Shown here: positions 1-64,000 of the stretch, piece by piece | How positions within the stretch are numbered: the stretch's first letter is position 1 | Layout: each line of letters starts with the position of its first letter | Origin: a virus | Taxonomy: Duplodnaviria; Caudoviricetes | Direction: 5' to 3' (one strand) | Length of the DNA stretch: 64,000 bases | Virus record (IMG/VR): IMGVR_UViG_3300029288_000131 | Coordinates: 1-64,000 of that record | Program-made: the position numbers and the translations under genes | The notes under the pieces: generated by a model | The model's database searches: none | What the model was told of the DNA's origin: nothing | What the model saw: only the letters and a program-made list of their open reading frames with translations

Positions 1-225
1 GCCTACGCCACCGACGCCGCCACCGACGCCGCCGCCCGCGCCGCCGCCTGCGCCGCCCACGCCGCCGCCTGCGCCGCCCACGCCGCCCACGCCGCCGCCT
101 ACGCCGCCGACGCCAGAACGCAATCACTGGCAGCCAGCGCCGATATTGTGCGGCGGCATATGATGCCGTGGACAGTGATCGAGAGTGCGATTGAGAACTT
201 TCTAGAAAAGGAGATGAAGAAATGA
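1..225 (+). CDS. 3' end of Ala-rich repeat protein (AAAY/AAC/AAH repeats), truncated by window edge
   Basis: Frame 1 open from base 1: AYATDAATDAAARAAACAAHAAAC...EKEMKK, TGA 223-225 overlapping next ATG. Confidence 0.7.
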   Translation, partial: AYATDAATDAAARAAACAAHAAACAAHAAHAAAYAADARTQSLAASADIVRRHMMPWTVIESAIENFLEKEMKK

Positions 226-476
226 CAGAGTTCAAGGGAATGGAATTGTTTATGGGAGCTGGAGAGCTTTCATTGGCTCACATCGGCCACCTCTATTTGG
301 AATTGGGGAAGGCTATCACAATTTTGGGAGGCATTCAACAGCCTCCCAATCCTTGCGAATCCGAGGAGGTGTGCCAAATGCTCCGGCAAGAATTCGAGGA
401 AGGGTCTGAAGAAGTCGAATCCATCGCCCACGACATCTTTCACGCCCTGACAGGAAAGAAGGAGATGAAGAAGTGA
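222..476 (+). CDS. hypothetical protein
   Basis: AAGGAG RBS, ATGA overlap with upstream gene, also ends KEMKK. Confidence 0.65.
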   Translation: MTEFKGMELFMGAGELSLAHIGHLYLELGKAITILGGIQQPPNPCESEEVCQMLRQEFEEGSEEVESIAHDIFHALTGKKEMKK

Positions 477-664
477 AGCGACAGCACTACATCGAACAGA
501 GAAACGAACGCCTGGAGGGCGCTGCTCGACGGAGGACTGCCAGGAGCAAACGTTCTGCCCAGCAACAGCTCCAGCAGCTCGACCTCCGGCTGGGCAAGGG
601 CAAGGGAGCTCAGAGGGAACGGGAACGTCTCAACACCATCCTGAGCGGGGAGAAGAAATCGTGA
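473..664 (+). CDS. small basic coiled-coil hypothetical protein
   Basis: AAGGAG RBS, GTGA overlaps at both ends. Confidence 0.55.
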   Translation: MKRQHYIEQRNERLEGAARRRTARSKRSAQQQLQQLDLRLGKGKGAQRERERLNTILSGEKKS

Positions 665-777
665 AACCGATCCACCCGTCGTGGAGGCACTTGGAGAAGA
701 AACCGAGCAAGTGGAAGTGGTATCTAATCGCTTCCGTCTGCTTGTTGACCGTCGTGATTGTTGTGAACCTTTTCTGA
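661..777 (+). CDS. 38-aa single-TM membrane peptide (not in ORF track)
   Basis: MKPIHPSWRHLEKKPSKWKWYLIASVCLLTVVIVVNLF; GTGA overlap, fills gap. Confidence 0.5.
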   Translation: MKPIHPSWRHLEKKPSKWKWYLIASVCLLTVVIVVNLF

Positions 778-786
778 AAGGAGCCG

Positions 787-1404
787 ATGATGAAAGCTGT
801 TGAATTGCTCGACCGTCCCATCCCTTCCCGCGACCTCGCGAAGGAACTGGGCATGAGCACCCGCCAGATCCGCAAGGCTCGTGTTGCGAGGCAATGTGGC
901 ATCCCGTGCCAAGCACTCGACAACGTCGCTGCCGCTGGCGAAGTCGAACTGTCCGCCGACCTGAAGATCGCTGAGGTGGAGCAGAGCCAACGTGTTGCCA
1001 TCCAGTCGGCACACCGTCGCGCTGGTCAGCTCTACTCGGCATGGAGGGAGTTCGTCAACTTCGAGCGGTCCGAGATGTTCGTCCGAATCAACCAGACGAG
1101 CGAAGAGGACCGTGAGCATTGGGGCGATGCTTTCCGAGACGAGTTCGAGGCTCTCAAGACGAACGAGTTGGTCGTGAAGGAGATGGCCCGCCTGTTCATC
1201 GTCGCTTGCGACGAGTGCTCGCGACTCGGTGTCCCGTATCCGGTCACGAAGGACTGGAAGAGGTATCGGGACATCCAGAGCGGTCAGAAGAGCAAGCCCA
1301 GGCACAAGAAGGGCAGCGACGACCTCCACGGGCATCACAAGCCTTCGCATCAGCAGTTGGTCGAAGCCGTCGGTGACGTCATTGACAGGGCTCGCATGGG
1401 ATGA
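787..1404 (+). CDS. hypothetical protein with N-terminal HTH-like segment
   Basis: PSRDLAKELGMSTRQIRK; AAAGGAG RBS. Confidence 0.6.
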   Translation: MMKAVELLDRPIPSRDLAKELGMSTRQIRKARVARQCGIPCQALDNVAAAGEVELSADLKIAEVEQSQRVAIQSAHRRAGQLYSAWREFVNFERSEMFVRINQTSEEDREHWGDAFRDEFEALKTNELVVKEMARLFIVACDECSRLGVPYPVTKDWKRYRDIQSGQKSKPRHKKGSDDLHGHHKPSHQQLVEAVGDVIDRARMG

Positions 1405-2297
1405 CCCTGACCGACTTGCTTGACCAGTGTCACGTACCCTACCACCTTGCCGGACATCGACACGTCCGGCAAGGGTGGGTCGGTATCGACTGCCCTCAAT
1501 GCGGGCCACGATCAGGCAAGTTCCATCTTGGCATCAACGTAGACGGGCTGTTCGCCGTCTGCTGGAAGTGCGGGTACCTGAGGCTCGGGGACGTGCTGGT
1601 TGAGATTACGGGCAACCCCCTCCCCGAGGTCCTGGGTTGGCTAAACACCCTCCCACGTGCCCGTCCTTCGTCTGTGGCGGGCCCCAAGGCCAGGGGGCGG
1701 GTAAAACTACCCCCTGGCCTTGGGCCGCTACAACGGCCCCACAAACGCTACCTCATGGGGCGGAAGGGGCTGAGACCCTCCGACGTAGAACGGCTGTGGG
1801 GCATCCAGGGCATCGGTAGTTTGGGTGGACGGCTGTCGTGGCGTATCTGGATTCCGATTCATTACTGCGGGGAGCTCGTCAGTTGGACCACCCGTGCTCT
1901 TGTTGATAGTGGTGTTAGGTACTTGACGGCTGGGATGGAGCAAGAGAAGATCAATCACAAGCAACTACTCTACGGTGCCGACTACGCCAGGAACAGCGTG
2001 ATCGTCACCGAGGGACCGATAGATGCATGGCGAATAGGACCAGGAGCCGTTGCCACGCTGGGCTTGGGATTCACGCAAGAGCAAGCAAGACAGATCGGGC
2101 AGTTTCCTCTACGGGTAATTTGCTTCGACAACGAGCGAGACGCTCAACGTCGAGCACATCGTTTGGCAAAAGCGTTGCAGGTGATGCCAGGAGAAACGGT
2201 AGTCATCAGAATCGAAACCGGAGAGGACATTGCGGATGCCGACCAAGAGGAGGTTGAACAGCTAAGAAATGAATTCTTAGAATCCGTTTGGAGCTAA
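1401..2297 (+). CDS. dnaG: DNA primase (Zn ribbon + TOPRIM)
   Basis: CPQC...CWKC zinc ribbon; VIVTEGPIDA, CFDNE and DIAD TOPRIM acidic motifs. Confidence 0.9.
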   Translation: MTLTDLLDQCHVPYHLAGHRHVRQGWVGIDCPQCGPRSGKFHLGINVDGLFAVCWKCGYLRLGDVLVEITGNPLPEVLGWLNTLPRARPSSVAGPKARGRVKLPPGLGPLQRPHKRYLMGRKGLRPSDVERLWGIQGIGSLGGRLSWRIWIPIHYCGELVSWTTRALVDSGVRYLTAGMEQEKINHKQLLYGADYARNSVIVTEGPIDAWRIGPGAVATLGLGFTQEQARQIGQFPLRVICFDNERDAQRRAHRLAKALQVMPGETVVIRIETGEDIADADQEEVEQLRNEFLESVWS

Positions 2298-2320
2298 AAG
2301 GGGTATCGGGTATAATAGGG
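2281..2320 (+). promoter_or_regulatory. sigma70-like phage promoter P1
   Basis: TTGGAG (2288-2293)-17 nt-TATAAT (2311-2316); AATCCRTTTGGAGCTA shared with copies near 35702 and 54385. Confidence 0.75.
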
Positions 2321-2453
2321 CCCGGTTTGGGTGGGTTGGATGGAGTCAATACCGACGTCGAGTGGTGCCCGACGTCTAAGGAAAAGCGGTTATGAAAAGA
2401 GCGATCAACAAAACAGTTCGGTCCTTGGCCCTCGCTCTTGGCCATAACCGCTT

Positions 2454-2496
2454 GAGGCAGCCCCGGGCACCAATCCTGGGCTGCCTCTTTTCTTTT
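2454..2496 (+). terminator. intrinsic terminator / attenuator in P1 leader
   Basis: 10-bp stem GAGGCAGCCC/GGGCTGCCTC followed by TTTTCTTTT. Confidence 0.75.
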
Positions 2497-2503
2497 CTAT
2501 TCT

Positions 2504-2881
2504 ATGGGGGACCATGTCGTGAGCGATGAGAAGTTCCAAGGGTTCGTTGGGCCGAAGCAGAACTGGTTTCGGATGCCGGCCGACTGGATCGACGTTTGCT
2601 CTAAAATCTCCAAGATCACTACGATGAAGGTGGTCGAATATGTTCTAAAACATACGTGGGGATGCAACGAACCGAAGCAGTGGAAGCTCATCACCACGTA
2701 TGAATTCATGTTCGGACTGAAACTGAAGGACGGGACACGTGTCGACAGGGGAACGGGACTGAGCAGCGAAGGGGTCAGGACGGGCATTAAAGACGCCGTG
2801 GACAACGGCCTGTTGGGAGAAATGATCGTCGGCCAAGACGGAGCAAGTATCAAGAAGTTCTATCGGTATCTGGGAGGCTGA
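2504..2881 (+). CDS. lambda O-like replication protein N-terminal HTH domain only (start may be GTG 2519)
   Basis: WFRMP...KVVEYVLKHTWG..K and GLSSEGVRTGIKDAVDNGLL resemble Phage_rep_O winged HTH. Confidence 0.65.
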   Translation: MGDHVVSDEKFQGFVGPKQNWFRMPADWIDVCSKISKITTMKVVEYVLKHTWGCNEPKQWKLITTYEFMFGLKLKDGTRVDRGTGLSSEGVRTGIKDAVDNGLLGEMIVGQDGASIKKFYRYLGG

Positions 2882-2885
2882 TGTT

Positions 2886-3728
2886 GTGAAAGAAACACAT
2901 GAGAAGAAGTTTACGGGTTGGTGGATTCCTGCTTACGTGGTAGAACTGCTACAGGACAAAACCATAAGCAAGTCCGAGCTTCTGCTGCTTGGAGCTATTC
3001 ATGGCTTCACGGACAAAGGCAAAGGATGCTACGCATCGAATGAATATCTTGGGAAACTGATCGGTGTCAGTGCGAGTCGAATTGGGTATCTGGTAAATCA
3101 TCTCAAGGAATTAGGACTGGTCAAACAAACCAAGTTTGATGGAAGACATCGGTGGATTATTACGAGATGGGATGTACCACCAAAGGAAATCTCCGACCAA
3201 AACAATGAGGCAGACTCCGTGAAAACAATGACCCTGCCCCCGCGAAAACAACGAGGCAGGGTCAGTGAAAACAATGACCTATTAACCAAGGGTATTAACC
3301 AAGGGGATATACCAAGGGTTCGTAAACGAACCCTTGGGCGGCCTGCGGCCGCAACCGCGGTAGGTTTCAATCTTGACGAATGGACATCCCGTATAGGCAA
3401 GAAGCTCGTCTCGGTCCTGAGGAAGTATGAAAGTGATCTAATATTTCCGTCAGGTAAACGACGACCGGTCACGTCTCAGAAAATGGCAGAGGTAGTGTCA
3501 AAGGTTTGTAAGGTTCGAAAGGTTCCTCGGAAAGAAGTTGATCGAGTCGTTGCATGGTTGAAGGATCACTACGGAGATGAGTTTACACCCAAGATGCACC
3601 GTGCAGATGATCTAGCAGACAACTGGCGTCGGTACGTTGAAGCAATGAGCCGTAGTGCTAATGGAGACGGAGAAGGCCAAGCCATGATCAGCATGGACGA
3701 CTTCTACGCCGAGGAGGAATTGCAGTGA
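2886..3728 (+). CDS. replication initiator protein (winged HTH) containing the origin
   Basis: ELLLLGAI...GCYASNEYLGKLIGVS..RI...VNHLKELGLV; internal iteron array; directly upstream of helicase. Confidence 0.8.
   Translation: MKETHEKKFTGWWIPAYVVELLQDKTISKSELLLLGAIHGFTDKGKGCYASNEYLGKLIGVSASRIGYLVNHLKELGLVKQTKFDGRHRWIITRWDVPPKEISDQNNEADSVKTMTLPPRKQRGRVSENNDLLTKGINQGDIPRVRKRTLGRPAAATAVGFNLDEWTSRIGKKLVSVLRKYESDLIFPSGKRRPVTSQKMAEVVSKVCKVRKVPRKEVDRVVAWLKDHYGDEFTPKMHRADDLADNWRRYVEAMSRSANGDGEGQAMISMDDFYAEEELQ
3199..3337. repeat. putative replication origin: 4 iterons, 3 tandem 13-mers, inverted repeat
   Basis: AAAACAAYGA at 3199, 3222, 3245, 3268 (23-bp period); ATWWACCAAGGG at 3281, 3294, 3307 (13-bp period); CCAAGGGTTCG-TAAA-CGAACCCTTGG at 3312-3337. 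Confidence 0.8.
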
Positions 3729-5116
3729 AGTCGAAACGCTACGAAGGTACAGACCTGCGTCGAGTCCTGTCAGGGATGGTGACTGACAGGACAGTCTGTT
3801 CCCGGATAGCATCCCAATGGCGGGACGGGGGATTGTTTGATGCTCCGTGGGCGAATCTGGTCGGTGATTGGGCAGTCAAGCATTTCACGAAGTACGGGCA
3901 GCCTCCGAACGGCCAGCTTCGAGGGCTGTTCGATGATTGGTCGAAGCGTGCTAATCCTCCGGAAGAGACATTGAGGGGTGTCGAGTCGTTCTTAGAACAT
4001 CTGTCGAACGAACACTCCCAGCAAGAAGCAGCTACCAGTGATTACATCTTGGACGTTGCCGGAAGGTACTTCAATCGCGTCCGGCTGAAGCAAGCGATAG
4101 ACGAGGCCGAGGATGAGCTGGAAAGGAACGATGTTGAATCTGCCAGGTCGAAGCTGACGTCACTGGGACGGGTTGAGTTGGGTGTTGGGGCGTTGATCAA
4201 GCCAGCCGACGATTTCGAGGCATGGGTCAGTGCCTTTGATGAGGAACGGCAGCGCCCGTTAGTTCGCTACCCAGGACGCCTGGACAAGCTGGTTGGACAA
4301 GCATTAGTTCGGGACAGCTTGATTTCATTCATGGGACCAGATAAGTCCTTCAAGAGTTTTTTCATGCTGGACCTTGCTTACCGTGCAATAAAGAACCGTT
4401 GCAGGGTGGCGTTCTTTGAGGTGGGGGATCTTGGGCAGCACGAGGTGTTGCTACGGTTGGGTGAGCGTGCTACGATGATCCCAAGGAAGCCTGGCAGGTA
4501 CAAGTTCCCGACAAGTGTCAGTTGGGACGGGAGCGAGGTCGAGTATGAGACTCGGGTGTTCAAAGAGGGGCTGCAAGATGCCGAGGCGTTCAGGACGTTC
4601 CGCAAGGTGTGTCGTCAACGGGACGTCTTTCGGTTGAGCTGCCATCCGAACAGCAGCATAAGCGTCGGGGGAGTGTTCTCGATCATCAAGGACTGGGAAC
4701 GCGAGTGCTGGGTGCCGGACGTGGTGGTGATTGACTATGCCGACATCTTGGCACCGCCGAGGGGTGTTCGGGAGTCGTTGGATCAGATAGACGAAACGTG
4801 GAAGCAGCTTCGACGGATGTCTCAGGAGCTGCATGCCCTTGTGGTGACTGCGTCCCAAAGCAATGCTGCTGCCTACAAGACCTCTTTGTTGGGTAAGCAT
4901 CACTTCAGCGGACGGAAGACCAAGATAGCTCATGTCAACGGAATGATTGGACTGAATGTCTCTGCCGAGGACCGTGAGAGAGGAGTGACTCGCCTGAACT
5001 GGGTCGTCCGTCGAAGCGGCCGGTACAACGAGAGATCAGCATTCGCCGTGGCTGGATGCTTAGCTGTATCTAATCCGGTGATCAAAGTTTGTGAACCCAA
5101 AAAAATTGAGAAATAG
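3725..5116 (+). CDS. dnaB: DnaB-like (SF4) replicative helicase
   Basis: Walker A variant GPDKSFKS, FFEVGD, Walker B VVVIDYADIL, VVTASQSN, IAHVNGMIGL. Confidence 0.85.
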   Translation: MKSKRYEGTDLRRVLSGMVTDRTVCSRIASQWRDGGLFDAPWANLVGDWAVKHFTKYGQPPNGQLRGLFDDWSKRANPPEETLRGVESFLEHLSNEHSQQEAATSDYILDVAGRYFNRVRLKQAIDEAEDELERNDVESARSKLTSLGRVELGVGALIKPADDFEAWVSAFDEERQRPLVRYPGRLDKLVGQALVRDSLISFMGPDKSFKSFFMLDLAYRAIKNRCRVAFFEVGDLGQHEVLLRLGERATMIPRKPGRYKFPTSVSWDGSEVEYETRVFKEGLQDAEAFRTFRKVCRQRDVFRLSCHPNSSISVGGVFSIIKDWERECWVPDVVVIDYADILAPPRGVRESLDQIDETWKQLRRMSQELHALVVTASQSNAAAYKTSLLGKHHFSGRKTKIAHVNGMIGLNVSAEDRERGVTRLNWVVRRSGRYNERSAFAVAGCLAVSNPVIKVCEPKKIEK

Positions 5117-5223
5117 TTGGGGCAATTTTCGGGGGTTCGATGATAATAGAGTGACGCACGAGTTGGGGTCGTGTGACCCTACGGTGATTTTCGTTGGTCC
5201 GTCTTTTCCTGAGGGAGGACAAA

Positions 5224-5955
5224 ATGGCTGTGAAGATTTCGAAGGACGACGCCGTTGCTGTGTGCACGGCACTGGGCTGGGCTACTTCGGCCAAGTGGGA
5301 CAAGAAACGGATGCTTCGCAAGCTCAAGGAGGTGGTCGAACTCGCCGAGGAGAACGAGGAGCTGATCGGTGAGGACGTTGTTGAGGATGACGACGAGCGT
5401 GAACGGCTCAACAAGTTGGTCAAGAGGATGGTGAAAGCCAAGGGTGATGTGGATGTCACTCTGACCACCGTCGAGGAGCCGGACGAGGAGGAGGAAACCG
5501 TCGAGGATACCGAGACCGAGACCGAGGACGCCGACGAGGAGGAGGAGGAAGAGGAGGAGGACGAGCCGGCACCGAAGAAGAAGTCTGCCAAGACCAAGAA
5601 GGCTCCGGCCAAGGACGAGGACGAGGACGAGGAGGAAGAGGAGAAGCCCAAGAAGGCGAAGGCGAAGGCCAAGAAGGCTCCGGCCAAGGAGGAGGACGAG
5701 GAGGATGACACCGTTCCGGCCAAGCCGAAGAAGGAGAAGAAGGCGAAGGTGAAGAACGGAGAGGTCGACAAGTTCGGTTCCCGTTTGGGCAGTCAGGCCG
5801 CGACCATCAATGCAGCTTTGTCGAAGAAGGCAAAGTCATTTGAGGCGATTGCCAAGGAAACCGATCTTACAATTGCTCGTGTCAAAGGACATACGAAGTT
5901 CTTGGCCGAGAAGGGAGTCGTCACGATTACGGACGATGGTGTTTCCCTTGTTTGA
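5224..5955 (+). CDS. acidic/Lys block-charged protein with C-terminal winged HTH
   Basis: GGAGG RBS before ATG 5224; poly-E/D and KKAPAK blocks; C-terminal SFEAIAKETDLTIARVKGHTKFLAEKG. Confidence 0.75.
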   Translation: MAVKISKDDAVAVCTALGWATSAKWDKKRMLRKLKEVVELAEENEELIGEDVVEDDDERERLNKLVKRMVKAKGDVDVTLTTVEEPDEEEETVEDTETETEDADEEEEEEEEDEPAPKKKSAKTKKAPAKDEDEDEEEEEKPKKAKAKAKKAPAKEEDEEDDTVPAKPKKEKKAKVKNGEVDKFGSRLGSQAATINAALSKKAKSFEAIAKETDLTIARVKGHTKFLAEKGVVTITDDGVSLV

Positions 5956-5964
5956 TTAGCTGAC

Positions 5965-6008
5965 ACACGATCCTCTTGTGCGAAGCTGTTTCGCACAAGA
6001 GGTCGTGT
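5965..6008 (+). promoter_or_regulatory. long hairpin upstream of queD operon
   Basis: Perfect 13-bp stem CCTCTTGTGCGAA/TTCGCACAAGAGG extended by ACACGA/TCGTGT. Confidence 0.6.
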
Positions 6009-6031
6009 CTGTTTCGATCGGAGGAGAAGAG

Positions 6032-6466
6032 ATGCGAATAATCTACAAGCACTCATTCGATGCTGCCCACCGCTTGTTCGGATACAACGGTCTTTGCAAG
6101 AACCTCCACGGGCATCGGTATGTCGTGGAGTTTGTTCTTGAGGGAGAGAAGCTAGACAGTCTTGGTATGTTGGTCGACTTTGGAGTGTTGAAGAAGATAC
6201 TTGGTGGCTGGATCGATAGGTGGTGGGATCATGCTGTCTTATACAATGCTGCTGGTGATTTACAGATGTTGGCTGCTCTTGGTAAGATCGACGGGGGCTC
6301 CCGTCGATTTGGATTCAGTGAGAATCCAACGGCCGAGAATATGGCCAAGCATCTCTTGGCAATTGGGGATCAGTTGCTAAGGGAGGCAATTCCACATCCC
6401 AGCTACTCATTGGTGGCAGTGCGGGTTTGGGAGACACCGGACCGCGCAGCGGAGGCTACGAAATGA
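6032..6466 (+). CDS. queD: 6-carboxytetrahydropterin synthase
   Basis: FDAAHRL..YNGLCKNLHGHRY, GMLVDF, ENPTAEN, VWET; GGAGGAG RBS. Confidence 0.93.
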   Translation: MRIIYKHSFDAAHRLFGYNGLCKNLHGHRYVVEFVLEGEKLDSLGMLVDFGVLKKILGGWIDRWWDHAVLYNAAGDLQMLAALGKIDGGSRRFGFSENPTAENMAKHLLAIGDQLLREAIPHPSYSLVAVRVWETPDRAAEATK

Positions 6467-7086
6467 AATACAGCATCAACGAAATCTTCTACTCCATTCA
6501 AGGAGAGGGAATGAACGCTGGACGGCCGGCAATCTTCGTTCGCTTCTCTGGGTGCAATCTCAAGTGTGTTCTCGCCGAGCAGGGGTTCGATTGTGACACG
6601 AACTTCGAACGTGGGAGTCTAATGACTTTGGAGTCGATTGAGGACGCAGCATGGCGGGAGTTTGGTGGTCAGCCGGGTTCCGATCCTGCGTGGCCAAATG
6701 GCTTGCTGATGGTGTTGACGGGAGGGGAGCCCTCACTACAGCTTGACAGGCATTTCTTGAGCTACTTCCAAAGCCGTGGATTTGAGGTAGCAATTGAGAC
6801 GAACGGCACGAGACCGCTTCCAGAGGGGTTGAATTGGATTTGTGTTAGCCCGAAGCGGGGGACGGAGATTGTTGTACGATTCGCTGATGAAGTGAAGTAT
6901 GTCTTAGCTGCTGGACAGGAGCCTTGGAACGTTCCCAATCTTGGGAGCACTTGGCAATTGATCAGTCCGGCATTCAAGGGACTACAGCCAGATGATGAAG
7001 CAATCAAGTGGTGTTTGGAGTACGTGAAAAGGAATCCACAGTATCGGTTGTCAATTCAGTTGCACAAGATCATAGGTGTAAGATGA
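6463..7086 (+). CDS. queE: 7-carboxy-7-deazaguanine synthase (radical SAM)
   Basis: EIFYSIQGEG, FVRFSGCNLKC...CDT, LTGGEP, IETNGT, VSPK, RLSIQLHK. Confidence 0.95.
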   Translation: MKYSINEIFYSIQGEGMNAGRPAIFVRFSGCNLKCVLAEQGFDCDTNFERGSLMTLESIEDAAWREFGGQPGSDPAWPNGLLMVLTGGEPSLQLDRHFLSYFQSRGFEVAIETNGTRPLPEGLNWICVSPKRGTEIVVRFADEVKYVLAAGQEPWNVPNLGSTWQLISPAFKGLQPDDEAIKWCLEYVKRNPQYRLSIQLHKIIGVR

Positions 7087-7958
7087 TGTTGAAACTATCA
7101 TGGAATGATGTTCGTGCGAGGGCTTCTGTCGTTCTCTCGCAGATGAGGGCAAGTCACTTACCAACGCCTCGGCCAAAGGTCTATCCAGTACCGCGGGGTG
7201 GGATTTACGCGGCTTTGTTGCTTGGTGAATGTGTGGAGGTAGTAGAGCATTTCGAAAGGGCCGATTGCTGCATCGATGACATCATCGACACGGGCAAAAC
7301 CAAGGAACAATTCTTGGACAAGCCATTCTTCGCATTGGTGGATAAGCTGACCGAGCAATTGGATGGTTGGGTGGAGTTTCCTTGGGAACGAATGAGCAAC
7401 GAGCAGGGACCAGAGGAAAGCATCCGTCGGATCATTGAGTTCATTGGAGATGACCCAAATCGTGAGGGATTGCTCAAGACACCGCAGCGGGTAGTTCGAT
7501 CATATAGCGAATTGTTCTCTGGTTATGGCAAGGAGCCGGCGGATGTGATTACGGTGTTTGAGGACGGTGCCTGTGACGAGATGGTGATTGTGCGAGGAGT
7601 GGAGTTCGTCTCGTTCTGCGAGCATCATATGTTGCCGTTCATTGGTACGGCTCATATTGCGTACGTCCCGGACAAGCGAGTGATTGGGGTATCCAAGTTG
7701 GTGAGGCTGCTTGAAATCTATGCTCGTCGGTTACAGATTCAGGAGCGTCTGTGTCAACAGGTGACGAAGGCATTGGACAAGCACTTGAAGCCGAAGGGAT
7801 CTGCTTGTGTTGTGATGGCAAAGCATCTTTGCATGTCATGCCGTGGTGTTGGAAAACAACACTCGGAAATGGTAACATCAAGTCTTACTGGATCTTTTTT
7901 GAAGTCGCCTGAAGCTCGTGGAGAGCTTTTCAGTTTGATTCAAGGAGCATTGAGATGA
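7083..7958 (+). CDS. folE: fusion: purine phosphoribosyltransferase-like domain + GTP cyclohydrolase I
   Basis: N-term VPRGG, IDDIIDTGKT, WVEFPWE (gpt-like); C-term REGLLKTPQRV, SFCEHHMLPF, GVSKL, RLQIQERL, HLCMSCRG. Confidence 0.92.
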   Translation: MMLKLSWNDVRARASVVLSQMRASHLPTPRPKVYPVPRGGIYAALLLGECVEVVEHFERADCCIDDIIDTGKTKEQFLDKPFFALVDKLTEQLDGWVEFPWERMSNEQGPEESIRRIIEFIGDDPNREGLLKTPQRVVRSYSELFSGYGKEPADVITVFEDGACDEMVIVRGVEFVSFCEHHMLPFIGTAHIAYVPDKRVIGVSKLVRLLEIYARRLQIQERLCQQVTKALDKHLKPKGSACVVMAKHLCMSCRGVGKQHSEMVTSSLTGSFLKSPEARGELFSLIQGALR

Positions 7959-8728
7959 GAAAGGTGGTTTGGATTACCACGCAATTTGAAGCGTTTCATC
8001 GATGGCTACATGCACCTGACGATGTGAGTTTTCTGCGAGACTTTCATCGTCATGTTTTTCATGTGAGACTCGAAGTCCTTGTCTCGGGAAGTGATCGCGA
8101 AGTTGAGTTTATACAACTCAAACATCGGGTTGATAACTATATCGGTCTCCATTTCGAGAATAAGTGTATGGAACGGTCGTGTGAGATGATTGCACAGACT
8201 CTTTTGGAGGAGTTCAATGCGGTTGTGGTGGCGGTGTCCGAAGATGGAGAGAATGGAGCTACGGTTTCTCGACCGTGTTCAATGATTGCTCGTGACAAGG
8301 TTTTCGTGGGGATTGAAGCGGAGGGACCTCATCGTGGTAAGTGTACTCTATTTGTCCCAGGTTGCGTAACTCCTTCAAGATTGGGTGCAGTTGTTGGCGG
8401 TGGAAAGCTTGAGCTCTATGAGGTAGAGCATGTTTACTACGGTGCAGGGTGGGATCATGCCTTGTCTTATCACACCTTACTCTATCTTAGGGATTCACTG
8501 AAGTTGCCAACTACGGTTGAGGGGGATCATCTCGATAGGTTTGGCGACATCTTTCAGAAATGGGAGGGACTCACTGCTGTGTCTGTGAAGGATGCAGGCA
8601 AGCTGAATTTGTGTCATTACACGAAACGGATTGAGGGAAGTCTTATAATATGGAGTGGCAAAGAGGGGACGTTTGTTACTTCGATTCACGACCCGTTATT
8701 TGATGGCGACTTTGTTGTGGAGGACTAG
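7955..8728 (+). CDS. dpdL: DpdL-like T-fold protein (putative CDG decarboxylase) fused to an unknown C-terminal domain
   Basis: LRDFHRHVF fits the LxxxHRHxF signature as I recall it; REVEF, SCEMIA, VSEDGENGA; extra ~150 aa after residue ~105. Confidence 0.7.
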   Translation: MRKVVWITTQFEAFHRWLHAPDDVSFLRDFHRHVFHVRLEVLVSGSDREVEFIQLKHRVDNYIGLHFENKCMERSCEMIAQTLLEEFNAVVVAVSEDGENGATVSRPCSMIARDKVFVGIEAEGPHRGKCTLFVPGCVTPSRLGAVVGGGKLELYEVEHVYYGAGWDHALSYHTLLYLRDSLKLPTTVEGDHLDRFGDIFQKWEGLTAVSVKDAGKLNLCHYTKRIEGSLIIWSGKEGTFVTSIHDPLFDGDFVVED

Positions 8729-8731
8729 TCT

Positions 8732-9826
8732 ATGCTGTTCTATCTCCCATTAGAAAGCTACGTCGAGCGTTACACCTACTTCATGTCTTGTCGGGGAGGC
8801 TGGACTGAAGATTGGTTGAAGCATTATGGAGTAGAGTTTGTTCGTGTGGAGGGAGAAGAGAGCAGCAAGACAATCAATGTGGGAAGTGTGCTCGATGCAT
8901 TTGGCAGGTGTTCGTATGCAATGAGTCAGGTTGCTAAGATGGTCGAGTTTATTCGGAATGGTTGTGTCGAGGATGGCGATGTGATATACACTGAAGATTT
9001 CTGGCACCCTGGAATTGAGTCACTTTTCTATGTAAGGGCATTGACGGGGATTCGTTTCAAGGTGGGATGCTTTATTCATGCTCAGTCCATTGACGATGCC
9101 GATTTCACACACTCGATGCGTGGTTGGATGCGTCCGATGGAAGTTGGAATGAGTCATGGATACGATTATGTGTTTACTTGCTCCCACCTTCTTCGTAACT
9201 TGGCCGTTGATGCTGGTTATAATCCATCATCTCTTTACAAGGTGGGATTGCCATACAACAGTCGTCGCTTGCGGGAACAGCTTTGCGCTATGGGGTTTAG
9301 AGAGAAGGAGAAGGAGCCGTTTGTCCTTTTCTCGTCGCGGTTTGACGCTGAGAAAAATCCACACCTCTTCATGGATGTGGTTGAAGCTTGTCCTGATGTT
9401 CAGTTCAAGTTGGTGAAACCGAGAAAGCACATAACCAACGATCAGACGGTGCTTGATCGACTGAATGCGATTGTGAATTGCTGTGGCAATCTGGAAGTAG
9501 TGGATACATCAGACAAGATGGTGTATTACGATCTGCTTTCGAGGGCGAAGGTTCAGTTCAACTGTGCGAAGCAGGATTGGGTCTCGTGGACTCTGTTGGA
9601 GGCCGTGACGTTTCGTTGTAATCCACTCTATCCACGTTGGAAGGACTTTCCGTTTGAATTGGATGGTTTTGTAGAAGACCATATCTACGAGAACGAGGAT
9701 TTGAAAAGTGCTGTTTCTCAGTTACGTCGTTTGTTGCACAAGGAGTTTGATCTGGGGTTGTTAGGAATTGCAACACGACACGATGAGTCATGGAAGAGTT
9801 ATCTCGAGGTCATGGAGTTGATATGA
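8732..9826 (+). CDS. GT-B fold glycosyltransferase
   Basis: Two-domain size; FVLFSSRFDAEKNPHLF, YYDLLSRAKVQF, WTLLEAVT...PLYP resemble GT4-like C-terminal motifs. Confidence 0.75.
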   Translation: MLFYLPLESYVERYTYFMSCRGGWTEDWLKHYGVEFVRVEGEESSKTINVGSVLDAFGRCSYAMSQVAKMVEFIRNGCVEDGDVIYTEDFWHPGIESLFYVRALTGIRFKVGCFIHAQSIDDADFTHSMRGWMRPMEVGMSHGYDYVFTCSHLLRNLAVDAGYNPSSLYKVGLPYNSRRLREQLCAMGFREKEKEPFVLFSSRFDAEKNPHLFMDVVEACPDVQFKLVKPRKHITNDQTVLDRLNAIVNCCGNLEVVDTSDKMVYYDLLSRAKVQFNCAKQDWVSWTLLEAVTFRCNPLYPRWKDFPFELDGFVEDHIYENEDLKSAVSQLRRLLHKEFDLGLLGIATRHDESWKSYLEVMELI

Positions 9827-10860
9827 TAGGGTTCAGTGTTGTTGGCGATTTTTCTTTCGCTGACCAAGCTGCAGTCGAGCTTGTTGTTGATGGGTGTGTG
9901 GGTCTTTTGTTTAGCTATGCTGTGATGGATGAAAGAAAAAGAGTAGGGACGTTTTTCTTGCGATTGAAAGGAGAGACAATGGATAGGTGTCCTCTGTTCC
10001 TTGATTCTGGTGCACACGGCCTTTATACCCGCGAGGTGATGAAGAAAGTTCCCGTAAGAATGCGACATCGTGTCAACCCGTATGAGTTCTACGAAACTAA
10101 TGGTTTCTGGGAATACGTCGATTCTTACGCTGCTTTTCTAAAGTTACATCCAGATATTCGCTTGTATGCTAATGTCGATGTAATTTTCAATCCGAAGCTT
10201 TCATGGAAGGTCTTGAAGTATCTTGAAAGAGAGCATGGGCTGTCGCCGGTTCCTGTGATTCATTTCGGAACTGAGGTAAGGTGGGTGAAGCGTCACTTGG
10301 ATGCAGGATATGAATTTCTTGGGATAGGTGGATTGGGACAGGAAGCACAACGGCGTGATTATGTTGGGTGGGCCGATACAGTTTTTCGTCTTGTTTGTTC
10401 TGGTGCAGACAGAATGCCTTTAGTACGCACTCATGGGTTTGCTATCGGTTCTCCATCATTGATGCGTCGTTATCCGTGGTGGAGTGTAGATAGTGCAACG
10501 TGGGTAAAGTCGGCTGGGTTTGGAAAAATCTTTGTCCCTAGGAAGAAGAGTGGGAAGTGGGATTTCTTTCACCATTTGGGAATCGATGTTAGTGATAAAT
10601 CTCCTAGTCTGCAAGTCAAGGGACAGCATATTACAAATCTGTCACCGGGGGAAAAGAGGGCTGTGATTGAATGGCTAGATGAGATAGGAGTTCCATTGGG
10701 AAGTATGACTGATTCAAAGAATGATACACAAAAGACGGTGATGAATCATCGAAGTTGTAGAATACTTGCGAACCTTCACTTCTTCAAGGGACTTGTTCGC
10801 AGCTTGCCGTGGCCTAGACCGTTCGGTGCCAGAAAGGTGGTAGGAAGGATTGGACTATGA
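9823..10860 (+). CDS. dpdA: DNA-guanine transglycosylase (TGT-like), 7-deazaguanine insertion enzyme; alternative start 9979
   Basis: LFLDSGAH, YANVDVI, PVPVIH, LGIGG, THGFA, YPWWSVDSATW; within queD/queE/folE operon. Confidence 0.88.
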   Translation: MIGFSVVGDFSFADQAAVELVVDGCVGLLFSYAVMDERKRVGTFFLRLKGETMDRCPLFLDSGAHGLYTREVMKKVPVRMRHRVNPYEFYETNGFWEYVDSYAAFLKLHPDIRLYANVDVIFNPKLSWKVLKYLEREHGLSPVPVIHFGTEVRWVKRHLDAGYEFLGIGGLGQEAQRRDYVGWADTVFRLVCSGADRMPLVRTHGFAIGSPSLMRRYPWWSVDSATWVKSAGFGKIFVPRKKSGKWDFFHHLGIDVSDKSPSLQVKGQHITNLSPGEKRAVIEWLDEIGVPLGSMTDSKNDTQKTVMNHRSCRILANLHFFKGLVRSLPWPRPFGARKVVGRIGL

Positions 10861-11111
10861 TTATCTTCTTCTCGGGAAATACGTCAAGAGAAGACTGGCC
10901 AGAGTTGACGATGGAGGATGATGAAAGTTTGGGAGTTATGCTTACTTATCATGAGATACACTCAAAGAATAAACAGACAAGCAGAAGGCTAGAAGAGCTG
11001 GTTGCTAGAGAGGAGAATGACCGTGGGAAGGTACAAAAGAGACTCGGTATACCAGACAAGACAAAGAGTGGCAGGAAACCGTCCAGGAGTGTATCGGGTA
11101 TGGACAAGTGA
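10857..11111 (+). CDS. small protein resembling first beta-alpha-beta unit of DpdA-type barrels
   Basis: MIIFFSGN...GVMLTY; ATGA overlap with dpdA; 3' part overlaps next ORF. Confidence 0.45.
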   Translation: MIIFFSGNTSREDWPELTMEDDESLGVMLTYHEIHSKNKQTSRRLEELVAREENDRGKVQKRLGIPDKTKSGRKPSRSVSGMDK

Positions 11112-11415
11112 GGAGATCAATGAAGTTCTTGGTCTCTACTTTGGAGATAAGTCCATTCGCTCGATTGGCAAAGCGACGGGAAGGACCGACAAAGCTATTG
11201 AGACTTTGTTGGCGAAGTTGTTCTCTTCCAAGCTGTACCATGTTAGAAGGATCTACGTTCCTCAACGGAAGGGAAGGACAGGCAAGTTGAACGAACGGGA
11301 GATTGCTGTAGTCAGGAAGTGTGGATACGAGTGGGCCTCGGTTCTTCTTGTTCGAAGTAGGAAAGAATTGGAAGAGGCTGTTCAAAGAAAAACCTCTTTC
11401 CGTTTCGTTGATTGA
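11017..11415 (+). CDS. HTH/Myb-like DNA-binding protein
   Basis: WTSEEINEVLGLY..DKSIRSIGKATGRTDKAI; GAGGAG RBS. Confidence 0.6.
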   Translation: MTVGRYKRDSVYQTRQRVAGNRPGVYRVWTSEEINEVLGLYFGDKSIRSIGKATGRTDKAIETLLAKLFSSKLYHVRRIYVPQRKGRTGKLNEREIAVVRKCGYEWASVLLVRSRKELEEAVQRKTSFRFVD

Positions 11416-11427
11416 AAGGAGTTTTCC

Positions 11428-11611
11428 ATGTTGGTACTGTCTCGCAAGATAAACGAACGTCTGGTGATCAACAACGACATCACCATCGTCGTCGTCGAGA
11501 TCAGGGGGTGACAAGGTACGGTTGGGAGTCGAGGCTCCGAAGGAGGTGCCGGTTCACCGTAAGGAAGTGTTCGATGCCATTCGCAAGCAAGAGAAGGAGG
11601 GTGGGAGATGA
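11428..11611 (+). pseudogene. csrA: carbon storage regulator CsrA interrupted by one extra G
   Basis: MLVLSRKINERLVINNDITIVVVEIRG then TGA; removing one G from GGGGG (11504-11508) restores GDKVRLGVEAPKEVPVHRKEVFDAIRKQ; AAAGGAG RBS. Confidence 0.92.
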
Positions 11612-12006
11612 GATCACTGGACGAAATCGACTACCCGAAGGACGCCGATGAATACTGGGCACTGGCGGAAGCAAACAAGGATGATCTTGTCACACTCATT
11701 CAAAGATTCCATCCGTACAACGGCACGGTCCATTCGGGATTCGAGATCACAGCACATGCTGCCGAGAGGATGTGTGCTGGTGTGAGGGAAAGCATAGCAC
11801 GGGAGGTTCTGGAAAGTCCAACCCAGAGCTTTGAGCGTTGTCTTGCTGAGAAGGACGATCACATTGTCGATATACTGAATCATACGTGGTTCGGAATGCC
11901 AGAAAGTACGGGGGTGAGATGCCTGCCAGGATTCGGGGTCTTGTGTGATTTATGCTCTGAGTCTTATGTTCTGGAACAACCGGAAGAAATGGAGGACGGG
12001 AAGTGA
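11608..12006 (+). CDS. hypothetical protein
   Basis: AAGGAGG RBS, ATGA/GTGA overlaps. Confidence 0.7.
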   Translation: MRSLDEIDYPKDADEYWALAEANKDDLVTLIQRFHPYNGTVHSGFEITAHAAERMCAGVRESIAREVLESPTQSFERCLAEKDDHIVDILNHTWFGMPESTGVRCLPGFGVLCDLCSESYVLEQPEEMEDGK

Positions 12007-13007
12007 TAGTGAACCGCGAACAACTGCTGAAGCAATTGGAGGCTGTGACTCCTGGTCTTTCTCCGAAGGCGATCATCGAGCAGTCCGACTGCTTTGTGTT
12101 TCGGAAGCAGAAGGTGATTACGTTCAACGACGAGATCGCTTGTCGAGTTGCCACCAAGGTGGATTTCGAGGGGGCCGTACCAGCAGACCCGTTGTTGAAA
12201 CTGCTTCGCAAGCTACAGGAAACAGAACTGGACATGGAGGTGGGCGAGGGTGGCTTGAAGATTCGGGGCAAAGGACGGCGGGCTGTCGTGCAACTCCATC
12301 AAGAGATCGTGCTGCCGGTAGAGACGATAGACCGTCCTTCTGAATGGACTCCCGTCGGCAAGAACCTGCTGGAAGCACTCGGAATGGCCATCCACTGCTG
12401 TAGCAAGGACGAAAGCAAGTTTGTGTTGACGTGCGTTCACGTCCACCCGAAGTGGGTCGAGTCCAGTGACGACGTGCAGATTCTACGGTACAAGACCAAG
12501 ACGGGTATCAGTCAAGCTACCCTCGTCCGCGGTGCTTCTGTGAAGTACGTGGTCGGGATGGATGTGACTGAGTTGAGTGAGTCCGAGAGTTGGATTCACT
12601 TCAAGGGAGCCGACGGTTTGATCATCTCGTGCCGCCGGTTCAAGATGGACTATCCCGACACGTCTGCCTTCATCGAGCAGAGGGGCAAGAAGGTCAAGCT
12701 GCCCGACGGGTTGGATGAAGCCGTCGAGAAGGCTGAAATCTTCTCTGCCCAGAACGAGATGGACAACTTCGTCTCCGTCCAATTGTCTCAGGACTTGTTG
12801 CGACTGGAGGGAAGGGGAGCATCGGGTTGGTACAGGGAATCCCGCAAGATCAGCTACTCGTCAGAGCCGTTGAAGTTCTTCATCGATCCTCGACTACTTC
12901 GGGAGATTCGACAACGGTCTGATGAGTGTGAGGTGGCCAAGGGACTGCTGCGGGTTGAGGGTGGGTCGTTTGTCTATGCTACTTGCACGAGCGAGGCGAC
13001 GGACTGA
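12003..13007 (+). CDS. dnaN: DNA sliding clamp (beta-clamp-like)
   Basis: 334 aa; VNREQLLKQL, ITFNDEIA, SKDESKFVLTCVHV, YPD, FFIDPRLL; clamp loader nearby. Confidence 0.8.
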   Translation: MIVNREQLLKQLEAVTPGLSPKAIIEQSDCFVFRKQKVITFNDEIACRVATKVDFEGAVPADPLLKLLRKLQETELDMEVGEGGLKIRGKGRRAVVQLHQEIVLPVETIDRPSEWTPVGKNLLEALGMAIHCCSKDESKFVLTCVHVHPKWVESSDDVQILRYKTKTGISQATLVRGASVKYVVGMDVTELSESESWIHFKGADGLIISCRRFKMDYPDTSAFIEQRGKKVKLPDGLDEAVEKAEIFSAQNEMDNFVSVQLSQDLLRLEGRGASGWYRESRKISYSSEPLKFFIDPRLLREIRQRSDECEVAKGLLRVEGGSFVYATCTSEATD

Positions 13008-14191
13008 TGGGTTTCTTTCCCCCGTCAACGGTCGATGTGAGGCCGACAAACCTCGTACCACGGTGCGGGGCATGTGGGTTACACAAGGACTGCCTCAGCC
13101 CGAAAATGGCCCCGACAGGCGACGGTCGCAAGGGGATTCTGGTCGTGGCTGAGGCTCCGGGCAAGGAGGAGGATCGACAGGGCGTTCAACTCGTGGGCAA
13201 TGCCGGGAAGGAATTGCGGTCCAGGTTGCGTCAGTGTGGCATTGACTTGGACCGTGACTGTTGGAAGACGAACTCGGTGATATGTCGTCCGAAGGGAAAC
13301 GAGACTCCCAACGATGAAAGAATAGAAGCGTGTCGTCCGAACTTGGTCGGCACCATCGAGCAGGTCAAGCCAAGGGTGATTCTGCTGCTCGGCATGATCT
13401 CCGTAAAGTCTCTTCTGGGACCGATCTGGAAGAAGGGCAAAACCAGTTCTTTGACTATGTGGGCTGGGTGGCAGATCCCGCTACATCGTTACAACTGCTG
13501 GGTTTGTCCGACCTACCATCCCTCATACTTGCTGCGGGTGCAAGGTGGAAAGGATGCCACGGGGCTTTGGTTTCAGCGGCATCTGGAGGCGGCCGTTGGG
13601 TTGGAGGGGCGACCGTGGCCTGACGGCCCACCCAACTACGCCAAGAGGGTGAAACGCATCTACGTTCCTGCTGAAGCGAGGGATGCCACAGAGCAGGTGA
13701 CAGGAGCATTTGCCTTTGACTATGAGACAGATCGGTTGAAGCCTGACCATCCTCAGTCTGGCATAGTATGCTGTTCTGTAAGTGATGGAAGAAGCACCTT
13801 CTCTTTCCCGTGGATAGGCGAAGCCGTCGAGGCGATGGGAAAGTTGCTGAGGAGTGATCATCCAAAGATTGGGGCGAATATCAAGTTTGAGGAACGGTGG
13901 ACTCGCAGGGTGTTCGGGCACGGTGTGAGGAATTGGGTATGGGACACCGTGCAGGCCGCCCATGTGTTAGATAATAGGCGGGGGGTTTCTGGGTTGAAGT
14001 TTCAATCGTTCGTTTTGTTGGGACAAGAACCATACGATCGGTCCATTGAGTCTTTGCTGGAAGCGGTTGGGGGAAACGACAAGAACCAGATCAGCAAGGC
14101 AGACTGGGATGATTTGTTGCTTTACAACGGGATGGACTCTTTGCTGACTTACGAGGTGGCCAAGAAGCAGAGGAAGGAGATGAAGCAATGA
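13007..14191 (+). CDS. family-4 UDG-like domain fused to 3'-5' proofreading exonuclease (N-terminal part of split PolA)
   Basis: CGAC..C, AEAPG.EED, TNSVICRP, TYHPSYLL; FDYETD (ExoI), GANIKFE (ExoII), YNGMD (ExoIII). Confidence 0.88.
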   Translation: MGFFPPSTVDVRPTNLVPRCGACGLHKDCLSPKMAPTGDGRKGILVVAEAPGKEEDRQGVQLVGNAGKELRSRLRQCGIDLDRDCWKTNSVICRPKGNETPNDERIEACRPNLVGTIEQVKPRVILLLGMISVKSLLGPIWKKGKTSSLTMWAGWQIPLHRYNCWVCPTYHPSYLLRVQGGKDATGLWFQRHLEAAVGLEGRPWPDGPPNYAKRVKRIYVPAEARDATEQVTGAFAFDYETDRLKPDHPQSGIVCCSVSDGRSTFSFPWIGEAVEAMGKLLRSDHPKIGANIKFEERWTRRVFGHGVRNWVWDTVQAAHVLDNRRGVSGLKFQSFVLLGQEPYDRSIESLLEAVGGNDKNQISKADWDDLLLYNGMDSLLTYEVAKKQRKEMKQ

Positions 14192-14403
14192 TGTTCGACA
14201 GCCCCGCTTATCACAATGTATTTTGGGCGCCGGCCGGCACTACGATTCAAGATCGGGTGCTCTATGCTGGGTGGTACTGGTGGGACGAGGTGGGGCTGCT
14301 CGGTGGGGGACCATTCCCGACCGATCAGTTGGCGAACGAGGACATGACAAAGTATATGGAGAAGTTGTATGAGCAGCTTAAAGCGGAAGGCGCAATTGGT
14401 TGA
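14188..14403 (+). CDS. hypothetical protein
   Basis: AAGGAG RBS, ATGA overlap. Confidence 0.55.
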   Translation: MMFDSPAYHNVFWAPAGTTIQDRVLYAGWYWWDEVGLLGGGPFPTDQLANEDMTKYMEKLYEQLKAEGAIG

Positions 14404-15016
14404 GAATGATCCTTGCAGTCCTTGGATTCAGACGTTCACGGGCAGGCAGTTCTTCCCGTTCGTGCCGCGGAAGGAGGATGTTTGTATTGAGGACATTGCT
14501 CACCATCTTGCCAACAGGTGTCGGTTCTCTGGTGCTTGTGATCCTTTCTACTCGGTTGCTCAGCACAGCGTAATGGTGGCCGAGTGGGCGATGTCTATGG
14601 TGGATCCTGTTGACATTCAGTTTGCAGGGAAGCCGGAGGAGTTTGGACGAAAGAATGTCGGCAAGATGGCACTGATGCATGACTCGGCCGAAGCTTATTT
14701 GGGTGATGTGGTGAGTCCATACAAACATGATGTGTTCTTTCAAGTGGAGGGGGAGGTGAGGTTGTTCGCGGATGTTGAGCGGAGGTTGCTCATAACGATT
14801 TTCGCTGCGTTGAGCATTCCCTGGGATTCTTGGATTTGGTCGTGGGTCGATCAGATAGACCGGCGGATGTTGATAACGGAAGCCAAGCAGCTGATGGCTT
14901 CGGCCCCCGTGGATTGGACCACGGCATGCGACCCGTTTCCTGATTTGGAGATCAGACCTGATGATCCGTGCGCGGCCGAGGCGAAGTTCCACTCCTGCTG
15001 GGAGTCGCTACAATGA
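14369..15016 (+). CDS. HD-domain 5'-deoxynucleotidase (YfbR-like)
   Basis: WIQTFTG, IEDIAHHLA...RF.G, YSVAQHS, LMHDSAEAYLGD, D..ML.TE. Confidence 0.88.
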   Translation: MSSLKRKAQLVENDPCSPWIQTFTGRQFFPFVPRKEDVCIEDIAHHLANRCRFSGACDPFYSVAQHSVMVAEWAMSMVDPVDIQFAGKPEEFGRKNVGKMALMHDSAEAYLGDVVSPYKHDVFFQVEGEVRLFADVERRLLITIFAALSIPWDSWIWSWVDQIDRRMLITEAKQLMASAPVDWTTACDPFPDLEIRPDDPCAAEAKFHSCWESLQ

Positions 15017-15393
15017 GTGGCATAACAGTCGTCTACGTTCTAGCTGTTGCTGTAGTGCTTGCTTTGGTTCTTCGGTATTGCCGTCGTTTGTCGTGGTGGG
15101 AGGGCAACTACTCGAAGCGGTTCATAGACGGATGGACGTTGACTCACTTCGGGCATGGGATCGTGTTCTACGGCATTTGGCGGGCTGCTTTGTTACAGTA
15201 TGATCCATCGTTGTCCATCTTAGGGACGGTGATGGCAGAAGCGGTGTGGGAGATGCTTGAGAACACAAGGCATGTGATTGAGTGGTTTCGACGTCGGGGC
15301 GATGAAGAATACATGGGGGACAGTGTGGCAAATTCGTTGGGCGATTACTTCGCTTGTGCTTTAGGTGCCTGGATGACGAGCTGGTTCATATGA
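15013..15393 (+). CDS. DUF2585-like membrane protein
   Basis: DGWTLTHFGHGIVFY, EAVWEMLENT..VIE, YMGDSVANSLGD. Confidence 0.75.
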   Translation: MSGITVVYVLAVAVVLALVLRYCRRLSWWEGNYSKRFIDGWTLTHFGHGIVFYGIWRAALLQYDPSLSILGTVMAEAVWEMLENTRHVIEWFRRRGDEEYMGDSVANSLGDYFACALGAWMTSWFI

Positions 15394-16736
15394 AAGCCAC
15401 AGTACAGGAAGCATACCAGCTGATGCACGACGGCACCTTGGCCCTTGCCAGGGTTGAGCAGGCTGGCATGAGAATCGACATGCGTCGTCTTGCAAAGACG
15501 ATAGACGAGGTGAAGGCAGAGATTGCAGAGCTGACGGCTGAATTGAAAACAGACGAGGTTTGGACAACGTGGCGACGTCGATTCGGTACGAAGGCAAACC
15601 TCGGTAGCCGTCCTCAGCTAGCCAAGGTGTTGATGGAGGACTTGTCTGTCGAGCTGGAAGAGACAGAGAAGGGACAGGGACGTCGTAAGCTGGACGAGGA
15701 AGCATTAGCAGACATCGACCTGCCGTTCGTTCGGAAGTTTGTCCTGTTGGAAAAGAAGAAGAAGTTGCAATCGACATACTTGATGGGTGTGAGACGAGAG
15801 GTTCAGGATGGGTATCTCCACCCGTCATTCTCGCTCAATTTGGCACGCACGTATAGATCGACTTCAGATCATCCAAACTTCCAGAACATTCCGATACGGG
15901 ACAAAGAGATTGGTAAGACGATCCGAAGCTGCTTCGTGCCTCGCAAGGGACGACTGCTGGTTGAGATAGATTATGGATCTCTGGAAGTGAGGATCAGTGC
16001 TTGCTACAACAAAGATCCCGTGCTGATTGCCTACATTGAAGACACGACGAAGGACATGCACCGTGATATGGCGATGGAGTGCTACTGCTTATCAAAGAAG
16101 GAGGTGACGAAGGAGGCACGGTTTTATGCGAAGAACCAGTTTGTCTTTCCCGAGTTCTATGGCAGCTATTATGCTCAGGTGGCTCCGAGCCTTTGGAACG
16201 TCATAGAAAGGGCTGGTTTGAAGACGTCCGACGGTCGTTACTTGCACGACCATCTTTACGGCCACGGTATAGCAAACTACGAGGATTTTGAGAGGCACAT
16301 CAGGGAGGTCGAGGAGAGGTTCTGGGGGAATCGGTTCAAGGTGTATGCACAATGGAAGCTAGACTGGTTTCGTCAGTATCTGCGAGTGGGTGGGTTCGAC
16401 ATGCTGACGGGTTTTCGGGTTGACGGAGTCTACAAGCGAAACGACGTAATCAACTATCCGGTACAGGGATCGGCGTTTCATTGTTTGCTGTGGTCGCTGA
16501 TTCAGTTGGTCAGATGGTTGGAAAAGAAGAGGATGGAGTCGGTGATCGTCGGGCAGATTCACGACAGCATTGTAGCCGACGTGACACCGGGTGAGTTGGA
16601 CGACTTCCTGGCGAAGGCCAAGTACGTGATGACTGTGGCCATACGAAAGCACTGGCCGTGGATCATCGTGCCGTTGGTGATCGAGGCCGAAGTGTCAGAT
16701 ACGAATTGGTTCGAGAAGAAGGAGTATAAGATATGA
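15390..16736 (+). CDS. polA: family A DNA polymerase, polymerase domain only
   Basis: RSTSDHPNFQNIP, motif A DYGSLEVR, motif B RFYAKNQFVFPEFYG, NYPVQGSA, motif C QIHDS. Confidence 0.95.
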   Translation: MKATVQEAYQLMHDGTLALARVEQAGMRIDMRRLAKTIDEVKAEIAELTAELKTDEVWTTWRRRFGTKANLGSRPQLAKVLMEDLSVELEETEKGQGRRKLDEEALADIDLPFVRKFVLLEKKKKLQSTYLMGVRREVQDGYLHPSFSLNLARTYRSTSDHPNFQNIPIRDKEIGKTIRSCFVPRKGRLLVEIDYGSLEVRISACYNKDPVLIAYIEDTTKDMHRDMAMECYCLSKKEVTKEARFYAKNQFVFPEFYGSYYAQVAPSLWNVIERAGLKTSDGRYLHDHLYGHGIANYEDFERHIREVEERFWGNRFKVYAQWKLDWFRQYLRVGGFDMLTGFRVDGVYKRNDVINYPVQGSAFHCLLWSLIQLVRWLEKKRMESVIVGQIHDSIVADVTPGELDDFLAKAKYVMTVAIRKHWPWIIVPLVIEAEVSDTNWFEKKEYKI

Positions 16737-16966
16737 CAGAAGAAAAACTGCCCGATCCAAAGTTTGCTTTAATGAAGAATGTCAAGGCACGAACAAAGAA
16801 CGGAGAGATCATTGGACGGATCGTAGGATACGAAGATGGTCGAAACCTTGGCAGGTTTCACCAAGCAAGCAAGGGATGGGTTTACTATATCAAGCCAGAG
16901 GGGGCTGAGATTATGGATGATTGGGTGAGGGTTCCTGAAGCCGATATAATAAGGGAGGTGACGTGA
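16733..16966 (+). CDS. small beta-rich (SH3-like?) hypothetical protein
   Basis: AAGGAG RBS, ATGA overlap. Confidence 0.6.
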   Translation: MTEEKLPDPKFALMKNVKARTKNGEIIGRIVGYEDGRNLGRFHQASKGWVYYIKPEGAEIMDDWVRVPEADIIREVT

Positions 16967-17208
16967 TGATTGGAACGGGAGATCGAGTTTGGTTTCGTCA
17001 GGTCGAGCACATCATCGACGTGCTCGGTTCAGGAATTCAAGTCCATCCTGACCCGGAAGAAGGGCGTGGCGACGTGGTGATGGCTTTCCCGGTAAACTGC
17101 TCGGAGATGCGTCTGTTCGTGGTTCCCGATGAGCAGAAGGGACGGAAGAATGTGGAGACGCGGCTGCTGCGGGTTCCTCCCGATGAAGTTGAGGTGATTG
17201 ATGTCTGA
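16963..17208 (+). CDS. small hypothetical protein
   Basis: GGAGGTG RBS, GTGA overlap. Confidence 0.55.
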   Translation: MMIGTGDRVWFRQVEHIIDVLGSGIQVHPDPEEGRGDVVMAFPVNCSEMRLFVVPDEQKGRKNVETRLLRVPPDEVEVIDV

Positions 17209-18142
17209 GCCAATTGAACTCTATCGCAAGTACCGTCCCGCGAATCTTTCGGACGTGGTGGGGCAGAAGGACGTCGTCTCAACGCTGACCGACTTAGGGA
17301 AGCGAAAGGCGTTGCCCCACTGCGTCCTTTTCACGGGACCGTCGGGTGTAGGTAAGACAACGATCATCCGCATCTTGAAGACGAAGCTCAAGTGTGGGGA
17401 TCACGACTACGTCGAAATCAATGCAGCCGAGTCGCGGGGCATCGATACGGTGCGTGACATTCAGCAACGGATGTCCTTGGCACCTATGGGCGGGAAGTGC
17501 AGGGTATGGGCAGTTGATGAATGTCACAAACTGACAGGTGATGCTCAGAGCGCCCTGCTTAAGACGCTAGAGGATACACCGTCCCACGTTTATTTCATGT
17601 TGGCAACAACCGACCCGCAGAAGTTGCTGCCAACCATCAAGACACGATGCACCGAGTTCAGACTTCGCGGCCTCAAGCCCGATGAATTGACAAGCATCGT
17701 TGAGCATGTGACGGGGGCCGAGGGAAAGAAACTGACCGCCGAGGTTGTTGAAAGATTGGTCGAAGTGGCCGACGGCAGTGCTAGAAAATGCTTGGTTTTG
17801 CTGCACGCGATAATAGGGTTGGAGGGGGAGGAAGAACAGCTAGACGCAATTCAGAAGTCGGACAGCAGAAGACAAGCGTTCGAGATAGCACGGCTGCTGA
17901 TCAAACCGAATGCAAGGTGGAACGAGATGGCTAAGCTGCTTCAAGGTATCGAGGCACTGAACGAGCAGGCAGAGAGCATACGATGGATGGTCCTGAGTTA
18001 CATGAGCACAGTCGCTTTGAAGAATCCCAAGCTCGCCAGTAGAGCTGTGGAAGTGATAGACCGTTTTCGAGACCACTGGTACGACTGTAAGCAGGCAGGA
18101 CTGATCTTGGTTTGCTACGATCTTCTTTCTGGAGGTAAGTGA
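17201..18142 (+). CDS. dnaX: clamp loader AAA+ subunit (DnaX/RFC-like)
   Basis: LYRKYRP, GPSGVGKTT, EINAA, VDECH, ALLKTLE, TIKTRC. Confidence 0.92.
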   Translation: MSEPIELYRKYRPANLSDVVGQKDVVSTLTDLGKRKALPHCVLFTGPSGVGKTTIIRILKTKLKCGDHDYVEINAAESRGIDTVRDIQQRMSLAPMGGKCRVWAVDECHKLTGDAQSALLKTLEDTPSHVYFMLATTDPQKLLPTIKTRCTEFRLRGLKPDELTSIVEHVTGAEGKKLTAEVVERLVEVADGSARKCLVLLHAIIGLEGEEEQLDAIQKSDSRRQAFEIARLLIKPNARWNEMAKLLQGIEALNEQAESIRWMVLSYMSTVALKNPKLASRAVEVIDRFRDHWYDCKQAGLILVCYDLLSGGK

Positions 18143-18618
18143 TGGCTAACGAAATCGACTTCGATCTACGGATCGACGAGAACAGTTTGGACGAAGAGTG
18201 GGTCAACCAGCCACGGCTGTATTTTCGGTATGCTGAGAAGCTGGCCTTGGCGAAACGTCGTTTGGAGGAGATAAAGAACGAGCTGGAAGTGACTCGTGCT
18301 GATCTGGACCAAAGCATTCGCAGCAACCCCGATGGGTTCGGTATCGAGAAGGTGACGGAAGCTGCTATTTCTGCCGCCATACAAGACTCGACCGAATACA
18401 AGAAGGTTCAGAAGGAGATCATTGATGCCAAGCACAAGGCAGACATCTACGCTGCTGCCGTGCAGGCATTGGATCACCGTCGGGCAGCTCTGGAGGGATT
18501 GGTCAAGCTGTTTCTTGCAAACTATTTTTCCAAGCCACGGGCGGACGCAGGAGACGAGGAGGACATCGACCGGATGGAGAAGCGTGTAACTCGTCGGGGT
18601 GGAAGGAAGAGAGAGTGA
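18142..18618 (+). CDS. UvsY-like recombination mediator
   Basis: Helical, IDENSLDEEWVNQP.LY..Y, KVTEAAI; located before SSB and RecA-like genes. Confidence 0.6.
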   Translation: MANEIDFDLRIDENSLDEEWVNQPRLYFRYAEKLALAKRRLEEIKNELEVTRADLDQSIRSNPDGFGIEKVTEAAISAAIQDSTEYKKVQKEIIDAKHKADIYAAAVQALDHRRAALEGLVKLFLANYFSKPRADAGDEEDIDRMEKRVTRRGGRKRE

Positions 18619-18753
18619 GGTGCGTGATGACGTGTGTCGTCTTGGTAATAGCATCTCTGATAGGAGCACCTTTTGTTGTGTTCTATTGTGTGAAGTTTGG
18701 CACCTATGCCTTCTATGCAGGAAGGCGATCTTTTCAACAGCAGGAGAAACGAA

Positions 18754-20070
18754 ATGGCAAGTCGAAGGGAGCGAGAGCGACGTCGAGCAGGAAGCACGAC
18801 ACGGGATGCGAAGCATCGAGCGGGAGGTGACTGGTCAACCCTCTTGATTCCGCAGGGAGTGGACGTTTGGCAGCCGAAGGCTGGCACCAAGCGGATTGAC
18901 ATCATTCCGTTTGAGGTCGGGGAAGGCAACCCGTATGCGGAGCAGGGCACGTGGTATTACGAGCGAACGTATTGGATTCACCGAGGGATCGGTCCTAACA
19001 ACGAGAGCTTCGTTTGCCCGGCAAAGACGTCGAAGAAGCCTTGCCCGGTTTGCGAGGCGAGGGCTAAGATGGCCCGTGATCCTGAGACCGACAAGGAGGT
19101 GCTGAAGCAGATGCGTCCGAAGGAACGCCAGTGCTTTCTGGTGTTTGACCACGACGAAGAGGAGAAGGGTGTTCAGCTCTGGGACTTTTCGTGGTACAAC
19201 TTCGGTCGATTGCTGGACGACTACCGCAAGGATGCTGACGAGGACGAGCGCCACATCAACGACTTCGACGATTTCGAGGCAGGAGCCACTCTACGTATCG
19301 GCTTTCGGGAAGAGTCGATGGGAAGCAACACATATCTCGAAGCCTACAAGATTGACTTCAAGCCTCGCAGGAACGGATTGGATGCCGAGCTGCTTGAGCA
19401 CGGTATCTGTCTGGACGAGATCATCAAGGTCCCGTCTTACGAGCAGTTGAAGAAGGCGTTCTACCAAGAGGAGGATGACGAAGAGGAGGAAACGTCCACC
19501 CCGAAGAAGAAGGTACCTCCCAAGAGGAAGCCACCGGATGACACTCCAACGGCTGAGGACGCTGGGCTGGAGGAAGGCGATCAGGTCAAGCACCGCAAGT
19601 TTGGTGTTTGCGAGATCGTGCGGATCAGCAGCGATGGCACTTCCCTTACGCTGGAGGATTCCGACGGTGAGTCTCACAAGGCCATCGGAGTTGACGAGGT
19701 TAAGAAAGTGACCAAGTCCAAGGCCGTCGAAGAGCCGGAGGATGATGAGGAAGAAGAGGAACAGGCACCGAAGAAGAAGACGACCAAGAAGGCTCCGGCC
19801 AAGAAGGCTCCGCCGGTTGAGGAGGATGACGAGGACGACGATGTTGAGGAGGAAGAAGATGACGATCCTCCCCCGAAGCCGAAGAAGAAGTCGGCACCGA
19901 AGAAGCCCGCTGCCAAGGCGAAGAAGTCGGCCAAGGATGACGACGAGGATGATGACTGGGACTCCGGTCCCGGCTGGGATGAAGAGGAGGAAGAGGAGAA
20001 ACCCAAGGCCAAGAAGGGCAAGGCAACGAAGGCCAAGGATGACGATGAGGACGAAGAGGATGAGTGGTAG
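18754..20070 (+). CDS. gp32-like single-stranded DNA-binding protein with Tudor/KOW-like insert and long charged tail
   Basis: KRIDIIPF, YERTYWIHRGIG, FVCP..T.KKPCPVCE, GVQLWDFS; D/E/K tail ending DEDEEDEW. Confidence 0.8.
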   Translation: MASRRERERRRAGSTTRDAKHRAGGDWSTLLIPQGVDVWQPKAGTKRIDIIPFEVGEGNPYAEQGTWYYERTYWIHRGIGPNNESFVCPAKTSKKPCPVCEARAKMARDPETDKEVLKQMRPKERQCFLVFDHDEEEKGVQLWDFSWYNFGRLLDDYRKDADEDERHINDFDDFEAGATLRIGFREESMGSNTYLEAYKIDFKPRRNGLDAELLEHGICLDEIIKVPSYEQLKKAFYQEEDDEEEETSTPKKKVPPKRKPPDDTPTAEDAGLEEGDQVKHRKFGVCEIVRISSDGTSLTLEDSDGESHKAIGVDEVKKVTKSKAVEEPEDDEEEEEQAPKKKTTKKAPAKKAPPVEEDDEDDDVEEEEDDDPPPKPKKKSAPKKPAAKAKKSAKDDDEDDDWDSGPGWDEEEEEEKPKAKKGKATKAKDDDEDEEDEW

Positions 20071-20078
20071 GTCGTAGC

Positions 20079-20131
20079 CCTCAGTCCGCCCGGTTGGGTT
20101 CTGGTCTCCTTGCTCAGCCGGGCGGCTGAGG
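20079..20131 (+). other. long RNA hairpin between SSB and recombinase genes
   Basis: CCTCAG(T)CCGCCCGGTTGGG pairs with CTCAGCCGGGCGGCTGAGG including G-U pairs. Confidence 0.6.
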
Positions 20132-20152
20132 TTCTTATGGGAGGGATAAGCG

Positions 20153-21256
20153 ATGCCGAGCGAGGTCGAGAGAATCAAGAAAACATTGCTGGCCAAGCAG
20201 CAGTATCGTACAGTAAAGACAGCAGATCTGCTCAGCACGGGCAGTACAATGTTGAACTTGGCGTGCAGCGGCAAGGCGACGGGTGGGCTACTCAAGGGAC
20301 ACTACTATTTCTTCTGCGGGGATTCGGCCAGCGGTAAGACGTGGATTGGTTTGACTTGCTTTGCTGAAGCCTGTCTCAATTCTGCCTTCGACGACTACCG
20401 TTTGATCTATGACGGTGTAGAGGGTGGAGCCCTGATGAACATCGAGCGGTTCTTTGGCTCGAAGGTGGCCGAGCGTCTAGAGCCGCCGTCCTGGGAGAAG
20501 GGAGAACCACGGTTCAGCGAGACGGTGCAGGATTTCTACTACCACGTAGACGATGCTGAACGGAAGGGGGTGCCGTTCATCTACGTGCTGGACAGCCAGG
20601 ACGCTTTGACCAGTGACGAGGAGGTCAAGAAGTTCGATCAACAGAAGCGAGCTCGAAGGAAGGTCAAGACGGCAGAGGACGATGGCAAGGTTCCTGGCAG
20701 CTACGGTGATGCCAAGGCGAAGTATCACTCGTCACACATTCGGAAGGTGCTGCGTCCGTTGCAGACCACGGGCTCCATTTTGCTGATGTTGAACCAGACG
20801 CGTGATTCGTTCAGCATGTTCGAGAAGAGTTCGTACAGCGGCGGACGGGCATTGAAGTTCTACGCTACGTTGCAGTTGTGGTCGAAGGTACGGGAGCACA
20901 TTACGAAGACGGTCATGGGCAAGAAGCGGGAGCTGGGCATTGTTGCTCAAGTGCGTGTGAGAAAGAATAGGATGACCGGACGTGACCGTACCATTGAGAT
21001 CCCGATCTATCATAGCTGTGGAATAGACGACGTAGGTTCGATGATCGCCTACCTCGTGTCGGAGGGGGTGTGGAAGAACAAGAAGGGCATGGTGACGGCC
21101 ACGGGCATCGGCCCCGCACTGGAGATGCGATGGGAGACGTTGATACGTCACATTGAGCAAAACGACTTGTGGGAGGACGTTGTCGAATTGGTTGAACAGA
21201 CTTGGCACGAGGTCGAGAAGGCTTGCCAAGTGAAACGCAAGAGACGGTACGAGTGA
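20153..21256 (+). CDS. recA: RecA/UvsX-like recombinase
   Basis: LSTGSTMLNLA, GDSASGKT, YVLDS, LNQTRD, GGRALKFYA. Confidence 0.9.
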   Translation: MPSEVERIKKTLLAKQQYRTVKTADLLSTGSTMLNLACSGKATGGLLKGHYYFFCGDSASGKTWIGLTCFAEACLNSAFDDYRLIYDGVEGGALMNIERFFGSKVAERLEPPSWEKGEPRFSETVQDFYYHVDDAERKGVPFIYVLDSQDALTSDEEVKKFDQQKRARRKVKTAEDDGKVPGSYGDAKAKYHSSHIRKVLRPLQTTGSILLMLNQTRDSFSMFEKSSYSGGRALKFYATLQLWSKVREHITKTVMGKKRELGIVAQVRVRKNRMTGRDRTIEIPIYHSCGIDDVGSMIAYLVSEGVWKNKKGMVTATGIGPALEMRWETLIRHIEQNDLWEDVVELVEQTWHEVEKACQVKRKRRYE

Positions 21257-22131
21257 TGAGCACCCACCTCTTGATAGACGTCTCCTGCTTGGCATGGCGA
21301 AGCTTCCATGCGATGGGAGATCTGTCTTACGGCGGGGTGGAGACGGGAGTGACGTATGGTGTGTTTCGCACCGTGCTCGACCTGATGGATGTCTACGGGA
21401 CGTCTAGCGTGGCGTGGTGCTTTGACCGTGGACATGACAAGCGTACAGTCATCTATCCCGATTACAAGAAGAACAGAAAGCAGCCAGATAGGGAGCCGGA
21501 GGAGTTAGAAGCGAGAGCAGACCTTCACCGTCAAATCTACCGTCTAAGAACGAAGTATCTGCCGGGCGTAGGGTTTAAGAACATCTTCTGGCAAGACGAT
21601 TACGAGGCGGACGATGTGATTGCTTCGATCTGCCAAACTTTGACGAAACAGCAGCAGGCTGTTATTGTAAGTTCGGACCAGGATTTATATCAGTTGCTCA
21701 CGCCACGGGTGTCGATTTGGAACCCCGCCACCCAGAAGGCGATTACCAATGAATCGTTCAGAGAGAAGTGGAGCATAGACCCGTTTCTTTGGGCGGATGT
21801 CAAGGCGATAGCAGGATGTGGTTCGGACGGAGTGCCGGGGGTTGTGGGAGTCGGAGAGAAGACGGCTATTAAGCATTTGTGTGGGCAGTTGAAGGATACG
21901 ACGAAAGCATACAAATCCATACTCTCTAGCAACAATTTGATACGACGTAACTTGAGGCTGGTACGGCTCCCGATGGATGGAATAGAACGGTTCGAGCTTT
22001 CAGATGACGAGCCGTCTCAGGAGGCATGGGAGCGGGTGATGGATGAGCTTGGAATGCGAAGCCTGCGTGGCAGGAGAGTCAGCCGTGTCAGGAAGAAAGT
22101 CGAAAACCAAAGGAGCGTCTGGCGAGCGTGA
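21256..22131 (+). CDS. 5'-3' exonuclease / flap endonuclease (RNase H-like, T4 rnh/T5 D15 type)
   Basis: LLID, WCFD, YPDYKKNR, YEADDVIA, VSSDQDLYQL, AIAGCGSDGVPGVVGVGEKTA. Confidence 0.92.
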   Translation: MSTHLLIDVSCLAWRSFHAMGDLSYGGVETGVTYGVFRTVLDLMDVYGTSSVAWCFDRGHDKRTVIYPDYKKNRKQPDREPEELEARADLHRQIYRLRTKYLPGVGFKNIFWQDDYEADDVIASICQTLTKQQQAVIVSSDQDLYQLLTPRVSIWNPATQKAITNESFREKWSIDPFLWADVKAIAGCGSDGVPGVVGVGEKTAIKHLCGQLKDTTKAYKSILSSNNLIRRNLRLVRLPMDGIERFELSDDEPSQEAWERVMDELGMRSLRGRRVSRVRKKVENQRSVWRA

Positions 22132-22441
22132 GCTTGCTGTGAAGCTGTCTTGGTTGTTTGAGGTTGATGTTTGTCGTGGCAGGCAGTACCACGGTGGTCC
22201 GAATTCTCCTGACATCAAGATTGACATTCCCGGCTTGAACATCGAATGCAAGAGGGCTGAGTCCTTCAGTCTCTACAAGGCAATGGAGCAGTCAGCAAAG
22301 GATGCTGGTGATGGAGTGCCCACCGTTGCCCATCGAAGAAATCACAAGCCTTGGCTGTTCGTTTGTTATCTGGACGATTTGCCGAGATTGGTCAGGTTGC
22401 TTCACGGCCGCTTAGAATCAGAGGGGACACAAGATGACTAA
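22085..22441 (+). CDS. Holliday junction resolvase (PD-(D/E)XK)
   Basis: KSKTKGASGERE, SPDI, IECK, AHRRN...W; GTG start with AGGAG RBS. Confidence 0.8.
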   Translation: MSGRKSKTKGASGERELAVKLSWLFEVDVCRGRQYHGGPNSPDIKIDIPGLNIECKRAESFSLYKAMEQSAKDAGDGVPTVAHRRNHKPWLFVCYLDDLPRLVRLLHGRLESEGTQDD

Positions 22442-22610
22442 TGAACAAGCACAACGGATAAGGGACTTGCAGGAATCCGCTACGTTGATGATTGATAACT
22501 TGCCCCAGCTTTGGTGCGGGCTTTTCAGGAAGTGTGTCGAAGAGGGGTTTACCGAGCAGCAGGCGTTGGAGCTGGTCAAGACGTTTGTTGCTGGACAGTC
22601 GAGGTCATAA
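22434..22610 (+). CDS. 58-aa hypothetical protein (not in ORF track), similar to 46540-46713
   Basis: MTNEQAQRIRDLQESATLMIDNLPQLWCGLFRKCVEEGFTEQQALELVKTF; GAGGGG RBS. Confidence 0.65.
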   Translation: MTNEQAQRIRDLQESATLMIDNLPQLWCGLFRKCVEEGFTEQQALELVKTFVAGQSRS

Positions 22611-22624
22611 GAAGGAGGTGTGAG

Positions 22625-23470
22625 ATGAAGAGGATGCTTTTGATGGTGTTCCTGATTTGTATGTTCCCGATGATGGGTCGGGGTACCGAACCGCCGGATG
22701 AACTCAAGCCGCTGGTGAATAAGATCAGAAATCTACAGCAGGACGAACTGGAGAGACTTGCCAGTTGGTTGAAGGAGCTTGAGGATGAACTCAAGACCGT
22801 TCCACGGGACAGGCGTGCATCGCTGGTGGAACGAATCGGTGCTGTCAAGGAGAAGATTAGTGTTGTCAAGGAGCAGATCGATGGGCTGAAGAAAGGGACG
22901 TTGCCTGACTGGTCTTTGGATAGCCTCAATCTTTCCGTCGGCCAGGTCGGGAAGCTCGATGCAAGGCAGCTCGAAGTCATCGGGATCGTGGGAAAAGACA
23001 AGATCGTGCTGGTGCCGAGCAAGACGGTGACCAGATTTCATTCGGGGTCGGGGTTTAGTATCAGTCAGTCTTTTCATACTGAACACGGCAATCCATTCAT
23101 GCTCTATGGATGGCCGATGCAAGGGATCGTGGACGGGCAGAAAATAGAACTTACCGGACTAGTTGAGGTTTTCGGCACCGAGCAGCATGGAGGCCGGACT
23201 CTGCTTGCTCTCAGATGGCATGATACTGACGCGGTGAAGGACTACTTGGTGGAGTGCGCTGCGAGAACGTTGCCAAAGGAACCAGAACAGGTTTCTCGGG
23301 TGGTGAGGACGTGGACGGATGCGACGGGGACTTTTACAGTCGAGGCGACGTTTCGCGGGGTGATCGCTGGGCAGGTGCGATTGGAGAGAGCTGACAAGCA
23401 TGTGATAGCAATACCGATGGAGCAGTTGAGTAATGAAGATCAGGAATGGATTGTCGGGAAAAGGAACTGA
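22625..23470 (+). CDS. secreted protein with C-terminal SHD1 domain
   Basis: Signal peptide MKRMLLMVFLICMFPMMGRG; RTWTDATGTFTVEATF...VRLERADKHVIAIPMEQLSNEDQEWI. Confidence 0.82.
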   Translation: MKRMLLMVFLICMFPMMGRGTEPPDELKPLVNKIRNLQQDELERLASWLKELEDELKTVPRDRRASLVERIGAVKEKISVVKEQIDGLKKGTLPDWSLDSLNLSVGQVGKLDARQLEVIGIVGKDKIVLVPSKTVTRFHSGSGFSISQSFHTEHGNPFMLYGWPMQGIVDGQKIELTGLVEVFGTEQHGGRTLLALRWHDTDAVKDYLVECAARTLPKEPEQVSRVVRTWTDATGTFTVEATFRGVIAGQVRLERADKHVIAIPMEQLSNEDQEWIVGKRN

Positions 23471-23471
23471 C

Positions 23472-24395
23472 ATGCTCAAGCGTCTGTTGCTCAAGGACTT
23501 TCAGTGTTACGAACGGTTGCTGGTCGATTTTGACCCCCTGATCACGACCTTTGTGGGACCCTCTGACGTCGGCAAATCTGCGGTCCTACGGGGCCTTCGT
23601 TGGTTGGCCTGTAACAGACCCCTAGGCGACGGGCAACGCAGACACGGGGCGGACAGGGCGTTTGCCAAGGGTGAAATAGGGGACCATACCGTTGTAAGGG
23701 CCAAGGGCAAGGGAGGCAACTATTACAAAGTCGACGGGAACAAGCTGGAGGCGTTTGGCTCGGCCGTTCCTGAACAAGTAGAGACAGCGTTCAATCTCGA
23801 CAAGGCTAACTTCCAGGGACAGCATGAACCACCGTTCTGGTTCAACTTGACGTCTGGTGAACTGGCATCCGAATTGAATCGGATCGTCGATTTGGAAGTG
23901 ATCGATACGGCGTCCGCCAAGGTGTCGAGCATATTGAGGAAGGCTCGTGCAGAGGTGGAAGTGACAGAGGAACGGTTGGAGAAGGTGAAGGAGGACGAAA
24001 ACAAGTTGAGTTGGGTGCCTGAGATGGATTTCAGGTTGCAACGGTTGGAGCGGCTGGAAGAAGAGATAGAGGAGAGGAAGGAGCGGCTGGAGACGTTGGG
24101 CCAGATGTTGCAAAGCATCAGGAGGCAGCAGCGTCGAGTGGCAGACATGCGTCGGAGGATCGACACTTGGAATACGGTCAGTGAGCGGTTGGAGCGGGGA
24201 AGCGATGTGATGGAGAAGAGGATGAACAAGATCGACTCCCTTACGAAGTTGCTGAGACAGATTCGGGAGGCCAGTCGGAAACTTGACTTGACGAAGGAGA
24301 GGACGGAGCAGAGTAGGAAGAGACTGGAAAAGGAAACGGGCGGAGTTTGTCCGGTTTGTGGAGGACCCTTGAAAGGAGTGAGTAGTGAACAGTGA
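23472..24395 (+). CDS. sbcC: SbcC/Rad50-like ATPase, N-terminal half ending at Zn hook
   Basis: LKDFQCY, Walker A GPSDVGKS, Q-loop NFQGQHE, coiled coil, CPVCGG. Confidence 0.88.
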   Translation: MLKRLLLKDFQCYERLLVDFDPLITTFVGPSDVGKSAVLRGLRWLACNRPLGDGQRRHGADRAFAKGEIGDHTVVRAKGKGGNYYKVDGNKLEAFGSAVPEQVETAFNLDKANFQGQHEPPFWFNLTSGELASELNRIVDLEVIDTASAKVSSILRKARAEVEVTEERLEKVKEDENKLSWVPEMDFRLQRLERLEEEIEERKERLETLGQMLQSIRRQQRRVADMRRRIDTWNTVSERLERGSDVMEKRMNKIDSLTKLLRQIREASRKLDLTKERTEQSRKRLEKETGGVCPVCGGPLKGVSSEQ

Positions 24396-25284
24396 AATTG
24401 CAGTGCTTTGTTCTGACATCCATCTAAGTCACACACCACCGGCGGCCCGGTCTGCTGAGCCTGATTGGTATGCTGCTATGCAGAGGTCGTTGGACGAGGT
24501 GGCGAGGCTTGCCAAGCGATACGAATGCCCAATCATCTGTGCAGGAGACGTGTTCGACCGCTGGAACAGCCCACCCGAGTTGATCAACTGGGCTGCCGAT
24601 CACATGCCGAAGATGTATGCGATACCAGGACAGCATGACTTGCCCGAGCATGCTTACGAGCAGATCAAGCGTTCTGCTTATTGGTCGTTGGTCGAGATGG
24701 GCGTGATTGAGAATTGTGCAGGTGTGACCAAGATCTCGCCAGCTTTGACGATCAATGCTTTGCCGTGGGGGTGGGAATTGCAGCCGTGTGAAAGGAAGTT
24801 TGAGGGGGTGTCGTTGGCGGTGGTTCACAAGTACGTTTGGAAGCCAAACTACGGATATCTTGGGTCGCCAGATGATGCAAGGATCGAAGGAGTCAGAAGG
24901 CAGCTCAAGGGATACGATGCCCTGATGTTTGGCGACAACCACAAAGGGTTTCTTGCCGGATCGAGCGTGTTGAATTGCGGATGCCTGATTCGGAGGAAGC
25001 AAGCCGAGCGTCGGTACAAGCCGTGCGTCGGGTTGCTGATGGACGACGGTTCGATCTACCGTCAATATCTTGATTGCAGTGCAGACAAGTGGCTGACGGT
25101 GGTAGAGGAAAAGGAAGAACAGAATCATCCTGAACTAGAAAAGTTTTTAGAACGGTTGGGGACCGTCGCCACTGATTTGGTGGATTTTCGAGGGGCGATT
25201 TTGAGGCTCATGGACGATAATAGGGTGTCGGGAGGGGCACGGCAAATCCTTTTGGAAGCTTTGGGTGAAGGAGACATGAAATGA
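24385..25284 (+). CDS. sbcD: SbcD/Mre11-like metallophosphoesterase nuclease
   Basis: SDIHL, AGDVFD, PGQHD, VVHK, FGDNH, NCG. Confidence 0.9.
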   Translation: MNSEIAVLCSDIHLSHTPPAARSAEPDWYAAMQRSLDEVARLAKRYECPIICAGDVFDRWNSPPELINWAADHMPKMYAIPGQHDLPEHAYEQIKRSAYWSLVEMGVIENCAGVTKISPALTINALPWGWELQPCERKFEGVSLAVVHKYVWKPNYGYLGSPDDARIEGVRRQLKGYDALMFGDNHKGFLAGSSVLNCGCLIRRKQAERRYKPCVGLLMDDGSIYRQYLDCSADKWLTVVEEKEEQNHPELEKFLERLGTVATDLVDFRGAILRLMDDNRVSGGARQILLEALGEGDMK

Positions 25285-25622
25285 TTTTGGAGACTTGGAC
25301 GCTGACGGCTGACAGTTTCGAGGGCTTTCATGTCTGTAACAACACCAGGAGATATGCTTCGTGGTGCCGTTTGGATGTGATGTCCACAGTTAGGCGTTTC
25401 TTCAACGTGCCAAAGAATGTTGAGAAGCTGTGGGTGCTGTTCCATGATAGACCAAGCAAGGATCGACTGCCGGTCGTTGTGGAAGAGTTCGATGATGCTG
25501 CTTGGTGTTTGAAGTCGGGGAAGAGAGAAGTGATCAATCAAAGTGAAGGCGATTCGATGCTTATGGACATTCAGGATCGGGTTGGAGACAGAACTCTTCA
25601 CGTCGAGGTCTGGTACGAATGA
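25281..25622 (+). CDS. hypothetical protein
   Basis: AAGGAG RBS, ATGA overlaps. Confidence 0.6.
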   Translation: MILETWTLTADSFEGFHVCNNTRRYASWCRLDVMSTVRRFFNVPKNVEKLWVLFHDRPSKDRLPVVVEEFDDAAWCLKSGKREVINQSEGDSMLMDIQDRVGDRTLHVEVWYE

Positions 25623-25873
25623 TTGACTTAGAACGCTACAAGCAACTGAAAGAAGAGTCCGACCGGCACCAGCGGGAGTTCGATCGCACGCAAGGGGCTT
25701 TGGCTCAGTTGATGGGGCAATTGGACAAGGAGTTCGGGTGTGAGTCGTGTGACGAGGCAGAAGAACAGCTCACTCAAATGAAGAAGGAGGTAGAAAAGGA
25801 TCAGCAGAGGTTCGGGAAGTTGTTGGACTCGTTTGAACGGGAGTTGACCAAGCAAACAAGTGGAGGTGAGTGA
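25619..25873 (+). CDS. coiled-coil protein, possibly a segment of the split SbcC
   Basis: Heptad-rich, lies between the SbcC halves. Confidence 0.6.
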   Translation: MIDLERYKQLKEESDRHQREFDRTQGALAQLMGQLDKEFGCESCDEAEEQLTQMKKEVEKDQQRFGKLLDSFERELTKQTSGGE

Positions 25874-26049
25874 TGCGACGGCGAGATTACATGGGATCGG
25901 TGGCTTGCGAGCCTCGGTTGCAAGACGACGACGAAGAAGAAGATGACGTCTTCGACGACGAGGACGACGATTTCGATGATGATGACGACGAGGATTGGGA
26001 AGACGATGAAGACGAGGACCTCGATGATGACGACGAAGACGACGAGTAG
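25873..26049 (+). CDS. 58-aa hyper-acidic mini-protein (not in ORF track)
   Basis: MRRRDYMGSVACEPRLQDDDEEEDDVFDDEDDDFDDDDDEDWEDDEDEDLDDDDEDDE; GGAGG RBS with TGATG coupling. Confidence 0.7.
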   Translation: MRRRDYMGSVACEPRLQDDDEEEDDVFDDEDDDFDDDDDEDWEDDEDEDLDDDDEDDE

Positions 26050-26083
26050 TCTCTCTCATCACCGTCGAAACATCTCCCGCTTG

Positions 26084-26629
26084 ATGGTGGAGCACGCTTC
26101 GGCCGAGACTGCCATCAAGCGGGAGGTTCTAGCGTTGGAGAAGGCACGTGGGAGGGCCACCGCTGCTGAGGAAGCACAGCAGGTCATTCAGCAAGTGGCA
26201 CAAGCCGTTCAACAGCAGGTCCACAGAGGTGTCGCCGAGGTAGTTACCCGCTGCTTGAATGCTGTATTTGATGACCCTTACGAGTTTCAGATACGGTTCG
26301 AGAAGAAGCGTGGCAAGACAGAAGCGGTGCTGGTGTTCGTGAGGGACGGTCAAGAGTTGGACGACCCGTTGAACGAGGTTGGTGGGGGAGTGATAGACGT
26401 GGCTGCTTTGGCACTTCGATTGGCATCCATTTTGCTTTGCCGTCCTGCCAAGCGACGGCTGATCGTGCTAGATGAGCCGTTCAAGAACATACGGGGCGAG
26501 CACTACCGTCGAAGAACCAGGCAGATGTTGCAGAAGCTGGCGGAGGAGTTGGGGTTTCAGTTCATCATCAATACAGACATCGAAGCCTATCAGATGGGCA
26601 CGGTGATCAGGTTGCCGAAGGAGGACTGA
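26084..26629 (+). CDS. sbcC: SbcC/Rad50-like ATPase, C-terminal half (start uncertain)
   Basis: Coiled coil, ABC signature variant VGGGVIDVAALALRL, Walker B/D-loop IVLDEPF, H-loop INTD. Confidence 0.85.
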   Translation: MVEHASAETAIKREVLALEKARGRATAAEEAQQVIQQVAQAVQQQVHRGVAEVVTRCLNAVFDDPYEFQIRFEKKRGKTEAVLVFVRDGQELDDPLNEVGGGVIDVAALALRLASILLCRPAKRRLIVLDEPFKNIRGEHYRRRTRQMLQKLAEELGFQFIINTDIEAYQMGTVIRLPKED

Positions 26630-26630
26630 G

Positions 26631-26909
26631 ATGGGGTACTCTGTTGATGATTCGATGGTTCGGGTGGATTTCTTTCGGCCGTCGGGCAAGTGGCATGATA
26701 CGCAGGCAGTGAAGTGGACGGGCAGCTTCACGTCTGGTTTAGTTTCCGAGGAGTTTGCTAAAACTCTGCGAGACTATTTCAAGGATGCTCCAAATCGGTA
26801 TGGAGAAATGGATGCTGTTTGCTTGGAGCCGTGCCATCGAAACGCTTATCCCCTCATGATCAGAGCAGGTAGATGGCGTTTGGCATCTGATGAGAAGAAG
26901 GAGGACTGA
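26631..26909 (+). CDS. hypothetical protein
   Basis: GGAGGA RBS; VRVDFFRPSGKW. Confidence 0.65.
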   Translation: MGYSVDDSMVRVDFFRPSGKWHDTQAVKWTGSFTSGLVSEEFAKTLRDYFKDAPNRYGEMDAVCLEPCHRNAYPLMIRAGRWRLASDEKKED

Positions 26910-27126
26910 GGTGGAGAAACTCGTTGCCTTTTCTGAAGACACAAGGAAGCATTTAGGAATCGACCCTCGGTGGATGAAACTGTACTACGAGTTCGATCCG
27001 GTAAGGTGGGCATGGTATGGAACGTATCTAGGCGTGTTAGAAGGGGAAATCAAGAAGTCCAAGAGTCGGTGGTACAAGCTACGGTGTTTGTGCCGTTGGT
27101 TGAGTGGCATGTATAAGGAGAATTGA
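26890..27126 (+). CDS. hypothetical protein (start uncertain)
   Basis: Fills gap before thyX. Confidence 0.4.
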   Translation: MRRRRTEVEKLVAFSEDTRKHLGIDPRWMKLYYEFDPVRWAWYGTYLGVLEGEIKKSKSRWYKLRCLCRWLSGMYKEN

Positions 27127-27127
27127 G

Positions 27128-27757
27128 ATGTTCCTGATCAAGCCGAGTTACGAGATTCTTTGTGGACGTCCCGATGTGAATTTCATAGCAGCACTGGCGA
27201 GGACGTGCTACAAGTCAGAGCCAAATGGAGTCGACACCGATGCTGACAAGCATCTTGTCTCGCTTCTCATCAAGCGGGGACACGAATCCCAGTTGGAACA
27301 TCAGAGCATGACGGTTCGGTTTGTGATCGACCGTGGAGTGTCCCATGAATTAGTCAGGCACCGTCTTGCTGCTTATTCACAGGAGAGCACACGGTACTGC
27401 AACTATCGAGGTGGCGTGACGTTCGTGATTCCGCCGTGGGTGGATGTCAAGCCAGGGGAGTATAACTATGGACTTACGTATGCCAATGGACCGTGGTTCT
27501 TTCACATGCTTGCATGTGAGCGTGCTTATCTTGGTTTGCTTGATCTTAAGCAGACACCACAACAAGCACGGTCCGTCCTGCCGAACAGCCTCGCCACGAC
27601 CATCGTAATGACGGCGAACATACGTGAGTGGAGGCACGTGTTTCGGCTCCGGTGTGCCAAGGAAGCTCACCCTCAGATGCGAGAGGTGATGATTCCGTTG
27701 CGTGATAGTTTGATTGATGCCTGTCCCGTGATGTTCGAGGATTTGGTGAGGCCATGA
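27128..27757 (+). CDS. thyX: flavin-dependent thymidylate synthase
   Basis: GHES.LEH, SHELVRHR, SQESTRY, ARSVLPN, AHPQMRE. Confidence 0.95.
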   Translation: MFLIKPSYEILCGRPDVNFIAALARTCYKSEPNGVDTDADKHLVSLLIKRGHESQLEHQSMTVRFVIDRGVSHELVRHRLAAYSQESTRYCNYRGGVTFVIPPWVDVKPGEYNYGLTYANGPWFFHMLACERAYLGLLDLKQTPQQARSVLPNSLATTIVMTANIREWRHVFRLRCAKEAHPQMREVMIPLRDSLIDACPVMFEDLVRP

Positions 27758-27855
27758 AAAGAGACTGGACGATGATTGCGTTGACGGTGCTTTGGTTTGT
27801 ATGCCTTGTCGGGAGCGTCGTACTTTGGATTTGGGCAATGAAGAATCTGATTTAA
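27754..27855 (+). CDS. 33-aa single-TM peptide (not in ORF track)
   Basis: MKRDWTMIALTVLWFVCLVGSVVLWIWAMKNLI; ATGA overlap. Confidence 0.5.
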   Translation: MKRDWTMIALTVLWFVCLVGSVVLWIWAMKNLI

Positions 27856-27866
27856 GGAGCGTGGCA

Positions 27867-28076
27867 ATGAAGAAGAGAAACGGCGAGAGACCAGCAGGAC
27901 TAGGACCGTGCCCGGTGTTCGATGTTGATTTGGTTGTTCACATGAACGATTTGATGGTTGAGCAACTTGTCGATTTCTTTGACGAGGCGAAGGTCAAGGG
28001 AGTGTCGATGCCGTCACAACTATACGCACTTCACCGTCAACTGGAGCGGTGGGCTGGAGAAAAGGAAGATGTCTGA
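27867..28076 (+). CDS. hypothetical protein
   Basis: AAGGAG RBS before ATG 27867. Confidence 0.55.
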   Translation: MKKRNGERPAGLGPCPVFDVDLVVHMNDLMVEQLVDFFDEAKVKGVSMPSQLYALHRQLERWAGEKEDV

Positions 28077-28296
28077 CACCATAGAACAAAAAATCACCAT
28101 AGTGGAAAGCACAAACCCGTCGATCATCGGGATCGGTTTCAATCGGAGATTCCTTGCCAGGCCCGATCAGGATTTGGGTAGGGAAAGGGAGGATGGGGAT
28201 ATGATTCTCATGATGTCAAAGCAGATGGGAATCGATATTGCTAAGGTGATTCTCAAGCGGTTTGCTCCTCACCTGATCGTGAGCGGGAGGGGTTGA
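28069..28296 (+). CDS. hypothetical protein
   Basis: GGAG RBS, tight packing. Confidence 0.5.
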   Translation: MSDTIEQKITIVESTNPSIIGIGFNRRFLARPDQDLGREREDGDMILMMSKQMGIDIAKVILKRFAPHLIVSGRG

Positions 28297-28297
28297 A

Positions 28298-28507
28298 ATG
28301 ATCACATGGACCAAGAACGAGGATGGAGAGCGATTTCTTTGGTTCAAGAATCGGAAGGTTAAGGAGACGGAGATCACGAAACAACTAATCGACAGGATCG
28401 AAGAGCTGCAAGAAGGAATCATGCAGCACCGCATGGACATTTGGGGAGAGCTTGACGTGGAGAACGAGTTTGATTTGGATTTGTACCGTCTTTTGGAATC
28501 GAAGTGA
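28298..28507 (+). CDS. hypothetical protein
   Basis: GGAGG RBS. Confidence 0.6.
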   Translation: MITWTKNEDGERFLWFKNRKVKETEITKQLIDRIEELQEGIMQHRMDIWGELDVENEFDLDLYRLLESK

Positions 28508-28521
28508 GAAGGAGATAAGAG

Positions 28522-28839
28522 ATGACGGTCAAGGAATACTTGGACTACTTGAAGCAGCCTGCCGAGAAGCAAACAGACCGTGAGAAACTCACGGCGTTGC
28601 TGAAGGCTTTGACGCCTGCAACGAAAAGGTCCTTGTTGGACCAGCAGTCGGAGTTGTTCTACAAGAGCAAATACATCCATCCGCAAGCAACGGCGAATGA
28701 AGATTTCTTGATGTTCGTGAGAGAACAGTCGGACTTGCTGGTGAAGTGCATTGAATTAGAGATGTCTGATTTTGGCAGGCACGTGAGGGTCGTACTCGGC
28801 CTCGAACCGCTGACACTTGAAATGGAGCTGGGAACATGA
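28522..28839 (+). CDS. hypothetical protein
   Basis: AAGGAG RBS. Confidence 0.6.
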   Translation: MTVKEYLDYLKQPAEKQTDREKLTALLKALTPATKRSLLDQQSELFYKSKYIHPQATANEDFLMFVREQSDLLVKCIELEMSDFGRHVRVVLGLEPLTLEMELGT

Positions 28840-29015
28840 CAGGGGCAATCATGGCGTGGTCGGTGATTTGTACAGTGTCACTTGGATTGCTGTGCAAATG
28901 GTTCCCACCAGGAATGGAAAGGACGAGGGAGGTCAAAACGAATTTGTACGTCTACTTGGTGGGAATCGGTTTCTTGATCTTGCTCAGGGTGCTACTGCCG
29001 GTCTTTGGAGTGTAA
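28836..29015 (+). CDS. 59-aa two-TM membrane protein (not in ORF track)
   Basis: MTGAIMAWSVICTVSLGLLCKW...LYVYLVGIGFLILLRVLLPVFGV; ATGA overlap. Confidence 0.55.
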   Translation: MTGAIMAWSVICTVSLGLLCKWFPPGMERTREVKTNLYVYLVGIGFLILLRVLLPVFGV

Positions 29016-29018
29016 GAA

Positions 29019-29174
29019 ATGAAGTGGATGCTAGAACTGCTGAGAGCATGGTTCAACCCAGGAAAAGGACCAAAAGCATCGGTAGAAAAACCTTACGACT
29101 CCAAGGTGTTGAAACAGCTTCCAGAACACGAAGAATTGGGAGAGGACTACGAAGATGGAAGACCACCAAACTGA
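29019..29174 (+). CDS. 51-aa hypothetical protein (not in ORF track)
   Basis: GGAG RBS; MKWMLELLRAWFNPG. Confidence 0.45.
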   Translation: MKWMLELLRAWFNPGKGPKASVEKPYDSKVLKQLPEHEELGEDYEDGRPPN

Positions 29175-29184
29175 ACAGAACAAC

Positions 29185-29430
29185 ATGAATAGACGCAAAG
29201 CAATGGGCACCATGATAGGGTGCCTATGTGCGTCTGTATTGCCAGGAACAACCCCTGTAGACCCTGTCCTGGCAAGGAGGAACGAGATCTTGAGGAAGGT
29301 CATGATGGACTACAAGAGGGGATGGAGGTATGTGGCATGTTTCGATGGAAGTGGAAAGGGGAAGTGGGTGATACTTGATATGGAAAGGTTAGCCGGGGGG
29401 TCAAAACCCGTAAGCACAAATAGAGGGTGA
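29185..29430 (+). CDS. hypothetical protein with Tat-like leader
   Basis: MNRRKAMGTMIGCLCASVLPG. Confidence 0.45.
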   Translation: MNRRKAMGTMIGCLCASVLPGTTPVDPVLARRNEILRKVMMDYKRGWRYVACFDGSGKGKWVILDMERLAGGSKPVSTNRG

Positions 29431-29436
29431 CTTCTA

Positions 29437-30129
29437 ATGGGTGACAAGCAGAAACAGAATCGAGGCATCTCACTGAGGACCAGGAAGCGTAAGTGGAGGG
29501 TCTTAGAGTATGCTTTGCAAGGGCAGGTGGACCCTGTAAGGATAGGGTCAGCGATGGGTGTGCCAGTGCCCTTGATAGCATGTGACCTACGGTGGGTTAG
29601 CAAGATGTTGGCCCAGAGGGACAAGCAGGAGATAGCCGAGTTACAGGCATTGCACGGAGCTAGATTGCAGGAGTTGGGGTACAAGGCATTGGTGGCGTTT
29701 GAGCGGTCGAGACAGGATGAAGAAACGGTAACGACGAGCTTTCACAACGTGACGTGCAAGCGGTGCAAAGGAAAGGGAAGTTTGAACGGGGATGAGGGGG
29801 AATGGTGCCCGGACTGTGACGGGAATGGATACAAGACGGTTGAAAGGGTGAGGCGCAAGGTGAGGGGACAAGCGGGAGATCCACAGTTCCTGAAAACGGC
29901 CATTGATGCTTTTGACAAGTGGGCCAAGTTATACCAGCTCTACCCGCAATCACTCAAGGTTGTGCAAAAGGACCAAAGGCAAGTTCACATCCACAATGAA
30001 TTGAACTTGGATGGGGTTCCTGAGGACGCGATAATAGAAGCGAGGAGGGCCGTTCTACGGTTGAAAGAACTGACGGTTTCCCCGAAGGTGATAGACGTAG
30101 AGCCCGATAATAGGACAGGAGGTGAGTGA
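29437..30129 (+). CDS. putative terminase small subunit with DnaJ-type Zn finger insert
   Basis: N-terminal HTH-like segment, CKRCKGKG...CPDCDGNG, GDPQFLKTAIDAFDKWAKLY; first large gene upstream of terL. Confidence 0.55.
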   Translation: MGDKQKQNRGISLRTRKRKWRVLEYALQGQVDPVRIGSAMGVPVPLIACDLRWVSKMLAQRDKQEIAELQALHGARLQELGYKALVAFERSRQDEETVTTSFHNVTCKRCKGKGSLNGDEGEWCPDCDGNGYKTVERVRRKVRGQAGDPQFLKTAIDAFDKWAKLYQLYPQSLKVVQKDQRQVHIHNELNLDGVPEDAIIEARRAVLRLKELTVSPKVIDVEPDNRTGGE

Positions 30130-30353
30130 TGTTCAGCGTGAGACAGAAGCGTGAAATCGCGGATGCTGTTCAGAAGATTCTTAGGGATACGAATCATCCT
30201 GAGTTGCCCGACGGAGAGATTCAGTTTCGTCTCCACGTCAGGGGAGATGCGTCGTGGTCGTGGGCCGACATCCGAAACAATGGAGCAGTGATTGACCCGG
30301 CGGTCAATCCCTGGAATGAATCGCAAGATGTAGCGAGCACAACGGGAGGGTGA
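30129..30353 (+). CDS. hypothetical protein (accessory block)
   Basis: GGAGGTGAGTGATG coupled start. Confidence 0.7.
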   Translation: MFSVRQKREIADAVQKILRDTNHPELPDGEIQFRLHVRGDASWSWADIRNNGAVIDPAVNPWNESQDVASTTGG

Positions 30354-30357
30354 AGCC

Positions 30358-30639
30358 ATGTATCGAGTCATTGGGTTTGAGCGGACGCCGGAGTCGCTTG
30401 GCTGGTCCGAGTTGCCTGTGGCTCTGGTGCGTGACATCGACCATGCGATGCTACGAGGCGACCAGTGGTTGATATCGCGAGCCGACGCCGCGGTGCTCGT
30501 CGTGGACCTCGACGCGACGCGACACATCCACGCCATGCGATCGGTCGGGTGGACGCCGCTGGGATTGGCCGACCGGATGGAGCTCGTGGCCAGGCGGGAG
30601 CAAATACACGCAGCCGCGAACGCGGCGGGAGGTGAGTGA
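30358..30639 (+). CDS. hypothetical protein (accessory block)
   Basis: GGAGG RBS, ends GGE. Confidence 0.6.
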   Translation: MYRVIGFERTPESLGWSELPVALVRDIDHAMLRGDQWLISRADAAVLVVDLDATRHIHAMRSVGWTPLGLADRMELVARREQIHAAANAAGGE

Positions 30640-30908
30640 TGGTGACATACGTGTCCGGGATGATTCATGCCATGTGTATTGCCGCGGTCCACGCATGGCT
30701 CGGAGGGCAGGTCATTGAGAACGCTAAGGCGTTCTGCGACTCTGCGACGTTCTATGTTCGCCCGAACGACACTCGCTGCTGGCCCATTGCCCTAGATGGC
30801 AAGATGGTCCGTGTGCGGCTGGAGCTTGTGGACAACGACGCAATCCCGATGGTGAATGAAGCACCCCGGGGCCGCAGGAGCGGCAGGAGCGGCAGAAAGC
30901 GATGGTGA
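30636..30908 (+). CDS. hypothetical protein (accessory block)
   Basis: GGAGGTGAGTGATG coupled start. Confidence 0.55.
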   Translation: MMVTYVSGMIHAMCIAAVHAWLGGQVIENAKAFCDSATFYVRPNDTRCWPIALDGKMVRVRLELVDNDAIPMVNEAPRGRRSGRSGRKRW

Positions 30909-30911
30909 GTG

Positions 30912-31931
30912 ATGAAGTCCCTGGAGCGGTTACTTAAGCGTCTCGCCGCTGGCGGCTGTAGGCCGTGCATTAGCTATCGCGGAGAAACGCCAGACGGTTG
31001 CCCGATGTGGCGGGCGCACGTCAACGCCTGCGGGAACTTCTGGGAAGACGAAACTACGCCGTACCGAGCACTCTGCCGAGCCGAGGCAGCGTGGCTAGCC
31101 GCTGGCAAGCCACTGGAGGGAATGGCCGCGACGGCGGAACCCGCGCCGGAGCCGAAACCCGAGCCGAAACCCGACGCCCCGACGGCCGTGGAAATCGACA
31201 TGCGGACAAAACTACTTCACTACGAACGGTACTGCCGAGATCGTGCCCGGCAGTTGTTGGCCGTCGCCAAACCGGACGCGACACCGGACCCACAGACCCT
31301 CAATAGCTTCGGCCTGTTGATGGACGCGATTCAGCGTGCGATTGAGGATCGGCAAGCGCCCACTGATGCCGAGCCGAAACCCGAGCCAACCATCGCCCAA
31401 CTGTTCGCCATCGTCCGGCGGTGGTGCGACGCGGCGCCGGATGAGATACGAAAAATAGCGATACTCCGGAATGGAGCGCGACTTATCGGCCCGCATCCCG
31501 ACTGGCATGAGGTGACGGACTCGCCCGAACTTCTGATGGAGTGGCTTGCAGCGGAGGCGACACCCGCGCCGAAGCCCGAACTGACGCCAGCGGACATCAT
31601 CGCGGCGGCACGGGAGAGAGTCTCCTACCTGAGACGTATCGCCGCGATTAGCGAGCAAGATGCCAACTCCATGCTCGCCGGCCTCGCGCTGGCAGACCCG
31701 GCGATGCTGGCCGAACGCGAACAGCCCGAGGGAAAGGGGGGAGTGATGAATCAGAAGCCGCTGGAAGATTGCTGCGTCTGCGACGAGGCGACCGGCCGCG
31801 CCGGGAGGGGCGACGATTCCATCTACTGCAACTGCGGAGCGGGACCATTCTGTGTGGACTGCTGGCGTGGCCATGCGTGCGAGTGGAAAGACGACGACAG
31901 CGAACAGCCCGAGGAGCCGAGCAATGGGTGA
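30912..31931 (+). CDS. mosaic protein: modules separated by PEPKPE linkers, C-terminal Cys-rich Zn finger
   Basis: PEPKPEPKP, AEPKPEP, PAPKPE linkers; CCVC..CNC...CVDC..HAC after an internal RBS-ATG at 31746. Confidence 0.65.
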   Translation: MKSLERLLKRLAAGGCRPCISYRGETPDGCPMWRAHVNACGNFWEDETTPYRALCRAEAAWLAAGKPLEGMAATAEPAPEPKPEPKPDAPTAVEIDMRTKLLHYERYCRDRARQLLAVAKPDATPDPQTLNSFGLLMDAIQRAIEDRQAPTDAEPKPEPTIAQLFAIVRRWCDAAPDEIRKIAILRNGARLIGPHPDWHEVTDSPELLMEWLAAEATPAPKPELTPADIIAAARERVSYLRRIAAISEQDANSMLAGLALADPAMLAEREQPEGKGGVMNQKPLEDCCVCDEATGRAGRGDDSIYCNCGAGPFCVDCWRGHACEWKDDDSEQPEEPSNG

Positions 31932-32124
31932 AGCAGTTGTTGTGGCTGAGTCTGTTTCTGCCGGATCGTTCTTTCGGCTAGAAGCATGTCCAGCCCGTCG
32001 CTTACAGATGACTAGTGTGCCGCTGGTGGCAGTCGATGACGAATGGAAGATGCTTCGACTGAAACCGGACGCACGGTGTGTTTCCGACCGCGAACAGCCC
32101 GAGGGCACGAAAGGGGGTGAGTGA
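31924..32124 (+). CDS. hypothetical protein (accessory block)
   Basis: GAGGAG RBS; ends EQPEGTKGGE. Confidence 0.5.
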   Translation: MGEAVVVAESVSAGSFFRLEACPARRLQMTSVPLVAVDDEWKMLRLKPDARCVSDREQPEGTKGGE

Positions 32125-32315
32125 TGCTCAGGTCGCATTTCTGCGATGGCTGCCAAGCGCCAACGGCTCACAAGCAAACCGAGGGCCTGGAGGATGGTGT
32201 GATATTCGCGGTCCTGCGCTGTGGGGAGTGCGGGCTGCTTGCCGAGGCCGTCCCTGGCGAGGAGGACGACGAACTCGATTTGTTCGACCGCTTTGATGGG
32301 TCGGACAACGACTAA
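32124..32315 (+). CDS. small Zn-ribbon protein
   Basis: CDGC...CGEC, acidic tail. Confidence 0.6.
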   Translation: MLRSHFCDGCQAPTAHKQTEGLEDGVIFAVLRCGECGLLAEAVPGEEDDELDLFDRFDGSDND

Positions 32316-32434
32316 AGGAAGGGGGTGATGCCTAATGCTGCCACTGCCAGAGCCGCCGCCAATGGAGCCGCTGTACGCCGGTGGCACGTAAGGTTGCCCG
32401 GCCAGGAGCCGGGCCGACACGAAAGGAGCGAGTG

Positions 32435-32611
32435 ATGAATACGAAGCATGTGAAACTGGTTGCAGACGCAGAGACGGCAATCAATGCCGTATTCAGCGAC
32501 ACCAGCGTCAGCCACGCTACCACAAAAGACAGCCTGGAGACGCTGCGCGACCTGTGTAATGCGATGATTGATGGTCTCGGGTGTGTTGATGGTGTCACTG
32601 GCGACGAGTAA
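32435..32611 (+). CDS. hypothetical protein (accessory block)
   Basis: ACACGAAAGGAGCGAGTGATG leader. Confidence 0.65.
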   Translation: MNTKHVKLVADAETAINAVFSDTSVSHATTKDSLETLRDLCNAMIDGLGCVDGVTGDE

Positions 32612-32628
32612 CACGAAAGGAGCGAGTG

Positions 32629-33024
32629 ATGAGCACGGTAATTTTCGGCAGAAGCGACGACCTGATCGAACTGGGGGGCGACATCGAAGAGGAGTTCAGC
32701 CACTACAGCGACACCAAGTGGGCCTACCTCCATTTCGATGAGGGGACGGTGGTTCGGGCCGGCCACTGCCTTGTTGACGGCAAGGAGTGGGCCATCGAAG
32801 TTGTCAAGAGCGGCGCGGCCACGGCGACGTTTCTCGAACCCGAGATGGACGACGGCGAGCACTACACGGATCGGCTGGTGCTCGATGGCGTCAAGAGCGT
32901 CGAGCTGTGGCGATCACAGGACGGCCCGACGCGAGACGACCTGGAGAAGTGGTTTGACGACTTCGCCCCATATGGCTTTACTGCCGAGCAACTGCTTGCC
33001 GCCTACCGGGCGCTGAAGTCGTAA
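32629..33024 (+). CDS. hypothetical protein (accessory block)
   Basis: Same ACACGAAAGGAGCGAGTGATG leader; IFGRSDDLIELGGDIEEEF. Confidence 0.75.
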   Translation: MSTVIFGRSDDLIELGGDIEEEFSHYSDTKWAYLHFDEGTVVRAGHCLVDGKEWAIEVVKSGAATATFLEPEMDDGEHYTDRLVLDGVKSVELWRSQDGPTRDDLEKWFDDFAPYGFTAEQLLAAYRALKS

Positions 33025-33113
33025 CCGCAACTGCACCGGGAGTTGCCGCGGATGACAGGGGCCGTCCCGGCGGCCCCGGGGAGTGAGTGCAACAACGAAA
33101 GTGAGGGTGAGTG

Positions 33114-33230
33114 ATGGCCGTATACGTTGATGAACTGCGAGCGCTGCTTCACCCGCAACGCCGTTGGCCCTCTGACCTGTTCTGCCACATGATGGCCGAC
33201 GACGACGAACCGACCAACGAGCGTTGGTAG
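33114..33230 (+). pseudogene. truncated DUF4031-like gene
   Basis: MAVYVDELR...RW...CHMMAD then stop at 38 aa; family normally continues EELH.FA...HYD. Confidence 0.55.
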
Positions 33231-33449
33231 ATGCTGACCCTAGCAATCCTAATCCTGACGCTGCTCGCCAACCCGGAATTGGTCGAGCGGCACCAACCTA
33301 TGCCTACGCCACGTCGGGTTAAAGATAATCCGACCGGCCGCAGTGATACGTGGCTCGCTAGCTGGCCGTACCCGAGTGGCTTTGTCTAGCCGTTGGGGCC
33401 GTCCGGGCGGCCCCCGGGGAGTGAAACACGAAAGCGAGGTGAGTAAGAC

Positions 33450-33737
33450 ATGAAGCCAAGTGAATACCACGCCTGTGCTACCGGCGACTGCCCCCACGAT
33501 ACGCAGGACGAATGCGTGCTGGCAGTGCTCCGGCACGCCGATGAGTTGCACGCGGAGGTGGAGCGACTGCGGGCGGAAGTGGGTCGCCTGGAGCCTTACC
33601 GCAAGATTGCGGAGGCCCATGAACGGCAGAAGGAACGGCAAGCGAAGGAGGATGCTGAGATTGCTGCCGGATTGCGTTGCGGCGGGGGCTATCGTGATTG
33701 CAACGGTGGCCCGGATTGCGATTACGACCATAAGTAG
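33450..33737 (+). CDS. hypothetical protein with Cys/His clusters and AEVERLR coiled coil
   Basis: HACATGDCPH, LHAEVERLRAEV, CGGGYRDCNGGPDCDYDH. Confidence 0.65.
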   Translation: MKPSEYHACATGDCPHDTQDECVLAVLRHADELHAEVERLRAEVGRLEPYRKIAEAHERQKERQAKEDAEIAAGLRCGGGYRDCNGGPDCDYDHK

Positions 33738-33854
33738 CCACGCTGACCAAACAAGCCGACAAGGCTGTGAAGGACAGAAAGGAAAGATGAACTGGCAGAA
33801 TTAGACATACGTCTAGCAGAAAAGGCTTATCAGCAAAGGAGTGCGAAGTCTTTC

Positions 33855-35408
33855 TTGACATTCATTCGAGGGCTGGTGATACCGTCAGCTTCCGGTCCTC
33901 GTCTGTTCGATGATTGCATGGTCTCGTTTCAGCGGGAGTGTTTTGAGGCTCTAGCTGGATCTTTGGAAGCCGTGCGAGATGGTAGGATGCCGCCTTGCAG
34001 ACGGTTCTGGATAGAACGCACCAAGAAGGCGAGTAAGGACCTTGATCTTGGGGCTTCTCTGCTATGGCTGATGTCCTTTCCGACTCGGCCTATGGTCATT
34101 CAAGTGTCGGCTGCTAATCAAGAACAAGCGGCCATTCTCAAGACCAGAATCGATGCTATCCTCTACTACAACGAATGGCTGAAGGATTTCGTATACTCGG
34201 TGCAAAACAGAGTGACCAGCAAGCGATCAGGATTGGAAGCGGAGCTGGTCAAATTGGTGGTTGAGCCGACGGGAAGTGCAGGGGCGAAGCAGGGAGCAAC
34301 ACCGGATGTGCTTGTGTTGAATGAGTTAGTTCACGTGGACAAGTGGGATGTGATGGATGCCCACATGAACAACGCGGACGGCGTACCGCAGGGTGTCGTC
34401 ATCATTTCAACTAATGCCGGTGTCAAGGGAACGAAGGCAGAGGTGTGGCGAAACGTCGCTCTGCAAAACAAGAGCAGATGGAAGACTTTCATCTTCAAGG
34501 GAACGGCACCGTGGATCAGCGAGGAGGATAAGCAAGATGCAAAGAAGCGAGATCCATTGGGCAAGGAGTACGGGAGGCTTTGGTTGGGAGATTGGGCCAG
34601 CGGGAAGGGAGGTGCCGTAGACGAGGCCTCTTTGAACGAGTGCTTCCGGTTGGATGGACCTCTCATGGAACCTGAACCTGGATGGTTCTACGTCGCCGGT
34701 CTCGACTTGGGAATCAGTCACGACCATTCGGGAGTTGCCATAGTCGGTGCGAACAGAAGTGAACAACGAGTACGAGTGGCATATGTCAAAGGATGGGCTC
34801 CCAGCATACCGAACGACAGGGGAGTGTTCGAAGTAGATTGTGAAGCGGTGGAAGAAGCATGTTTCAGGCTGGGAAAGCAATTCAAGATTTGTTGGTTTGG
34901 ATACGACCCAGCAGCGGGCGGAAGTTTCATGGCACAGAATCTCCGTCGCAGAGGACTGCCAATGAAGGAGATGACGTTTGCATCTCCTGCAAACTTGTCA
35001 AAGATGGCACGGTCTTTCGTTACGATGGTGAAGGCAGGCAAATTGGAATGCTACGAGGATGCAGAGGGACGACTCAGGAGAGACTTCGGCAAGTTTGACA
35101 TTCAGTATACGGTGGCGAGAGGTTACAGATTAGTTGCCGTTAGTGACGAATATGGACACGCTGACGTTGGGACTGCTTTGGTCATTTGTTTGCCGATGTG
35201 CGTTGAGTTGCTCAAAGGAGGCATAGGCATGATGTCTCCAGGAGATCAATTGGTCTATGATAACGAACCTTTGTCAAAAGAGGAAGTGGAGGAGATGCCG
35301 GATTACCTCCGTGAGCTCTACGAAATGGAGGAGGGGGAAGTCGAAGAGCAGGAGAGGCTTCGCAAGTGGGTTGAAAGGACGAAGAGAAGAGAAGAGTCCT
35401 CTTTCTAA
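33855..35408 (+). CDS. terL: terminase large subunit (frame is open from 33771; true start unclear)
   Basis: FQRE (Q motif), WIERTKKASKD, VLNELVH, VIISTNAG, RuvC-like GLDLG..HD, GYDP, HAD. Confidence 0.85.
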   Translation: MTFIRGLVIPSASGPRLFDDCMVSFQRECFEALAGSLEAVRDGRMPPCRRFWIERTKKASKDLDLGASLLWLMSFPTRPMVIQVSAANQEQAAILKTRIDAILYYNEWLKDFVYSVQNRVTSKRSGLEAELVKLVVEPTGSAGAKQGATPDVLVLNELVHVDKWDVMDAHMNNADGVPQGVVIISTNAGVKGTKAEVWRNVALQNKSRWKTFIFKGTAPWISEEDKQDAKKRDPLGKEYGRLWLGDWASGKGGAVDEASLNECFRLDGPLMEPEPGWFYVAGLDLGISHDHSGVAIVGANRSEQRVRVAYVKGWAPSIPNDRGVFEVDCEAVEEACFRLGKQFKICWFGYDPAAGGSFMAQNLRRRGLPMKEMTFASPANLSKMARSFVTMVKAGKLECYEDAEGRLRRDFGKFDIQYTVARGYRLVAVSDEYGHADVGTALVICLPMCVELLKGGIGMMSPGDQLVYDNEPLSKEEVEEMPDYLRELYEMEEGEVEEQERLRKWVERTKRREESSF

Positions 35409-35418
35409 GGAAGGTCCA

Positions 35419-35703
35419 ATGATCAATTGGAAGTTGACAAGGGAGATGGTAGGGGCCATAGAGGGTCCCTGCAGACAATGCCACGAAATGCCAATGCAGA
35501 TGTTAGATGGTCTTCGGAGGTGTTTGGACGTGGGGTTGTCCGGAGAGCAGATAGTAGCGTTTTTGCAGCTCTTTGCTGGATTGCACGAAGCGATGGACGA
35601 GTTTACACCGGAAGAATTGATGGAGAGAACAACGTATATGTGCCGAGTGATTCAAGGCACTATAGAAATCAAGAAGGGCAGACAGCCCGATAATCCCGAG
35701 TAA
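35419..35703 (+). CDS. hypothetical protein
   Basis: AAGGAAGG RBS before ATG 35419. Confidence 0.55.
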   Translation: MINWKLTREMVGAIEGPCRQCHEMPMQMLDGLRRCLDVGLSGEQIVAFLQLFAGLHEAMDEFTPEELMERTTYMCRVIQGTIEIKKGRQPDNPE

Positions 35704-35740
35704 TCCATTTGGAGCTACGGGGTTTTTTCGTTATAATGGG
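35702..35740 (+). promoter_or_regulatory. sigma70-like phage promoter P2
   Basis: AATCCATTTGGAGCTA; TTGGAG 35709-35714, 17 nt, TATAAT 35732-35737. Confidence 0.75.
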
Positions 35741-35798
35741 GCCGTCTAATTGGGTCCCATTTTCTGTTTAGGTGTTCCCTTTTCTAGGAGGACATGCG

Positions 35799-36143
35799 AT
35801 GAATTGGTTCGAGCTGATCGGTCTTGCTTTTGCTCTCTTGAAGGAGGGCTACCCCCTGCCCGACTGGCGGGACGAAGCGGCGGTGAAGGCGTGGCTTGCC
35901 AAGACGCAAGACCCGCAAGCGAAGTTGATCGTCTGGGTCGCTCTGACCCTCGACCGTAGGGTGGTCGAGTCGTTGCCAGATGATGAGAAGGAACTCGAAG
36001 CATTGGTTGCTGCGAAGGTGGACGAATACATGAAGCAGCACCTGACCGATGATGACACCGAGATCGATCCGGCAACGATCATCACCATCATCATCGTGGT
36101 CGTCAAACTGATCAAGTGGTGGCGAGATCGTAGGACTGCTTGA
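35799..36143 (+). CDS. membrane protein with C-terminal TM helix (holin/antiholin candidate)
   Basis: AGGAGG RBS; DPATIITIIIVVVKLIKWWRDRR. Confidence 0.55.
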   Translation: MNWFELIGLAFALLKEGYPLPDWRDEAAVKAWLAKTQDPQAKLIVWVALTLDRRVVESLPDDEKELEALVAAKVDEYMKQHLTDDDTEIDPATIITIIIVVVKLIKWWRDRRTA

Positions 36144-36814
36144 AAGGAGCAACCATCGTGAGATGCTTACGCAACCTCATGCTGGTGTCTTTGCTGATGA
36201 CCCTGACGGTGCCTGCTGTCGCTCAGGCACCGTCAACGGGCTTTTCGCAAGTCAAGCCAGCACTCAATCTTACGGTCATTGATGGCCATCCATCTCTGAC
36301 CCTGGAGAACGCACTGCCTTGGCAACAGGCCGCCGTGATGCCGGACGGCCAAGGCAAGTGGGTCGTCATTTGGGCCGGTTCGGATGGAGAGAACGGTGGA
36401 CTGTGGAAGTATACAGTCACCATCGATTCGCCACATCCCGGTCCTGGTCCTGGTCCCGACCCGGAGCCAATTCCTACGCCGAACCCTTGGACGCCTGACG
36501 AGCAGTGGAAGCCGATAGTGGCTCCTGTCAAGACGTTTCCGATGGTAAGGCAAGATGCCACCGCCGTTGCCAATCTTTACGGCACAGCAGCAAAAAACGT
36601 GACAGCGGGGTCGATCAAGACCACTCTGGAACTGCGTGCGTACCTTGTCGAACACGGCGTCAAGCTCGGTTTGCAAGGCAAGTACGCAGGTTTAGGAGAC
36701 GCTGTCACCAAGTCGTTGGAAACCTCCCTCGGAATGGAAGTGCGACCTTTGCCAGCCCACGCGGCAGCATTTCTGGACACTCTAGCGTGGGCTGTATGGG
36801 AGAATGGACGATGA
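36140..36814 (+). CDS. exported protein with Pro-Gly linker
   Basis: Signal peptide ...SLLMTLTVPAVAQA; PHPGPGPGPDPEPIPTPNP. Confidence 0.7.
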   Translation: MKGATIVRCLRNLMLVSLLMTLTVPAVAQAPSTGFSQVKPALNLTVIDGHPSLTLENALPWQQAAVMPDGQGKWVVIWAGSDGENGGLWKYTVTIDSPHPGPGPGPDPEPIPTPNPWTPDEQWKPIVAPVKTFPMVRQDATAVANLYGTAAKNVTAGSIKTTLELRAYLVEHGVKLGLQGKYAGLGDAVTKSLETSLGMEVRPLPAHAAAFLDTLAWAVWENGR

Positions 36815-37893
36815 TTTCACTCGAACATCTTGTTCCACCGTACAACCGTCTCGACCTGCTTCGGGGAGGAAAGCCTACCCCCACGGAGCTTGCCGATGCT
36901 TATTCGGCTGGCTTTCAAGGGGTGTTTCTCGACCGGGATGGGATGCCTGAGTGGGCGAGGACGTGTGCCAAGTTGGATTGGCAACACCTTGGGGAAGCTC
37001 TTGGCTCCATCCCAGTGATTGAAGCAGGCTTCCCGAGGGAATTGGTCGGGCAAGGCAAGGGAAAGCGGGTGCTGAATCATTCTTACGTGATGAAGCATAT
37101 TCCCAATGCCTTCAGTGGAAATCAAGCCTATGGGAACTGTCGAGCATGGTCGGCCAAGTTCAGCACGTTGACACTGCTGGGCATGGCCATCCAGTTGGGA
37201 CAGGTTCACAGGGTTGATTACCGGCATGGAACGGCACTCGTCTACGGCTCACGTGGCTCGTCCAGCCAAGGCATGACGATGAGCCGTGGAATCGAGGTGC
37301 TGACGAAGGTCGGACAGTCCGAGGAAAAGGACTACGAGTTCGTCGATCTTTCGACCCAGCAAAAGGACGAGGATGCCGGGAACAAGTGGGGACGAAGTGG
37401 ACCTCCCCAAGAGTTGAAGGATGCTGTTGCTGGGGACGTCGTACTCAAGGCATGGAACCTCGGGGAGTCCCCCACCGTTGACACGGTGCGAGACGTGCTG
37501 TGGGCTGAGGGGGTGATCGACCACGGCTCCACCTACACCGCTGCCGAGTCCAGCAATGGATTGATCAGCAGCCTCCGCTCCATCGGTGGTCACGCCCAGC
37601 AGGCACCCAGCTACGACGACACGGACGAGATGCGTGAATGGGTGTTGAAGGAATGCAAGGTCGATCTCAAGGGTGACATGCTCGTTCTCAACAATCAGTC
37701 ATGGGGCAACTGGCTGTCGCTGCCCAAGTGGCCTGAGCATCTGTGGGGTCCACGTCCTGAGGGAATGTGGGTCGTTACAGGAAAGGACTTCTTGAAGATA
37801 CTCGGAAGGTGGGGCGACGGATGGGCTCTCACCGGCATCGACGGATTTGTTCCTCGTCGTCTCCCTGACTGGGGATCGGAGTTGTATCTGTGA
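36811..37893 (+). CDS. papain-like (clan CA) cysteine peptidase, candidate endolysin
   Basis: QAYGNCRAWS (Gln, Cys), GGHAQ (His), NNQSWG (Asn), GMW. Confidence 0.75.
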   Translation: MISLEHLVPPYNRLDLLRGGKPTPTELADAYSAGFQGVFLDRDGMPEWARTCAKLDWQHLGEALGSIPVIEAGFPRELVGQGKGKRVLNHSYVMKHIPNAFSGNQAYGNCRAWSAKFSTLTLLGMAIQLGQVHRVDYRHGTALVYGSRGSSSQGMTMSRGIEVLTKVGQSEEKDYEFVDLSTQQKDEDAGNKWGRSGPPQELKDAVAGDVVLKAWNLGESPTVDTVRDVLWAEGVIDHGSTYTAAESSNGLISSLRSIGGHAQQAPSYDDTDEMREWVLKECKVDLKGDMLVLNNQSWGNWLSLPKWPEHLWGPRPEGMWVVTGKDFLKILGRWGDGWALTGIDGFVPRRLPDWGSELYL

Positions 37894-38081
37894 GTAAAGA
37901 ACAAGAAGAAAACGTCGTCGAGTTCGGTCGGCTCCGATTCTTGATCGACGAGCTTCTACGTGGCCTCTCTGCGGCGAAGCGGCAGGGGTTTATCGAGATA
38001 GAAAACTCGATGGACCTTCCGCCGCCCTTGGGGCCGTTGAAAATCGTATCGAAGATCATGCTTCCAAAGGGATGGACATGA
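37890..38081 (+). CDS. hypothetical protein
   Basis: GTGA overlap, GGAG RBS. Confidence 0.45.
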   Translation: MSKEQEENVVEFGRLRFLIDELLRGLSAAKRQGFIEIENSMDLPPPLGPLKIVSKIMLPKGWT

Positions 38082-38389
38082 TTCATCTTCTACTCGCCGC
38101 CGTCCTGCTGCAACCGCCGCCGGTGTCCATTGACGTTTGGGGCGCGCCGTGGTGTCCCGCCTGTCGCCAGCAGGCTCCTGTCGTTCAGCGACTTCAGCAG
38201 GCGGGGCACCCGCTGCGGGCCATCAATTTCGACGACAACCGCGAAGAGGCAGCCAAGCGCAACGTCACGCGGATTCCGACCAGCATCCTCTACGTGTATG
38301 GCGTCGAACAGCGCCGAGCCATCGGCGTGCAATCCGAGGCCACGTTTCGGGCGTGGCTGCAATCAGTCAGAGAAAGGCAACCGGAATGA
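38072..38389 (+). CDS. thioredoxin-like protein with signal peptide
   Basis: MIHLLLAAVLLQPPP; WGAPWCPAC; VTRIPT. Confidence 0.85.
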   Translation: MDMIHLLLAAVLLQPPPVSIDVWGAPWCPACRQQAPVVQRLQQAGHPLRAINFDDNREEAAKRNVTRIPTSILYVYGVEQRRAIGVQSEATFRAWLQSVRERQPE

Positions 38390-38808
38390 TTCGCATCTTT
38401 GGAATGACAGTTCTTGCAGCGGCCAGCTCCGCCATGTTTATATGCGCTCCATTGTTTTCTCAAGTCGATGTTCCAAATGGATCTGGCGTTGTGATGGCTC
38501 AACGCCAATCAAGCGAACTGGAAAACCTTGCAAGGGATTTGGCATCCATACTTGGTCCGATAGGAATACTTGGGTGGTATTGCTTCTATGTTACGAGTCG
38601 AGTGCTGCCTGGGAAGGATGCTCAGTTGGTGGAAGAGCGGAAGCAGTTTGCCGCTGAATTGAAATCGGATAGAGAAGCGAAAGACAAGGAGATGCAGGAT
38701 CTTTACGTTCAATTGAAGCAAGAGAGGGAATCACACGCTGCTATTGTCGAGAGACAAATGCAGTCGATACTTGAGATGGTCAGGAAGTGTGATAGGACAG
38801 GAGGTTGA
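38386..38808 (+). CDS. TM + coiled-coil protein (holin-like)
   Basis: Two hydrophobic segments (GMTVLAAASSAMFICAPLF; ILGPIGILGWYCFYV) then charged coiled coil. Confidence 0.55.
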   Translation: MIRIFGMTVLAAASSAMFICAPLFSQVDVPNGSGVVMAQRQSSELENLARDLASILGPIGILGWYCFYVTSRVLPGKDAQLVEERKQFAAELKSDREAKDKEMQDLYVQLKQERESHAAIVERQMQSILEMVRKCDRTGG

Positions 38809-38811
38809 TGG

Positions 38812-40785
38812 ATGGCTGAGTATCACGTGTCTCCAAGCGGCAACGACAGTAATCCTGGAACGCTGGACGCTCCTTGGGCTACGTTTGCCAAGGCCGATGG
38901 GGCCGTCGCTGCTGGGGATACGGTTTTCTTTCATACGGGAGAGTATTACGTCCACGAGGACGGTTATGCTCCGTTGACAGCATCGTCAGCCGATCCTGCG
39001 AATCCGATCACGTTGCGGAACTATCCTGGTGAGACACCTGTTCTGCACGGCGGCCTGCACGCTCAGTGGACGGCAGGCGAAGAATCGGGAGTAGTATACT
39101 ACTCGGCACCGATTCCAGTACCAATGCAGACCACGCCTTGGTGGCACGCAGTTATTCGGAAGGATGGTTGGTGTGCTACCCCTATCTACCGGACGCTCAA
39201 AGTAGAACTGAGTCTTGATGCCGACCCGACGTTCGGTAAGTCAAGTGGACTCAATCTTGCCATTGCTGGTACATATGAAGCAACAGTATGGGATGGTAGT
39301 GGTAGTCAGTTCATACGTCGATACAATACGACATGCACGACGGGATCATGGCTGCAGCGGGATGTGGGATCTGGTACATGGAGACTTTACGTTCGGGGGG
39401 CAGATGGTTTGCAACGTGTCGATGGCTGGTGGGAAAAGGCAGGTACAGGAGACGATCCACCGGAAGGTGTTTATACGGCAGTTGGCGTTTTCGCGGGCAC
39501 GGTGACGATCAGCAACGTCGAGTCGGTGGACGACCTGCCGGGCGACTTCCTGTCGCCGCCGACGAATGCTGCCCAAGGCACCGCTGGATACTTCTGGGAT
39601 GATTCTGGTACGCGACTGCTGTTCGACTTGAGTTACGCGAACCTGAAAACGAACACGATCTATTTGCGTCCTGCTGACATTGCTCCAGCACTTTCTCCAC
39701 CTGTCGGAGCAAATTACGACCAGCTTTTCATTTCATCATTGCACGTCTTCTATACGGCTGGTAGTAGCAACTTGATTTTGAACGGCCTGACGCTCAAGCA
39801 TGGGCTGGCGGGCGTTCGATTAGCAGGCAGCAACCTTTCACTACAAAATCTGCGGATCATCAGCAGTGGATGGCAGAACGGAATTGGTGGGGGCAATCTC
39901 GTAGACGTGACGATTAGCGGCTGCTACATCGACCGTGGTAATGGCTGGCTTCGGCGAGAGATGGGTGGAGGCTACGGAGATCGTTACTGGCAGGCAGGGC
40001 ACTACCACGGTATCTACGTCTACGGTGAAAACATCACGGAGATTGGGAACTTCGTCTCTCGTTTCATCGGAAGTCTTGGCATCACAGCACCATATAGTAG
40101 AGGTGTGACCACGATTGATGACAACATAATCGTAGCTTGCCAGCGGCCTATCCAACATCGTGACATAGTGGGTGCTGTTTCGGCAACAATTGAAGACAAC
40201 ATTGCCATTGCTTGTCTCGCCTATCGTTATAGTGCGGCCTATGAGCAGAGTCGAAACAAGCCGATAACTTACGCATGTGATCTTGGTGGACATGCTTCCA
40301 GCGCTCTTGTAGTTCGTAACAACTATCTGGAGACTCACGCTTCTCCGTCGTTGCCTGCTTTGCGAGTGGACGCGAGAACCGCTTATCTTTCAGCATCATT
40401 CAGCGGCAACACTTTGCGGGACGTGTTGGGATATGGTCGGTTGCTCTGGATACAATCGCCTGGGAATATCACATCGTTTGTTGCAACCCAGTGGTTTGCA
40501 GATGCTATTCACGGTTCTTGGCATTGGTTGATAGATACTGATTACTATACAGCTTATGGAGACTTCCAGACAGCATGGACGGCTCTCGGCTTTGGTGCTG
40601 GTGACGTATTGAAAAGCTCGTCCTTTATTTTCCCAGCGGTCGAGTTTTCATCGTTCTTGGACGCTGATCCGACAATCGAAGAGGCCAGAGCATACGTTAT
40701 ATCCTACACCCGCAGGGTGAAAGGCGAGTTGTCCTTGATTCCAAGCAATTGTAGACGCTCCCTAATTATTGGGGCAGGAGTGTAG
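38812..40785 (+). CDS. right-handed beta-helix protein (tailspike/depolymerase candidate)
   Basis: YHVSPSGNDSNPGT.DAPWAT, AGDTVFFHTGEY, ITLRNYPGETPVL, repeated I.I.GN/DN strands. Confidence 0.8.
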   Translation: MAEYHVSPSGNDSNPGTLDAPWATFAKADGAVAAGDTVFFHTGEYYVHEDGYAPLTASSADPANPITLRNYPGETPVLHGGLHAQWTAGEESGVVYYSAPIPVPMQTTPWWHAVIRKDGWCATPIYRTLKVELSLDADPTFGKSSGLNLAIAGTYEATVWDGSGSQFIRRYNTTCTTGSWLQRDVGSGTWRLYVRGADGLQRVDGWWEKAGTGDDPPEGVYTAVGVFAGTVTISNVESVDDLPGDFLSPPTNAAQGTAGYFWDDSGTRLLFDLSYANLKTNTIYLRPADIAPALSPPVGANYDQLFISSLHVFYTAGSSNLILNGLTLKHGLAGVRLAGSNLSLQNLRIISSGWQNGIGGGNLVDVTISGCYIDRGNGWLRREMGGGYGDRYWQAGHYHGIYVYGENITEIGNFVSRFIGSLGITAPYSRGVTTIDDNIIVACQRPIQHRDIVGAVSATIEDNIAIACLAYRYSAAYEQSRNKPITYACDLGGHASSALVVRNNYLETHASPSLPALRVDARTAYLSASFSGNTLRDVLGYGRLLWIQSPGNITSFVATQWFADAIHGSWHWLIDTDYYTAYGDFQTAWTALGFGAGDVLKSSSFIFPAVEFSSFLDADPTIEEARAYVISYTRRVKGELSLIPSNCRRSLIIGAGV

Positions 40786-40789
40786 CACA

Positions 40790-41194
40790 ATGTATCTACG
40801 CAATTCAACGAGCCCCGAACGGTTAGCTATTGGTCCCGTCGTGCTGATAGCAGATGGTACGGTGCAAACAGCAGGTGTGTCTGTTACGGTTCTGCCGCAA
40901 GGAGGTGTAGCAGCTCCAGGCGCTGGTGTAATAGAATACCAGAACGGAATTGTTCACTACACACCGACGCAGGCCGAGACCAATTACACCTCGTTCACGT
41001 TGACGGCCTACAAAGCGAATTGCTGGCCGGTGTCGGTGTCTGTCGTGACGAGTGTGACTGTTCTTGGTGATGTGCAATCTGCTGTAGCTGCTTTGCAAAC
41101 GGCTATAACTGCTTTGCAGTCTGCTGTAAATGCATTGGAAGCAAACAAGAACATCGTGTCGAAGGATTTCATTGTCCGAAGCAATCAGGGGTAG
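40790..41194 (+). CDS. structural protein sharing a domain with the 44005 protein, plus C-terminal coiled coil
   Basis: MYLRN...YTPTQAETN; VQSAVAALQTAITALQSAVNALE. Confidence 0.65.
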   Translation: MYLRNSTSPERLAIGPVVLIADGTVQTAGVSVTVLPQGGVAAPGAGVIEYQNGIVHYTPTQAETNYTSFTLTAYKANCWPVSVSVVTSVTVLGDVQSAVAALQTAITALQSAVNALEANKNIVSKDFIVRSNQG

Positions 41195-41241
41195 TTTTTC
41201 ATTACAGCCGACCCGGCGGCGAGTAACACGAAAGGAACGAC

Positions 41242-41550
41242 ATGGCGACGAACGAACAAATCCAGCGATGGGCGAACGAACGGACGCGGGTTCGCGCCGA
41301 GCAAATCCGCGGGCTGCTGCTTGCACTGGAGGATGACGTGGCGGCGATTGATAGCGTTTACGCCGCGTTGAACGACGAGGGCAACGACTGGTCGGACGGC
41401 CGCACTGACGGCCCGCCGAACCTGCTGACCAAGGGCGACCTGCTCGGCATCCATGCGTTCATCGCGGCCACCATCGCGGCGATGCGTGGGCACGACCAGT
41501 TGCCGGTGGTGCTCAAAGCCTGTGTCCGACCCGTGGGTCGGGAGGTGTAG
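41242..41550 (+). CDS. hypothetical protein
   Basis: ACACGAAAGGA leader, GC-rich. Confidence 0.7.
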   Translation: MATNEQIQRWANERTRVRAEQIRGLLLALEDDVAAIDSVYAALNDEGNDWSDGRTDGPPNLLTKGDLLGIHAFIAATIAAMRGHDQLPVVLKACVRPVGREV

Positions 41551-41553
41551 CCG

Positions 41554-43101
41554 ATGGCGCTTGCGGCCTGCGACTGGGAAATCCGAACCGACGGCGACGA
41601 CGCCAATGGCGGCGGCTTCGAGCGCGGCGCGCCTGCGGAGAACGATCGCTCCCAGCAGGCGGCGGCGTACTGGGCGGACAGTCTCAGTCACGGCGACGCG
41701 ACCGACAAGGTGGAGCCCGCGAACCACACGGTGGATTCGGCCGACGTTGGCAATCTCGTCTGCATCCAGGCCGAAACCGACTGGACGGCGGGCTGGTACG
41801 CCATTCGGAGCATCGACACCGCAGGCGGCAACAACTATTGGGTGCTCGACCGTGCAGCGCACGCGGGTACACCTGTCAGCAGCACGATGGCGAAGATGGG
41901 CGGGGCGCTGGCGAGTATCGGCGGGTTCGGCTACATCATGGCGATGGATGCGAACCACCGCGCATCCGGCTTGACGGATAGAACCAATGTGCATTGGCGT
42001 AGCGGCCTGTACGTGCTCGGCTCGGCCTCGTACAACGTGCCGGGCGGCGCGTACACCGAGGATGCGGACTGGTCGATCCACACGCACATTGCCGGCTATG
42101 ATTCCGCGAGCGGCCGGTATCCTGCGGCCGGCTGGGATTCGGCTCAACCTATCTTTCGCGCTGGCGCATACAATCCCGGCACAAATGGTATGCTATTTCG
42201 CAGCGGTTATGGCACCACACTATCATCGCATTGGCGCAACATCGAAGTGGATTGCAGTGATGGTGCGGGGAACAGAGTCGCCAGTACCGGAATCCGAGGG
42301 CAGGATGCGAGATACTTGCACACCGAACGATGCGTCGTCCACCACGCAAGTGCTACTGGTAATAACGGTGGATTTATGTATTTGCGTGCGACACGATGTC
42401 TCGCGCATGAGTGCGCGGGATACGGGTTTTACGCCTGCAATGCTGTCCACAGCGTTGCCCACCATAACGCCAACGGGTTTTGCGAGGGATATACCTCTTC
42501 GGGGCAGGTTGCGTGCCTTGCCTACGCGAATACAGGTGTAGGGTTCTGGCGGGCGTATGACTACCGAGGGTGCATCAGTTACGGGAACGGGGGAGCCGGC
42601 TTCTCCCAAGTGCCAGACAGGCAGGGCGTGTACGCGCATTGCGTATCGGCGGCGAACAACTACGGTTTCGTGCAGGCAGACGCGAGAAGCGCATATCACT
42701 CATGCTGGGCGTATGGCAACACGTCTGGCGTGCGTAGCGTGACGGCCGTTCCGCTAATCGACGAAATCGAATCCCTCACGGCCAACCCATTCCTCTGCCC
42801 CGTCAGTGCAACCTCGGTGTCTTACACCGCCGCGACGAAAACACTCACCAAGGCCGGCGCGTTCTCCGGCATCGACAACACGCACCCGACCGGCTACCGC
42901 ATCCGAATCACCGGCGGCACGAACATGACGCCGGGCACGTACTGGGTGGCGAGCAAGGTGAGCGATGATGCGGTTGTGCTTGCCACGGACGCGGGAACCG
43001 ATGATTCGGTCGATGCTGAGAGTGACTACGATTTCAACCTCAACAACGTCGAGGGCGGCGGCAAGACACTCCGCGAGGCGGGATTCGAGCTTGAGATATG
43101 A
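41554..43101 (+). CDS. second beta-helix-like virion protein (receptor-binding candidate)
   Basis: Repeated C.A..N...GF / C.SY.N...GF units. Confidence 0.7.
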   Translation: MALAACDWEIRTDGDDANGGGFERGAPAENDRSQQAAAYWADSLSHGDATDKVEPANHTVDSADVGNLVCIQAETDWTAGWYAIRSIDTAGGNNYWVLDRAAHAGTPVSSTMAKMGGALASIGGFGYIMAMDANHRASGLTDRTNVHWRSGLYVLGSASYNVPGGAYTEDADWSIHTHIAGYDSASGRYPAAGWDSAQPIFRAGAYNPGTNGMLFRSGYGTTLSSHWRNIEVDCSDGAGNRVASTGIRGQDARYLHTERCVVHHASATGNNGGFMYLRATRCLAHECAGYGFYACNAVHSVAHHNANGFCEGYTSSGQVACLAYANTGVGFWRAYDYRGCISYGNGGAGFSQVPDRQGVYAHCVSAANNYGFVQADARSAYHSCWAYGNTSGVRSVTAVPLIDEIESLTANPFLCPVSATSVSYTAATKTLTKAGAFSGIDNTHPTGYRIRITGGTNMTPGTYWVASKVSDDAVVLATDAGTDDSVDAESDYDFNLNNVEGGGKTLREAGFELEI

Positions 43102-44003
43102 GCGAACCCAACACTCTCTACCCGTTCGGCCCCTGGACGCCGCTTGACGACGCCGCTGAGCCGAACATGCTGCGCCCGTTCGGTGCTTGGCATGAGGTGG
43201 AAGAGGGGGATGACGAATCTAGTTCTTCGAGTTTTAGTTGTACTAGCTTGTCTTGCTCTACACAGAGTGGATATTCAAGTGCCAGCAGTCCCTCATCTAC
43301 GACTAGTTTGTCCTCTTCTAGCTGTACCAGTCTTTCCTCAGCTTCCTCAGCAAGCAGTGAATCTAGTCCTTCCTCGTTGAGCAGTCCATCTTCTTCTAGC
43401 TGTACCAGTCCTTCCTCTGCGAGCAGTGAATCTAGTCCTTCCTCATTGAGCAGTTTGTCTTGCTCAAGTTCGTCTAGCCAGTCCAGTCCATCTTATTCTA
43501 GTAGCACGAGCCCGTCCTCAGCAAGCAGTGAGTCTTGTTCAAGTCCATCCTCTACAAGTAGCCAGTCCAGTGAATCTTGTTCTAGCCCGTCATCAGCTAG
43601 CAGTGAGTCTAGCGAATCGTGTTCTAGTCCATCGTCAGAAAGCAACCCGTCCTCAGCAAGCAGTTCGTCCAGTTCATCTTCGGTCAGCAGTGAGTCTTGT
43701 TCAAGTCCTTCGTCTGAGAGTAGCCCGTCCTCGGCAAGCAGTGAGTCTTGTTCAAGTCCTTCGTCTGAGAGTAGCCCGTCCTCGGCAAGCAGTGAGTCTT
43801 GTTCAAGTCCTTCATCGGCTAGCAGTCCATCAAGTTCAAGTAGCATATCATCAATAAGCACGTCGTCGTTGAGCAGTTCTTGTAGTGCCGTCAGCTCGTC
43901 GAGTTCTTGCAGTTCTACAACCGTAGGTCCAGTGTTTTCTCCCAGGTGGGCAGAGGGCGTCAACAGATACATCGGCTTCGGGCACGGGATAGGAGTAGGA
44001 TGA
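43098..44003 (+). CDS. poly-Ser (mucin-like) virion protein 1
   Basis: EPN.L.PFG.W twice, GDDE, then ~235 aa Ser tract with interspersed C/P/E, short C-terminal GFGHGIGVG. Confidence 0.75.
   Translation: MSEPNTLYPFGPWTPLDDAAEPNMLRPFGAWHEVEEGDDESSSSSFSCTSLSCSTQSGYSSASSPSSTTSLSSSSCTSLSSASSASSESSPSSLSSPSSSSCTSPSSASSESSPSSLSSLSCSSSSSQSSPSYSSSTSPSSASSESCSSPSSTSSQSSESCSSPSSASSESSESCSSPSSESNPSSASSSSSSSSVSSESCSSPSSESSPSSASSESCSSPSSESSPSSASSESCSSPSSASSPSSSSSISSISTSSLSSSCSAVSSSSSCSSTTVGPVFSPRWAEGVNRYIGFGHGIGVG
43686..43813 (+). repeat. 51-bp coding tandem repeat (SSESCSSPSSESSPSSA)
   Basis: AGCAGTGAGTCTTGTTCAAGTCCTTC starts at 43686, 43737, 43788. Confidence 0.9.
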
Positions 44004-44004
44004 A

Positions 44005-45375
44005 ATGTACCTGAAAAACGACCCTGTTCCTGAGCCGATTAAAGCGAAGGTGATTCATGCTGGTACTGGCGAGCCGATCACGTCAGGTGTGGTTGTTTTT
44101 TACTTGCAAGGTTCAACGAGAACACCGGGTGCTGGTACACTGGAGATAGTTGGGGAGACGTGGAACTACACTCCAACGCAAGCCGAGACGAATTGTGATG
44201 AGTTTGCCATCGAGTTCTACCACGTCAATGCTGTAGGCAACGGTCCAATCGTCCAGGTCGTTCCGACGACCATGACACAATCAGCCGCTGCTGCCGTGTC
44301 GTCATTGGGGACGATTACGATCAGCAGAACGTGGGAGGTTGATGGCGTCCTGACAGACGTGACGTCTGCCAAACTGAGTGACCCGACTGGCACCTACGGA
44401 GTTAAGAGGGACGACACAAACGCTGTGGTGGTCGCTGACGCCGTGGATATGACGAGGGTGGGGACGGGGGTCTACCAATATACCTTTACAGAGCCCGCCT
44501 CAGGTTTAGCGTATACGGCGTATATCGAGTTCGTTTACGACGGAGCTTCTTACTACTTCGAGATCGACATCCAGGCTGAATCGGTAAGGATCGTTTCTGC
44601 AAGGGATGTGATGCTTGAGATGGGGATTTTGGACACGGCCTCGGCCACTGAAATTGCTTTGATCGAACGAGGAATTGCCAATGCCGAGGGAGCCGTCAAG
44701 AGGTTCTTGCGATACGACCCAAAGCACCGGCAAAGGACGGAGTTCTATCCACGAGCGAACTTCTCGTACAATCCCAGGGCGGCAGTTTGGGAGGTGTCGG
44801 AGAGCCATGCATATCTAAGAAGGATTGCAGAGTCGGCCAGCGATGAGCTGCAACTTCAACATCTACCGATTCGTAGCATCGATGCTCTTTACATCGATTA
44901 CGATGGACGGGGTGGGGCAAGAACAGGAGCGTTCGCTGCCGAGACGCTCAAGGTGGAGGGAAGCGATTACTGGCCCAACTATGACTTGCTTGACAGCGGG
45001 GGAAACAGGGTCTGTAGCGACGGGATACTGCGAAGCATGGGCTCTTGGCCATCTACCCCCGGCTGCGTGAAGGTGCAGTATACGGCGGGCTACAAATCGG
45101 CTGAATTGCAAGGGAACGATTCGATCATAGACGCTACACCTATTTGGCAAACCGTCTTGGAAGAATCGGCTCGACGGGCACGTAAGGCATTGGTGTGGGC
45201 CAAGCATATCAGGGCAGGACATCTTGCCGGGGTGATCACGAACGAAAGCCTCGGTGACTACAGCTACAGCATCGACGCTTCGATGGCTGCCAAGTTGTTT
45301 GGGGACACGAGAGAATTGTCAAGTGGATCAGTTTCACGACTGGAACCTTTTGTCAACTGGGGATTTGAACAATGA
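44005..45375 (+). CDS. head-tail connector (gp6/gp15-like) with two extra N-terminal domains
   Basis: IALIERGIANAEGAVKRFL, LQHLPIRSI, CVKVQYTAGY, ESLGDYSYS. Confidence 0.7.
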   Translation: MYLKNDPVPEPIKAKVIHAGTGEPITSGVVVFYLQGSTRTPGAGTLEIVGETWNYTPTQAETNCDEFAIEFYHVNAVGNGPIVQVVPTTMTQSAAAAVSSLGTITISRTWEVDGVLTDVTSAKLSDPTGTYGVKRDDTNAVVVADAVDMTRVGTGVYQYTFTEPASGLAYTAYIEFVYDGASYYFEIDIQAESVRIVSARDVMLEMGILDTASATEIALIERGIANAEGAVKRFLRYDPKHRQRTEFYPRANFSYNPRAAVWEVSESHAYLRRIAESASDELQLQHLPIRSIDALYIDYDGRGGARTGAFAAETLKVEGSDYWPNYDLLDSGGNRVCSDGILRSMGSWPSTPGCVKVQYTAGYKSAELQGNDSIIDATPIWQTVLEESARRARKALVWAKHIRAGHLAGVITNESLGDYSYSIDASMAAKLFGDTRELSSGSVSRLEPFVNWGFEQ

Positions 45376-45689
45376 CCATTTACGTTGATGTTGATGGAAC
45401 GCTTACGACCAGTGCTCGATCTGGCGGGGTGTTCAAGAGTGCTTCACTCAGGGAAGATGTAATAGAGAAGGTCAAGGAGTGGATCGCTGCTGGACATGAT
45501 GTGGTGCTTTGGTCCGACGACCGAAGGTATGCTGATAAAGTTGCTCGACGTTTGGGACTGGCTGTCGGAGCCGCTGTGAAGAAGCCCGACTTGATCGTGG
45601 ACGACAAGACGTTTCGCATCAAGCAACTGACCCGCAGATGCTTGGTGACGCCGGACCAGTTCCTTGAGATGGAAGTTGAGCAGAAATGA
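45372..45689 (+). CDS. HAD-superfamily phosphatase (capless)
   Basis: IYVDVDGTL (DxD), VVLWS, KPDLIVDD. Confidence 0.8.
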   Translation: MTIYVDVDGTLTTSARSGGVFKSASLREDVIEKVKEWIAAGHDVVLWSDDRRYADKVARRLGLAVGAAVKKPDLIVDDKTFRIKQLTRRCLVTPDQFLEMEVEQK

Positions 45690-46543
45690 TTGATCCTCTG
45701 CAGGTCGAACGCCGAGGTAAACCCATCGATCTAGAAGGGCTGTGGAATCCAAACCCAGCCTTTCTGGTCGGTGGGGGACCGTCTCTGAACGACTTGCCAT
45801 TGGAGCGTCTAAAGGATCGGGGAGTGGTTTCGTTGGCAATTAATCAGTCGGCAGCATGGGTTCCGGTCAAGGCATGGGTGTTTAGTGACACGCAGTGGAA
45901 GTTTCATTCGTCGTTGTTCATGGACCCTGCCGTTATGACGTTTGCTCCGATCCCGAAACTGAGAAGGCAGTTCCATCTCAAGACGGAGGAGGGTTTTCAC
46001 GATACGGGGATTCGACTGAACCAATGCCCGAACACCTACGGCTATTCGAGACTGACTTGCTTTGTGCCGGACGAGTTCTTTACGACGACACACGCTCACT
46101 GGGGACCAAGAAAACACCAGCCCGCTGACAAGCCGGAGCAGGGATGTCTATGCACAATGCTGTTGGGCATACGGTTGCTACACTACCTTGGAGTCCGTCG
46201 GATCTATTTGTTGGGAGTTGATAATAAGGGAAGGGATGGGAAGTGCTACGCATTCCCGGAGGGCAAGGGTGCTAGGACGAGACGCTACAAGTGGGAACGG
46301 CACATGCTCGAACGGCTTCAACCTCAGTTTGACAAGAGGGGGATGGAGCTGTATAACTGCAGCCCTGACAGCGATTGTCGTTTGTATCCGTTTCGTTCTT
46401 TTGATGAAGCGTTGAAGGATTGTAAAGGTTCGGTGGAGGACGACCCGCTAGACACGACTGGCTGGTACGACATGAGTTCCCAGCAGGAGCAGTGTCGGAA
46501 GAACCCCAAGATCGTTCCCGTCCATTATGGAGGTGCGAGATGA
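45686..46543 (+). CDS. DUF115 (Maf_flag10/MptE-like) Rossmann protein, putative glycosyltransferase
   Basis: AFLVGGGPSLN, LAINQS, FSD, LHYLGVRRIYLLGVD, LYNCS. Confidence 0.72.
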   Translation: MIDPLQVERRGKPIDLEGLWNPNPAFLVGGGPSLNDLPLERLKDRGVVSLAINQSAAWVPVKAWVFSDTQWKFHSSLFMDPAVMTFAPIPKLRRQFHLKTEEGFHDTGIRLNQCPNTYGYSRLTCFVPDEFFTTTHAHWGPRKHQPADKPEQGCLCTMLLGIRLLHYLGVRRIYLLGVDNKGRDGKCYAFPEGKGARTRRYKWERHMLERLQPQFDKRGMELYNCSPDSDCRLYPFRSFDEALKDCKGSVEDDPLDTTGWYDMSSQQEQCRKNPKIVPVHYGGAR

Positions 46544-46713
46544 TCGACAGAGACGAAGCAAAGGACATCGAACAGTGGGCCGAGGAGGAAGCAGAGGGAC
46601 TGGCGACACTGTGGCACTGCATTTGGTATCATTGCTTGGAGAGGGGTTTCGCAAAGGAAGAGGCGATGGAACTGCTAAAGACCTACATCATGGCGACAGA
46701 GGAGTTGGGGTGA
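46540..46713 (+). CDS. 57-aa hypothetical protein, similar to 22434-22610
   Basis: GGAGG RBS; LWHCIWYHCLERGFAKEEAMELLKTY. Confidence 0.65.
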   Translation: MIDRDEAKDIEQWAEEEAEGLATLWHCIWYHCLERGFAKEEAMELLKTYIMATEELG

Positions 46714-47486
46714 GATTCAGGACCAGCTACCAGATAGCTGTTACGTATCAATGCAAGCTGAAGTGCGAGCATTGCTTCGAGCTGTTTGATGTGCTGCCGT
46801 CGTTGGACAGGGACTCGGAAGTGTCACTAACTGATGTTGTGTTTGCTGGACGGTTGCTGAAGAAGTTCCAGATTGATGTTGCCAAACTCAGGCTGACCGG
46901 GGGTGAGCCTATGTTGCATCCCAAGTTGTCTCAGATACAGGAGGTGGTGAAGGGAGAGTGGAAACCCGAGACGATGGTGGTGTGCACGAGCGGTGTCGGT
47001 TTCTCTCAAGAGGAGTTGAGTCAAGCGGGATCGGTAAGGGAGTATGGGATGGAGCTGAAAAGAGAAACCCATCATAATTATCGCATATCGCCGTTCGACC
47101 TGGGCATTGCTCCGAAGTTGGGGTTTGTTGATCGATGTAGGACGCAGCACTACTGCGGATGCTACTTCGATGCTTATGGGTTTACAGCATGTCCACAAGC
47201 AGCACCGTTCGGCCGGCTTTTTGGGATGGATTACCATGAATGGGCTCCGGTGCTGAGAGGCAGGGAAGAGTTTTGTCGTCATTGTACGGCTTCGTTGGGA
47301 AGGAATGGTGCTGCTCGATTGATGCAGTTGGCGAGGGATGGAAAGATCGAGTATCCCACCAAGACATTTAAGGAAGCCATAGCACGACGGAAAGATGAGG
47401 GATACTTGGAGATTCCCAAGTTTAGGGACAGGCTGCCCAAGCAAATGCAACAGCAGTATGACAAGACGAAGAGGAGGATTGGATAG
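46710..47486 (+). CDS. radical SAM protein with C-terminal Cys cluster
   Basis: CKLKCEHC (CxxxCxxC), LTGGEPMLHP, CTSG; C..HYCG, CPQA, CRHC. Confidence 0.85.
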   Translation: MRFRTSYQIAVTYQCKLKCEHCFELFDVLPSLDRDSEVSLTDVVFAGRLLKKFQIDVAKLRLTGGEPMLHPKLSQIQEVVKGEWKPETMVVCTSGVGFSQEELSQAGSVREYGMELKRETHHNYRISPFDLGIAPKLGFVDRCRTQHYCGCYFDAYGFTACPQAAPFGRLFGMDYHEWAPVLRGREEFCRHCTASLGRNGAARLMQLARDGKIEYPTKTFKEAIARRKDEGYLEIPKFRDRLPKQMQQQYDKTKRRIG

Positions 47487-47857
47487 TGTCGTTGCTTGAA
47501 AATCTTCCACACCGTTGTACTATTCGCCGTCGGGTGAGATCCAAAGGCACGCTCGGTGGTAGTAAGGACAGCTTTACGGTTGAGCAGACGGGTGTTCACT
47601 GCTGGGAGCAGAAGGCTGGTGATTCCGAAATAACAGAGTTCAGCAAGCGGGGCATTCGTATCAGCAGGAAGGTCTACTTCGTAAACGATCCGGAGGTGAC
47701 GGAGCGTCACCAGATTTTGATAACGGAGAAGAGCGGAGTAGTGGACAGCGACCCGACGCCTTTGGACGTCAAGTCGACACCAAGACCCGATGCAGACGTG
47801 GGGTTTGGTTTGCTGTTTCGGGTGTTCGTAGATGAGTCTACTGGGGAGGAGAACTGA
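47486..47857 (+). CDS. head-closure/stopper protein (gp16/FII-like)
   Basis: HRCTIRR...GG, RKVYF, size and position. Confidence 0.6.
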   Translation: MSLLENLPHRCTIRRRVRSKGTLGGSKDSFTVEQTGVHCWEQKAGDSEITEFSKRGIRISRKVYFVNDPEVTERHQILITEKSGVVDSDPTPLDVKSTPRPDADVGFGLLFRVFVDESTGEEN

Positions 47858-48195
47858 TGCAAGTAGTTTGTGAAACCGTAGGCGACTTTATTGAACACAT
47901 AGAAGATGGCAAGATATGGCAATCGACCATCTTCATCAATCGAACGAGGAAACCAGTTGGAGGAGACAAGTTCAATGCAGTGAAGTGGGAGGTGTGTCTC
48001 CAAGCATCCGCCGTGGTGCAGATAGACGAGGAGTCTCAGCTACTATTGCAATATGGCGAATTCTGCGGGTATGACTACACCGATGCATCAGCAGAAAGCA
48101 AGGCAACAGAACGGGCAGACGGTCTGCTCGGACAACTTCGTTGTGTCTGCGAGGACAAGGGGTTGAAGATCAAACCCGGCATCCTCGGAATGTAG
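47857..48195 (+). CDS. hypothetical protein
   Basis: GGAGGAG RBS, TGATG coupling. Confidence 0.65.
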   Translation: MQVVCETVGDFIEHIEDGKIWQSTIFINRTRKPVGGDKFNAVKWEVCLQASAVVQIDEESQLLLQYGEFCGYDYTDASAESKATERADGLLGQLRCVCEDKGLKIKPGILGM

Positions 48196-48208
48196 AAGGA
48201 GAAGGACG

Positions 48209-48511
48209 ATGGAAGTTCACACGGGTTCCGAAGAAGCGTTGGCAAAGTTCAAGGAGAATCTGGCCAAGGCAGCAGAGTCGGGTCATTGGATGGCGGTGTG
48301 CTGGTCGGTGGTGGACGAGCAGTTGGTGCTCGTCGGCAGGACCACGTTCTCGTTCCCGAGGGGTGATTTTGCCGAGTGCGTCCGTCAACTGCAACGGGTC
48401 TGTCAGGAGGAGGAGTATGCTGCAAGCATTCCTCCTCCCTTGCCCCGCTACGTTGACAAGGGCAACAATCACAAGCCCCCGACCGAGGACGAAGTGAAAG
48501 AATGGCAATGA
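48209..48511 (+). CDS. hypothetical protein
   Basis: AAGGAG RBS. Confidence 0.65.
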   Translation: MEVHTGSEEALAKFKENLAKAAESGHWMAVCWSVVDEQLVLVGRTTFSFPRGDFAECVRQLQRVCQEEEYAASIPPPLPRYVDKGNNHKPPTEDEVKEWQ

Positions 48512-48936
48512 TCTTCAAACGAATCGTGTCGTGGTGGAAGCTGCGACGGTTGAAGGGTGCCGTCAGGATGGCGGCCGATTGGGAGTGCTGGGCAACCGAG
48601 CTGTCCCGTCGGTTGGGCAGAGACATGCAAGAATTGTTGAATGTTCGTCAGCAGTTGGAAGAAGAGCAGCAGCAGTGTGAAAGGAAGCTGCAACTTCTTC
48701 GCCGTCGGCTAGACTCGATAGTAGCCACCACTGTTGAGGATTTGAATGAGGCAACAAGTCTACAGGAACAGCAAAAGACGGTGGTGGAGGCTCTTCAGCA
48801 GGAAAATCAAGTCATGTCGGAAGCCACCATTCCGATGCTTGTTGCCTCGAACCGCTTGGCGGTTGAGAGGTGGAATGCACAAGTGGCTGCCCAAGTAAGG
48901 CAGCAGGTGCTAACATCCGGTAGATCGGAGGAGTGA
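48502..48936 (+). CDS. coiled-coil protein
   Basis: Gln/Glu-rich heptads. Confidence 0.6.
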   Translation: MAMIFKRIVSWWKLRRLKGAVRMAADWECWATELSRRLGRDMQELLNVRQQLEEEQQQCERKLQLLRRRLDSIVATTVEDLNEATSLQEQQKTVVEALQQENQVMSEATIPMLVASNRLAVERWNAQVAAQVRQQVLTSGRSEE

Positions 48937-48937
48937 A

Positions 48938-50563
48938 ATGAACGCTCTCACAAAGGCGTTCGACAGTCAGCGGTCCCTGATAGCTACCGTTCGAGATGAT
49001 GCCGTGCGTCTGAAAGCGTCCGGCGTCTTGAGCGGACAAGTAGGATCGTCCATGCTTGGTGAGATGGGCAGCATGATGCAGAACCAAGCCAAGTATCAAT
49101 CCAAGTACGCTTTGTTTCGAGGGTGGATTTACTCGGCCGTTCATGCCATAGCAGATGCTGCGGCTGGGCAGCCGGTCAGCTTGGCTCGATTGAAGAAGGT
49201 CCCGAAGAACGGGGATGTTCCGAAGCGGTCGAAGGCTTATCAGTTGAACAAGATGCCCAACTCGATAAGGGCCAAGGCCATCCAGCATGAGATGGACATG
49301 CTGGAAGATCATCCTTTGGTTGCAACATTGGAATCGCCCAACCCGTTTCAGGATCGTTGTCACTTCACCTACACGTTTGTTGCCAATCTGGCATTGACGG
49401 GGTGGGCTTACGTGGTGAGGGACAAGACTAAGGATGGTAAGCATCAGTTCATCTGCCTGCCCACCACTTGGATCACCCCGAAACACGAGAAGGGACCGTT
49501 TTCAAAGTTCGTGGTTAGGAACCCCCAGAACCCGAACGTCAAGGGAGAAGAGTTAGATAGGTCTCAGGTGGCGTTTGCTCACCTGCCCAACCCGTCCGAT
49601 CCGTTGAGTGCCATGTCCCCTGCTGGTGCTCAAATCACCAGCATTAGAATTGACGACCACATCCAGACTTGCCAGGAGCAGTTCTTTTATAACGGAGTGT
49701 TCCCGTCTGTGATTATCACGATGGGAAAGAATCCTGATCCTGACATGCCCGGTGGGGGCAACCGTCCCATGCTGACCCCCGCCCAGAGAAGGCAGGTCAA
49801 CGCTGTCATTCGCAAGACGTGGGCGGGTGTTCATAACTACGGCAACCCTGCAATCATTGATGCCTCGATCGAGAGAATCGAACGGTTGGGAGCTACCCAG
49901 AACGAGATCGGATGGGAGAAGTCCGAGATGACCGTGCGGACTCGCATCCTGTCCAGTTATGGAGTACATCCCTTCATCCTCGGCGAGACGATGCCTGGAA
50001 GCTATGCCCAGGCTAGCATTGTTGAGGGTCGGTTCTATCGCAGAGTGAACGGCTACTTGGAGATGTTGTCGAACCTGATGACGAACTTCATCAGGCAGAT
50101 TGAGGATGAGGATAGTGAAGATTTGCTTGCTTGGTGGGAGAAGTTGGAGTCACGGGATCAGGGACTCTACTATCAAAACATGCGAGAGGCTCGGAAGACG
50201 GGTGACATCACGAAGAACGAGTACCGTGCTATCCTTGGGTTCCCTCCGGCAGAGGATGAGGAAGAAGAGGAGGCAGCTCCCATCGGGCAGAGCTTGTTCG
50301 GTGGGATCATTCAATTGATTGCTCAGATAGGGCAAGGCAACATTGACCCCACTCAAGGCGAAGCACTGCTGGTAGGACTCGGTGTGCCGAAGAAGGTGGC
50401 CGAAAAGGTGTCGGGCATCGGCATCAAGCGGGAGCAGCAAGTCCAGCAAGAGCAGGAAGTGGTCGAGGATGCTGTTGAGGAGCTGAAGAGAGCTTTGGTT
50501 GAGTTGAAGGTGTCACCGTCCGAATTGGCTAATCGGATCGAACGGGAGTGCTTGGTAGGATGA
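48938..50563 (+). CDS. portal protein (HK97-like)
   Basis: WIYSAVHAIA, LLESPNP-like TLESPNPFQ, NLALTGWAY, FFYNGVFPS, ILSSYGVHP, ITKNEYRAILGFPP. Confidence 0.9.
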   Translation: MNALTKAFDSQRSLIATVRDDAVRLKASGVLSGQVGSSMLGEMGSMMQNQAKYQSKYALFRGWIYSAVHAIADAAAGQPVSLARLKKVPKNGDVPKRSKAYQLNKMPNSIRAKAIQHEMDMLEDHPLVATLESPNPFQDRCHFTYTFVANLALTGWAYVVRDKTKDGKHQFICLPTTWITPKHEKGPFSKFVVRNPQNPNVKGEELDRSQVAFAHLPNPSDPLSAMSPAGAQITSIRIDDHIQTCQEQFFYNGVFPSVIITMGKNPDPDMPGGGNRPMLTPAQRRQVNAVIRKTWAGVHNYGNPAIIDASIERIERLGATQNEIGWEKSEMTVRTRILSSYGVHPFILGETMPGSYAQASIVEGRFYRRVNGYLEMLSNLMTNFIRQIEDEDSEDLLAWWEKLESRDQGLYYQNMREARKTGDITKNEYRAILGFPPAEDEEEEEAAPIGQSLFGGIIQLIAQIGQGNIDPTQGEALLVGLGVPKKVAEKVSGIGIKREQQVQQEQEVVEDAVEELKRALVELKVSPSELANRIERECLVG

Positions 50564-51927
50564 ACCGCCTAGAACTAGCTAAGCAGGTGGTCAACTCAGC
50601 GACGCTAGCTGTTCGTCTCAAGCAGCGTCAGATGGCTCCCACTCTGCGACGTGCCACTCAACGCCTCTTGCACTTGAAGGAGTTCAAGCGAACCGAGGAG
50701 GAGTTGGCGGAAGTCATTGCTCCTGTGATTCGGGAGGAGGTGAAGTCGATAGTCAGCGGGTTGTTTGAGATGGACGGGAAGTCCATCACCTCCACCAAGT
50801 CCTACGAAGACAACGCTCACACCCTCGTCTCCCAGGTGTTCAACGCCCGTGAATGGCACGACCGTCTGATAGATAAGATGCTGCCCGTGATGGCCGTGAA
50901 GATGTTGGAAGCTGCCACGGCCGAGATGCTGAGCATGGGTGTCGATCCTCGCAGAAGCAAAGGACGACTGAAGCTGGACGAGAAGTGGAACCCTGCCCAA
51001 CCTCGTGACGAGTTCGGCAGGTGGGCAGGTGGTAGTGGGGGTTTGATGGGACCAGACATAGGAGGTGGTAGTGGTGGACGTAGTGGCAGTGGCATGGTGA
51101 GAGCCAGATACAGGGGAAAGAAGAGGGGATGGACTTTGAAGAACGGCGATCCCCTGCCAGACCACGCTCCGAAGTATATCTCACCAGGATGGCGTGATGT
51201 TCAGGTGGCTTTAGACCCAAATGCAGATACATTAGTGGTGGCTAAGGACTCAAAGGGAAGAGGACAGAGAATATACTCTCAGAATCACAAGATGCGAGCA
51301 GCCGCCGAGAAGTTTGCAAGAACCAATGAGCTTCGTCAAAAGATAATGAAGATAGAGCAGGAAATTGAGAAGGATACAAAGAGCAAAGACCCTGCCATTC
51401 GAGAAGCTTCTGCTTGCCTACGACTCATCAACGAGACGGGCATCCGTCCTGGCAGTAGTAGAGACACACGAGCTGAGAAGCAGGCGTATGGTGCTACTAC
51501 GTTAGAAGGACGGCATGTAAAGGTGTTGAAGGATGGGGTGCATTTAAGGTTCGTTGGAAAGAAGGGTGTCGATTTGGACATCCCTGTAACGAACGGGAAG
51601 ATCGCATCCGACCTGATACGCCGTGCTAAGAGTGCTGGTAGGAGAGGCAAGTTGTTTGATACCACTCAGAACAGGGTTCTTGCTTACTCGAAGTCGAAGG
51701 ACGGGGGTGGTTTCAAGACAAAGGACTTTCGCACGGCCAGGGGAACGACCGTAGCAATCAAGACAATGAGGGGAATGCGTAAACCGAAGACAGAACAAGA
51801 ATACAAGGAAGCTGTCAAGCAGGTGGCGACGGCAGTGTCGAAGAAATTGGGAAACACGCCGACAGTGGCATTACAAAGCTACATTGATCCGACCGTGTTT
51901 GGCAAGTGGAGAGTGGAGGGAGAATGA
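50560..51927 (+). CDS. MuF-like minor head protein N-terminal half fused to type IB topoisomerase
   Basis: Helical N-term (FNAREW...LP), KWNPAQPRDEFGRW, Gly linker, then GIRPG (R), FVGKKG (K), KDFRT (R), LGNT (N), SYIDP (Tyr). Confidence 0.88.
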   Translation: MNRLELAKQVVNSATLAVRLKQRQMAPTLRRATQRLLHLKEFKRTEEELAEVIAPVIREEVKSIVSGLFEMDGKSITSTKSYEDNAHTLVSQVFNAREWHDRLIDKMLPVMAVKMLEAATAEMLSMGVDPRRSKGRLKLDEKWNPAQPRDEFGRWAGGSGGLMGPDIGGGSGGRSGSGMVRARYRGKKRGWTLKNGDPLPDHAPKYISPGWRDVQVALDPNADTLVVAKDSKGRGQRIYSQNHKMRAAAEKFARTNELRQKIMKIEQEIEKDTKSKDPAIREASACLRLINETGIRPGSSRDTRAEKQAYGATTLEGRHVKVLKDGVHLRFVGKKGVDLDIPVTNGKIASDLIRRAKSAGRRGKLFDTTQNRVLAYSKSKDGGGFKTKDFRTARGTTVAIKTMRGMRKPKTEQEYKEAVKQVATAVSKKLGNTPTVALQSYIDPTVFGKWRVEGE

Positions 51928-52112
51928 TGCCTGAAATCTACGACGACGACCAAGACGTCTATTTCGGAGAGGTAGACAATCCTTTGCCGGATTGGAGAAA
52001 GAGCAAGTCCCTGATCGACGAGGAAGATCCCGACGACGAGTTGCTGGACGAGACACCCGAAGACGTAGTGGCGCTGCTAGGGTTCGATCCACTTGAGGAA
52101 TGGAACGACTGA
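51924..52112 (+). CDS. 62-aa acidic protein coupled to the TopIB fusion
   Basis: ATGA and TGATG overlaps; PDWR..DEEDPDDELLDETPEDVVALLGFDP. Confidence 0.7.
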   Translation: MMPEIYDDDQDVYFGEVDNPLPDWRKSKSLIDEEDPDDELLDETPEDVVALLGFDPLEEWND

Positions 52113-52810
52113 TGCCTTCGACAGCAACGCAGTGGTTGACCGAAAATCCTGGAGATCTAGCAGCACTGGACGAGTTGCTTCAGACTGCTGGAGTGCCTAT
52201 TCAACTGCTGATGGAGTACCCGCAGTGGATGAAAGAAGCTATTGCTGAGCAACTGGTCGATACGTTTTCTCAAGACTACTGGTACAACATAAGCGAGACG
52301 ACGGGAGGGGATGCCGAGCGCATACTCCGTGAGGGATTGGAAGAAGGGTGGTCGATACGAAGAATGGCCACGGAGCTGCAGCAATCGTTGGGTGGAGATG
52401 CTTATGCCAGAACGAGGGCTAGAAACATAGCTAGAACTGAATCGGGACATGCATTGAACGGTGCCCGTCGTGCCGGGATGGATTCGTTGGTCGATGAGAT
52501 AGGACAGCAAGTCCCCATGAAACCGACTTGGATGAGTGTCTTGGGAACGACGACAAGGGATAGCCACGCGAACTTGGATGGGGTTCCTGCCGACTCAGAC
52601 GGGATGTGGGAGTTGGCAGGTGTTCGGGTGCCGTGGCCCGGTCACATGGATTTACCTCCGTCTGAGCGTTGCAATTGTCAGTGCTCAATCACGATGGAAT
52701 TCGGGATGAAGGAGAACGAAGCTCAATCTCTGATTGATGAGTATTGGCAACGGGTTCAGTCGATGGAAGCAAGTTTCAAGGGAGACGAGAAAGAAGGACA
52801 ATTACAATGA
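52112..52810 (+). CDS. MuF (gp7-like) C-terminal domain protein
   Basis: RARNIARTE, TW.S...TRDSHANLDG, PG...LPPSERCNCQC. Confidence 0.88.
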   Translation: MPSTATQWLTENPGDLAALDELLQTAGVPIQLLMEYPQWMKEAIAEQLVDTFSQDYWYNISETTGGDAERILREGLEEGWSIRRMATELQQSLGGDAYARTRARNIARTESGHALNGARRAGMDSLVDEIGQQVPMKPTWMSVLGTTTRDSHANLDGVPADSDGMWELAGVRVPWPGHMDLPPSERCNCQCSITMEFGMKENEAQSLIDEYWQRVQSMEASFKGDEKEGQLQ

Positions 52811-53130
52811 GTAACAACGGCAAACTTCAGAACCCCGACGCTTTGCATCCAAGCACACCGGATACGGTTGCTTTGGTAGACGCAGTTGGTGCCCGATATG
52901 AACAGCTTCGACGGGAGTGGAAGCGCATACGGGGCGTTGATTTGAAGATACCCAAGACGCTCCACATCGAGTTGGGTATTGTAAAGAAGGTCTGGTCGAG
53001 ACACCGTTCCGGTGACATGAGGAACAGCTTGAGCGAGCTTCGGGCGACCAAGGTGCTTGCTCAGTGGACGGTTGATGTCAATAAGGTCTTGCGAAACCAA
53101 GAGCCTGAGATCATCGAGTGGAAGGACTAA
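52807..53130 (+). CDS. hypothetical protein
   Basis: AAGGA RBS, ATGA overlap. Confidence 0.6.
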   Translation: MSNNGKLQNPDALHPSTPDTVALVDAVGARYEQLRREWKRIRGVDLKIPKTLHIELGIVKKVWSRHRSGDMRNSLSELRATKVLAQWTVDVNKVLRNQEPEIIEWKD

Positions 53131-53133
53131 GCT

Positions 53134-53367
53134 ATGCCCGTGCTTCCAAGAATAGCAGAGGTGCAATGTTCCCGCATCCAGTTCCAACCGGGGGACAGGG
53201 TATTGGTCAAGATCTTTCACAACATCAGCGTTGAGCAGACAAAACACTTGCGTCAGTCGATTGTCAAGTGGGCCGGCACTGATGTTGAGGTTCTGATCTA
53301 CAACGCAACCGAAATGGAAATCAAGGTGGAGCATGGAGAAACCAAGAGCAAGCTCGTCCAACCATAG
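53134..53367 (+). CDS. hypothetical protein
   Basis: AAGGA RBS. Confidence 0.6.
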   Translation: MPVLPRIAEVQCSRIQFQPGDRVLVKIFHNISVEQTKHLRQSIVKWAGTDVEVLIYNATEMEIKVEHGETKSKLVQP

Positions 53368-53608
53368 CAATGACTACCAGCAGGCATTTGCTGGAGACGA
53401 CGAGAGCTTGGCCCTGTTCCTCCAAAGCATAGCCAGGTTTGACCGTCAGTTCTGCGATGCTATGGCGTCTGGTGCCGACTTCACCATTCGTATAGAGGTA
53501 CATGGGAACAAAGGCAGGATGATTCACAGTCGGGTGCAATCGGACTGCTTTGAGCGGCCGAAGGAGGCTCCACGGGACATGACCAAGAGACGAAAGAATT
53601 ACGAATGA
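53333..53608 (+). CDS. hypothetical protein
   Basis: GGAG RBS, ATGA overlap with next gene. Confidence 0.6.
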   Translation: MEKPRASSSNHSNDYQQAFAGDDESLALFLQSIARFDRQFCDAMASGADFTIRIEVHGNKGRMIHSRVQSDCFERPKEAPRDMTKRRKNYE

Positions 53609-54435
53609 GTTTCTACTTGCCCCACCAGAATGCCGTTCATGTCCACATCGCTCATACGGGAGGGACGTGGGTAGGAACAGCTCTAAAAGTGATGGGCATC
53701 TTGAAACAGACCCGACATACGAAAACGTTCGGAGTATATGCACCACCGTGGATGGGACGGCCAAAGCACATCCCGATGAGATACATCTATTCCGAAGCTC
53801 TCGACGGGTACAACTTCTTCTTCTCGTTCGTTCGACATCCTTTGAGTTACTACGAGTCGATTTGGAACTATTACAGGCAGCATAGTAAAGAGGTGACTGC
53901 TGCTTGGATAAGCAACGGCCTGTGGGAGTCGGATCGATTTGTGACGAGGCACTTTCGTTCGACGTTCAACGAGTGGATAGAGGTGGTGCTTGAGAAGGAG
54001 CCTGGATTTGTCACCCGAGTATACGAGCAATTCCTTGGGATGGAGGGAGCCGAGACGTGTCAGTACATCGGCAGGATGGAAACGCTTCGGGAGGACTTTG
54101 CTCAGGTGATGTCTTTGTTGGGATTGGGCTGGAAGGTGGAGCAGTGCAAAGATGAGATAGAAAGATTGGGCATCGTAAGGCACAAGAAATCAGGGACAGG
54201 ACCACCGATTAAATGGGCTACCGATCTTCGGTTGGGGATGGAGAAAAGTGAGAGGCTTGCCATCGAGAGGTTCTACGGCCCCAAGACCTTGCACAAGCGT
54301 GCTTATGGGGTGTTAGGACGGGACGACATGGAGCCGTGGCAGCTTGAAAGGATGTTCCCGAATGGGGTTCCCGAGTGGGCGAGAAATCCGTTTGGAGCTA
54401 ATAGGGATTTTCGTTATAATGGGGTCGACGAGTAG
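53605..54435 (+). CDS. sulfotransferase family 2-like protein
   Basis: VHIAHTGGTWV (cf. HIPKTGG), FSFVRHPL, YIGRMETLREDF. Confidence 0.75.
   Translation: MSFYLPHQNAVHVHIAHTGGTWVGTALKVMGILKQTRHTKTFGVYAPPWMGRPKHIPMRYIYSEALDGYNFFFSFVRHPLSYYESIWNYYRQHSKEVTAAWISNGLWESDRFVTRHFRSTFNEWIEVVLEKEPGFVTRVYEQFLGMEGAETCQYIGRMETLREDFAQVMSLLGLGWKVEQCKDEIERLGIVRHKKSGTGPPIKWATDLRLGMEKSERLAIERFYGPKTLHKRAYGVLGRDDMEPWQLERMFPNGVPEWARNPFGANRDFRYNGVDE
54385..54424 (+). promoter_or_regulatory. sigma70-like phage promoter P3 (head-tail operon)
   Basis: AATCCGTTTGGAGCTA; TTGGAG 54392-54397, 17 nt, TATAAT 54415-54420. Confidence 0.75.
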
Positions 54436-54464
54436 AAACGTCTAGGCGCTAGAAAGAGAAGGAT

Positions 54465-54529
54465 AGCCGCGACGTGAGAAGCCCTCCCGGTTTCGGGTTG
54501 GTCGTTTTTCACACCGCGGCTTTTCTTTT
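54465..54529 (+). terminator. structured leader ending in terminator-like hairpin
   Basis: AGCCGCG/CGCGGCT and GTGAGAA/TTTTCAC stems, inner CCCG-GTTT-CGGG, then TTTTCTTTT. Confidence 0.6.
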
Positions 54530-54541
54530 GGAGAAAGCAAG

Positions 54542-55237
54542 ATGGCAAAGAATGTTACCTTCTATTTGGGACCGGCAAGTGGACTCCTTGCCACCCGTGT
54601 CTTGACGATCACTCGGATGAGGAGAGCAGGAGATGATTCAGCAATCACTCCTGCTTACAATGCCGATGCCGGTGCTGCTACAACCGTTGTGACGGTTCAG
54701 CTTGCCGACAATCAGATTTGGCAAGCACAGTTGGTTGATACGAATGCCACCGGAGAGGCAAGTGCCCCGGACGTTCTCAATTTCCATACGGGCAGCTTGC
54801 AGTTTCCGGGACCGAGGAGCCATGATAGGTTGCAGATCTTGTCGATGGAGGATCTGTCGTCCAGCTCATCCAGCTCGTCCAGCAGCATGTCGAGTTCGTC
54901 CTGGTCGAGCCAAAGCAGCGGATCGTCCGCCTCTTCCAGTTCTTCGAGTTCCAGCTTGGAGTACAGCTCGTCCAGTTCGTCCAGTTGCACAAGTGAGTCC
55001 AGTTCGTCCTGGTCGAGTCAGTCCAGTTCGTCCTGGTCGAGCCCGTCGAGTGCCAGTAGCCAGAGCACAAGCAGCAGCAGTTCCATTAGCACGTCCAGTT
55101 CAAGTCAGTCGAGTCATAGCTCGTCTAGCTGGTCAAGCAAAAGCAGCTCGTCTAGCTCCAGCAGCTCCAACAGCTCGTCTAGCTCCAGCAGCCAAAGCAC
55201 GAGCCTTTCCAGTTCGTCCTGGTCTAGCCAGCCTTGA
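54542..55237 (+). CDS. poly-Ser protein 2: ~105-aa beta domain + Ser tail
   Basis: First gene after P3; MEDL followed by ~125 aa Ser tract to the C-terminus. Confidence 0.75.
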   Translation: MAKNVTFYLGPASGLLATRVLTITRMRRAGDDSAITPAYNADAGAATTVVTVQLADNQIWQAQLVDTNATGEASAPDVLNFHTGSLQFPGPRSHDRLQILSMEDLSSSSSSSSSSMSSSSWSSQSSGSSASSSSSSSSLEYSSSSSSSCTSESSSSWSSQSSSSWSSPSSASSQSTSSSSSISTSSSSQSSHSSSSWSSKSSSSSSSSSNSSSSSSSQSTSLSSSSWSSQP

Positions 55238-55671
55238 AAATGAACAGCATCGTCCGAGCTTGGAACCGATACCAAGAAAGGCCGAAGTACGATGGCCCGG
55301 ACAGTGTTTTGATCGAAGAAGAAATCCTGACCATTCCGGAGGAGGATACGTCGATGGCAGTGTCAATGAACCGTTTCGCAGTTGTGTCTTTGGCACTCTA
55401 TGGCTCGCAGGATAGGGTTGAAGCGTTGTGCATACAATGCTATCAAGCCTTGAAGAAGCTGAAGCTTTTGCGAGCAGCCCGCAAGACGGAACCGTTCGAC
55501 GTTCCTCCTGCCGGTCAGGGTTCTTATCCTCACTTGCTGGATGTGATTCGTTGGCTAGAGAGTTTGGACAGTGCTAGCAAGGAAGAGATCGAGTTTGCCA
55601 AGCGTCTTTACGTGACGGCCCGACGACGGTCACGTCCTGATCTGGTGCTTGAGCATCAAGGGGAGGAATGA
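55234..55671 (+). CDS. hypothetical protein
   Basis: Tight overlaps in head operon. Confidence 0.6.
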   Translation: MKMNSIVRAWNRYQERPKYDGPDSVLIEEEILTIPEEDTSMAVSMNRFAVVSLALYGSQDRVEALCIQCYQALKKLKLLRAARKTEPFDVPPAGQGSYPHLLDVIRWLESLDSASKEEIEFAKRLYVTARRRSRPDLVLEHQGEE

Positions 55672-55961
55672 TGTTCGTTGGATACGAGCAAATAGCTGCT
55701 GGTCCTGCCGTTCAGACAGCGGACGATTTGACGATTCCAGGCAACGCCACCGGCGTTCTCATCCAAGTGGATACGAACAACATTCGTTACACGATGGACG
55801 GTGCCACCGATCCGACAGCGGCTGGAATTGGTATGTTGTTTGTTGTGAACGAAGCTCCTCAGTTCTTTACGATTGACGACCTGTTGCGGATTCGATTCAT
55901 CCAAGTTGCCGCTGGCGTAGGCAACATGAATCTGCATTATACAGCAGGAAGAAACATATGA
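55668..55961 (+). CDS. small beta-rich structural protein
   Basis: IQVDTNNIRYTMDGATDPT...G, LRIRFI; GGAGG RBS. Confidence 0.65.
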   Translation: MMFVGYEQIAAGPAVQTADDLTIPGNATGVLIQVDTNNIRYTMDGATDPTAAGIGMLFVVNEAPQFFTIDDLLRIRFIQVAAGVGNMNLHYTAGRNI

Positions 55962-57916
55962 ACCAGCGTCAACTGCTCGAAGCAATACGAGCCCGGACCC
56001 AGAAGAAGTCACAGTTTGGTCACGGCATCCTGACTGCCGACCTCTATCTCAAAGGCATGTTGGAGGGGCTGGGATCGGACCTCTGTTATCAATTCGCCAG
56101 CCGGGGGCTGACCAGTTTCGACGACCTGATGAGAAAGGCTGCTCGGACGCTGGTCTACAGCAACCCCGAAATGAAGGTCGAAGAGAAGCTGACGGATGCT
56201 TACAGCAGCTTGCCTCGCGGGACGAAGCTGCCCAAGAACACGCTAATGGTGTTCAAGCATACGTTGACCAGCAGTGCCAAGGATCGAGACGGTGACACGC
56301 TTCACAGCGATGGGGCATCGGTCGATCCCAACATGCTGATGATTTGGCAGCACGTCCACACGATGCCCATCGGCAAGTTCATCGCCATTGCCGAGCAGAA
56401 CACCAAGCACCTGAAGACGTACAGTGCCATCGTCGACATCAACGACTTGAGCCACGACTCGGCTGTGATGGTCGACAACGGAATGGGACGCTTCAGCCAC
56501 GGGTTCCGAGCATTGGAGTTCGTTGAGACGAAGGGTGGACGGGAAGGTGGAGTGGGATTCGACATTCACAAGTTCGAGATCATGGAAGAGTCACTAGTTT
56601 CCGTTCCTGCCAACCCCGACGCTCAGACGGATGAAGTGATTGTTTCGTTGGTCGAACGTGGCAAGTTGACCAGTCCTCTGATGAAAGAATTCAGCAAGTC
56701 CATAAGGGAGCGGATGCCGTTGTCTGTTCCTGTCAAGCTGGATCTCAAAGTGACCGTCAATGGTCAGGAGGTGAAGGATGAGAACAAGTCAAGAAACGGA
56801 GAAGGAGCGGGAGAAAAGGGAAAAGGAACGACCAGCACACCAGCGAAAGCAAATGGAGATAACGAGGACGAAGAGGAAGGTGCCGACAAGAAAGTAGAAT
56901 GCCCCGAGTGCGGTGAGATGGTCAAGCCGGATGAAGATGGAGAATGTCCAGAGTGTGGAGCTAGCATGAAGGAAGAGAAGAAGGGAAAGAAGAACATTAG
57001 CCCGTCTTCGATCCATGCAGGCATGCTTAGTGATTCTTGGGAGTCCATCGAATCCCAACTTCGAGATTCGGTCAAGCATTATCTGATTTCAATGGGGCAC
57101 GTGATTGGAGATACTGATTGGGTTTGGTTGATGGGAACGTACAATGACTTTGCAATTGTTTGTTGTGAAAAAGGAGGCAATCGCGAATTTTATAAGATAG
57201 CGTGGCAATTGAAGGACGGCAAGCCTCAATTTGTAGGAGAGCCAAATCTCGTCGAGGTAAAGATCTCGACGGAGTTGATAGAAAGAGCCAAGCGGTTTCG
57301 TCCTGAGCATGGCAAGCCCTATCCGAACGAGCACGCTGCTCGGATGAACGACCCCGACAAGTATGGAAAGATTCGACGACAGAACGATAAGTTTGGGGAA
57401 GGTATCCACGCCATCTTTGGGGTGCTAGAGGATGGCAAGACAGAGGTGCAGGCCATTCGGTTCGATTCGTCCAAGTTCTCAGAAGAAGAGGCACGTGAAT
57501 GGCTCGAAGAGCATAAGTACAAGCCAGCCAAGTTTGAGCCAGCTAAGGAGGAGAAGAAGAGCGTCAAGCAGGGACGGGTTATCAGTCACTCGAACGAAGC
57601 CAAGATCAAAGACGCCAAGGAAGATGTGGACGAAGCTAGCAAGATGGACATTGCTCGTCCTGCCAAGGCGTTGCTCAAGTCAGCATCTCGTAGCCTCACC
57701 GAGGTGATCGACACGATTGGCAACGAGGGACCAGTCGGAGAAAAGGCAATGACTGTGGAGGATGCGATGGCCAAGGTGCTTGCGGAGGCCAATACCAAGC
57801 AACGCAAGAACATGGCCGACGCCCTGCGGGCAATTGATATGGTGGAGAAGGAAACAATTCGATGCCAAGCCAAGCGTCGATTGATTTTGCGAATGAACAC
57901 ATCACGGCGGTCGTGA
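55958..57916 (+). CDS. prohead protease (HK97-type) fused to Zn ribbon and further domains
   Basis: DRDGD, WQH...PIGK, FSHGF, EESLVSVPAN; CPECG..CPECG; PYPNEHAAR...FEPA domain. Confidence 0.85.
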   Translation: MNQRQLLEAIRARTQKKSQFGHGILTADLYLKGMLEGLGSDLCYQFASRGLTSFDDLMRKAARTLVYSNPEMKVEEKLTDAYSSLPRGTKLPKNTLMVFKHTLTSSAKDRDGDTLHSDGASVDPNMLMIWQHVHTMPIGKFIAIAEQNTKHLKTYSAIVDINDLSHDSAVMVDNGMGRFSHGFRALEFVETKGGREGGVGFDIHKFEIMEESLVSVPANPDAQTDEVIVSLVERGKLTSPLMKEFSKSIRERMPLSVPVKLDLKVTVNGQEVKDENKSRNGEGAGEKGKGTTSTPAKANGDNEDEEEGADKKVECPECGEMVKPDEDGECPECGASMKEEKKGKKNISPSSIHAGMLSDSWESIESQLRDSVKHYLISMGHVIGDTDWVWLMGTYNDFAIVCCEKGGNREFYKIAWQLKDGKPQFVGEPNLVEVKISTELIERAKRFRPEHGKPYPNEHAARMNDPDKYGKIRRQNDKFGEGIHAIFGVLEDGKTEVQAIRFDSSKFSEEEAREWLEEHKYKPAKFEPAKEEKKSVKQGRVISHSNEAKIKDAKEDVDEASKMDIARPAKALLKSASRSLTEVIDTIGNEGPVGEKAMTVEDAMAKVLAEANTKQRKNMADALRAIDMVEKETIRCQAKRRLILRMNTSRRS

Positions 57917-57956
57917 TGGTTTACCTCGTTTCCGTCTAACAGAAAGGGTAAAACCA

Positions 57957-59576
57957 ATGAAGATGACGGAAGCCTTTAAGAAGTGGCTTGTCGAGAACTG
58001 CGGCGTCAAGTCCGACGCGGCAGAAGACGAGCTGCGAGCGGCCGCCGGTAAGGCGTTTGCTGACGGCAAACTGACGGCCGAGAAGTACATGGAGCTGACC
58101 AAGGATGAAGACGACGATCTGACCAAGGAGTTCAAGCGGATGAACGACAACTTGGAGAAGGCCGTTGCAGCTCTGTCCACTCCTCCCGAAAAGAAGGAGG
58201 AGAAGAAAGAGGAGAAGAAGGAAGAGCCCACCGGCGAGAAGAAGATTGGGGACCTTCCCGACAGGAAGCAGCCGGCCCCGCCGACCGTGCTGGAAAAGAT
58301 GGTCGCTCGGCTCGGTGGCACTCCTATCGAACCAGAGGGTAAGACCATCGACGTCCGGGTCAAGGAAGCGGCCGAGATGTATACCGACACCAAGTCCGTT
58401 GCGGTCTTTCCGGCCAAGACGGCGAAGGGTCGGGCACATCCACGTGCTGGTCAGCCCATCATGGATTACGATGAGGGTGGCCGTGTGATCAACACGCCGA
58501 GTCAACGGGACAAGGCTGTGATCGGTGCCTTCTCCAAGTTCCTTTGTGCCAAGGCTCAGCGTGGTGGAAGTCGAACATTCGGTTTCCAGGCGATGAACCA
58601 GCACGACAAGGAACTGCTACTCTATGCAATGGAGAACATGGAGTGGGTCGGAGCGTCCGACGGCGGCAATTACGCCGACATCAACGGCCGTAAGTTGACC
58701 ACGATGGAAAAGCAAGCTCTGATCGACGACGCCGTGTCGGGCGGTTTGGAAGCGGCTCCCATCGTGTTTGACGACGACGTGATTCAGGCACCGCTGCTCA
58801 ACGGAGAGCTGTACCCGCACGTCAAGGTCGTTCCCCTGGATCGTGGACGTCGGGTTGAGGGTGTTGCCACTGGCACCGTCACCGCCGCGTGGGGCGGTGT
58901 TGACGACACGGCAGTTGCCCTGTTCAACACAGCAGCCTACGTCACGGCATTCGATACGACCATCTTTCGTTGGGAAGGCTCCATTCGTATCGGGTTGGAC
59001 TTCCTGTCCGACACGCCCATCGACTTCGGTGCTCACGTCACCGCCCAGTATGGCGAACGCCTGCTGGAAGACCTGGACGACGTGATTGCCACGGGCAACG
59101 GCACGACGCAGCCGACGGGCATCATGAATGCTGCGGGCACGACAGCCGTTGCTTTTGGTGGTGCCACCAGCCTTGGAGCTTACGAGCAGCTTCGCTTCGG
59201 CGTTGCAAAGCAGGAGCACAAGGGTGGGGTCGGTGCCAGTGCCGTGTTCTGTGGAACCGAGACCTCGTACATGAGGGCTCGGGCGTTGAACGTCGGTGCC
59301 ACCGATGCTCGTCGCATCATGGGGTACGACTACTCCAGCTACAACTGGATGGAACGTCCCTACAAGATCAACAACAGCCTGACCAACCGCCAGATCTTCT
59401 ACGCGATCATGGCTCGCTATCGCATGTATCGTCGGCGTGGGTTGACCATGCGAACGAGCACCGAGGGCGACACCCTGATCCGCCGGAACGAGATGCTGAT
59501 GGTTGCGATGGCCCGTTATGGTGGCCAGCTCGAGCGCGGAGCTTGTGCTGCCGTCACCACGACCGCCCCTGCGTAA
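57957..59576 (+). CDS. major capsid protein (HK97 fold)
   Basis: Coiled-coil N-terminus, GGLEAAP..F, GNGTTQPTGI, RYGG; strong codon bias; after protease. Confidence 0.88.
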   Translation: MKMTEAFKKWLVENCGVKSDAAEDELRAAAGKAFADGKLTAEKYMELTKDEDDDLTKEFKRMNDNLEKAVAALSTPPEKKEEKKEEKKEEPTGEKKIGDLPDRKQPAPPTVLEKMVARLGGTPIEPEGKTIDVRVKEAAEMYTDTKSVAVFPAKTAKGRAHPRAGQPIMDYDEGGRVINTPSQRDKAVIGAFSKFLCAKAQRGGSRTFGFQAMNQHDKELLLYAMENMEWVGASDGGNYADINGRKLTTMEKQALIDDAVSGGLEAAPIVFDDDVIQAPLLNGELYPHVKVVPLDRGRRVEGVATGTVTAAWGGVDDTAVALFNTAAYVTAFDTTIFRWEGSIRIGLDFLSDTPIDFGAHVTAQYGERLLEDLDDVIATGNGTTQPTGIMNAAGTTAVAFGGATSLGAYEQLRFGVAKQEHKGGVGASAVFCGTETSYMRARALNVGATDARRIMGYDYSSYNWMERPYKINNSLTNRQIFYAIMARYRMYRRRGLTMRTSTEGDTLIRRNEMLMVAMARYGGQLERGACAAVTTTAPA

Positions 59577-59583
59577 CAGCCCT

Positions 59584-59654
59584 GCGACCGTGTCGGTCGC
59601 TACACCCGTGGCTGGGGGCTTACGTCCTTCGGCCCTCAGCCACGGCATTTCTTT
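59584..59654 (+). terminator. double hairpin after capsid gene
   Basis: GCGACCG/CGGTCGC; CCGTGGCTGGGGG/CCCTCAGCCACGG; then CATTTCTTT. Confidence 0.65.
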
Positions 59655-59686
59655 AGAAGGACATCTAGAAAGAAGGACAAACAGAC

Positions 59687-60280
59687 ATGCCTACAGCAGA
59701 AGAAAAAACAAGAGTTGCTTCATTCGGCGTCGAGATCGACACGCCCCGCAACGGGGATGTCGTGTTGAACAGCATTCCTGGATGTCGTTTGCGTGGAGCC
59801 ATTGCGGCGTCGAAGCCGGGCTTCGCAAAACGTGATGGGGATACGCCTACCATCCCTCGGGATCAGGCAACCCATCTTGGAGCACTTCCTCCCATTCCCG
59901 GTATGCAATTGCACGTCAATCCTGCGAAGTGTGCGTACACGATCATCGATCCTCTTTACGAGGACGATGAATTGTGTCGTAGGATTCAATCGGCCATGCG
60001 TGCCAATGAGCGTCCCATCAGTGGAGAGATTCGTGGTGTTCCTCCGCAAAAGGGAGAGCTCGACGTTCACCGGATGAAGACCCTCTGCCGTGAGTTGCAT
60101 CAATTGGTCGAGACCAGCTATGCCAAGGTGGTCAAGGGAGTGCTTCCTTCAATGGAAGAGATTGAGGATCTGCCTGGCAAGTTTTTGTTGAATCCCGGCA
60201 GCGTGATCCCCAATTCGCAGCCGTTGTTCGAAGAGGACATGGAAGCTTGGGTGGCCAATCTTCATAAGGGAGGCGGGTGA
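59687..60280 (+). CDS. hypothetical structural-region protein
   Basis: AAGGA RBS, between capsid and tail genes. Confidence 0.7.
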   Translation: MPTAEEKTRVASFGVEIDTPRNGDVVLNSIPGCRLRGAIAASKPGFAKRDGDTPTIPRDQATHLGALPPIPGMQLHVNPAKCAYTIIDPLYEDDELCRRIQSAMRANERPISGEIRGVPPQKGELDVHRMKTLCRELHQLVETSYAKVVKGVLPSMEEIEDLPGKFLLNPGSVIPNSQPLFEEDMEAWVANLHKGGG

Positions 60281-60281
60281 A

Positions 60282-60740
60282 ATGCCCACGTTCTCCCCGG
60301 CAGTAGAGGCTGCTCGGCAGCGTAGGGTTGGTGCTGCCGAGCAGAGGCTGGTGAGGATTGAGTGGTTCATTGAGAATGTAACCGACAAGGTAAAGTTGTC
60401 CCTGAAGCAACGGGTAAGCCTTGCCACTTCGATGTTGCTGGACAGGATGATCAGGAACGTCAGCGTTCCGGTAACGAAGGTTCCAGGAACAAAGACGGGA
60501 AGGATAATCGTAACAGAGAGAAGTAAGCCTGGAGAGTTTCCCCGTGCAGACACGACCCAGCTCATGAAGACGTTGTTCAAAGAGGTTGTGGTGGATCAAG
60601 ACGGAGCGGCGGGATACGTTGGCACTCCCCTGGATTACGGTTTGTTCTTGGAGATCAAAATGAACCGTAGCTTTATGGTAAGGACGCTGAACGAAGAACG
60701 TGGAATGATTACAAGAATCTTGACGGGACCAATTCGATGA
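60282..60740 (+). CDS. HK97 gp10-like tail completion protein
   Basis: SKPGEFPRADTTQL, VGTPLDYGLFLE, RSFM. Confidence 0.75.
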   Translation: MPTFSPAVEAARQRRVGAAEQRLVRIEWFIENVTDKVKLSLKQRVSLATSMLLDRMIRNVSVPVTKVPGTKTGRIIVTERSKPGEFPRADTTQLMKTLFKEVVVDQDGAAGYVGTPLDYGLFLEIKMNRSFMVRTLNEERGMITRILTGPIR

Positions 60741-61237
60741 GCGTTGCTGGTGCTTCAGTTTCCAAGGCTTTGGTTGCTGCATGGGACGATGCAGGTCTCG
60801 ATGCCAAGTTCAAGGCTTTGTGGGCTGGCGAAGTGTCAGCAGACGAATTCATTGTGCTACACGATCAAGAGGCATCCCCCCAGCAACCGTGGCCCTATTG
60901 CGTGCTGGAGCAGATCAGTGCTTCTACGACCAGTCGTATGTCGGGCGGGGTGAGCCACCTCCGAGAAATACGGGATGTTGACATCCGGTTTCATGTTCAT
61001 GCCAGCGAGGTTTCTGGGGACTCAAGGACTGCCAAGGAAATTGCAGCCTACCTTTGCGAAGAGATCATGAAGGTCTTTGGTGGACACCCGACGGAAGCCC
61101 CGTCAGCGTTGACGTTGGACCACGGCAAGTTCCTGATAGCACAGTACCAGAGTGATTACGGTGTGAGGACTGGCGATGAGACGTATGAGTGGCTGGTCCA
61201 TTACATCTTCCGAATAGACGTTCCCGTAGCCGTGTGA
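60737..61237 (+). CDS. tail terminator (gp17-like)
   Basis: PWPYCV, DVDIRFHV, AKEIA, size and position before tail tube. Confidence 0.65.
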   Translation: MSVAGASVSKALVAAWDDAGLDAKFKALWAGEVSADEFIVLHDQEASPQQPWPYCVLEQISASTTSRMSGGVSHLREIRDVDIRFHVHASEVSGDSRTAKEIAAYLCEEIMKVFGGHPTEAPSALTLDHGKFLIAQYQSDYGVRTGDETYEWLVHYIFRIDVPVAV

Positions 61238-61245
61238 GGTGAGAA

Positions 61246-62385
61246 ATGCCCCGCAGCTTGTCGGCAATCAAACTGAACGTGAAGCTCTCAGCAACGCTCC
61301 GTAATCTGCTTGACGATGCTGTGTATGCTTCTGTCAACCATCCGGGCTTAAACTACAGCCCCACGTTGGACGACGGCATAGGCGACAATCAGGCGAACCG
61401 TAGCTGGCAGTCCTTGAGCCGTGCCCTGAACTGGAATGCTAGTGAGACTTTGGATCTCTACGACTTGGGAGCTGTTGACATCGGTGCCGGTGCTGGTCGG
61501 GACGGGTTGGGACAGCCCATTGCGTTTGAGGATGTGGTAGCCATAGCCATTGTCAATGATAACGCCGTGGATGAGACTGGTCAGTTGGAAATCATACCCG
61601 CCGTTGCCAATGGATGGACCCCCATCGGAGAGCATACGGTAGCAAATGGTGGAGCGCTACGTGGTCAAGGCATTCTGCTCAAGGCTCAAATTGCCGAGGA
61701 TGGATTTGATGTTGAAGACGGGGTTAGTCATCAGATCACGTTGACGGCTCGGGAGGGCAATGTCGAATACAGCATCTACTTGCTGACCAGACATGACGAT
61801 GAGGAATCGACAAGCTCTTCTAGCTGGTCGAGTCACAATTCCAGCAGTTCTTCCAGCATCAGTACGAGTTCGATCTCGACCAGCAGCCCGTCTAGTTCGT
61901 CTTGGTCGAGTCACAGTTCTAGCAGCTTGTCAAGTGTGTCCAGTCCGAGTTCCTCGTCTAGCTCTTCGAGCAGCAGTCCCAGCAGTTCTTCGAGTAGCAG
62001 TTCTTCATCTAGCATCAGCACCAGTTCTTCTAGCCCGAGCAGCATTAGCACGAGTTCGGCTAGTTCTAGTTCATCGAGCATCAGCACAAGCAGCATCAGT
62101 ACGAGTGCCCATGAGAGTTGGTTCATCTGGTGGCACAGCGGGTCTAGCACGTGGATCATCAACCATTCGGTTGGAGAGTTTCTTGAAGGAGGCTGGTCCT
62201 TAAACACTCCAAGCATTGAAGGAATCTATGGCCCAGGCGGTTCTTATAGCGGCTACCCGAAGGTGGATGCAAGTGGCGCTGACTATGAAGTAACGTACGA
62301 TACCGAAGTGCCCGTTCCAGATTGTCGAGGTACTTACGTTCTGGCTGGCACTTACGGTGGAGAGAATTACTACGTGAGGAGCTGA
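61246..62385 (+). CDS. poly-Ser protein 3: N-terminal beta domain, Ser tract, aromatic C-terminal domain
   Basis: HDDEE then ~100 aa Ser tract; C-terminal WFIWW..TWII..GW..EGIY. Confidence 0.75.
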   Translation: MPRSLSAIKLNVKLSATLRNLLDDAVYASVNHPGLNYSPTLDDGIGDNQANRSWQSLSRALNWNASETLDLYDLGAVDIGAGAGRDGLGQPIAFEDVVAIAIVNDNAVDETGQLEIIPAVANGWTPIGEHTVANGGALRGQGILLKAQIAEDGFDVEDGVSHQITLTAREGNVEYSIYLLTRHDDEESTSSSSWSSHNSSSSSSISTSSISTSSPSSSSWSSHSSSSLSSVSSPSSSSSSSSSSPSSSSSSSSSSSISTSSSSPSSISTSSASSSSSSISTSSISTSAHESWFIWWHSGSSTWIINHSVGEFLEGGWSLNTPSIEGIYGPGGSYSGYPKVDASGADYEVTYDTEVPVPDCRGTYVLAGTYGGENYYVRS

Positions 62386-62410
62386 TCCCAACCCTTAGCG
62401 GAGAAAGAAT

Positions 62411-62839
62411 ATGAGCAGCGAAAACACACTTACTGGCAGGAACGGCAAGTTCGTTGTTGCTGCCTCCCTGGTGGCACGAACAACCCAATGGAACGTGTCG
62501 CCGAAGCAAGCGGGTGGAAGCGAGTGGGGAGACAGCGACTCGGCTGGCTACACTAACCGCTCGCCCGGTCGTCGAGATTGCACTTTCACCGCCGAGGGAA
62601 AGTACGATACGACGGACGAAGTGTTCGACTTGTTCCAGCCTACGGACATCGCTACAGCGGTGCTGTGGTTGAACAACGTCTCCCTCTATTGGGACTTCCC
62701 TCGTGCCTTGTGTTCCGACTTCAATCTGGTCGTTAACATCGATACAGAAGAAGTCATCGGTTGGACGAGTAGTTGGGGTGCCGACGGGCACTTCTACTAT
62801 CCTGGAGAAGCGGGAGCAACCGTTCGGGCACTGCCGTGA
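62411..62839 (+). CDS. major tail (tube) protein
   Basis: TGRNGK, QWNV, DSDSAGY, TAEGKYD, TSSWGADG; upstream of chaperone. Confidence 0.75.
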   Translation: MSSENTLTGRNGKFVVAASLVARTTQWNVSPKQAGGSEWGDSDSAGYTNRSPGRRDCTFTAEGKYDTTDEVFDLFQPTDIATAVLWLNNVSLYWDFPRALCSDFNLVVNIDTEEVIGWTSSWGADGHFYYPGEAGATVRALP

Positions 62840-63069
62840 TTCAAGTTCAGAACATCCATCGTGTTGTTCGTGTTGAGGAGCACTGGCTGCCAACATGCCG
62901 GTGTGCTGAGTGCGTAGCTGAAAGAGAACGACGCAAGAGAACTGCAGACACCCCCATCCGACTCATCCCTTTGGCCGCAGCCCGTCTACTCGGGATTATC
63001 AAGCGACCGACCTCGGAAGGTTCTCTTGCACGTAAGATGATGAAGAAGGACAACGTGCGAGTTGGCTAG
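62836..63069 (+). CDS. hypothetical basic protein (GTG start)
   Basis: GTGA overlap; CRCAEC. Confidence 0.35.
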   Translation: MIQVQNIHRVVRVEEHWLPTCRCAECVAERERRKRTADTPIRLIPLAAARLLGIIKRPTSEGSLARKMMKKDNVRVG

Positions 63070-63090
63070 GCTCGGTGGCTTAGCCAGCTC
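63059..63090 (+). other. 14-bp RNA hairpin with three G-U pairs
   Basis: GAGTTGGCTAGGCT-CGGT-GGCTTAGCCAGCTC upstream of chaperone RBS. Confidence 0.6.
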
Positions 63091-63122
63091 GCACTTCAAT
63101 TTCTTTCGAGGAGGACATTCCC

Positions 63123-63746
63123 ATGTCTGAGCGGGAAGCCAGAGCCGTGGCTGCTGGTGAATCTATTGAGGTCAATGGCACGACCTATCGTTTGCGTCCC
63201 ATCTCGTTCCAGCACCTTTGCGATTTGGAACGGGATGCTCTTCGGTACTACAAGCGGCAGTACCTTGAGACGTTCAGGGACAACGCTGATCTCTTGGGCG
63301 ATGATGCACATACCGTGCTCACTCAGGAGATGGCAAAGGCGGCGAAGTGGGACCTGGAAGATTTGCCCCAGCGTGCCGTGCACGATGTGCGGGGCATGAA
63401 AGTCACGGAGAAGCTGAAGAAGTGGATAGAAGACAAGTACGGAGAGGTCCCCAAAGAGGAGCAGGCCATCAAAGCACTCGTTTCGATGGCCCTCGATTCA
63501 GAGGCTTTGAAGGTCCAAGACGTAAAGGAGATGACGGGAGTCACTCCGACAAAGGGCATGGTTCGTTATGACAACTGGTGGGTGACGGGATCGATGGACG
63601 GCATGCTGTCGTTCATTCTGACGTCGTTGAGGGAAGATCATCCACAAATGACCCGTGCAGATGTCGTGAAGTGGCCTTTGTCAGCAATTGCAGAAGCAGT
63701 GAAGATCGTCGGTGACATTACGACGGTTTCACTGGGAAATGGATAG
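63123..63746 (+). CDS. tail assembly chaperone (gpG-like)
   Basis: GGAGGA RBS; NGTTYRLRP; follows tail tube; slippery site at 3' end. Confidence 0.8.
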   Translation: MSEREARAVAAGESIEVNGTTYRLRPISFQHLCDLERDALRYYKRQYLETFRDNADLLGDDAHTVLTQEMAKAAKWDLEDLPQRAVHDVRGMKVTEKLKKWIEDKYGEVPKEEQAIKALVSMALDSEALKVQDVKEMTGVTPTKGMVRYDNWWVTGSMDGMLSFILTSLREDHPQMTRADVVKWPLSAIAEAVKIVGDITTVSLGNG

Positions 63747-64000
63747 AGCCCGCTGCTTCGGATGAGCCTTCCCCAGAAGGGGAGGTGATTGAGAGCAGCG
63801 GGTTGACATGCGGGATTACAGCATACCATTTGAGATTGCTGTGTGAGAATCCTTGGGAGGGAGGAGCTGGCTATGCTCCCTCCCAAGTCCAATGCTTGAC
63901 GTTGGACCAGATCATGTTTCGACTTTGTGATCGCAAGTTACTGAAGGACCCGATAAAGAAGAGGAAGCAAAGCATGGAACCTCTACGGCTGACAGAGCGG
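63734..64000 (+). other. programmed -1 frameshift site and gpGT-like extension (runs off window)
   Basis: G GGA AAT heptamer at 63734-63740, two codons before TAG; -1 frame open to 64000 (WIEPAA...GYAPSQVQCLTLDQI...). Confidence 0.85.

Follow-up and report, generated by a model that had tools for sequence, protein, structure and literature searches.

Modification of DNA with 7-deazaguanine is under active study as a strategy against restriction and CRISPR, and its usual gene set comprises FolE, QueD, QueE, QueC or DpdL, and DpdA. In the virus analysed here, the FolE of this set carries a domain at its N-terminus that resembles a phosphoribosyltransferase (PRTase). The canonical phage FolE proteins (9g, CAjan, Rosebush, iggy and phiST) have the same FolE domain, the same catalytic residues and the same place in a queD/queE/dpdA cluster, but they lack the N-terminal PRTase domain. 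Literature searches found no paper on a PRTase-FolE fusion or on guanine salvage in connection with DpdA, and a purine-salvage domain on FolE is not mentioned in the 7-deazaguanine literature that we examined, probably because these model phages do not carry it. The pairing of PRTase and FolE is genuine and widespread in viruses, and it is unstudied.

The N-terminal domain has the same fold as Gpt/XGPRT (E. coli, 1NUL, 1A95-1A98 and 4JLS; Yersinia pestis, 6KP5 and 5XTK; family model NF006613) and aligns with it from end to end. The order of the elements of Gpt is kept, i.e., an N-terminal hood strand, a helix, the xRGG PPi loop, the DDxxDTGxT PRPP loop, a Lys (located after strand beta5 in Gpt) and the WxxxPW(D/E) hood. 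The phage domain differs from Gpt in its length (~105 vs 152 aa), in two deletions, in the fusion to FolE and in its sequence (~21-25 % identity); as judged from sequence and model, it is a loop-less mini-Gpt. Among the small 6-oxopurine PRTases of archaea and epsilonproteobacteria, Sulfolobus HGXPRT (4Z1O, Z 10.3), Helicobacter pylori XGHPRT (7KL6, Z 10.2) and the Pyrococcus horikoshii enzyme (1VDM, Z 9.9) match in structure as well as Gpt does and share the WxxFPW(D/E) hood with the phage domain. All of them, however, are cellular enzymes of full size (147-179 aa) that stand alone and are not fused to FolE, whereas the phage domain is reduced and fused.

A PRTase that is likewise encoded with homologues of FolE, QueD and QueE is known from the biosynthesis of tubercidin and toyocamycin (TubE/ToyH). 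Going by their descriptions, these proteins are set apart from the phage domain: TubE and ToyH are full-length PF00156 enzymes of actinomycete clusters for secondary metabolites, without a DNA transglycosylase, whereas the phage loci nearly always contain DpdA, and their domain is Gpt-like and keeps the Asp that would face the purine N7.

The fusion gene and its neighbourhood

The window (the whole stretch of 64,000 nucleotides that was analysed, part of an 89-kb virus record) contains a translationally coupled operon in the order queD-queE-[PRT-folE]-dpdL-GT-dpdA. The genes of this region and the two domains of the fusion protein are as follows:

5978..6466, + strand: QueD (CPH4 synthase) with the CxxxHGH motif (CKNLHGH); PF01242 2e-28, phrog_2389
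6427..7086, + strand: QueE (CDG synthase); phrog_2076 4.5e-31
7083..7958, + strand: mini-PRTase-FolE fusion gene (P0001), 291 aa; open frame, AF2 mean pLDDT 94.2
7083..7400, + strand: loop-less Gpt/XGPRT-like PRTase domain, residues 1-106; profiles, hhalign, Foldseek, VIA-align
7413..7955, + strand: GTP cyclohydrolase I (FolE) domain, residues 111-291; PF01227, NF006825, TIGR00063, Foldseek
7955..8728, + strand: DpdL-like T-fold domain (LRDFHRHVF; phrog_17812 on residues 2-105) followed by an unknown C-terminal domain of ~150 aa
8732-9826: unannotated gene of 364 aa
9790..10860, + strand: DpdA-type DNA transglycosylase; phrog_887 4.7e-29

The signature of DpdL is LxxxHRHxF (PMC10516641). QueC was not found anywhere in the 89-kb record, so the predicted product in the DNA is 7-deazaguanine (dDG) or dCDG. 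A megablast search with positions 5000-11000 gave no match among isolated phages, and the virus therefore has no close cultured relative.

Translation of positions 7083-7958 (+) gave a single stop-free ORF of 291 aa. The PRTase motifs thus lie N-terminal to FolE in one uninterrupted frame, as the earlier note had stated, and the three motifs that it had named were all found (VPRGG at residues 36-40, IDDIIDTGKT at residues 64-73 and WVEFPWE at residues 96-102). The ATG at 7083 overlaps the stop codon of queE (ATGA), and in the alignment the 38 homologues of the fusion protein share their start position with it. Because of these two observations the start was placed at 7083, and a GTG at 7008 that had been considered as the start of the fusion was dropped.

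The FolE part had been described as intact, and it is. It matched the Pfam family PF01227 over residues 111-286 with 227.5 bits (1e-67; cut-off 27), and it also exceeded the cut-offs of TIGR00063 (211.4 bits; cut-off 181.6) and NF006825 (240.6 bits; cut-off 174). The zinc and catalytic residues of the CEHH...HxC pattern (C179, H181, H182, H248 and C250) are invariant in 39 homologues. In Foldseek, the T-fold of the AF2 model superposed on M. tuberculosis FolE (9p8z) with a target-normalised TM of 0.91 and an rmsd of 1.3 A over 181 columns. The full-length model retrieved only FolE chains in this search, and the residues of the PRTase part were for this reason folded separately as a domain-only model.

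Fold and ligand site of the N-terminal domain

The kinship of the N-terminal domain is visible by profile and fold and not by single-sequence search. Residues 1-110 alone had no match in Pfam, not even at E 10, and the threshold of PF00156 was not reached; weak matches to PF00156 occur in some relatives (19-37 % of Atlas cluster members). Against the NCBIfam Gpt equivalog NF006613 the same residues scored 13.7 bits (cut-off 138), through the PRPP loop only, and against the PDB (phmmer) they gave only non-significant matches to fragments of PRTases. A profile built from four domains, on the other hand, matched E. coli XGPRT in the PDB over its full length (E 3e-8) as well as purine PRTases of Pyrococcus and Sulfolobus. 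With a profile of 53 domains, hhalign aligned 109 columns to residues 1-142 of E. coli Gpt (97.8 %, E 7e-13).

The predicted structure points to the same family. The domain-only AF2 model has a pLDDT of 93.7, and its best Foldseek matches were all purine PRTases (XGPRT, HGXPRT and related enzymes; E 7e-6 to 7e-4), led by the XGPRT entries 4jls, 6kp5 and 1nul. In an exhaustive VIA-align search all top 36 proteins had the PRTase fold, with Yersinia XGPRT first (Z 10.6) and Z values of 10.6-9.9 to XGPRT, HGXPRT and purine PRTases. The PRTase core is present in the prediction: the alpha/beta core and the hood superpose on solved PRTases, with one strand fewer than in Gpt. The resemblance to Gpt/XGPRT is well beyond chance; by profile and predicted fold, the domain is a divergent, reduced relative of the type I PRTases and not a model-level member of PF00156.

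The ligand site could be mapped residue by residue on E. coli Gpt, whose numbering was confirmed on the gpt gene of MG1655:

7188..7202, + strand: PPi loop VPRGG, residues 36-40; by alignment, phage R38 corresponds to Gpt R37
7272..7301, + strand: PRPP-binding loop IDDIIDTGKT, residues 64-73; in the alignment to Gpt, phage D65/D66 correspond to D88/D89, D69 to D92 and T70-T73 to T93-T96
7344..7346, + strand: K88, aligned with Gpt K115 and conserved in at least 90 % of sequences
7368..7388, + strand: hood motif WVEFPWE, residues 96-102; by alignment, phage W96 corresponds to Gpt W134 and E102 to D140

Every mapped position is either invariant or conserved in at least 90 % of the sequences, across 39 fused homologues and 52 that mostly stand alone. 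In the PPi loop, P37, G39 and G40 are invariant and R38 is found in at least 90 % of the sequences; in the PRPP loop, D65, D66, D69, G71 and T73 are invariant in the 39 fused homologues; and in the hood, W96 and E102 are invariant, with F99, P100 and W101 in at least 90 %. In Gpt, K115 is the 6-oxo contact, Trp134 the base-stacking residue and Asp92 a base-binding residue; the Asp of Gpt and HGPRT that aligns with D69 faces the purine N7 and is the proposed catalytic base. Such a pattern of conservation would be expected of a working ligand site and not of a linker or scaffold.

The same alignments show what is missing. About 20 residues are absent, in every alignment, at the place of Gpt strand beta2 and the flexible loop II (roughly Gpt 52-72, including R69), and this deletion is common to fused and stand-alone homologues. 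A second deletion removes ~10 residues ahead of the hood Trp. The suspicion that the domain is short for a PRTase and may be reduced was thus borne out.

Distribution in viruses and cells

A survey of the fusion had been proposed in the earlier note and was carried out with a search of 1.84 billion cluster representatives, in which the domain had 355 matches at E ≤ 0.001. On 81 of 82 viral contigs FolE comes after the domain, and in 79 of these 81 the two are in frame without a stop. Of the 28 well-flanked loci (at least 5 kb on either side), all have QueE, 27 have DpdA, 25 QueD, 16 QueC and eight DpdL, counts that apply to loci retrieved by similarity ranking, which favours fused relatives. 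QueC and DpdL never occur together in these 28 loci. Since the domain is found in both QueC-type and DpdL-type clusters, its ligand would be one common to both (such as guanine, PRPP or GTP) and not one particular deazaguanine end product.

Among isolated phages, 34 of the 387 records that encode FolE have the fusion. They include Nipunavirus (NP1, PaMx25), VpKK5-like phages of Vibrio, the Sphingomonas phage MMDA13 and phages of Stenotrophomonas, Xanthomonas and Variovorax, and in all of them the fusion is annotated solely as GTP cyclohydrolase. None of these 34 records belongs to the experimentally studied phages 9g, Rosebush, iggy, phiST or phiSM. As the domain is present in only this part of the FolE-encoding isolates and absent from the studied phages, it is accessory to the modification and not a requirement for it. 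An HNH intein lies inside the FolE of some fusions.

Not every copy of the domain is fused. In three loci (L098, L102 and L111, on MAG contigs of Clostridia and Methylobacterium) it has a gene of its own inside a queD/queE/folE cluster. In L098 this gene is preceded by genes for DpdA, QueC and a YhhQ-type precursor transporter and followed after 3 nt by the gene of a guanine deaminase of the GuaD type (E 3e-37 to B. subtilis 1tiy); a guanine deaminase neighbour was sought in all fetched loci and was found in L098 only. Phage contigs also contain complete genes for stand-alone domain proteins of 108-165 aa. These proteins make up viral clusters with 80-90 members, and in many of them the domain is still followed by a helix like the first one of FolE (xEDNxxRxLQFIG). 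Some stand-alone relatives bear the automatic name "phosphoribosyl transferase domain".

Outside viruses, a divergent paralog, likewise fused, is present on two Dehalococcoidia chromosomes. It lies next to a YhhQ transporter and is surrounded by housekeeping genes, and neither DpdA nor QueD nor QueE is encoded within 8 kb of it. Both genomes have a canonical FolE elsewhere and a tRNA TGT, and QueC was not found in them. A search for a riboswitch (preQ1 or other) beside the paralog found only tRNAs.

Possible roles of the domain

A function of the domain is plausible, as judged from its conserved residues and predicted structure. The reading that we prefer, tentatively and with a confidence a little short of an even chance, is that it is a guanine PRTase which removes and recycles the guanine released by DpdA; the data show its homology and fold, the conservation of the residues that bind ligands and its association with the other genes, and from these we infer its substrate, catalysis and physiological role. 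The mini-PRTase would be a minimal 6-oxopurine (guanine-type) PRTase of the Gpt/XGPRT lineage. During infection, DpdA would exchange guanine in the phage DNA for a 7-deazaguanine that is made from GTP by FolE, QueD, QueE and, here, DpdL, and for each GTP consumed one free guanine would leave the DNA. The mini-PRTase would then convert the freed guanine with PRPP to GMP, and host guanylate kinase and NDP kinase would convert GMP to GTP. TGT enzymes work by a ping-pong mechanism, and because of this mechanism free guanine would compete with the incoming base; the removal of guanine would clear a poorly soluble product that may compete with the deazaguanine base in a reversible TGT-type half-reaction, and its salvage would replenish the pool of GTP on which FolE draws. 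The fusion would fix the two activities at 1:1, so that the FolE decamer bears ten PRTase domains, and would give no direct substrate channelling. If 10-100 % of G is replaced in 100 genomes of 89 kb (53.8 % GC), ~0.8-8 mM guanine would be freed per fL cell, which on this rough estimate is comparable with the cellular GTP pool.

The homology and the fold, which are specifically Gpt/XGPRT-like with the 6-oxopurine contacts apparently kept, speak for guanine salvage, as do the near-obligate company of DpdA (in 27 of the 28 well-flanked loci) and the unfused domain genes of L098, L102 and L111, of which the one in L098 lies next to the gene of a second enzyme that acts on free guanine. The complete stand-alone genes of 108-165 aa argue for an autonomous activity. 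Against salvage stand the deletion of catalytic loop II including R69, the failure to match PF00156 together with the score of 13.7 instead of 138 bits for the Gpt equivalog, and the dispensability of the domain for modification (34 of 387 FolE-encoding isolates; the studied phages manage without). Hosts usually possess Gpt or Hpt of their own, which also counts against it, the fused paralog of Dehalococcoidia has no DpdA, QueD or QueE nearby, and a guanine deaminase gene lies beside the domain in one locus only. The earlier note had offered two readings, and the first, that guanine from DpdA is recycled to GMP and feeds FolE in a closed loop, survives in part: recycling fits best with a Gpt-like domain that accompanies DpdA in both QueC and DpdL clusters, but the loop is not closed by the fusion itself, because the conversion of GMP to GTP needs two host kinases.

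The loss of loop II, which PRTases need for closure of the active site, is also the starting point of the main alternative, that the domain is a dead or very slow sensor of PRPP, guanine, GMP/GTP or (p)ppGpp that tunes the FolE decamer allosterically and so adjusts the production of deazaguanine to the purines available or to the amount of guanine that has been set free. We consider this on balance unlikely, although several observations are in its favour. Regulators with the PRTase fold (PyrR, 1w30; PurR, 1o57) are among the structural matches, and a PRTase-like protein of Neisseria with ppGpp bound (5vog) is the third-best match (Z 10.2); (p)ppGpp is known to occupy the active site of HPRT via the same PRPP loop (PMC6783271). 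The in-frame arrangement in 79 of 81 viral loci and the FolE-fused Dehalococcoidia paralog without DpdA nearby would fit a sensor as well. However, the domain is also encoded on its own within such clusters and makes up stand-alone proteins of 108-165 aa that have no output domain, the (near-)invariance of D69 and of the base-contacting Lys and Trp is more than the sensing of PRPP alone would need, and the regulatory interface is hypothetical. Other roles, as a module for the oligomerisation or stability of FolE, as a hydrolase of PRPP or nucleotides or, in the stand-alone forms, as a small-molecule sponge, are improbable in our estimation. The small, loop-less fold would suit them, and the FolE-like first helix of many stand-alone proteins could dock onto FolE; yet strict conservation falls on the ligand-contact residues and not on surface patches, and hydrolase or sponge activity is hypothetical only.

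The second reading of the earlier note, ribosylation of deazaguanine, would make the domain a 7-deazapurine PRTase like TubE/ToyH that joins CDG, preQ0 or DG with PRPP to a deazaguanine nucleotide, either for incorporation at the nucleotide level or as another nucleotide product. The invariant Asp69 speaks against this: it would face N7, and with a carbon bearing a 7-carboxylate or 7-cyano group in that place the contact would be lost or the ligand repelled, as the mechanism of HGPRT and XGPRT suggests. A precedent exists in TubE, the CDG-specific, PRPP-dependent PRTase of tubercidin biosynthesis, a pathway without QueC (PMC6112128; bioRxiv 10.64898/2026.04.15.718813); QueC is likewise absent from the present virus, and CDG is an intermediate of QueC-type as well as DpdL-type clusters. 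The domain nevertheless keeps company with a DNA transglycosylase that inserts free bases (27 of the 28 well-flanked loci), and according to the published view all such phages insert the base after replication (PMC10516641). Partner enzymes that could handle such a nucleotide (a kinase, a reductase or a Nudix protein) were not seen. With DpdA nearly always present and the domain indifferent to the type of deazaguanine made, we disfavour this reading and regard it as very improbable.

Whichever of these roles applies, many annotations as "GTP cyclohydrolase I" miss a domain (355 representatives). Culturable carriers that grow on laboratory strains exist, i.e., Nipunavirus on Pseudomonas and VpKK5-like phages on Vibrio, which makes the question easily testable. 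Should the domain prove to be a sensor, it would to our knowledge be the first reported allosteric control of a phage FolE. If it is active, the fate of guanine and the cost in GTP would become explicit, testable parts of the pathway, and the domain would provide a minimal PRTase scaffold. The strongest form of guanine salvage, in which the 105-aa domain is fully active without loop II and each guanine expelled by DpdA is cycled via GMP and GTP to FolE, is possible, if rather doubtful. Were it true, the domain would be the smallest purine PRTase known, the removal of guanine would pull the base exchange to completion, and this module would set the extent to which a phage rewrites the G of its DNA.

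Genes flanking the fusion in the window

Beside the mini-PRTase-FolE fusion, three further genes of the window are of note:

5194-5955, +, 253-aa ORF between the helicase and queD
7955-8728, +, DpdL-like protein of 257 aa (phrog_17812 match, motif LRDFHRHVF)
8732-9826, +, unannotated gene of 364 aa, between dpdL and dpdA

The product of the 364-aa gene had no match in Pfam or PHROG. Among the well-flanked loci (viral contigs with at least 5 kb on each side), tblastn detected its relatives in seven of the eight DpdL-type loci and not once in the 16 of QueC type, a distribution that places the gene in the pathway's dDG branch. In the DpdL-like protein, the phrog_17812 match covers residues 2-105, which include the LRDFHRHVF motif; the C-terminal ~150 aa matched no family and recurred in just two of the 17 DpdL-bearing loci (L006 and L021). 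The 253-aa ORF, also without a family match, has a low-complexity centre that is extremely acidic and lysine-rich (E/D and K/A/P runs) and a winged-helix-like C-terminal end.

Homologs on bacterial contigs

L098:7878-8881, stand-alone mini-PRTase and GuaD-type guanine deaminase (Clostridia MAG contig CALXZC010000001.1)
L095:7995-8870, and also L094, mini-PRTase-FolE paralog (Dehalococcoidia chromosomes OZ240240.1 and CBDBON010000003.1)

The Clostridia mini-PRTase (174 aa, loop-less) is followed 3 nt downstream by the deaminase (E 3e-37 against 1tiy), the sole such neighbor among the fetched loci, and the surrounding cluster encodes DpdA, QueC, a YhhQ-type transporter, QueE and FolE. The Dehalococcoidia paralog, which is missing the last FolE helix, adjoins a divergently oriented Vut_1/YhhQ queuosine-precursor transporter amid housekeeping genes; both genomes additionally encode a canonical 189-aa FolE and a tRNA TGT, and QueC is absent from each.

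Variant architectures

L085:88-1047, HNH endonuclease-like N-terminus joined to a QueD (PTPS) domain, 319 aa (another phage contig)

Downstream of this L085 protein lies a stand-alone mini-PRTase. Two metagenomic mini-PRTase-FolE fusions, P0052 (583 aa) and P0171 (582 aa), carry an HNH-containing intein within the FolE domain (Intein_splicing, HNH_3 and Hint_2 domains). Many stand-alone mini-PRTases of 140-165 aa (P0048-P0166, alignment A3) retain a segment resembling the first FolE helix (xEDNxxRxLQFIG) and diverge beyond it; the retention of this helix suggests that they either descended from a fusion by truncation or may dock onto FolE in trans through the helix.

Follow-up and report, generated by a model that had tools for sequence, protein, structure and literature searches.

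Why three genes of one phage each encode a long serine (Ser) tract, amid structural genes interleaved with putative modifying enzymes, and whether the tracts could be the acceptors of those enzymes, are the questions raised by this locus. The DNA analyzed (the window, 64,000 nucleotides) is the left part of the 89-kb genome of an uncultured tailed phage, which belongs to a large lineage with more than 100 relatives in IMG/VR and genomes of ~82 to 95 kb. No cultured relative was found in INPHARED. The Planctomycete host and the mimicry of sulfated polysaccharides suggested in the initial annotation gained no support; three mis-binned MAG contigs indicated three different phyla, one each. Taken together, gene content and co-occurrence indicate that this is probably a phage particle with a sugar coat of its own making. 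The features of the window are collected in Table 1, in which the three Ser-tract proteins are designated P1, P2, and P3.

Table 1. Features of the 64-kb window; positions are those of the window.
Feature	Position	Strand	Evidence or description
Two beta-helix-type proteins, directly upstream of P1	38812..43101 (38812-40785, 41554-43101)	+	Pel9A-like beta helix 1.2e-7
P1	43098..44003	+	301 aa, 154 Ser; Ser/Pro/Glu/Cys-rich tract nearly throughout, short unique ends
P1 tract, aa ~41-286	~43218-43955	+	Preceded by EEGDDE
Head-tail adaptor-like protein, 456 aa	44005..45375	+	phrog_442 1e-7; conserved in 4/4 relatives
Minimal HAD-like phosphatase, 105 aa	45372..45689	+	Pfam HAD_SAK_2 E 0.003; phrog_1238 7e-8
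Maf/sialyltransferase-like protein, 285 aa	45686..46543	+	MptE-like/DUF115 Pfam E 0.004; GGGPS, LLGVD motifs
Radical SAM protein, 319 aa	46527..47486	+	Pfam Radical_SAM 8e-5, Fer4_12 2e-4
Portal protein	48938..50563	+	Pfam Phage_portal 1.8e-25
Sulfotransferase-like protein, 276 aa, directly upstream of P2	53605..54435	+	phrog_3347 5e-5; HTGGTW, FVRHPLSYYES motifs
P2	54542-55237	+	231 aa, 101 Ser; tract from aa 106 to stop, after SMEDL
P2 N-terminal domain, aa 1-105	54542..54856	+	FN3-like beta-sandwich, ends in conserved ILSMEDL
P2 poly-Ser tail	54857..55237	+	Reaches stop; 41/41 complete homologues with tail of 44-206 aa, same place
Prohead protease-containing protein	55958-57916	+	Peptidase_S78, phrog_80
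HK97-type major capsid protein	57957-59576	+	Phage_capsid 2.3e-14
Tail-completion-like protein, directly upstream of P3	60737..61237	+	Pfam Tail_completion_gp17 E 3.8e-4, below cut-off; in all 29 large loci
P3	61246-62385	+	379 aa, 97 Ser; tract after RHDDEE
P3 N-terminal domain, aa 1-186	61246..61803	+	Eight-stranded jelly roll, ends in RHDDEE
P3 poly-Ser tract, aa ~187-296	61804..62133	+	Predicted disordered, pLDDT ~27-38
P3 C-terminal domain, ~85 aa, after tract	62134..62385	+	Low model confidence
142-aa protein, most conserved module gene	62411..62839	+	62-81% identity across 44 relatives

The coordinates and strand of the three open reading frames were confirmed, as was the claim of the initial annotation that each long tract (~110 to 250 aa) follows an acidic motif and uses both TCN and AGY codons; all six Ser codons are present in each. 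Scanning of the whole 89-kb genome returned these tracts and a fourth beyond the window (genome 68239 to 68454, + strand), the "Ser" stretches on the minus strand being the antisense of acidic coding runs. Repeats detected in the tracts by TRF were short or local only, except for a perfect 51-bp repeat (2.5 copies) in P1 at 43686 to 43813. In IMG/VR, a poly-Ser tail followed a conserved motif in all complete homologues of P3 (78/78; RHDD[END]E) and of P2 (41/41; LSMED[LE]). The tails ranged from 26 to 224 aa over both families and over the P3 homologues themselves, with a Ser content of 74 to 75% (75% in P2 homologues) and with AGY and TCN accounting for 51% and 49% of Ser codons (AGY likewise 51% in P2 homologues). 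Balanced codon use, together with the position and frame kept in 78/78 and 41/41 homologues, argues for selection at the amino acid level, and the proposal that Ser itself rather than slippage alone was selected therefore held. Two of the three tracts in the window, those of P2 and P3, are conserved family features.

It is scarcely credible that the tracts are untranslated as Ser, being slippage-prone simple DNA or covering a real gene in another frame or on the other strand. The +1 and −1 frames were each open in 32/71 P3 tails, the antisense frame would give an L/D/E-rich peptide, and P1 combines its perfect repeat with a lack of homologues; however, the Ser frame continued the conserved N-domain frame in 119/119 homologues and no other frame was open throughout. 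The AGY/TCN balance is also unlike the product of a slipping triplet, nearly all genes lie on the + strand, with a strongly positive GC skew, and start and stop codons are coupled to neighboring genes (the P1 start overlaps the upstream gene [ATGA], and 1 nt separates P1 from the next).

P1 is lineage-specific: in four complete relatives and 80 loci, neither the full-length protein nor its ends had a homologue. Nothing supported its designation as a neck protein in the initial annotation: it follows two beta-helix genes and is missing in 4/4 complete relatives. The beta-helix-type proteins, of which that at 41554 has a repeated G-x-G-F/N-N-G-G-F pattern, were likewise without homologues in the four complete relatives; they are lineage-specific and possibly spikes or depolymerases.

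The P2 gene belongs to the head module, where it lies ahead of the prohead protease gene; a homologue is present in each of the 29 large loci and in 4/4 complete relatives. With the AlphaFold model of its N-terminal domain (pLDDT 90.4), the VIA list of structures was filled by FN3 domains (Z 8.8, rmsd 2.2 over 77 to 79 residues). The jelly roll of P3 (pLDDT mostly 73 to 97 for aa 51 to 180) matched Ena spore-appendage subunits (Z 8.1) and the phage cement proteins of KHP40 (Z 6.6) and Pam1 (7eel_H); it also resembled plant virus coats, matched small uncharacterized phage proteins in BFVD, and had 31 protein homologues and 132 IMG/VR relatives. By tblastn, the C-terminal domain of P3 was matched in neither the 80 loci nor the four complete relatives; it is confined to this genome. 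FN3-like and jelly-roll folds are of the kinds found in decoration and cement proteins of phages. The earlier "head" and "tail" labels for P2 and P3 thus stand insofar as both are particle-module genes, but P2 is an FN3-like domain with a tail and P3 carries a jelly roll.

With that jelly roll, P3 is not a tail tube protein, and the neighboring 62411 protein fits this role better. Of the members of its ESM Atlas look-alike cluster (score, 0.96), 14% carry Phage_tail_2, Pfam PF06199 was undetected in the protein itself, and its gene is followed by two chaperone-sized genes and then the tape measure gene (Pfam TMP_3, 2e-18); it is likely the tail tube. In the 29 large loci the conserved order is MuF, P2, protease, capsid, connectors, P3, putative tube, chaperone-sized genes, tape measure, and tail-tip. 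Neither the capsid protein nor the putative tube of the present phage has a Ser tail. Other particle-module proteins, including P1 and a tail-tip protein at genome 67273, outside the window, use Ser tracts as tails or interdomain linkers.

Directly after the tail genes, on the same strand and outside the window, lies a cluster whose products are Maf/GT42-sialyltransferase-like, GT-A-like (two or three), methyltransferases (four), a KdsB-like cytidylyltransferase, and a sulfotransferase. Pfam matches comprised FkbM (2.6e-17), three Methyltransf_24 (1e-12 to 3e-17), CTP_transf_3 (4.9e-22), and Sulfotransfer_2 (4e-5). The invariant core of transferase and methyltransferase genes was present in 4/4 complete relatives and the cytidylyltransferase (KdsB-like by NCBIfam, 1.6e-44), a putative CMP-ulosonic acid synthetase, in 2/4. 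The GT-A-like o76726 matched TarP (6h1j; E, 2.7e-4); a GT8-like assignment in the cluster is weak, its match to the PsrP-modifying GlyE (5gvv; E, 0.17) being not significant. In the Maf-like family, PF01973 was found in 22/30 named Atlas matches and below threshold in 6/10 divergent members, the Pfam cut-off never being reached; both paralogues of the present phage matched phrog_4603, annotated as sialyltransferase (~1e-7), and in natural fusion proteins a Methyltransf_24, Methyltransf_11/25, or GT8-like domain accompanies the Maf-like one. These family predictions support a conserved glycan-type enzyme set in the lineage.

The genes reported earlier as interleaved with the structural genes (DUF115, HAD, radical SAM, and sulfotransferase-like) do exist as open reading frames, although most of the matches to families fall short of the curated cut-offs, and each putative assignment is weak by itself. 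The HAD-like protein, with a canonical DVDGT motif I at its N terminus, was absent from 4/4 complete relatives. The Maf-like protein scored 17.4 bits with MptE-like/DUF115 (cut-off, 34.6) and matched the PHROG "alpha-2,3-sialyltransferase" (E, 4e-7); a conserved gene at genome 69515 to 70459 encodes a paralogue (41% identity), to which the present copy is additional. The radical SAM protein, whose gene was present in 3/4 complete relatives, scored 23.3 bits with Radical_SAM (cut-off, 29.5) and 22.1 with Fer4_12 (cut-off, 22), carries CKLKCEHC (CxxxCxxC) at aa 76 to 83, and gave MoaA/viperin-type N-terminal matches in NCBIfam. The sulfotransferase-like protein, with homologues in 3/4 complete relatives, has a paralogue at genome 78011 to 78736 that passes the Sulfotransfer_2 cut-off (24.3 versus 22 bits). 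For the Maf-like and sulfotransferase-like proteins, the conserved copies are thus those of the cluster beyond the window, and the interleaved genes are additional paralogues.

These head-gene enzymes would suit a modification mainly without glycans, with Ser directly O-sulfated, phosphorylated, or altered in a radical-SAM-dependent way; we consider this quite improbable. The sulfotransferase-like gene directly precedes P2, two sulfotransferase paralogues are present, and connector genes flank the radical SAM and HAD-like genes; against this, the HAD gene was absent from all four relatives, the sulfotransferase and radical SAM genes were each missing in one of the four, the best sulfotransferase matches were carbohydrate sulfotransferase families (Gal-3-O-sulfotransferase and Sulfotransfer_2), and the invariant cluster core consists of transferases and methyltransferases.

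Co-occurrence of tails and cluster inside the lineage carries no independent weight, since both are invariant there. Neighborhoods of 70 divergent Maf-like genes without lineage structural markers were compared with 119 random IMG/VR loci. A Ser tract was found in 47/70 of these neighborhoods, with a density of 81 per 1.05 Mb compared to 6 per 1.09 Mb of random viral DNA (~14-fold enrichment). The co-occurrence of poly-Ser and DUF115 genes across phages was borne out to this extent; however, after collapse at 50% identity, only 4/9 Maf-like clusters had a Ser tract nearby (5/9 did not), and the neighbor in the largest positive cluster was an S/G-rich Hint-domain protein, not pure poly-Ser.

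O-glycosylation is the best reading of the Ser tails from gene content and co-occurrence, and we give it slightly better than even credence. The tracts would be glycosylated late in infection by enzymes of the conserved post-tail cluster and by the additional paralogues dispersed through the head genes, which would result in a hydrated glycan brush, probably acidic and methylated, on the particle surface. We infer in this way the virion membership of the Ser-tailed proteins, their modification, the identity of the sugar, and a function of the brush in shielding, anti-aggregation, or adhesion.

Alternatively, the tracts may be unmodified, disordered hydrophilic tails or linkers (entropic bristles or flexible tethers) and the cluster serve another purpose, e.g., remodeling of the host envelope, which we regard as rather unlikely. 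The host envelope could be the true target of the cluster, which counts against particle glycosylation, and some tracts are plainly interdomain linkers, a role that needs no modification: that of P3 in the window has a folded domain on both sides, and those of the lineage tail-tip proteins sit between folded, Cys-rich domains. The predicted disorder, the free variation of P2 and P3 tail lengths (uncorrelated; rho, 0.19), and the 5/9 Maf-like clusters without a tract are also in keeping with unmodified tails. However, there is nothing to tether in 76/78 P3 and 41/41 P2 homologues, in which the tract reaches ≤5 residues from the stop codon; 4/4 relatives keep the cluster right behind the tail genes on the same strand; Ser tracts are enriched beside Maf-like genes of other phages; and the Maf-like fusions to methyltransferase and GT8-like domains fit a dedicated glycan pathway.

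In the literature, no description was found of poly-Ser particle proteins paired with a glycan-type enzyme cluster. Maf (motility accessory factor) proteins are flagellin O-glycosyltransferases that act on surface-exposed Ser/Thr of folded flagellin, and they share with the GT42 Cst sialyltransferases the use of CMP-ulosonic acid donors. Like these, the Maf-like family has GxGPS and G(V/I)DF...Y(A/S)F motifs, and the same genome encodes a KdsB-type CMP-sugar synthetase and Ser-rich candidate acceptors; unlike in Maf, flanking domains of Maf type were detected at neither the N nor the C terminus, an N-terminal Cys cluster is present instead, and, from the sequences, the putative acceptor belongs to a phage protein, of which it forms the homopolymeric tail. 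Serine-rich repeat glycoproteins of Gram-positive bacteria (Fap1, GspB, and PsrP) also have very long Ser-dominated regions, heavily O-glycosylated by GT8/GT4 enzymes as a surface brush, whereas the tracts here, putatively set in a virus particle, come close to Ser homopolymers and are not built of S-[AVT] dipeptides. Polyserine linkers join folded domains in secreted carbohydrate-active enzymes (e.g., of Saccharophagus/Microbulbifer and Cytophaga), as the tracts of P3 in the window and of the lineage tail-tip proteins do, but the tracts here mostly end their proteins as tails, and they are conserved on particular phage proteins, with a glycan cluster nearby. Ig-like/FN3 domains decorate phage particles in T4 Hoc, the lambda gpV C-domain, and SPP1 gp17.1*; P2 is comparable in its FN3-like sandwich from the head module and differs in standing alone as one domain, to which a poly-Ser tail is attached, with no sequence relationship found to Hoc or gpV. 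The mycobacteriophages Che8, Corndog, and Myrna are described in PMC12619734 and PMC10877033 as modifying their own particle proteins with phage-encoded glycosyltransferases (Freeman et al. 2023, Cell Host Microbe 31:1216), with glycans at the C termini of capsid and tube subunits as a proposed particle shield. Whereas the mycobacteriophage substrates are major capsid and tail tube subunits, the predicted tails of 26 to 224 aa found here are on accessory FN3-like and jelly-roll proteins, and the predicted enzyme set differs in its Maf/GT42-like and KdsB-like members, several methyltransferases, and sulfotransferase.

Translation of the three poly-Ser open reading frames (ORFs), P1, P2, and P3, bore out what had first been described for them. 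P1 encodes 301 amino acids (aa), 154 of them Ser; P2 encodes 231 aa with 101 Ser, its tract reaching the stop codon; and P3 encodes 379 aa with 97 Ser, a tract of ~110 aa lying between an N-terminal domain of 186 aa and a C-terminal domain of 85 aa. Each tract is preceded by an acidic motif (EEGDDE in P1, SMEDL in P2, and RHDDEE in P3) and uses all six Ser codons. On the + strand of the whole genome, a scan found these three tracts and one more in a tail-tip protein, and the 'Ser' stretches of the minus strand were antisense of acidic coding runs. A single-protein scan of IMG/VR with the P3 N-terminal domain (N-domain) gave no close relative; the family surfaced through a protein search (31 homologues, 40 to 66% identity, all those read having the RHDD-E end followed by poly-Ser) and through an alignment-based scan of IMG/VR, which yielded 132 relatives, many of them on contigs of 82 to 95 kb. 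From these relatives, 80 loci were kept. In all complete P3 homologues (78/78) the acidic motif precedes a Ser stretch 26 to 224 aa long, which ended no more than 5 residues from the stop codon in 76 of them, and all complete P2 homologues (41/41) had LSMED[LE] followed by a Ser-rich tail of 44 to 206 aa. Lengths of the P2 and P3 tails varied freely and were uncorrelated (rho 0.19). Two of the three Ser tracts, those of P2 and P3, are conserved features of the family.

In 38 and 71 distinct tails, Ser made up 74 to 75% of residues and Thr, the second most frequent, 5 to 6%, with Ala, Val, Glu, Leu, Ile, and Gln at ~1.5 to 3% each; AGY accounted for 51% of the Ser codons. A slipping triplet cannot yield such a balance of AGY and TCN codons, which therefore speaks for selection on the amino acid, as the initial annotation had argued from the three tracts, and the presence of the tails in every complete P2 and P3 homologue agrees with this. 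No alternative reading frame was open across all tails. That the tracts are slippage junk, non-coding, or read in the wrong frame was rejected on the codon balance and because no other frame stays open in every tail; we regard it as scarcely credible, and as less likely than either glycosylated or unmodified tails.

The source virus record, of which the window is bases 1 to 64000, has 89,174 bp and is 94% complete (CheckV); nearly all genes lie on the + strand, and GC skew is positive all along. The morphogenesis module around the Ser tracts was assigned by Pfam and PHROG (see the table). A topoisomerase IB gene with a eukaryotic-type catalytic core sits between the portal and MuF genes, and weak homologues of its product were found at the matching position in three of the four complete relatives. 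Both ends of the record (window 1-114; genome 89,060-89,174) consist of the same GCC-rich repeats of 9, 12, and 21 bp (GCCGCCGACGCC...), which on the minus strand translate into an ORF rich in Gly and Ala. A break of the assembly within a repetitive Gly-rich gene is probable, which likely leaves the 89-kb record circularly permuted or incomplete at that point. The major capsid protein had no match in INPHARED, nor did INPHARED hold a cultured relative of the phage. Scanning of cellular-genome contigs (alignment A2) returned three short contigs of metagenome-assembled genomes only, from Bacteroidales, Cyanobacteria, and Pirellulaceae; since these are spread over three phyla, no host call is possible.

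Table. Positions of the poly-Ser ORFs, morphogenesis genes, and glycan-type cluster genes (cluster, genome 69.5-78.7 kb)
Feature	Position	Strand	Match or description
P1	43098-44003	+	poly-Ser ORF
P2	54542-55237	+	poly-Ser ORF
P3	61246-62385	+	poly-Ser ORF
Terminase large subunit (weak)	start 33855		score 0.005
Head-tail adaptor-like	start 44005		phrog_442, 1e-7
Portal	start 48938		1.8e-25
Topoisomerase IB domain protein	50548-51927		459 aa; Pfam 2.8e-23
MuF-like	start 52100		3.9e-11
Protease-containing protein	start 55958		Pfam Peptidase_S78 6.8e-4; phrog_80 1.3e-9
HK97-type capsid	start 57957		2.3e-14
Tail-completion-like	start 60737		3.8e-4
Tape measure	genome 64149, just past window		TMP_3, 2e-18
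Tail-tip-region Ser protein (67273)	L081 3273-4646 = genome 67273-68646	+	N-domain, MEEEETSSS, ~65-aa Ser linker, Cys-rich C-terminal module
67273 homologue	G001 41855-43183		
67273 homologue	G005 26559-30614		1351 aa
Maf-like protein (69515)	genome 69515-70459		314 aa; 41% identity to 45686 protein; phrog_4603 1e-7
Conserved protein with DTD motif	cluster		269 aa
FkbM methyltransferase	cluster		2.6e-17
GT8-like protein	cluster		Pfam 0.003; GlyE 5gvv E 0.17; DAD motif
Three Methyltransf_24 proteins	cluster		1e-12 to 3e-17
KdsB-like cytidylyltransferase	cluster		Pfam CTP_transf_3 4.9e-22; NCBIfam KdsB subfamily 1.6e-44, below cut-off
GT-A-like protein	cluster		family profile matches teichoic-acid glycosyltransferase TarP, 6h1j, E 2.7e-4
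Sulfotransfer_2 protein	cluster		above Pfam cut-off
194-aa protein	L081 13445-14029 = genome 77445-78029		phrog_1128, 1.5e-8

No homologue of P1, whole or via its short ends, was found in the four complete relatives or the 80 loci. The protein contains 13 Cys, and its Ser tract includes a perfect 51-bp tandem repeat (43686-43813; 2.5 copies, 100% identical), encoding SSESCSSPSSESSPSSA units, whose sequence points to a very recent expansion. Upstream of P1 are genes for two beta-helix-type proteins (38812-43101), both absent from the four relatives; the 38812 product matched a Pel9A-like beta helix (1.2e-7), and the 41554 product has a repetitive glycine/aromatic pattern. Placed between the terminase region and P1, the pair looks like a swappable spike or depolymerase cassette. 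P1 had been labelled a 'neck' protein, and nothing backs this label for a protein that lacks homologues and directly follows beta-helix genes. In the relatives, P1's interval between terminase and adaptor holds other Ser-rich ORFs, one of 676 aa with a 423-aa tract behind a folded N-domain and another of 792 aa that is nearly all Ser; their homology to P1 could not be shown. A Ser tract of 515 aa (83% Ser) was seen at 15165-16709 of the lineage relatives L013, L017, and L018.

In tail-tip proteins of the lineage, including the 67273 product, Ser tracts following an acidic motif link folded, Cys-rich domains, and the 67273 homologues of the relatives have one or two such linkers between Cys-rich modules. 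Since P2 and P3, P1, the interval ORFs, and the tail-tip proteins all use such tracts, poly-Ser is a building block used generally by the particle-module proteins of the lineage, both as tail and as linker. This bears on the main rival to glycosylation, namely that the tracts are unmodified disordered tails or linkers and that the enzyme cluster described below acts elsewhere. The tail-tip proteins and the window's P3, in which folded domains flank the tract on both sides, clearly use it as a linker; in P2 and in 76 of the 78 P3 homologues the tract lies near the stop codon and is not such an inter-domain linker. On balance, we consider unmodified tracts rather unlikely, and favor tails that serve as glycan acceptors.

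The N-domain of P2 was modeled (pLDDT 90.4) as a seven-strand beta-sandwich superposable on fibronectin type III (FN3) domains. In VIA, its best 20 matches were all FN3 domains or FN3-derived monobodies, and Z values were 8.2 to 8.8 (rmsd 2.1 to 2.5 over 75 to 86 residues; at Z 8.8, rmsd 2.2 over 77 to 79 residues); Foldseek gave TM scores of 0.6 to 0.7 to FN3 monobodies, at E values of ~0.01 to 0.05 only. By its model the domain is an FN3-like sandwich, and a PDB sequence-profile search with it found nothing significant. For the N-domain of P3, which had no Pfam or PHROG match, the model was an eight-stranded jelly roll (pLDDT mostly 73 to 97 over aa 51-180). Its best fold matches were Bacillus Ena appendage subunits (Z 8.1); further matches came from small coats of plant and satellite viruses and from cement or turret proteins of phages (KHP40, Z 6.6; Pam1, 7eel_H; HFTV1), and in BFVD it matched small uncharacterised proteins of uncultured phages. 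Z values in this range denote a shared fold, not function. The Ser tract of P3 had a pLDDT of ~30 and is predicted to be disordered. The 85-aa domain behind it was unique to this genome when compared with the 80 loci and the four complete relatives; its likeness to the Cys-rich modules that follow the linkers of tail-tip proteins was at a meaningless level.

P3 had also been labelled a 'tail' protein; the tube role that this implies fits poorly with the jelly-roll model, and no tube protein was among the structure matches listed for its N-domain. Judged by sequence and position, the next gene, 62411 (142 aa), is a better tube candidate than P3: it is the most conserved gene of the module (62 to 81% identity) and is followed by two chaperone-sized genes and then the tape measure gene. 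Phage_tail_2 occurred in 14% of the members of its Atlas look-alike cluster. As this family (PF06199) was undetectable across the five genomes, the tube assignment of 62411 rests on position, size, conservation, and the Atlas lead; a PDB sequence-profile search with the putative tube found nothing significant. P2 and P3 are probably accessory, surface-exposed proteins of the head-tail module, and by their gene position would be part of the virion.

Four modifying enzymes had initially been proposed to be interleaved with the structural genes. All four ORFs have family motifs or matches, although each call is weak on its own. The HAD-like gene (105 aa) has the canonical DVDGT motif at a Pfam E value of only 0.003 and was absent from all four complete relatives; the radical SAM protein carries CxxxCxxC, and its N-terminal part matched many families of radical SAM enzymes; the 53605 protein matched a Gal-3-O-sulfotransferase PHROG at 5e-5; and the 45686 protein, the Maf-like protein of the window, matched phrog_4603 (annotated alpha-2,3-sialyltransferase) at 4e-7. 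The weight of these calls changes with the rest of the genome, where a glycan-type cluster lies directly downstream of the tail-tip genes on the same strand: because conserved copies are present in this cluster, the window's Maf-like and sulfotransferase-like genes are extra paralogues. The Maf-like, 269-aa, FkbM, GT8-like, o75466, and GT-A-like genes were found in all four complete relatives, and so were one or more of the Methyltransf_24 genes, whose paralogues cross-match; sulfotransferase and radical SAM genes were found in three of the four, and the KdsB-like gene was found in two. A PDB sequence-profile search with the ORF o70826 gave nothing significant. The 194-aa cluster protein, whose PHROG is annotated enoyl-CoA hydratase/carnitine racemase-like, was absent from the four relatives.

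Scores of the Maf-like proteins stayed below the Pfam gathering score of 34.6 bits that defines membership in PF01973 (DUF115, MptE-like), with 17.4 bits (E 0.004) for the 45686 protein, 11 to 15 bits in six-frame searches of the five genomes, and at most 27.8 bits for ten divergent family members. Sub-threshold matches in 6 of these 10 fell at profile positions 136-170 (E 2.6e-6 to 2e-3). Against the PDB, the family profile touched two proteins, a Cst sialyltransferase (9c08, E 0.32) where it has GVDF...YAF and an MptE-type kinase (8sd5, E 1.6) where it has GGPS, and PF01973 occurred in 22 of the 30 named matches among Atlas look-alikes. The family comprises 2,473 cluster representatives at E <= 1e-3. 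In both paralogues a Rossmann-type nucleotide motif, GxGPS, is followed farther on by G(V/I)D: the 45686 protein reads VGGGPSL and LLGVDNK at these sites, the 69515 protein CGGPSAN and LIGVDFRM...GYAF, and G70, P71, S72, G222, D224, and Y233 were invariant in 41 sequences. Natural fusions join a Maf-like domain to a Methyltransf_24, Methyltransf_11/25, or GT8-like domain; these partners are separate genes in this phage, which argues for one pathway. Fusion proteins of this kind (P0233, P0255, P0202, P0245, and P0235) are metagenomic and 600 to 1334 aa long. Given the family size, the sub-threshold matches, the Cst and MptE profile touches, the Atlas look-alikes, and the fusions, a remote relationship of the Maf-like family to the PF01973/Maf superfamily seems likely. 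The KdsB-like cytidylyltransferase shares the cluster with the Maf-like gene, a circumstantial hint that protein Ser/Thr may receive a ulosonic acid from a CMP-activated donor.

Tails and cluster are both invariant within the lineage, so their co-occurrence there proves nothing, and IMG/VR was therefore scanned beyond the lineage with an alignment of divergent Maf-like proteins, taking neighborhoods of +/-10 kb and defining a Ser tract as at least 22 Ser in 40 aa. This alignment found loci where single-protein scans with three multi-domain Maf-like relatives had returned nothing. This family's structural markers were absent from 70 of the 80 Maf-like neighborhoods, and 47 of these 70 contained one or more Ser tracts (81 in 1.05 Mb altogether), compared with 6 tracts in 1.09 Mb at 119 random control loci of IMG/VR (arbitrary 14-mer), an enrichment of ~14-fold among loci that are not independent. 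When loci were collapsed at 50% Maf-like identity, four of nine non-family clusters were positive, both multi-member clusters among them (34/44 and 8/14 loci). Striking tracts at some positive loci had 525 (L129), 578 (L127), 833 (L146), and 1,443 aa (L134). The L134 (1019-5347, 80% Ser) and L146 (1610-4108) tracts are on unrelated contigs, of 124 kb and 264 kb, with a Maf-like gene. In the largest cluster (44 high-GC contigs), the gene directly downstream of the Maf-like gene encodes an S/G-rich protein with a Hint-like core, not pure poly-Ser. In this cluster, as at L170 (9866-12240), the end of the Maf-like gene runs into that of a 504-aa protein with two S/G-rich low-complexity arms around a Hint/intein-like core; upstream there is a methyltransferase-like ORF, and downstream an HsdM-like gene. 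The co-occurrence of poly-Ser and DUF115 genes suggested in the initial annotation thus extends outside the lineage as an enrichment, but five of the nine collapsed clusters had no tract; the association is real, not universal.

We lean toward reading the Ser tails as arrays of acceptor sites that the phage's own cluster would O-glycosylate; the modification, the sugar, and the role are inferred. The cluster would be expressed late and would O-glycosylate the tails; the Maf/GT42-like enzyme and GT-A-like enzymes would build the glycan, the KdsB-like CMP-sugar synthetase possibly feeding the former, and methyltransferases and sulfotransferases would tailor it. Modification of the tails by something other than a glycan is improbable, less likely than glycosylated or unmodified tails. 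A fuller version of the glycosylation model, which we offer tentatively as a possibility, is that a large and widespread group of uncultured tailed phages makes a true viral glycocalyx out of variable-length poly-Ser tails loaded with glycans. The tails would be carried by accessory particle proteins with FN3-like and jelly-roll folds, a phage-encoded Maf-like, CMP-ulosonic-acid-dependent pathway would load them, the O-glycan would be acidic, methylated, and possibly sulfated, and the acidic motif before each tract would be a start signal or recognition element. If true, these phages would have a surface layer that is mucin-like and made by the virus itself, without a described phage counterpart.

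Should the Ser tails be glycan carriers, a mucin-like brush would be built by phage enzymes in a large, environmentally widespread lineage and apparently in several unrelated lineages as well, and phage surface chemistry would have to be rethought with regard to adsorption to particles or mucus, colloidal stability, and escape from recognition by hosts or grazers. Ser tail and Maf-like transferase would then also form a compact enzyme-plus-acceptor system for protein glycoengineering. Even if unmodified, strictly conserved, length-variable disordered tails on two particle proteins are an unexplained structural feature.

Maf-dependent glycosylation of flagellin Ser/Thr is established, as are glycosylated serine-rich repeat adhesins. 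To our knowledge, only a few mycobacteriophages are known to have glycosylated particles, modified at short C-terminal sites of capsid and tube proteins. A full-text literature search found no description of conserved accessory particle proteins with long homopolymeric Ser tails in combination with a Maf-like cluster. Virion glycosylation has a precedent in mycobacteriophages, whose glycans are on the C termini of capsid and tube subunits (summarised in PMC12619734 and PMC10877033). As in those phages, putative glycosyltransferase genes (Maf-like, GT-A-like, and GT8-like) here lie immediately behind the tail genes in the same orientation, and a Maf-like paralogue lies between connector genes, resembling the mycobacteriophage placement. 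Unlike in mycobacteriophages, the capsid protein (57957) and the putative tube protein (62411) have no Ser/Thr tail, and the tails are on P2 and P3 instead.

Follow-up and report, generated by a model that had tools for sequence, protein, structure and literature searches.

A predicted intact type IB topoisomerase and an acidic partner gene divide a minor head protein (MuF) gene in an uncultured tailed phage

Gene order at the portal-MuF locus

The window, the whole stretch of 64,000 nucleotides that was analysed, belongs to an 89-kb record of an uncultured phage that is 94% complete. Sequence comparison confirms that a predicted, catalytically intact type IB topoisomerase (TopIB) and the gene of a putative acidic partner lie inside the gene of the minor head protein (MuF), which is represented here by two genes. 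The features are:

48938..50563, + strand: portal protein gene (PF04860, 1.8e-25; phrog_2662 and phrog_12), its stop overlapping the ORF2 start (ATGA)
50560-51927, + strand: ORF2 as a whole, ATG start at 50560, with helical half, motif, Gly linker and TopIB
50560..50964, + strand: ORF2 residues 1-135, N-terminal helical half of MuF (hhalign, 25 full-length MuF proteins)
50983..51024, + strand: linker motif KWNPAQPRDEFGRW between modules, read from the sequence
51025..51099, + strand: Gly-rich linker with MGPDIGGG; PD[TI]GGG is common to the relatives P0005, P0007, P0013 and P0016
51100..51927, + strand: TopIB, probably with both domains, end of the ORF2 chain (PF01028; match to 2f4q; catalytic pentad)
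51924..52112, + strand: ORF3, 62-aa acidic TopIB partner (linkage to TopIB across loci)
52112..52810, + strand: ORF4, MuF core as a gene of its own (PF04233; hhalign to full-length MuF)

ORF2 occupies a MuF-type position, directly 3' of the portal gene, whose stop it overlaps. ORF3 starts at the ATG at 51924, which forms an ATGA overlap with ORF2 and has GGAGGGAGA upstream, and ORF4 starts at the ATG at 52112 in a TGATG overlap, in agreement with the MPSTA.. starts of its relatives. From these overlaps the portal gene, ORF2, ORF3 and ORF4 are predicted to be translationally coupled; the last three lie in successive -1 frames.

The first-pass annotation had read the beginning of ORF2 as the N-terminus of a minor head protein and had placed the MuF C-terminal domain in a separate gene, and both readings hold. 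Residues 1-135 of ORF2 correspond to columns 3-135 of a profile made from 25 full-length MuF proteins (hhalign 99.8%, E 2.7e-28, 35% identity), and residues 3-221 of ORF4 to columns 143-361 of the same profile (hhalign E 1.2e-92). ORF4 scores 44.1 bits with PF04233 (cut-off 29.6) and only 19 bits with TIGR01641, which is under the cut-off of that model. Helical half and core are thus found on separate polypeptides. In a model of a full-length MuF protein (pTM 0.79), the site of the break falls in a low-confidence linker (pLDDT 52-61, approximately residues 129-170). MuF is cut in this flexible inter-domain linker and no part of it is missing; the helical half is intact, and is kept across several diverged lineages. 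The full-length model has no informative solved relative by Foldseek or by a wide VIA-align search (best Z 7.9, to generic helical bundles), and the sole match of MuF in a PDB profile search is a weak one to a portal (8qqn, E 0.095).

The topoisomerase domain and its acidic partner

A complete R-K-R-N-Y TopIB core had been described at the end of ORF2, behind the motif and a Gly linker, and these assignments are borne out at the positions listed above. The protein scores 82.9-84.8 bits with PF01028 (cut-off 23.7) and aligns to the TopIB of Deinococcus radiodurans (2f4q, 5.4e-16) over chain residues 34-298; by sequence it is nearer to this bacterial enzyme (5e-16) than to the poxviral 2h7f (9e-8). 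According to the 2f4q alignment, the pentad codons are Arg 51445-51447, Lys 51559-51561, Arg 51730-51732, Asn 51853-51855 and Tyr 51880-51882, the last being the tyrosine codon given in the first-pass annotation. We take these residues to correspond to R137, K174, R239, N280 and Y289 of 2f4q. None of the 30 relatives compared departs from this pentad. As regards the N-terminal beta domain, the 2f4q alignment begins at chain residue 34; PF21338 is recorded in many relatives, and none was reported for the window protein at E up to 0.1. The fold was modelled for a relative that is 46% identical to the window protein (L044). Its model matches variola TopIB (3igc) in Foldseek at 9e-12, with TM 0.63/0.67, and tyrosine recombinases at E above 0.06 only.

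Of 125 relatives, 119 have TopIB at the end of the chain, followed by no more than 10 residues. The catalytic tyrosine is set some 15 residues ahead of the C-terminus, so that TopIB must almost always end its polypeptide, and this requirement for a free C-terminal chain end can explain why the MuF gene is split.

The domain is very basic (charge +29, pI 10.3), and ORF3, the gene that follows, encodes an acidic protein (62 aa, net charge -20, pI 4.05) with the conserved elements LPDVHFG, DWR, DPDDELL and TP.DVVA.LGFDP. It belongs to no known family, having no match in Pfam, PHROG, NCBIfam, PDB or Atlas. The two genes are tightly linked: all 40 viral loci that were found via the partner have TopIB ahead of it, and of the 80 loci found via TopIB, 69 have the partner as the next gene downstream and 8 have it one gene later (77/80). 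The acidic ORF goes with TopIB and not with MuF. A model of the partner by itself shows disorder (ESM Atlas pLDDT 0.30). When L044, a natural TopIB-partner fusion, was folded, the TopIB part was confident; of the partner, residues 276-319 scored under pLDDT 50 and the C-terminal 20 residues (TP.DVVAMLGFDP) reached pLDDT 75-81. Fusion of the partner to the TopIB C-terminus is also seen in L041, L043, L090 and P0097, and in some cases the partner forms the N-terminal part of the head protein encoded next; such fusions suit a tether equally with an inhibitor. A search of bacterial MAG contigs with the partner gave 4 loci only, one of them adjoining a CRISPR array. Three of the four lack a TopIB gene upstream of the partner module, and none of the four points to a cultured host.

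Relatives and cargo slots

The cassette is common, a relative being encoded in 265 viral contig stretches, and the relatives are all uncultured. The order portal, helical half-TopIB, partner, core also occurs in five or more further uncultured phages, with the same arrangement in L001, L002/L003, L048 and L052 and a variant in L004 (43-50% identity with the window). Many other relatives stand alone, at 300-350 aa. Members of this TopIB family are also fused behind the MuF core (P0006, P0016, P0030) and to the portal (L042, and relatives bearing PF06381), and some adjoin ADP-ribosyltransferase or NUDIX domains. In one clade of the TopIB tree, enzymes joined to the helical half stand among enzymes joined to the core, which suggests that TopIB may switch between slots, at a branch support (SH-aLRT 92) that is below 95.

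The helical module has 184 representatives, and architectures were surveyed in the best 150. In about 95 of these the MuF core follows later in the same protein, in many cases directly adjacent (P0152, P0155, P0156). Other proteins with the module carry inserts between the MuF halves or within the helical half. A survey of the domains behind the motif, as proposed in the first-pass annotation, found ADP-ribosyltransferase, GNAT and other domains behind NP.QPRD..GRW or NPYHD..GRF in other proteins, and this class of motif recurs up to 7 times in the giant multi-domain proteins P0231, P0243 and P0258. On this pattern, the motif is best described as a putative general delimiter between modules. 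The earlier idea of a swappable slot after the motif stands in so far as other cargo is found behind it, but the slot itself is the linker between the MuF halves and not the motif. Overall, MuF is seen to tolerate cuts at defined loops for the carriage of cargo.

Possible roles and comparison with known systems

Because the same TopIB is fused to portal, MuF core and helical half, its association with the virion is the simplest reading, and the enzyme is probably packaged in the head and brought into the cell along with the DNA. The reading we prefer, to which we give a probability of about 0.6, is that a TopIB-partner cassette sits in the linker of a MuF protein made as two chains, and that TopIB is packaged and leaves with the DNA, with a partner that restrains or chaperones it. 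The two-gene cassette, seated between helical half and core, would supply its own stop codon, because TopIB must end the polypeptide, and MuF would then be produced as one chain of helical half, linker and TopIB and another of the core. The two pieces would re-associate, or each would dock at the portal. In SPP1, the portal directs the MuF protein gp7 into the procapsid interior, and gp7 aids the start of infection (PMC6316719). By this route, active TopIB could reach the head in a small number of copies. The enzyme would exit with the DNA and relax the incoming genome, or act on the genome at the portal, early in infection, on the model of the poxvirus virion enzyme. The disordered acidic partner may bind the very basic TopIB and keep it off the DNA of the producing cell, or may act as its chaperone.

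The partner's tight linkage to TopIB would also suit a TopIB delivered as an effector or toxin to the host chromosome, where nicking, trapped covalent complexes or global relaxation would lead to host shut-off, the acidic ORF then being an immunity protein. Behind a MuF toxin gene there is usually a short ORF (<150 aa), a proposed immunity gene (Jamet et al. 2017, PMC5576092), just as the 62-aa ORF3 directly follows the cargo here and is coupled to ORF2, and the same slots hold ADP-ribosyltransferases elsewhere. We nevertheless consider this unlikely, given that the full religation-competent pentad is invariant and that the partner is sometimes part of the TopIB chain itself, which would be odd for an immunity protein. 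Moreover, MuF toxins have been described for temperate phages and prophages (PMC5576092), whereas a search with PF00589 detected no tyrosine integrase, and hence no temperate sign, in the 89-kb, 94%-complete record. That ORF2-ORF4 yield a single polypeptide, through programmed frameshifting or through protein or RNA splicing, is extremely improbable even though the three ORFs lie in successive -1 frames and in-frame TopIB-partner fusions occur naturally elsewhere. The junctions are ATGA and TGATG overlaps with Shine-Dalgarno-like sequences; there is no slippery heptamer at them and no Hint/intein domain, and splicing, intein and frameshift were rejected. Neither process is needed, since the three genes are coupled, and they are separate in relatives as well.

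The direct portal-TopIB fusions (L042 and the PF06381-bearing relatives) would bring TopIB to the channel for the DNA, and MuF is itself located at the portal (PMC6316719), from which one might suppose that TopIB is a swivel inside the particle, easing torsional stress during packaging or ejection and not after entry. This seems distinctly unlikely, as a nick with a covalently bound protein on translocating DNA could stall the motor, and the copies of MuF/gp7 are few. With PF01028 (type IB) and PF00521 (type IIA), no further topoisomerase was found in the record, which, like the many stand-alone relatives, would be in keeping with an ordinary cytoplasmic enzyme of replication or transcription that happens to lie in the head module, in a broken MuF gene with the helical half as a remnant. 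We regard this as improbable: the helical half is undamaged and has been conserved across several diverged lineages, the genes are coupled, and repeated independent fusions to portal, MuF core and helical half would make little sense if the enzyme had no connection with the virion.

Forterre and Gadelle (2009) proposed a "not yet discovered" group of viruses with TopIB as the source of bacterial TopIB, their review listing viral TopIB from poxviruses and mimivirus only (PMC2647321). One may go beyond the virion-delivered TopIB preferred above and suppose that uncultured tailed phages of one large lineage carry an active TopIB into their heads by way of MuF or portal, that the two-piece MuF reassembles in the present case, that the disordered partner is a DNA-mimicking safety catch until it is displaced by DNA, that TopIB is an entry swivel on the phage genome, and that this lineage is the viral group in question; as a whole, this extension is speculative and rather doubtful. 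The locus raises the questions of whether a topoisomerase is delivered with phage DNA, what effect the partner has on TopIB and whether bacterial TopIB derives from phages. The TopIB-partner pair could also serve as a small regulated relaxing enzyme.

Cargo enzymes that enter hosts on MuF or portal proteins are known; the literature searched held no paper describing a TopIB packed in a phage head or this cassette, nor a topoisomerase among MuF or portal cargo. The closest parallel is with SPP1 gp7 and the MuF toxins (Jamet et al. 2017, PMC5576092), which share the position directly after the portal, the PF04233 core, and cargo carried on the MuF scaffold behind a linker and followed by a small ORF. 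Those toxins have MuF N-terminal and toxin C-terminal in one protein, whereas here the cargo rides on the helical half, ahead of the core, which is a separate downstream gene, so that MuF comes as two chains; topoisomerase is absent from the cargo in that survey. The polyvalent proteins (Iyer et al. 2017, PMC5512222) are likewise modular effector chains joined to MuF or portal with proposed DNA co-delivery, and neighbouring cargo (ADP-ribosyltransferase, GNAT, NUDIX, zincin) is alike; MuF-fused cargo is proposed to be injected in both studies (PMC5512222, PMC5576092). TopIB is not among their domains, "topoisomerase" appearing in a reference title only, and the present chain differs in being broken into coupled genes and in having an acidic partner that is apparently obligate.

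Among cellular enzymes, the TopIB of D. radiodurans (2f4q/3m4a) is the best sequence match, spans both domains and has Asn in its pentad, but it is a free-standing protein that is fused to neither MuF nor portal. We know of no acidic partner of a bacterial TopIB, nor of an acidic partner gene in poxviruses. The poxvirus enzymes (variola and vaccinia; 3igc, 2h7f, 1a41) are small, two-domain proteins with the same pentad, and the modelled phage relative superposes on the DNA-bound variola TopIB. The poxvirus type IB topoisomerase is carried in the virus particle; in the phages, loading would instead proceed via MuF and the portal.

Organization of the split MuF locus

The IMG/VR virus record is 89,174 bp long (estimated 94% complete), the window being its first 64 kb, where the + strand holds nearly all long ORFs. 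The features discussed here are as follows.

48938-50563, + strand: portal gene (PF04860)
50560-52810, + strand: ORF2 to ORF4, the split MuF (minor head protein), TopIB (type IB topoisomerase) and partner genes of the head module, directly 3' of the portal gene
50983-51024, + strand: motif KWNPAQPRDEFGRW in ORF2, ahead of the Gly-rich linker
51025-51099, + strand: Gly-rich linker in ORF2, with the conserved element MGPDIGGG
51445-47: codon of the first pentad Arg, ORF2
51559-61: codon of the pentad Lys, ORF2
51730-32: codon of the second pentad Arg, ORF2
51853-55: codon of the pentad Asn, ORF2
51880-82: codon of the pentad Tyr, ORF2
55958-57916: prohead protease-like gene, head module
57957-59576: HK97-type major capsid gene (PF05065), head module

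The first-pass annotation had described ORF2 as a MuF-like N-terminus ending in a TopIB core with a full R-K-R-N-Y set, the Tyr codon being at 51880-51882, and all of this holds. The TopIB catalytic core (PF01028) scores 82.9 bits, and the codons listed are those aligned to all five catalytic residues of Deinococcus radiodurans TopIB (2f4q, chain residues 34-298, 5.4e-16); all 30 phage relatives that were aligned have the pentad unchanged. The MuF C-terminal domain (PF04233) is likewise a separate gene, ORF4, with its own start at 52112 corresponding to where P0016 and P0030, two relatives, begin (MPSTA../MPTTA..). The portal stop and ORF2 start share an ATGA at 50560, ORF2 and ORF3 share another at 51924 with GGAGGGAGA upstream, and ORF3 and ORF4 overlap in TGATG at 52112. 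Such overlapping junctions indicate three coupled genes.

When aligned to a profile built from 25 ordinary full-length MuF proteins, ORF2 residues 1-135 (the helical half) cover columns 3-135 (99.8%, E 2.7e-28), which bears out the proposed MuF origin, and residues 3-221 of ORF4 cover columns 143-361 (E 1.2e-92). The cut is thus clean, with nothing lost or duplicated. In an AlphaFold2 model of the full-length MuF protein P0152 (mean pLDDT 82, pTM 0.79), three long N-terminal helices (2-74, 82-96, 99-128) precede a low-confidence stretch (~129-170, pLDDT 52-61), with the core after it. The break in the window maps to this predicted flexible stretch, and the other site at which relatives carry inserts corresponds to the modelled loop 75-81. 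Structure searches with the MuF model yielded nothing beyond generic helical bundles, several of which include helices from both halves, a faint hint that the halves may pack together.

Elsewhere in the head operon, the 652-aa product of 55958-57916 has a weak match to prohead protease S78 together with a zinc ribbon and a plant BRX motif (PF08381, 27.6 bits vs a cut-off of 24.5, thus above threshold), an odd mixture for a head gene. The protein encoded at 54542-55237 is almost pure serine in its C-terminal two-thirds.

Variation among relatives

With ORF2 residues 1-162 as query, an exhaustive HMMER search gave 184 representatives, and the modules of the window were mapped on the best 150. 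In ~95 of these the MuF core lies further along the same protein, in many directly after the helical half, as in ordinary MuF proteins of ~350 aa (e.g. P0152, P0155, P0156); some consist of the helical half alone (130-160 aa). Inserts occur between helical half and core (P0127, P0157, P0175) or within the helical half (P0123, P0124, P0001). TopIB ends at most 10 residues from the C-terminus in 119 of 125 relatives, so a TopIB placed between the MuF halves brings its own stop codon. Where it comes after the core, the protein stays whole, as helical half-core-linker-TopIB (P0006) or core-linker-TopIB (P0016, P0030).

Several further contig loci have their genes in the same order (portal, helical half-TopIB, small ORF, MuF core), including L001 (P0005) and L002/L003 (P0019), with ORF2 counterparts of 43-50% identity. 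It is kept in L048 with a 450-aa insert, and in L004 the core lies within an 868-aa protein that also has HD and ART-PolyVal domains. L052 (1389-8060) has MuF interrupted at each of the two insertion sites: a 556-aa protein of first helix and cargo is followed by one of 589 aa with the second part of the helical half and TopIB, then by the partner and by an 841-aa protein of core and a further domain. One TopIB clade (SH-aLRT 92, below 95) mixes helical-half-attached and core-attached forms, which suggests that TopIB and its partner have moved as a cassette between slots. In L005 (1207-7797) a run of cargo genes separates the portal from MuF core-TopIB; it comprises a 405-aa ADP-ribosyltransferase protein, an ORF of 45 aa, a 345-aa protein in which a helical half is joined to an unknown domain, and a 284-aa protein of unknown kind.

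Other domains also occupy these positions. The survey of domains behind the motif, proposed with the initial annotation, found varied cargo following NP.QPRD..GRW or NPYHD..GRF or carried on the helical half: ADP-ribosyltransferase (P0129, of the same architecture as ORF2), GNAT, PARP/Tpt1-like, DUF3626 and PI3/4-kinase-like domains. The motif is repeated five to seven times in giant proteins, and looser variants (HPRDEDGKF, HLPGQHNQ.SHG, GHAGRPGEVGGS) precede TopIB in many relatives; it is possibly a processing or docking site. MGPDIGGG, common to ORF2, P0005, P0007, P0013 and P0016, may also be a processing site.

The acidic partner of TopIB

ORF3 encodes 62 aa with a net charge of -20 (pI 4.05), next to a TopIB of +29 (pI 10.3). 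Its relatives lie directly 3' of TopIB whether this is borne on the helical half or follows the core, and the acidic ORF belongs to TopIB. Among viral contigs, all 40 loci found with the partner only have TopIB immediately upstream or fused; with TopIB only as query, the partner is directly downstream in 69 of 80 loci and one gene further in 8, with two loci lacking it and one without room for it. Conserved elements are LPDVHFG, DWR, DPDDELL and TP.DVVA.LGFDP, and searches with ORF3 of Pfam, PHROG, NCBIfam and PDB matched no known family. The partner is fused to the TopIB C-terminus in L041, L043, L044, L090 and P0097, and elsewhere to the N-terminus of the next protein (pentapeptide-repeat protein, DUF2213, zincin, DUF6098 or MuF). 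Such fusions on either side would fit a TopIB-binding peptide, which might inhibit, chaperone or tether the enzyme. Alone it is modelled as disordered; in a model of the natural L044 fusion only its last 20 residues are confident (pLDDT 75-81).

The fusions in L044, L043 and L041 read FVPGKKHGQ around the catalytic Lys vs FVGKKGV in others. In L013 (3968-5560), directly 3' of TopIB, the partner forms one protein with a long pentapeptide-repeat region (PF00805, 3e-41), a class known as DNA mimics acting on topoisomerases. The module is rare in bacterial genomes (four MAG loci, one with TopIB upstream). On the deltaproteobacterial MAG contig L123 (2500-5150), a CRISPR array of >34 repeats (GACCGAAAAGACCTGATTTAAGAAGGGATTGCGAC) runs into a partner-like coding sequence without TopIB upstream; this may reflect sequences joined at a spacer during assembly, or what is left of a phage.

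Possible role and known systems

The SPP1 MuF protein, gp7, is brought into the procapsid in few copies by the portal and helps infection to start (PMC6316719), and MuF-fused cargo has been proposed to be injected (PMC5512222, PMC5576092). Members of this one TopIB family occur fused to the portal (L042 and PF06381-bearing relatives), the MuF core or the helical half, and the simplest reading is that the enzyme is a passenger of the virion. TopIB would ride in the virion and enter the cell with phage DNA, and the partner would keep it under control in the producing cell.

The same gene pair could instead be read as a host-directed effector with its immunity protein, a reading in line with the tight TopIB-partner linkage and the ADP-ribosyltransferases in the same slots. 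The portal fusions are also compatible with a swivel acting at the portal. Finally, TopIB might be an enzyme of the cytoplasm whose gene lies next to a broken MuF. The 89,174-bp record contains neither a type IIA topoisomerase nor a second TopIB, and a tyrosine integrase was looked for there and not found.

A literature search found no paper on a phage TopIB carried by MuF or portal. A 2009 review lists viral TopIB only for poxviruses and mimivirus, and proposes an undiscovered viral source of bacterial TopIB (PMC2647321). TopIB is absent from the cargo listed in the two main MuF-cargo surveys (PMC5512222, PMC5576092).
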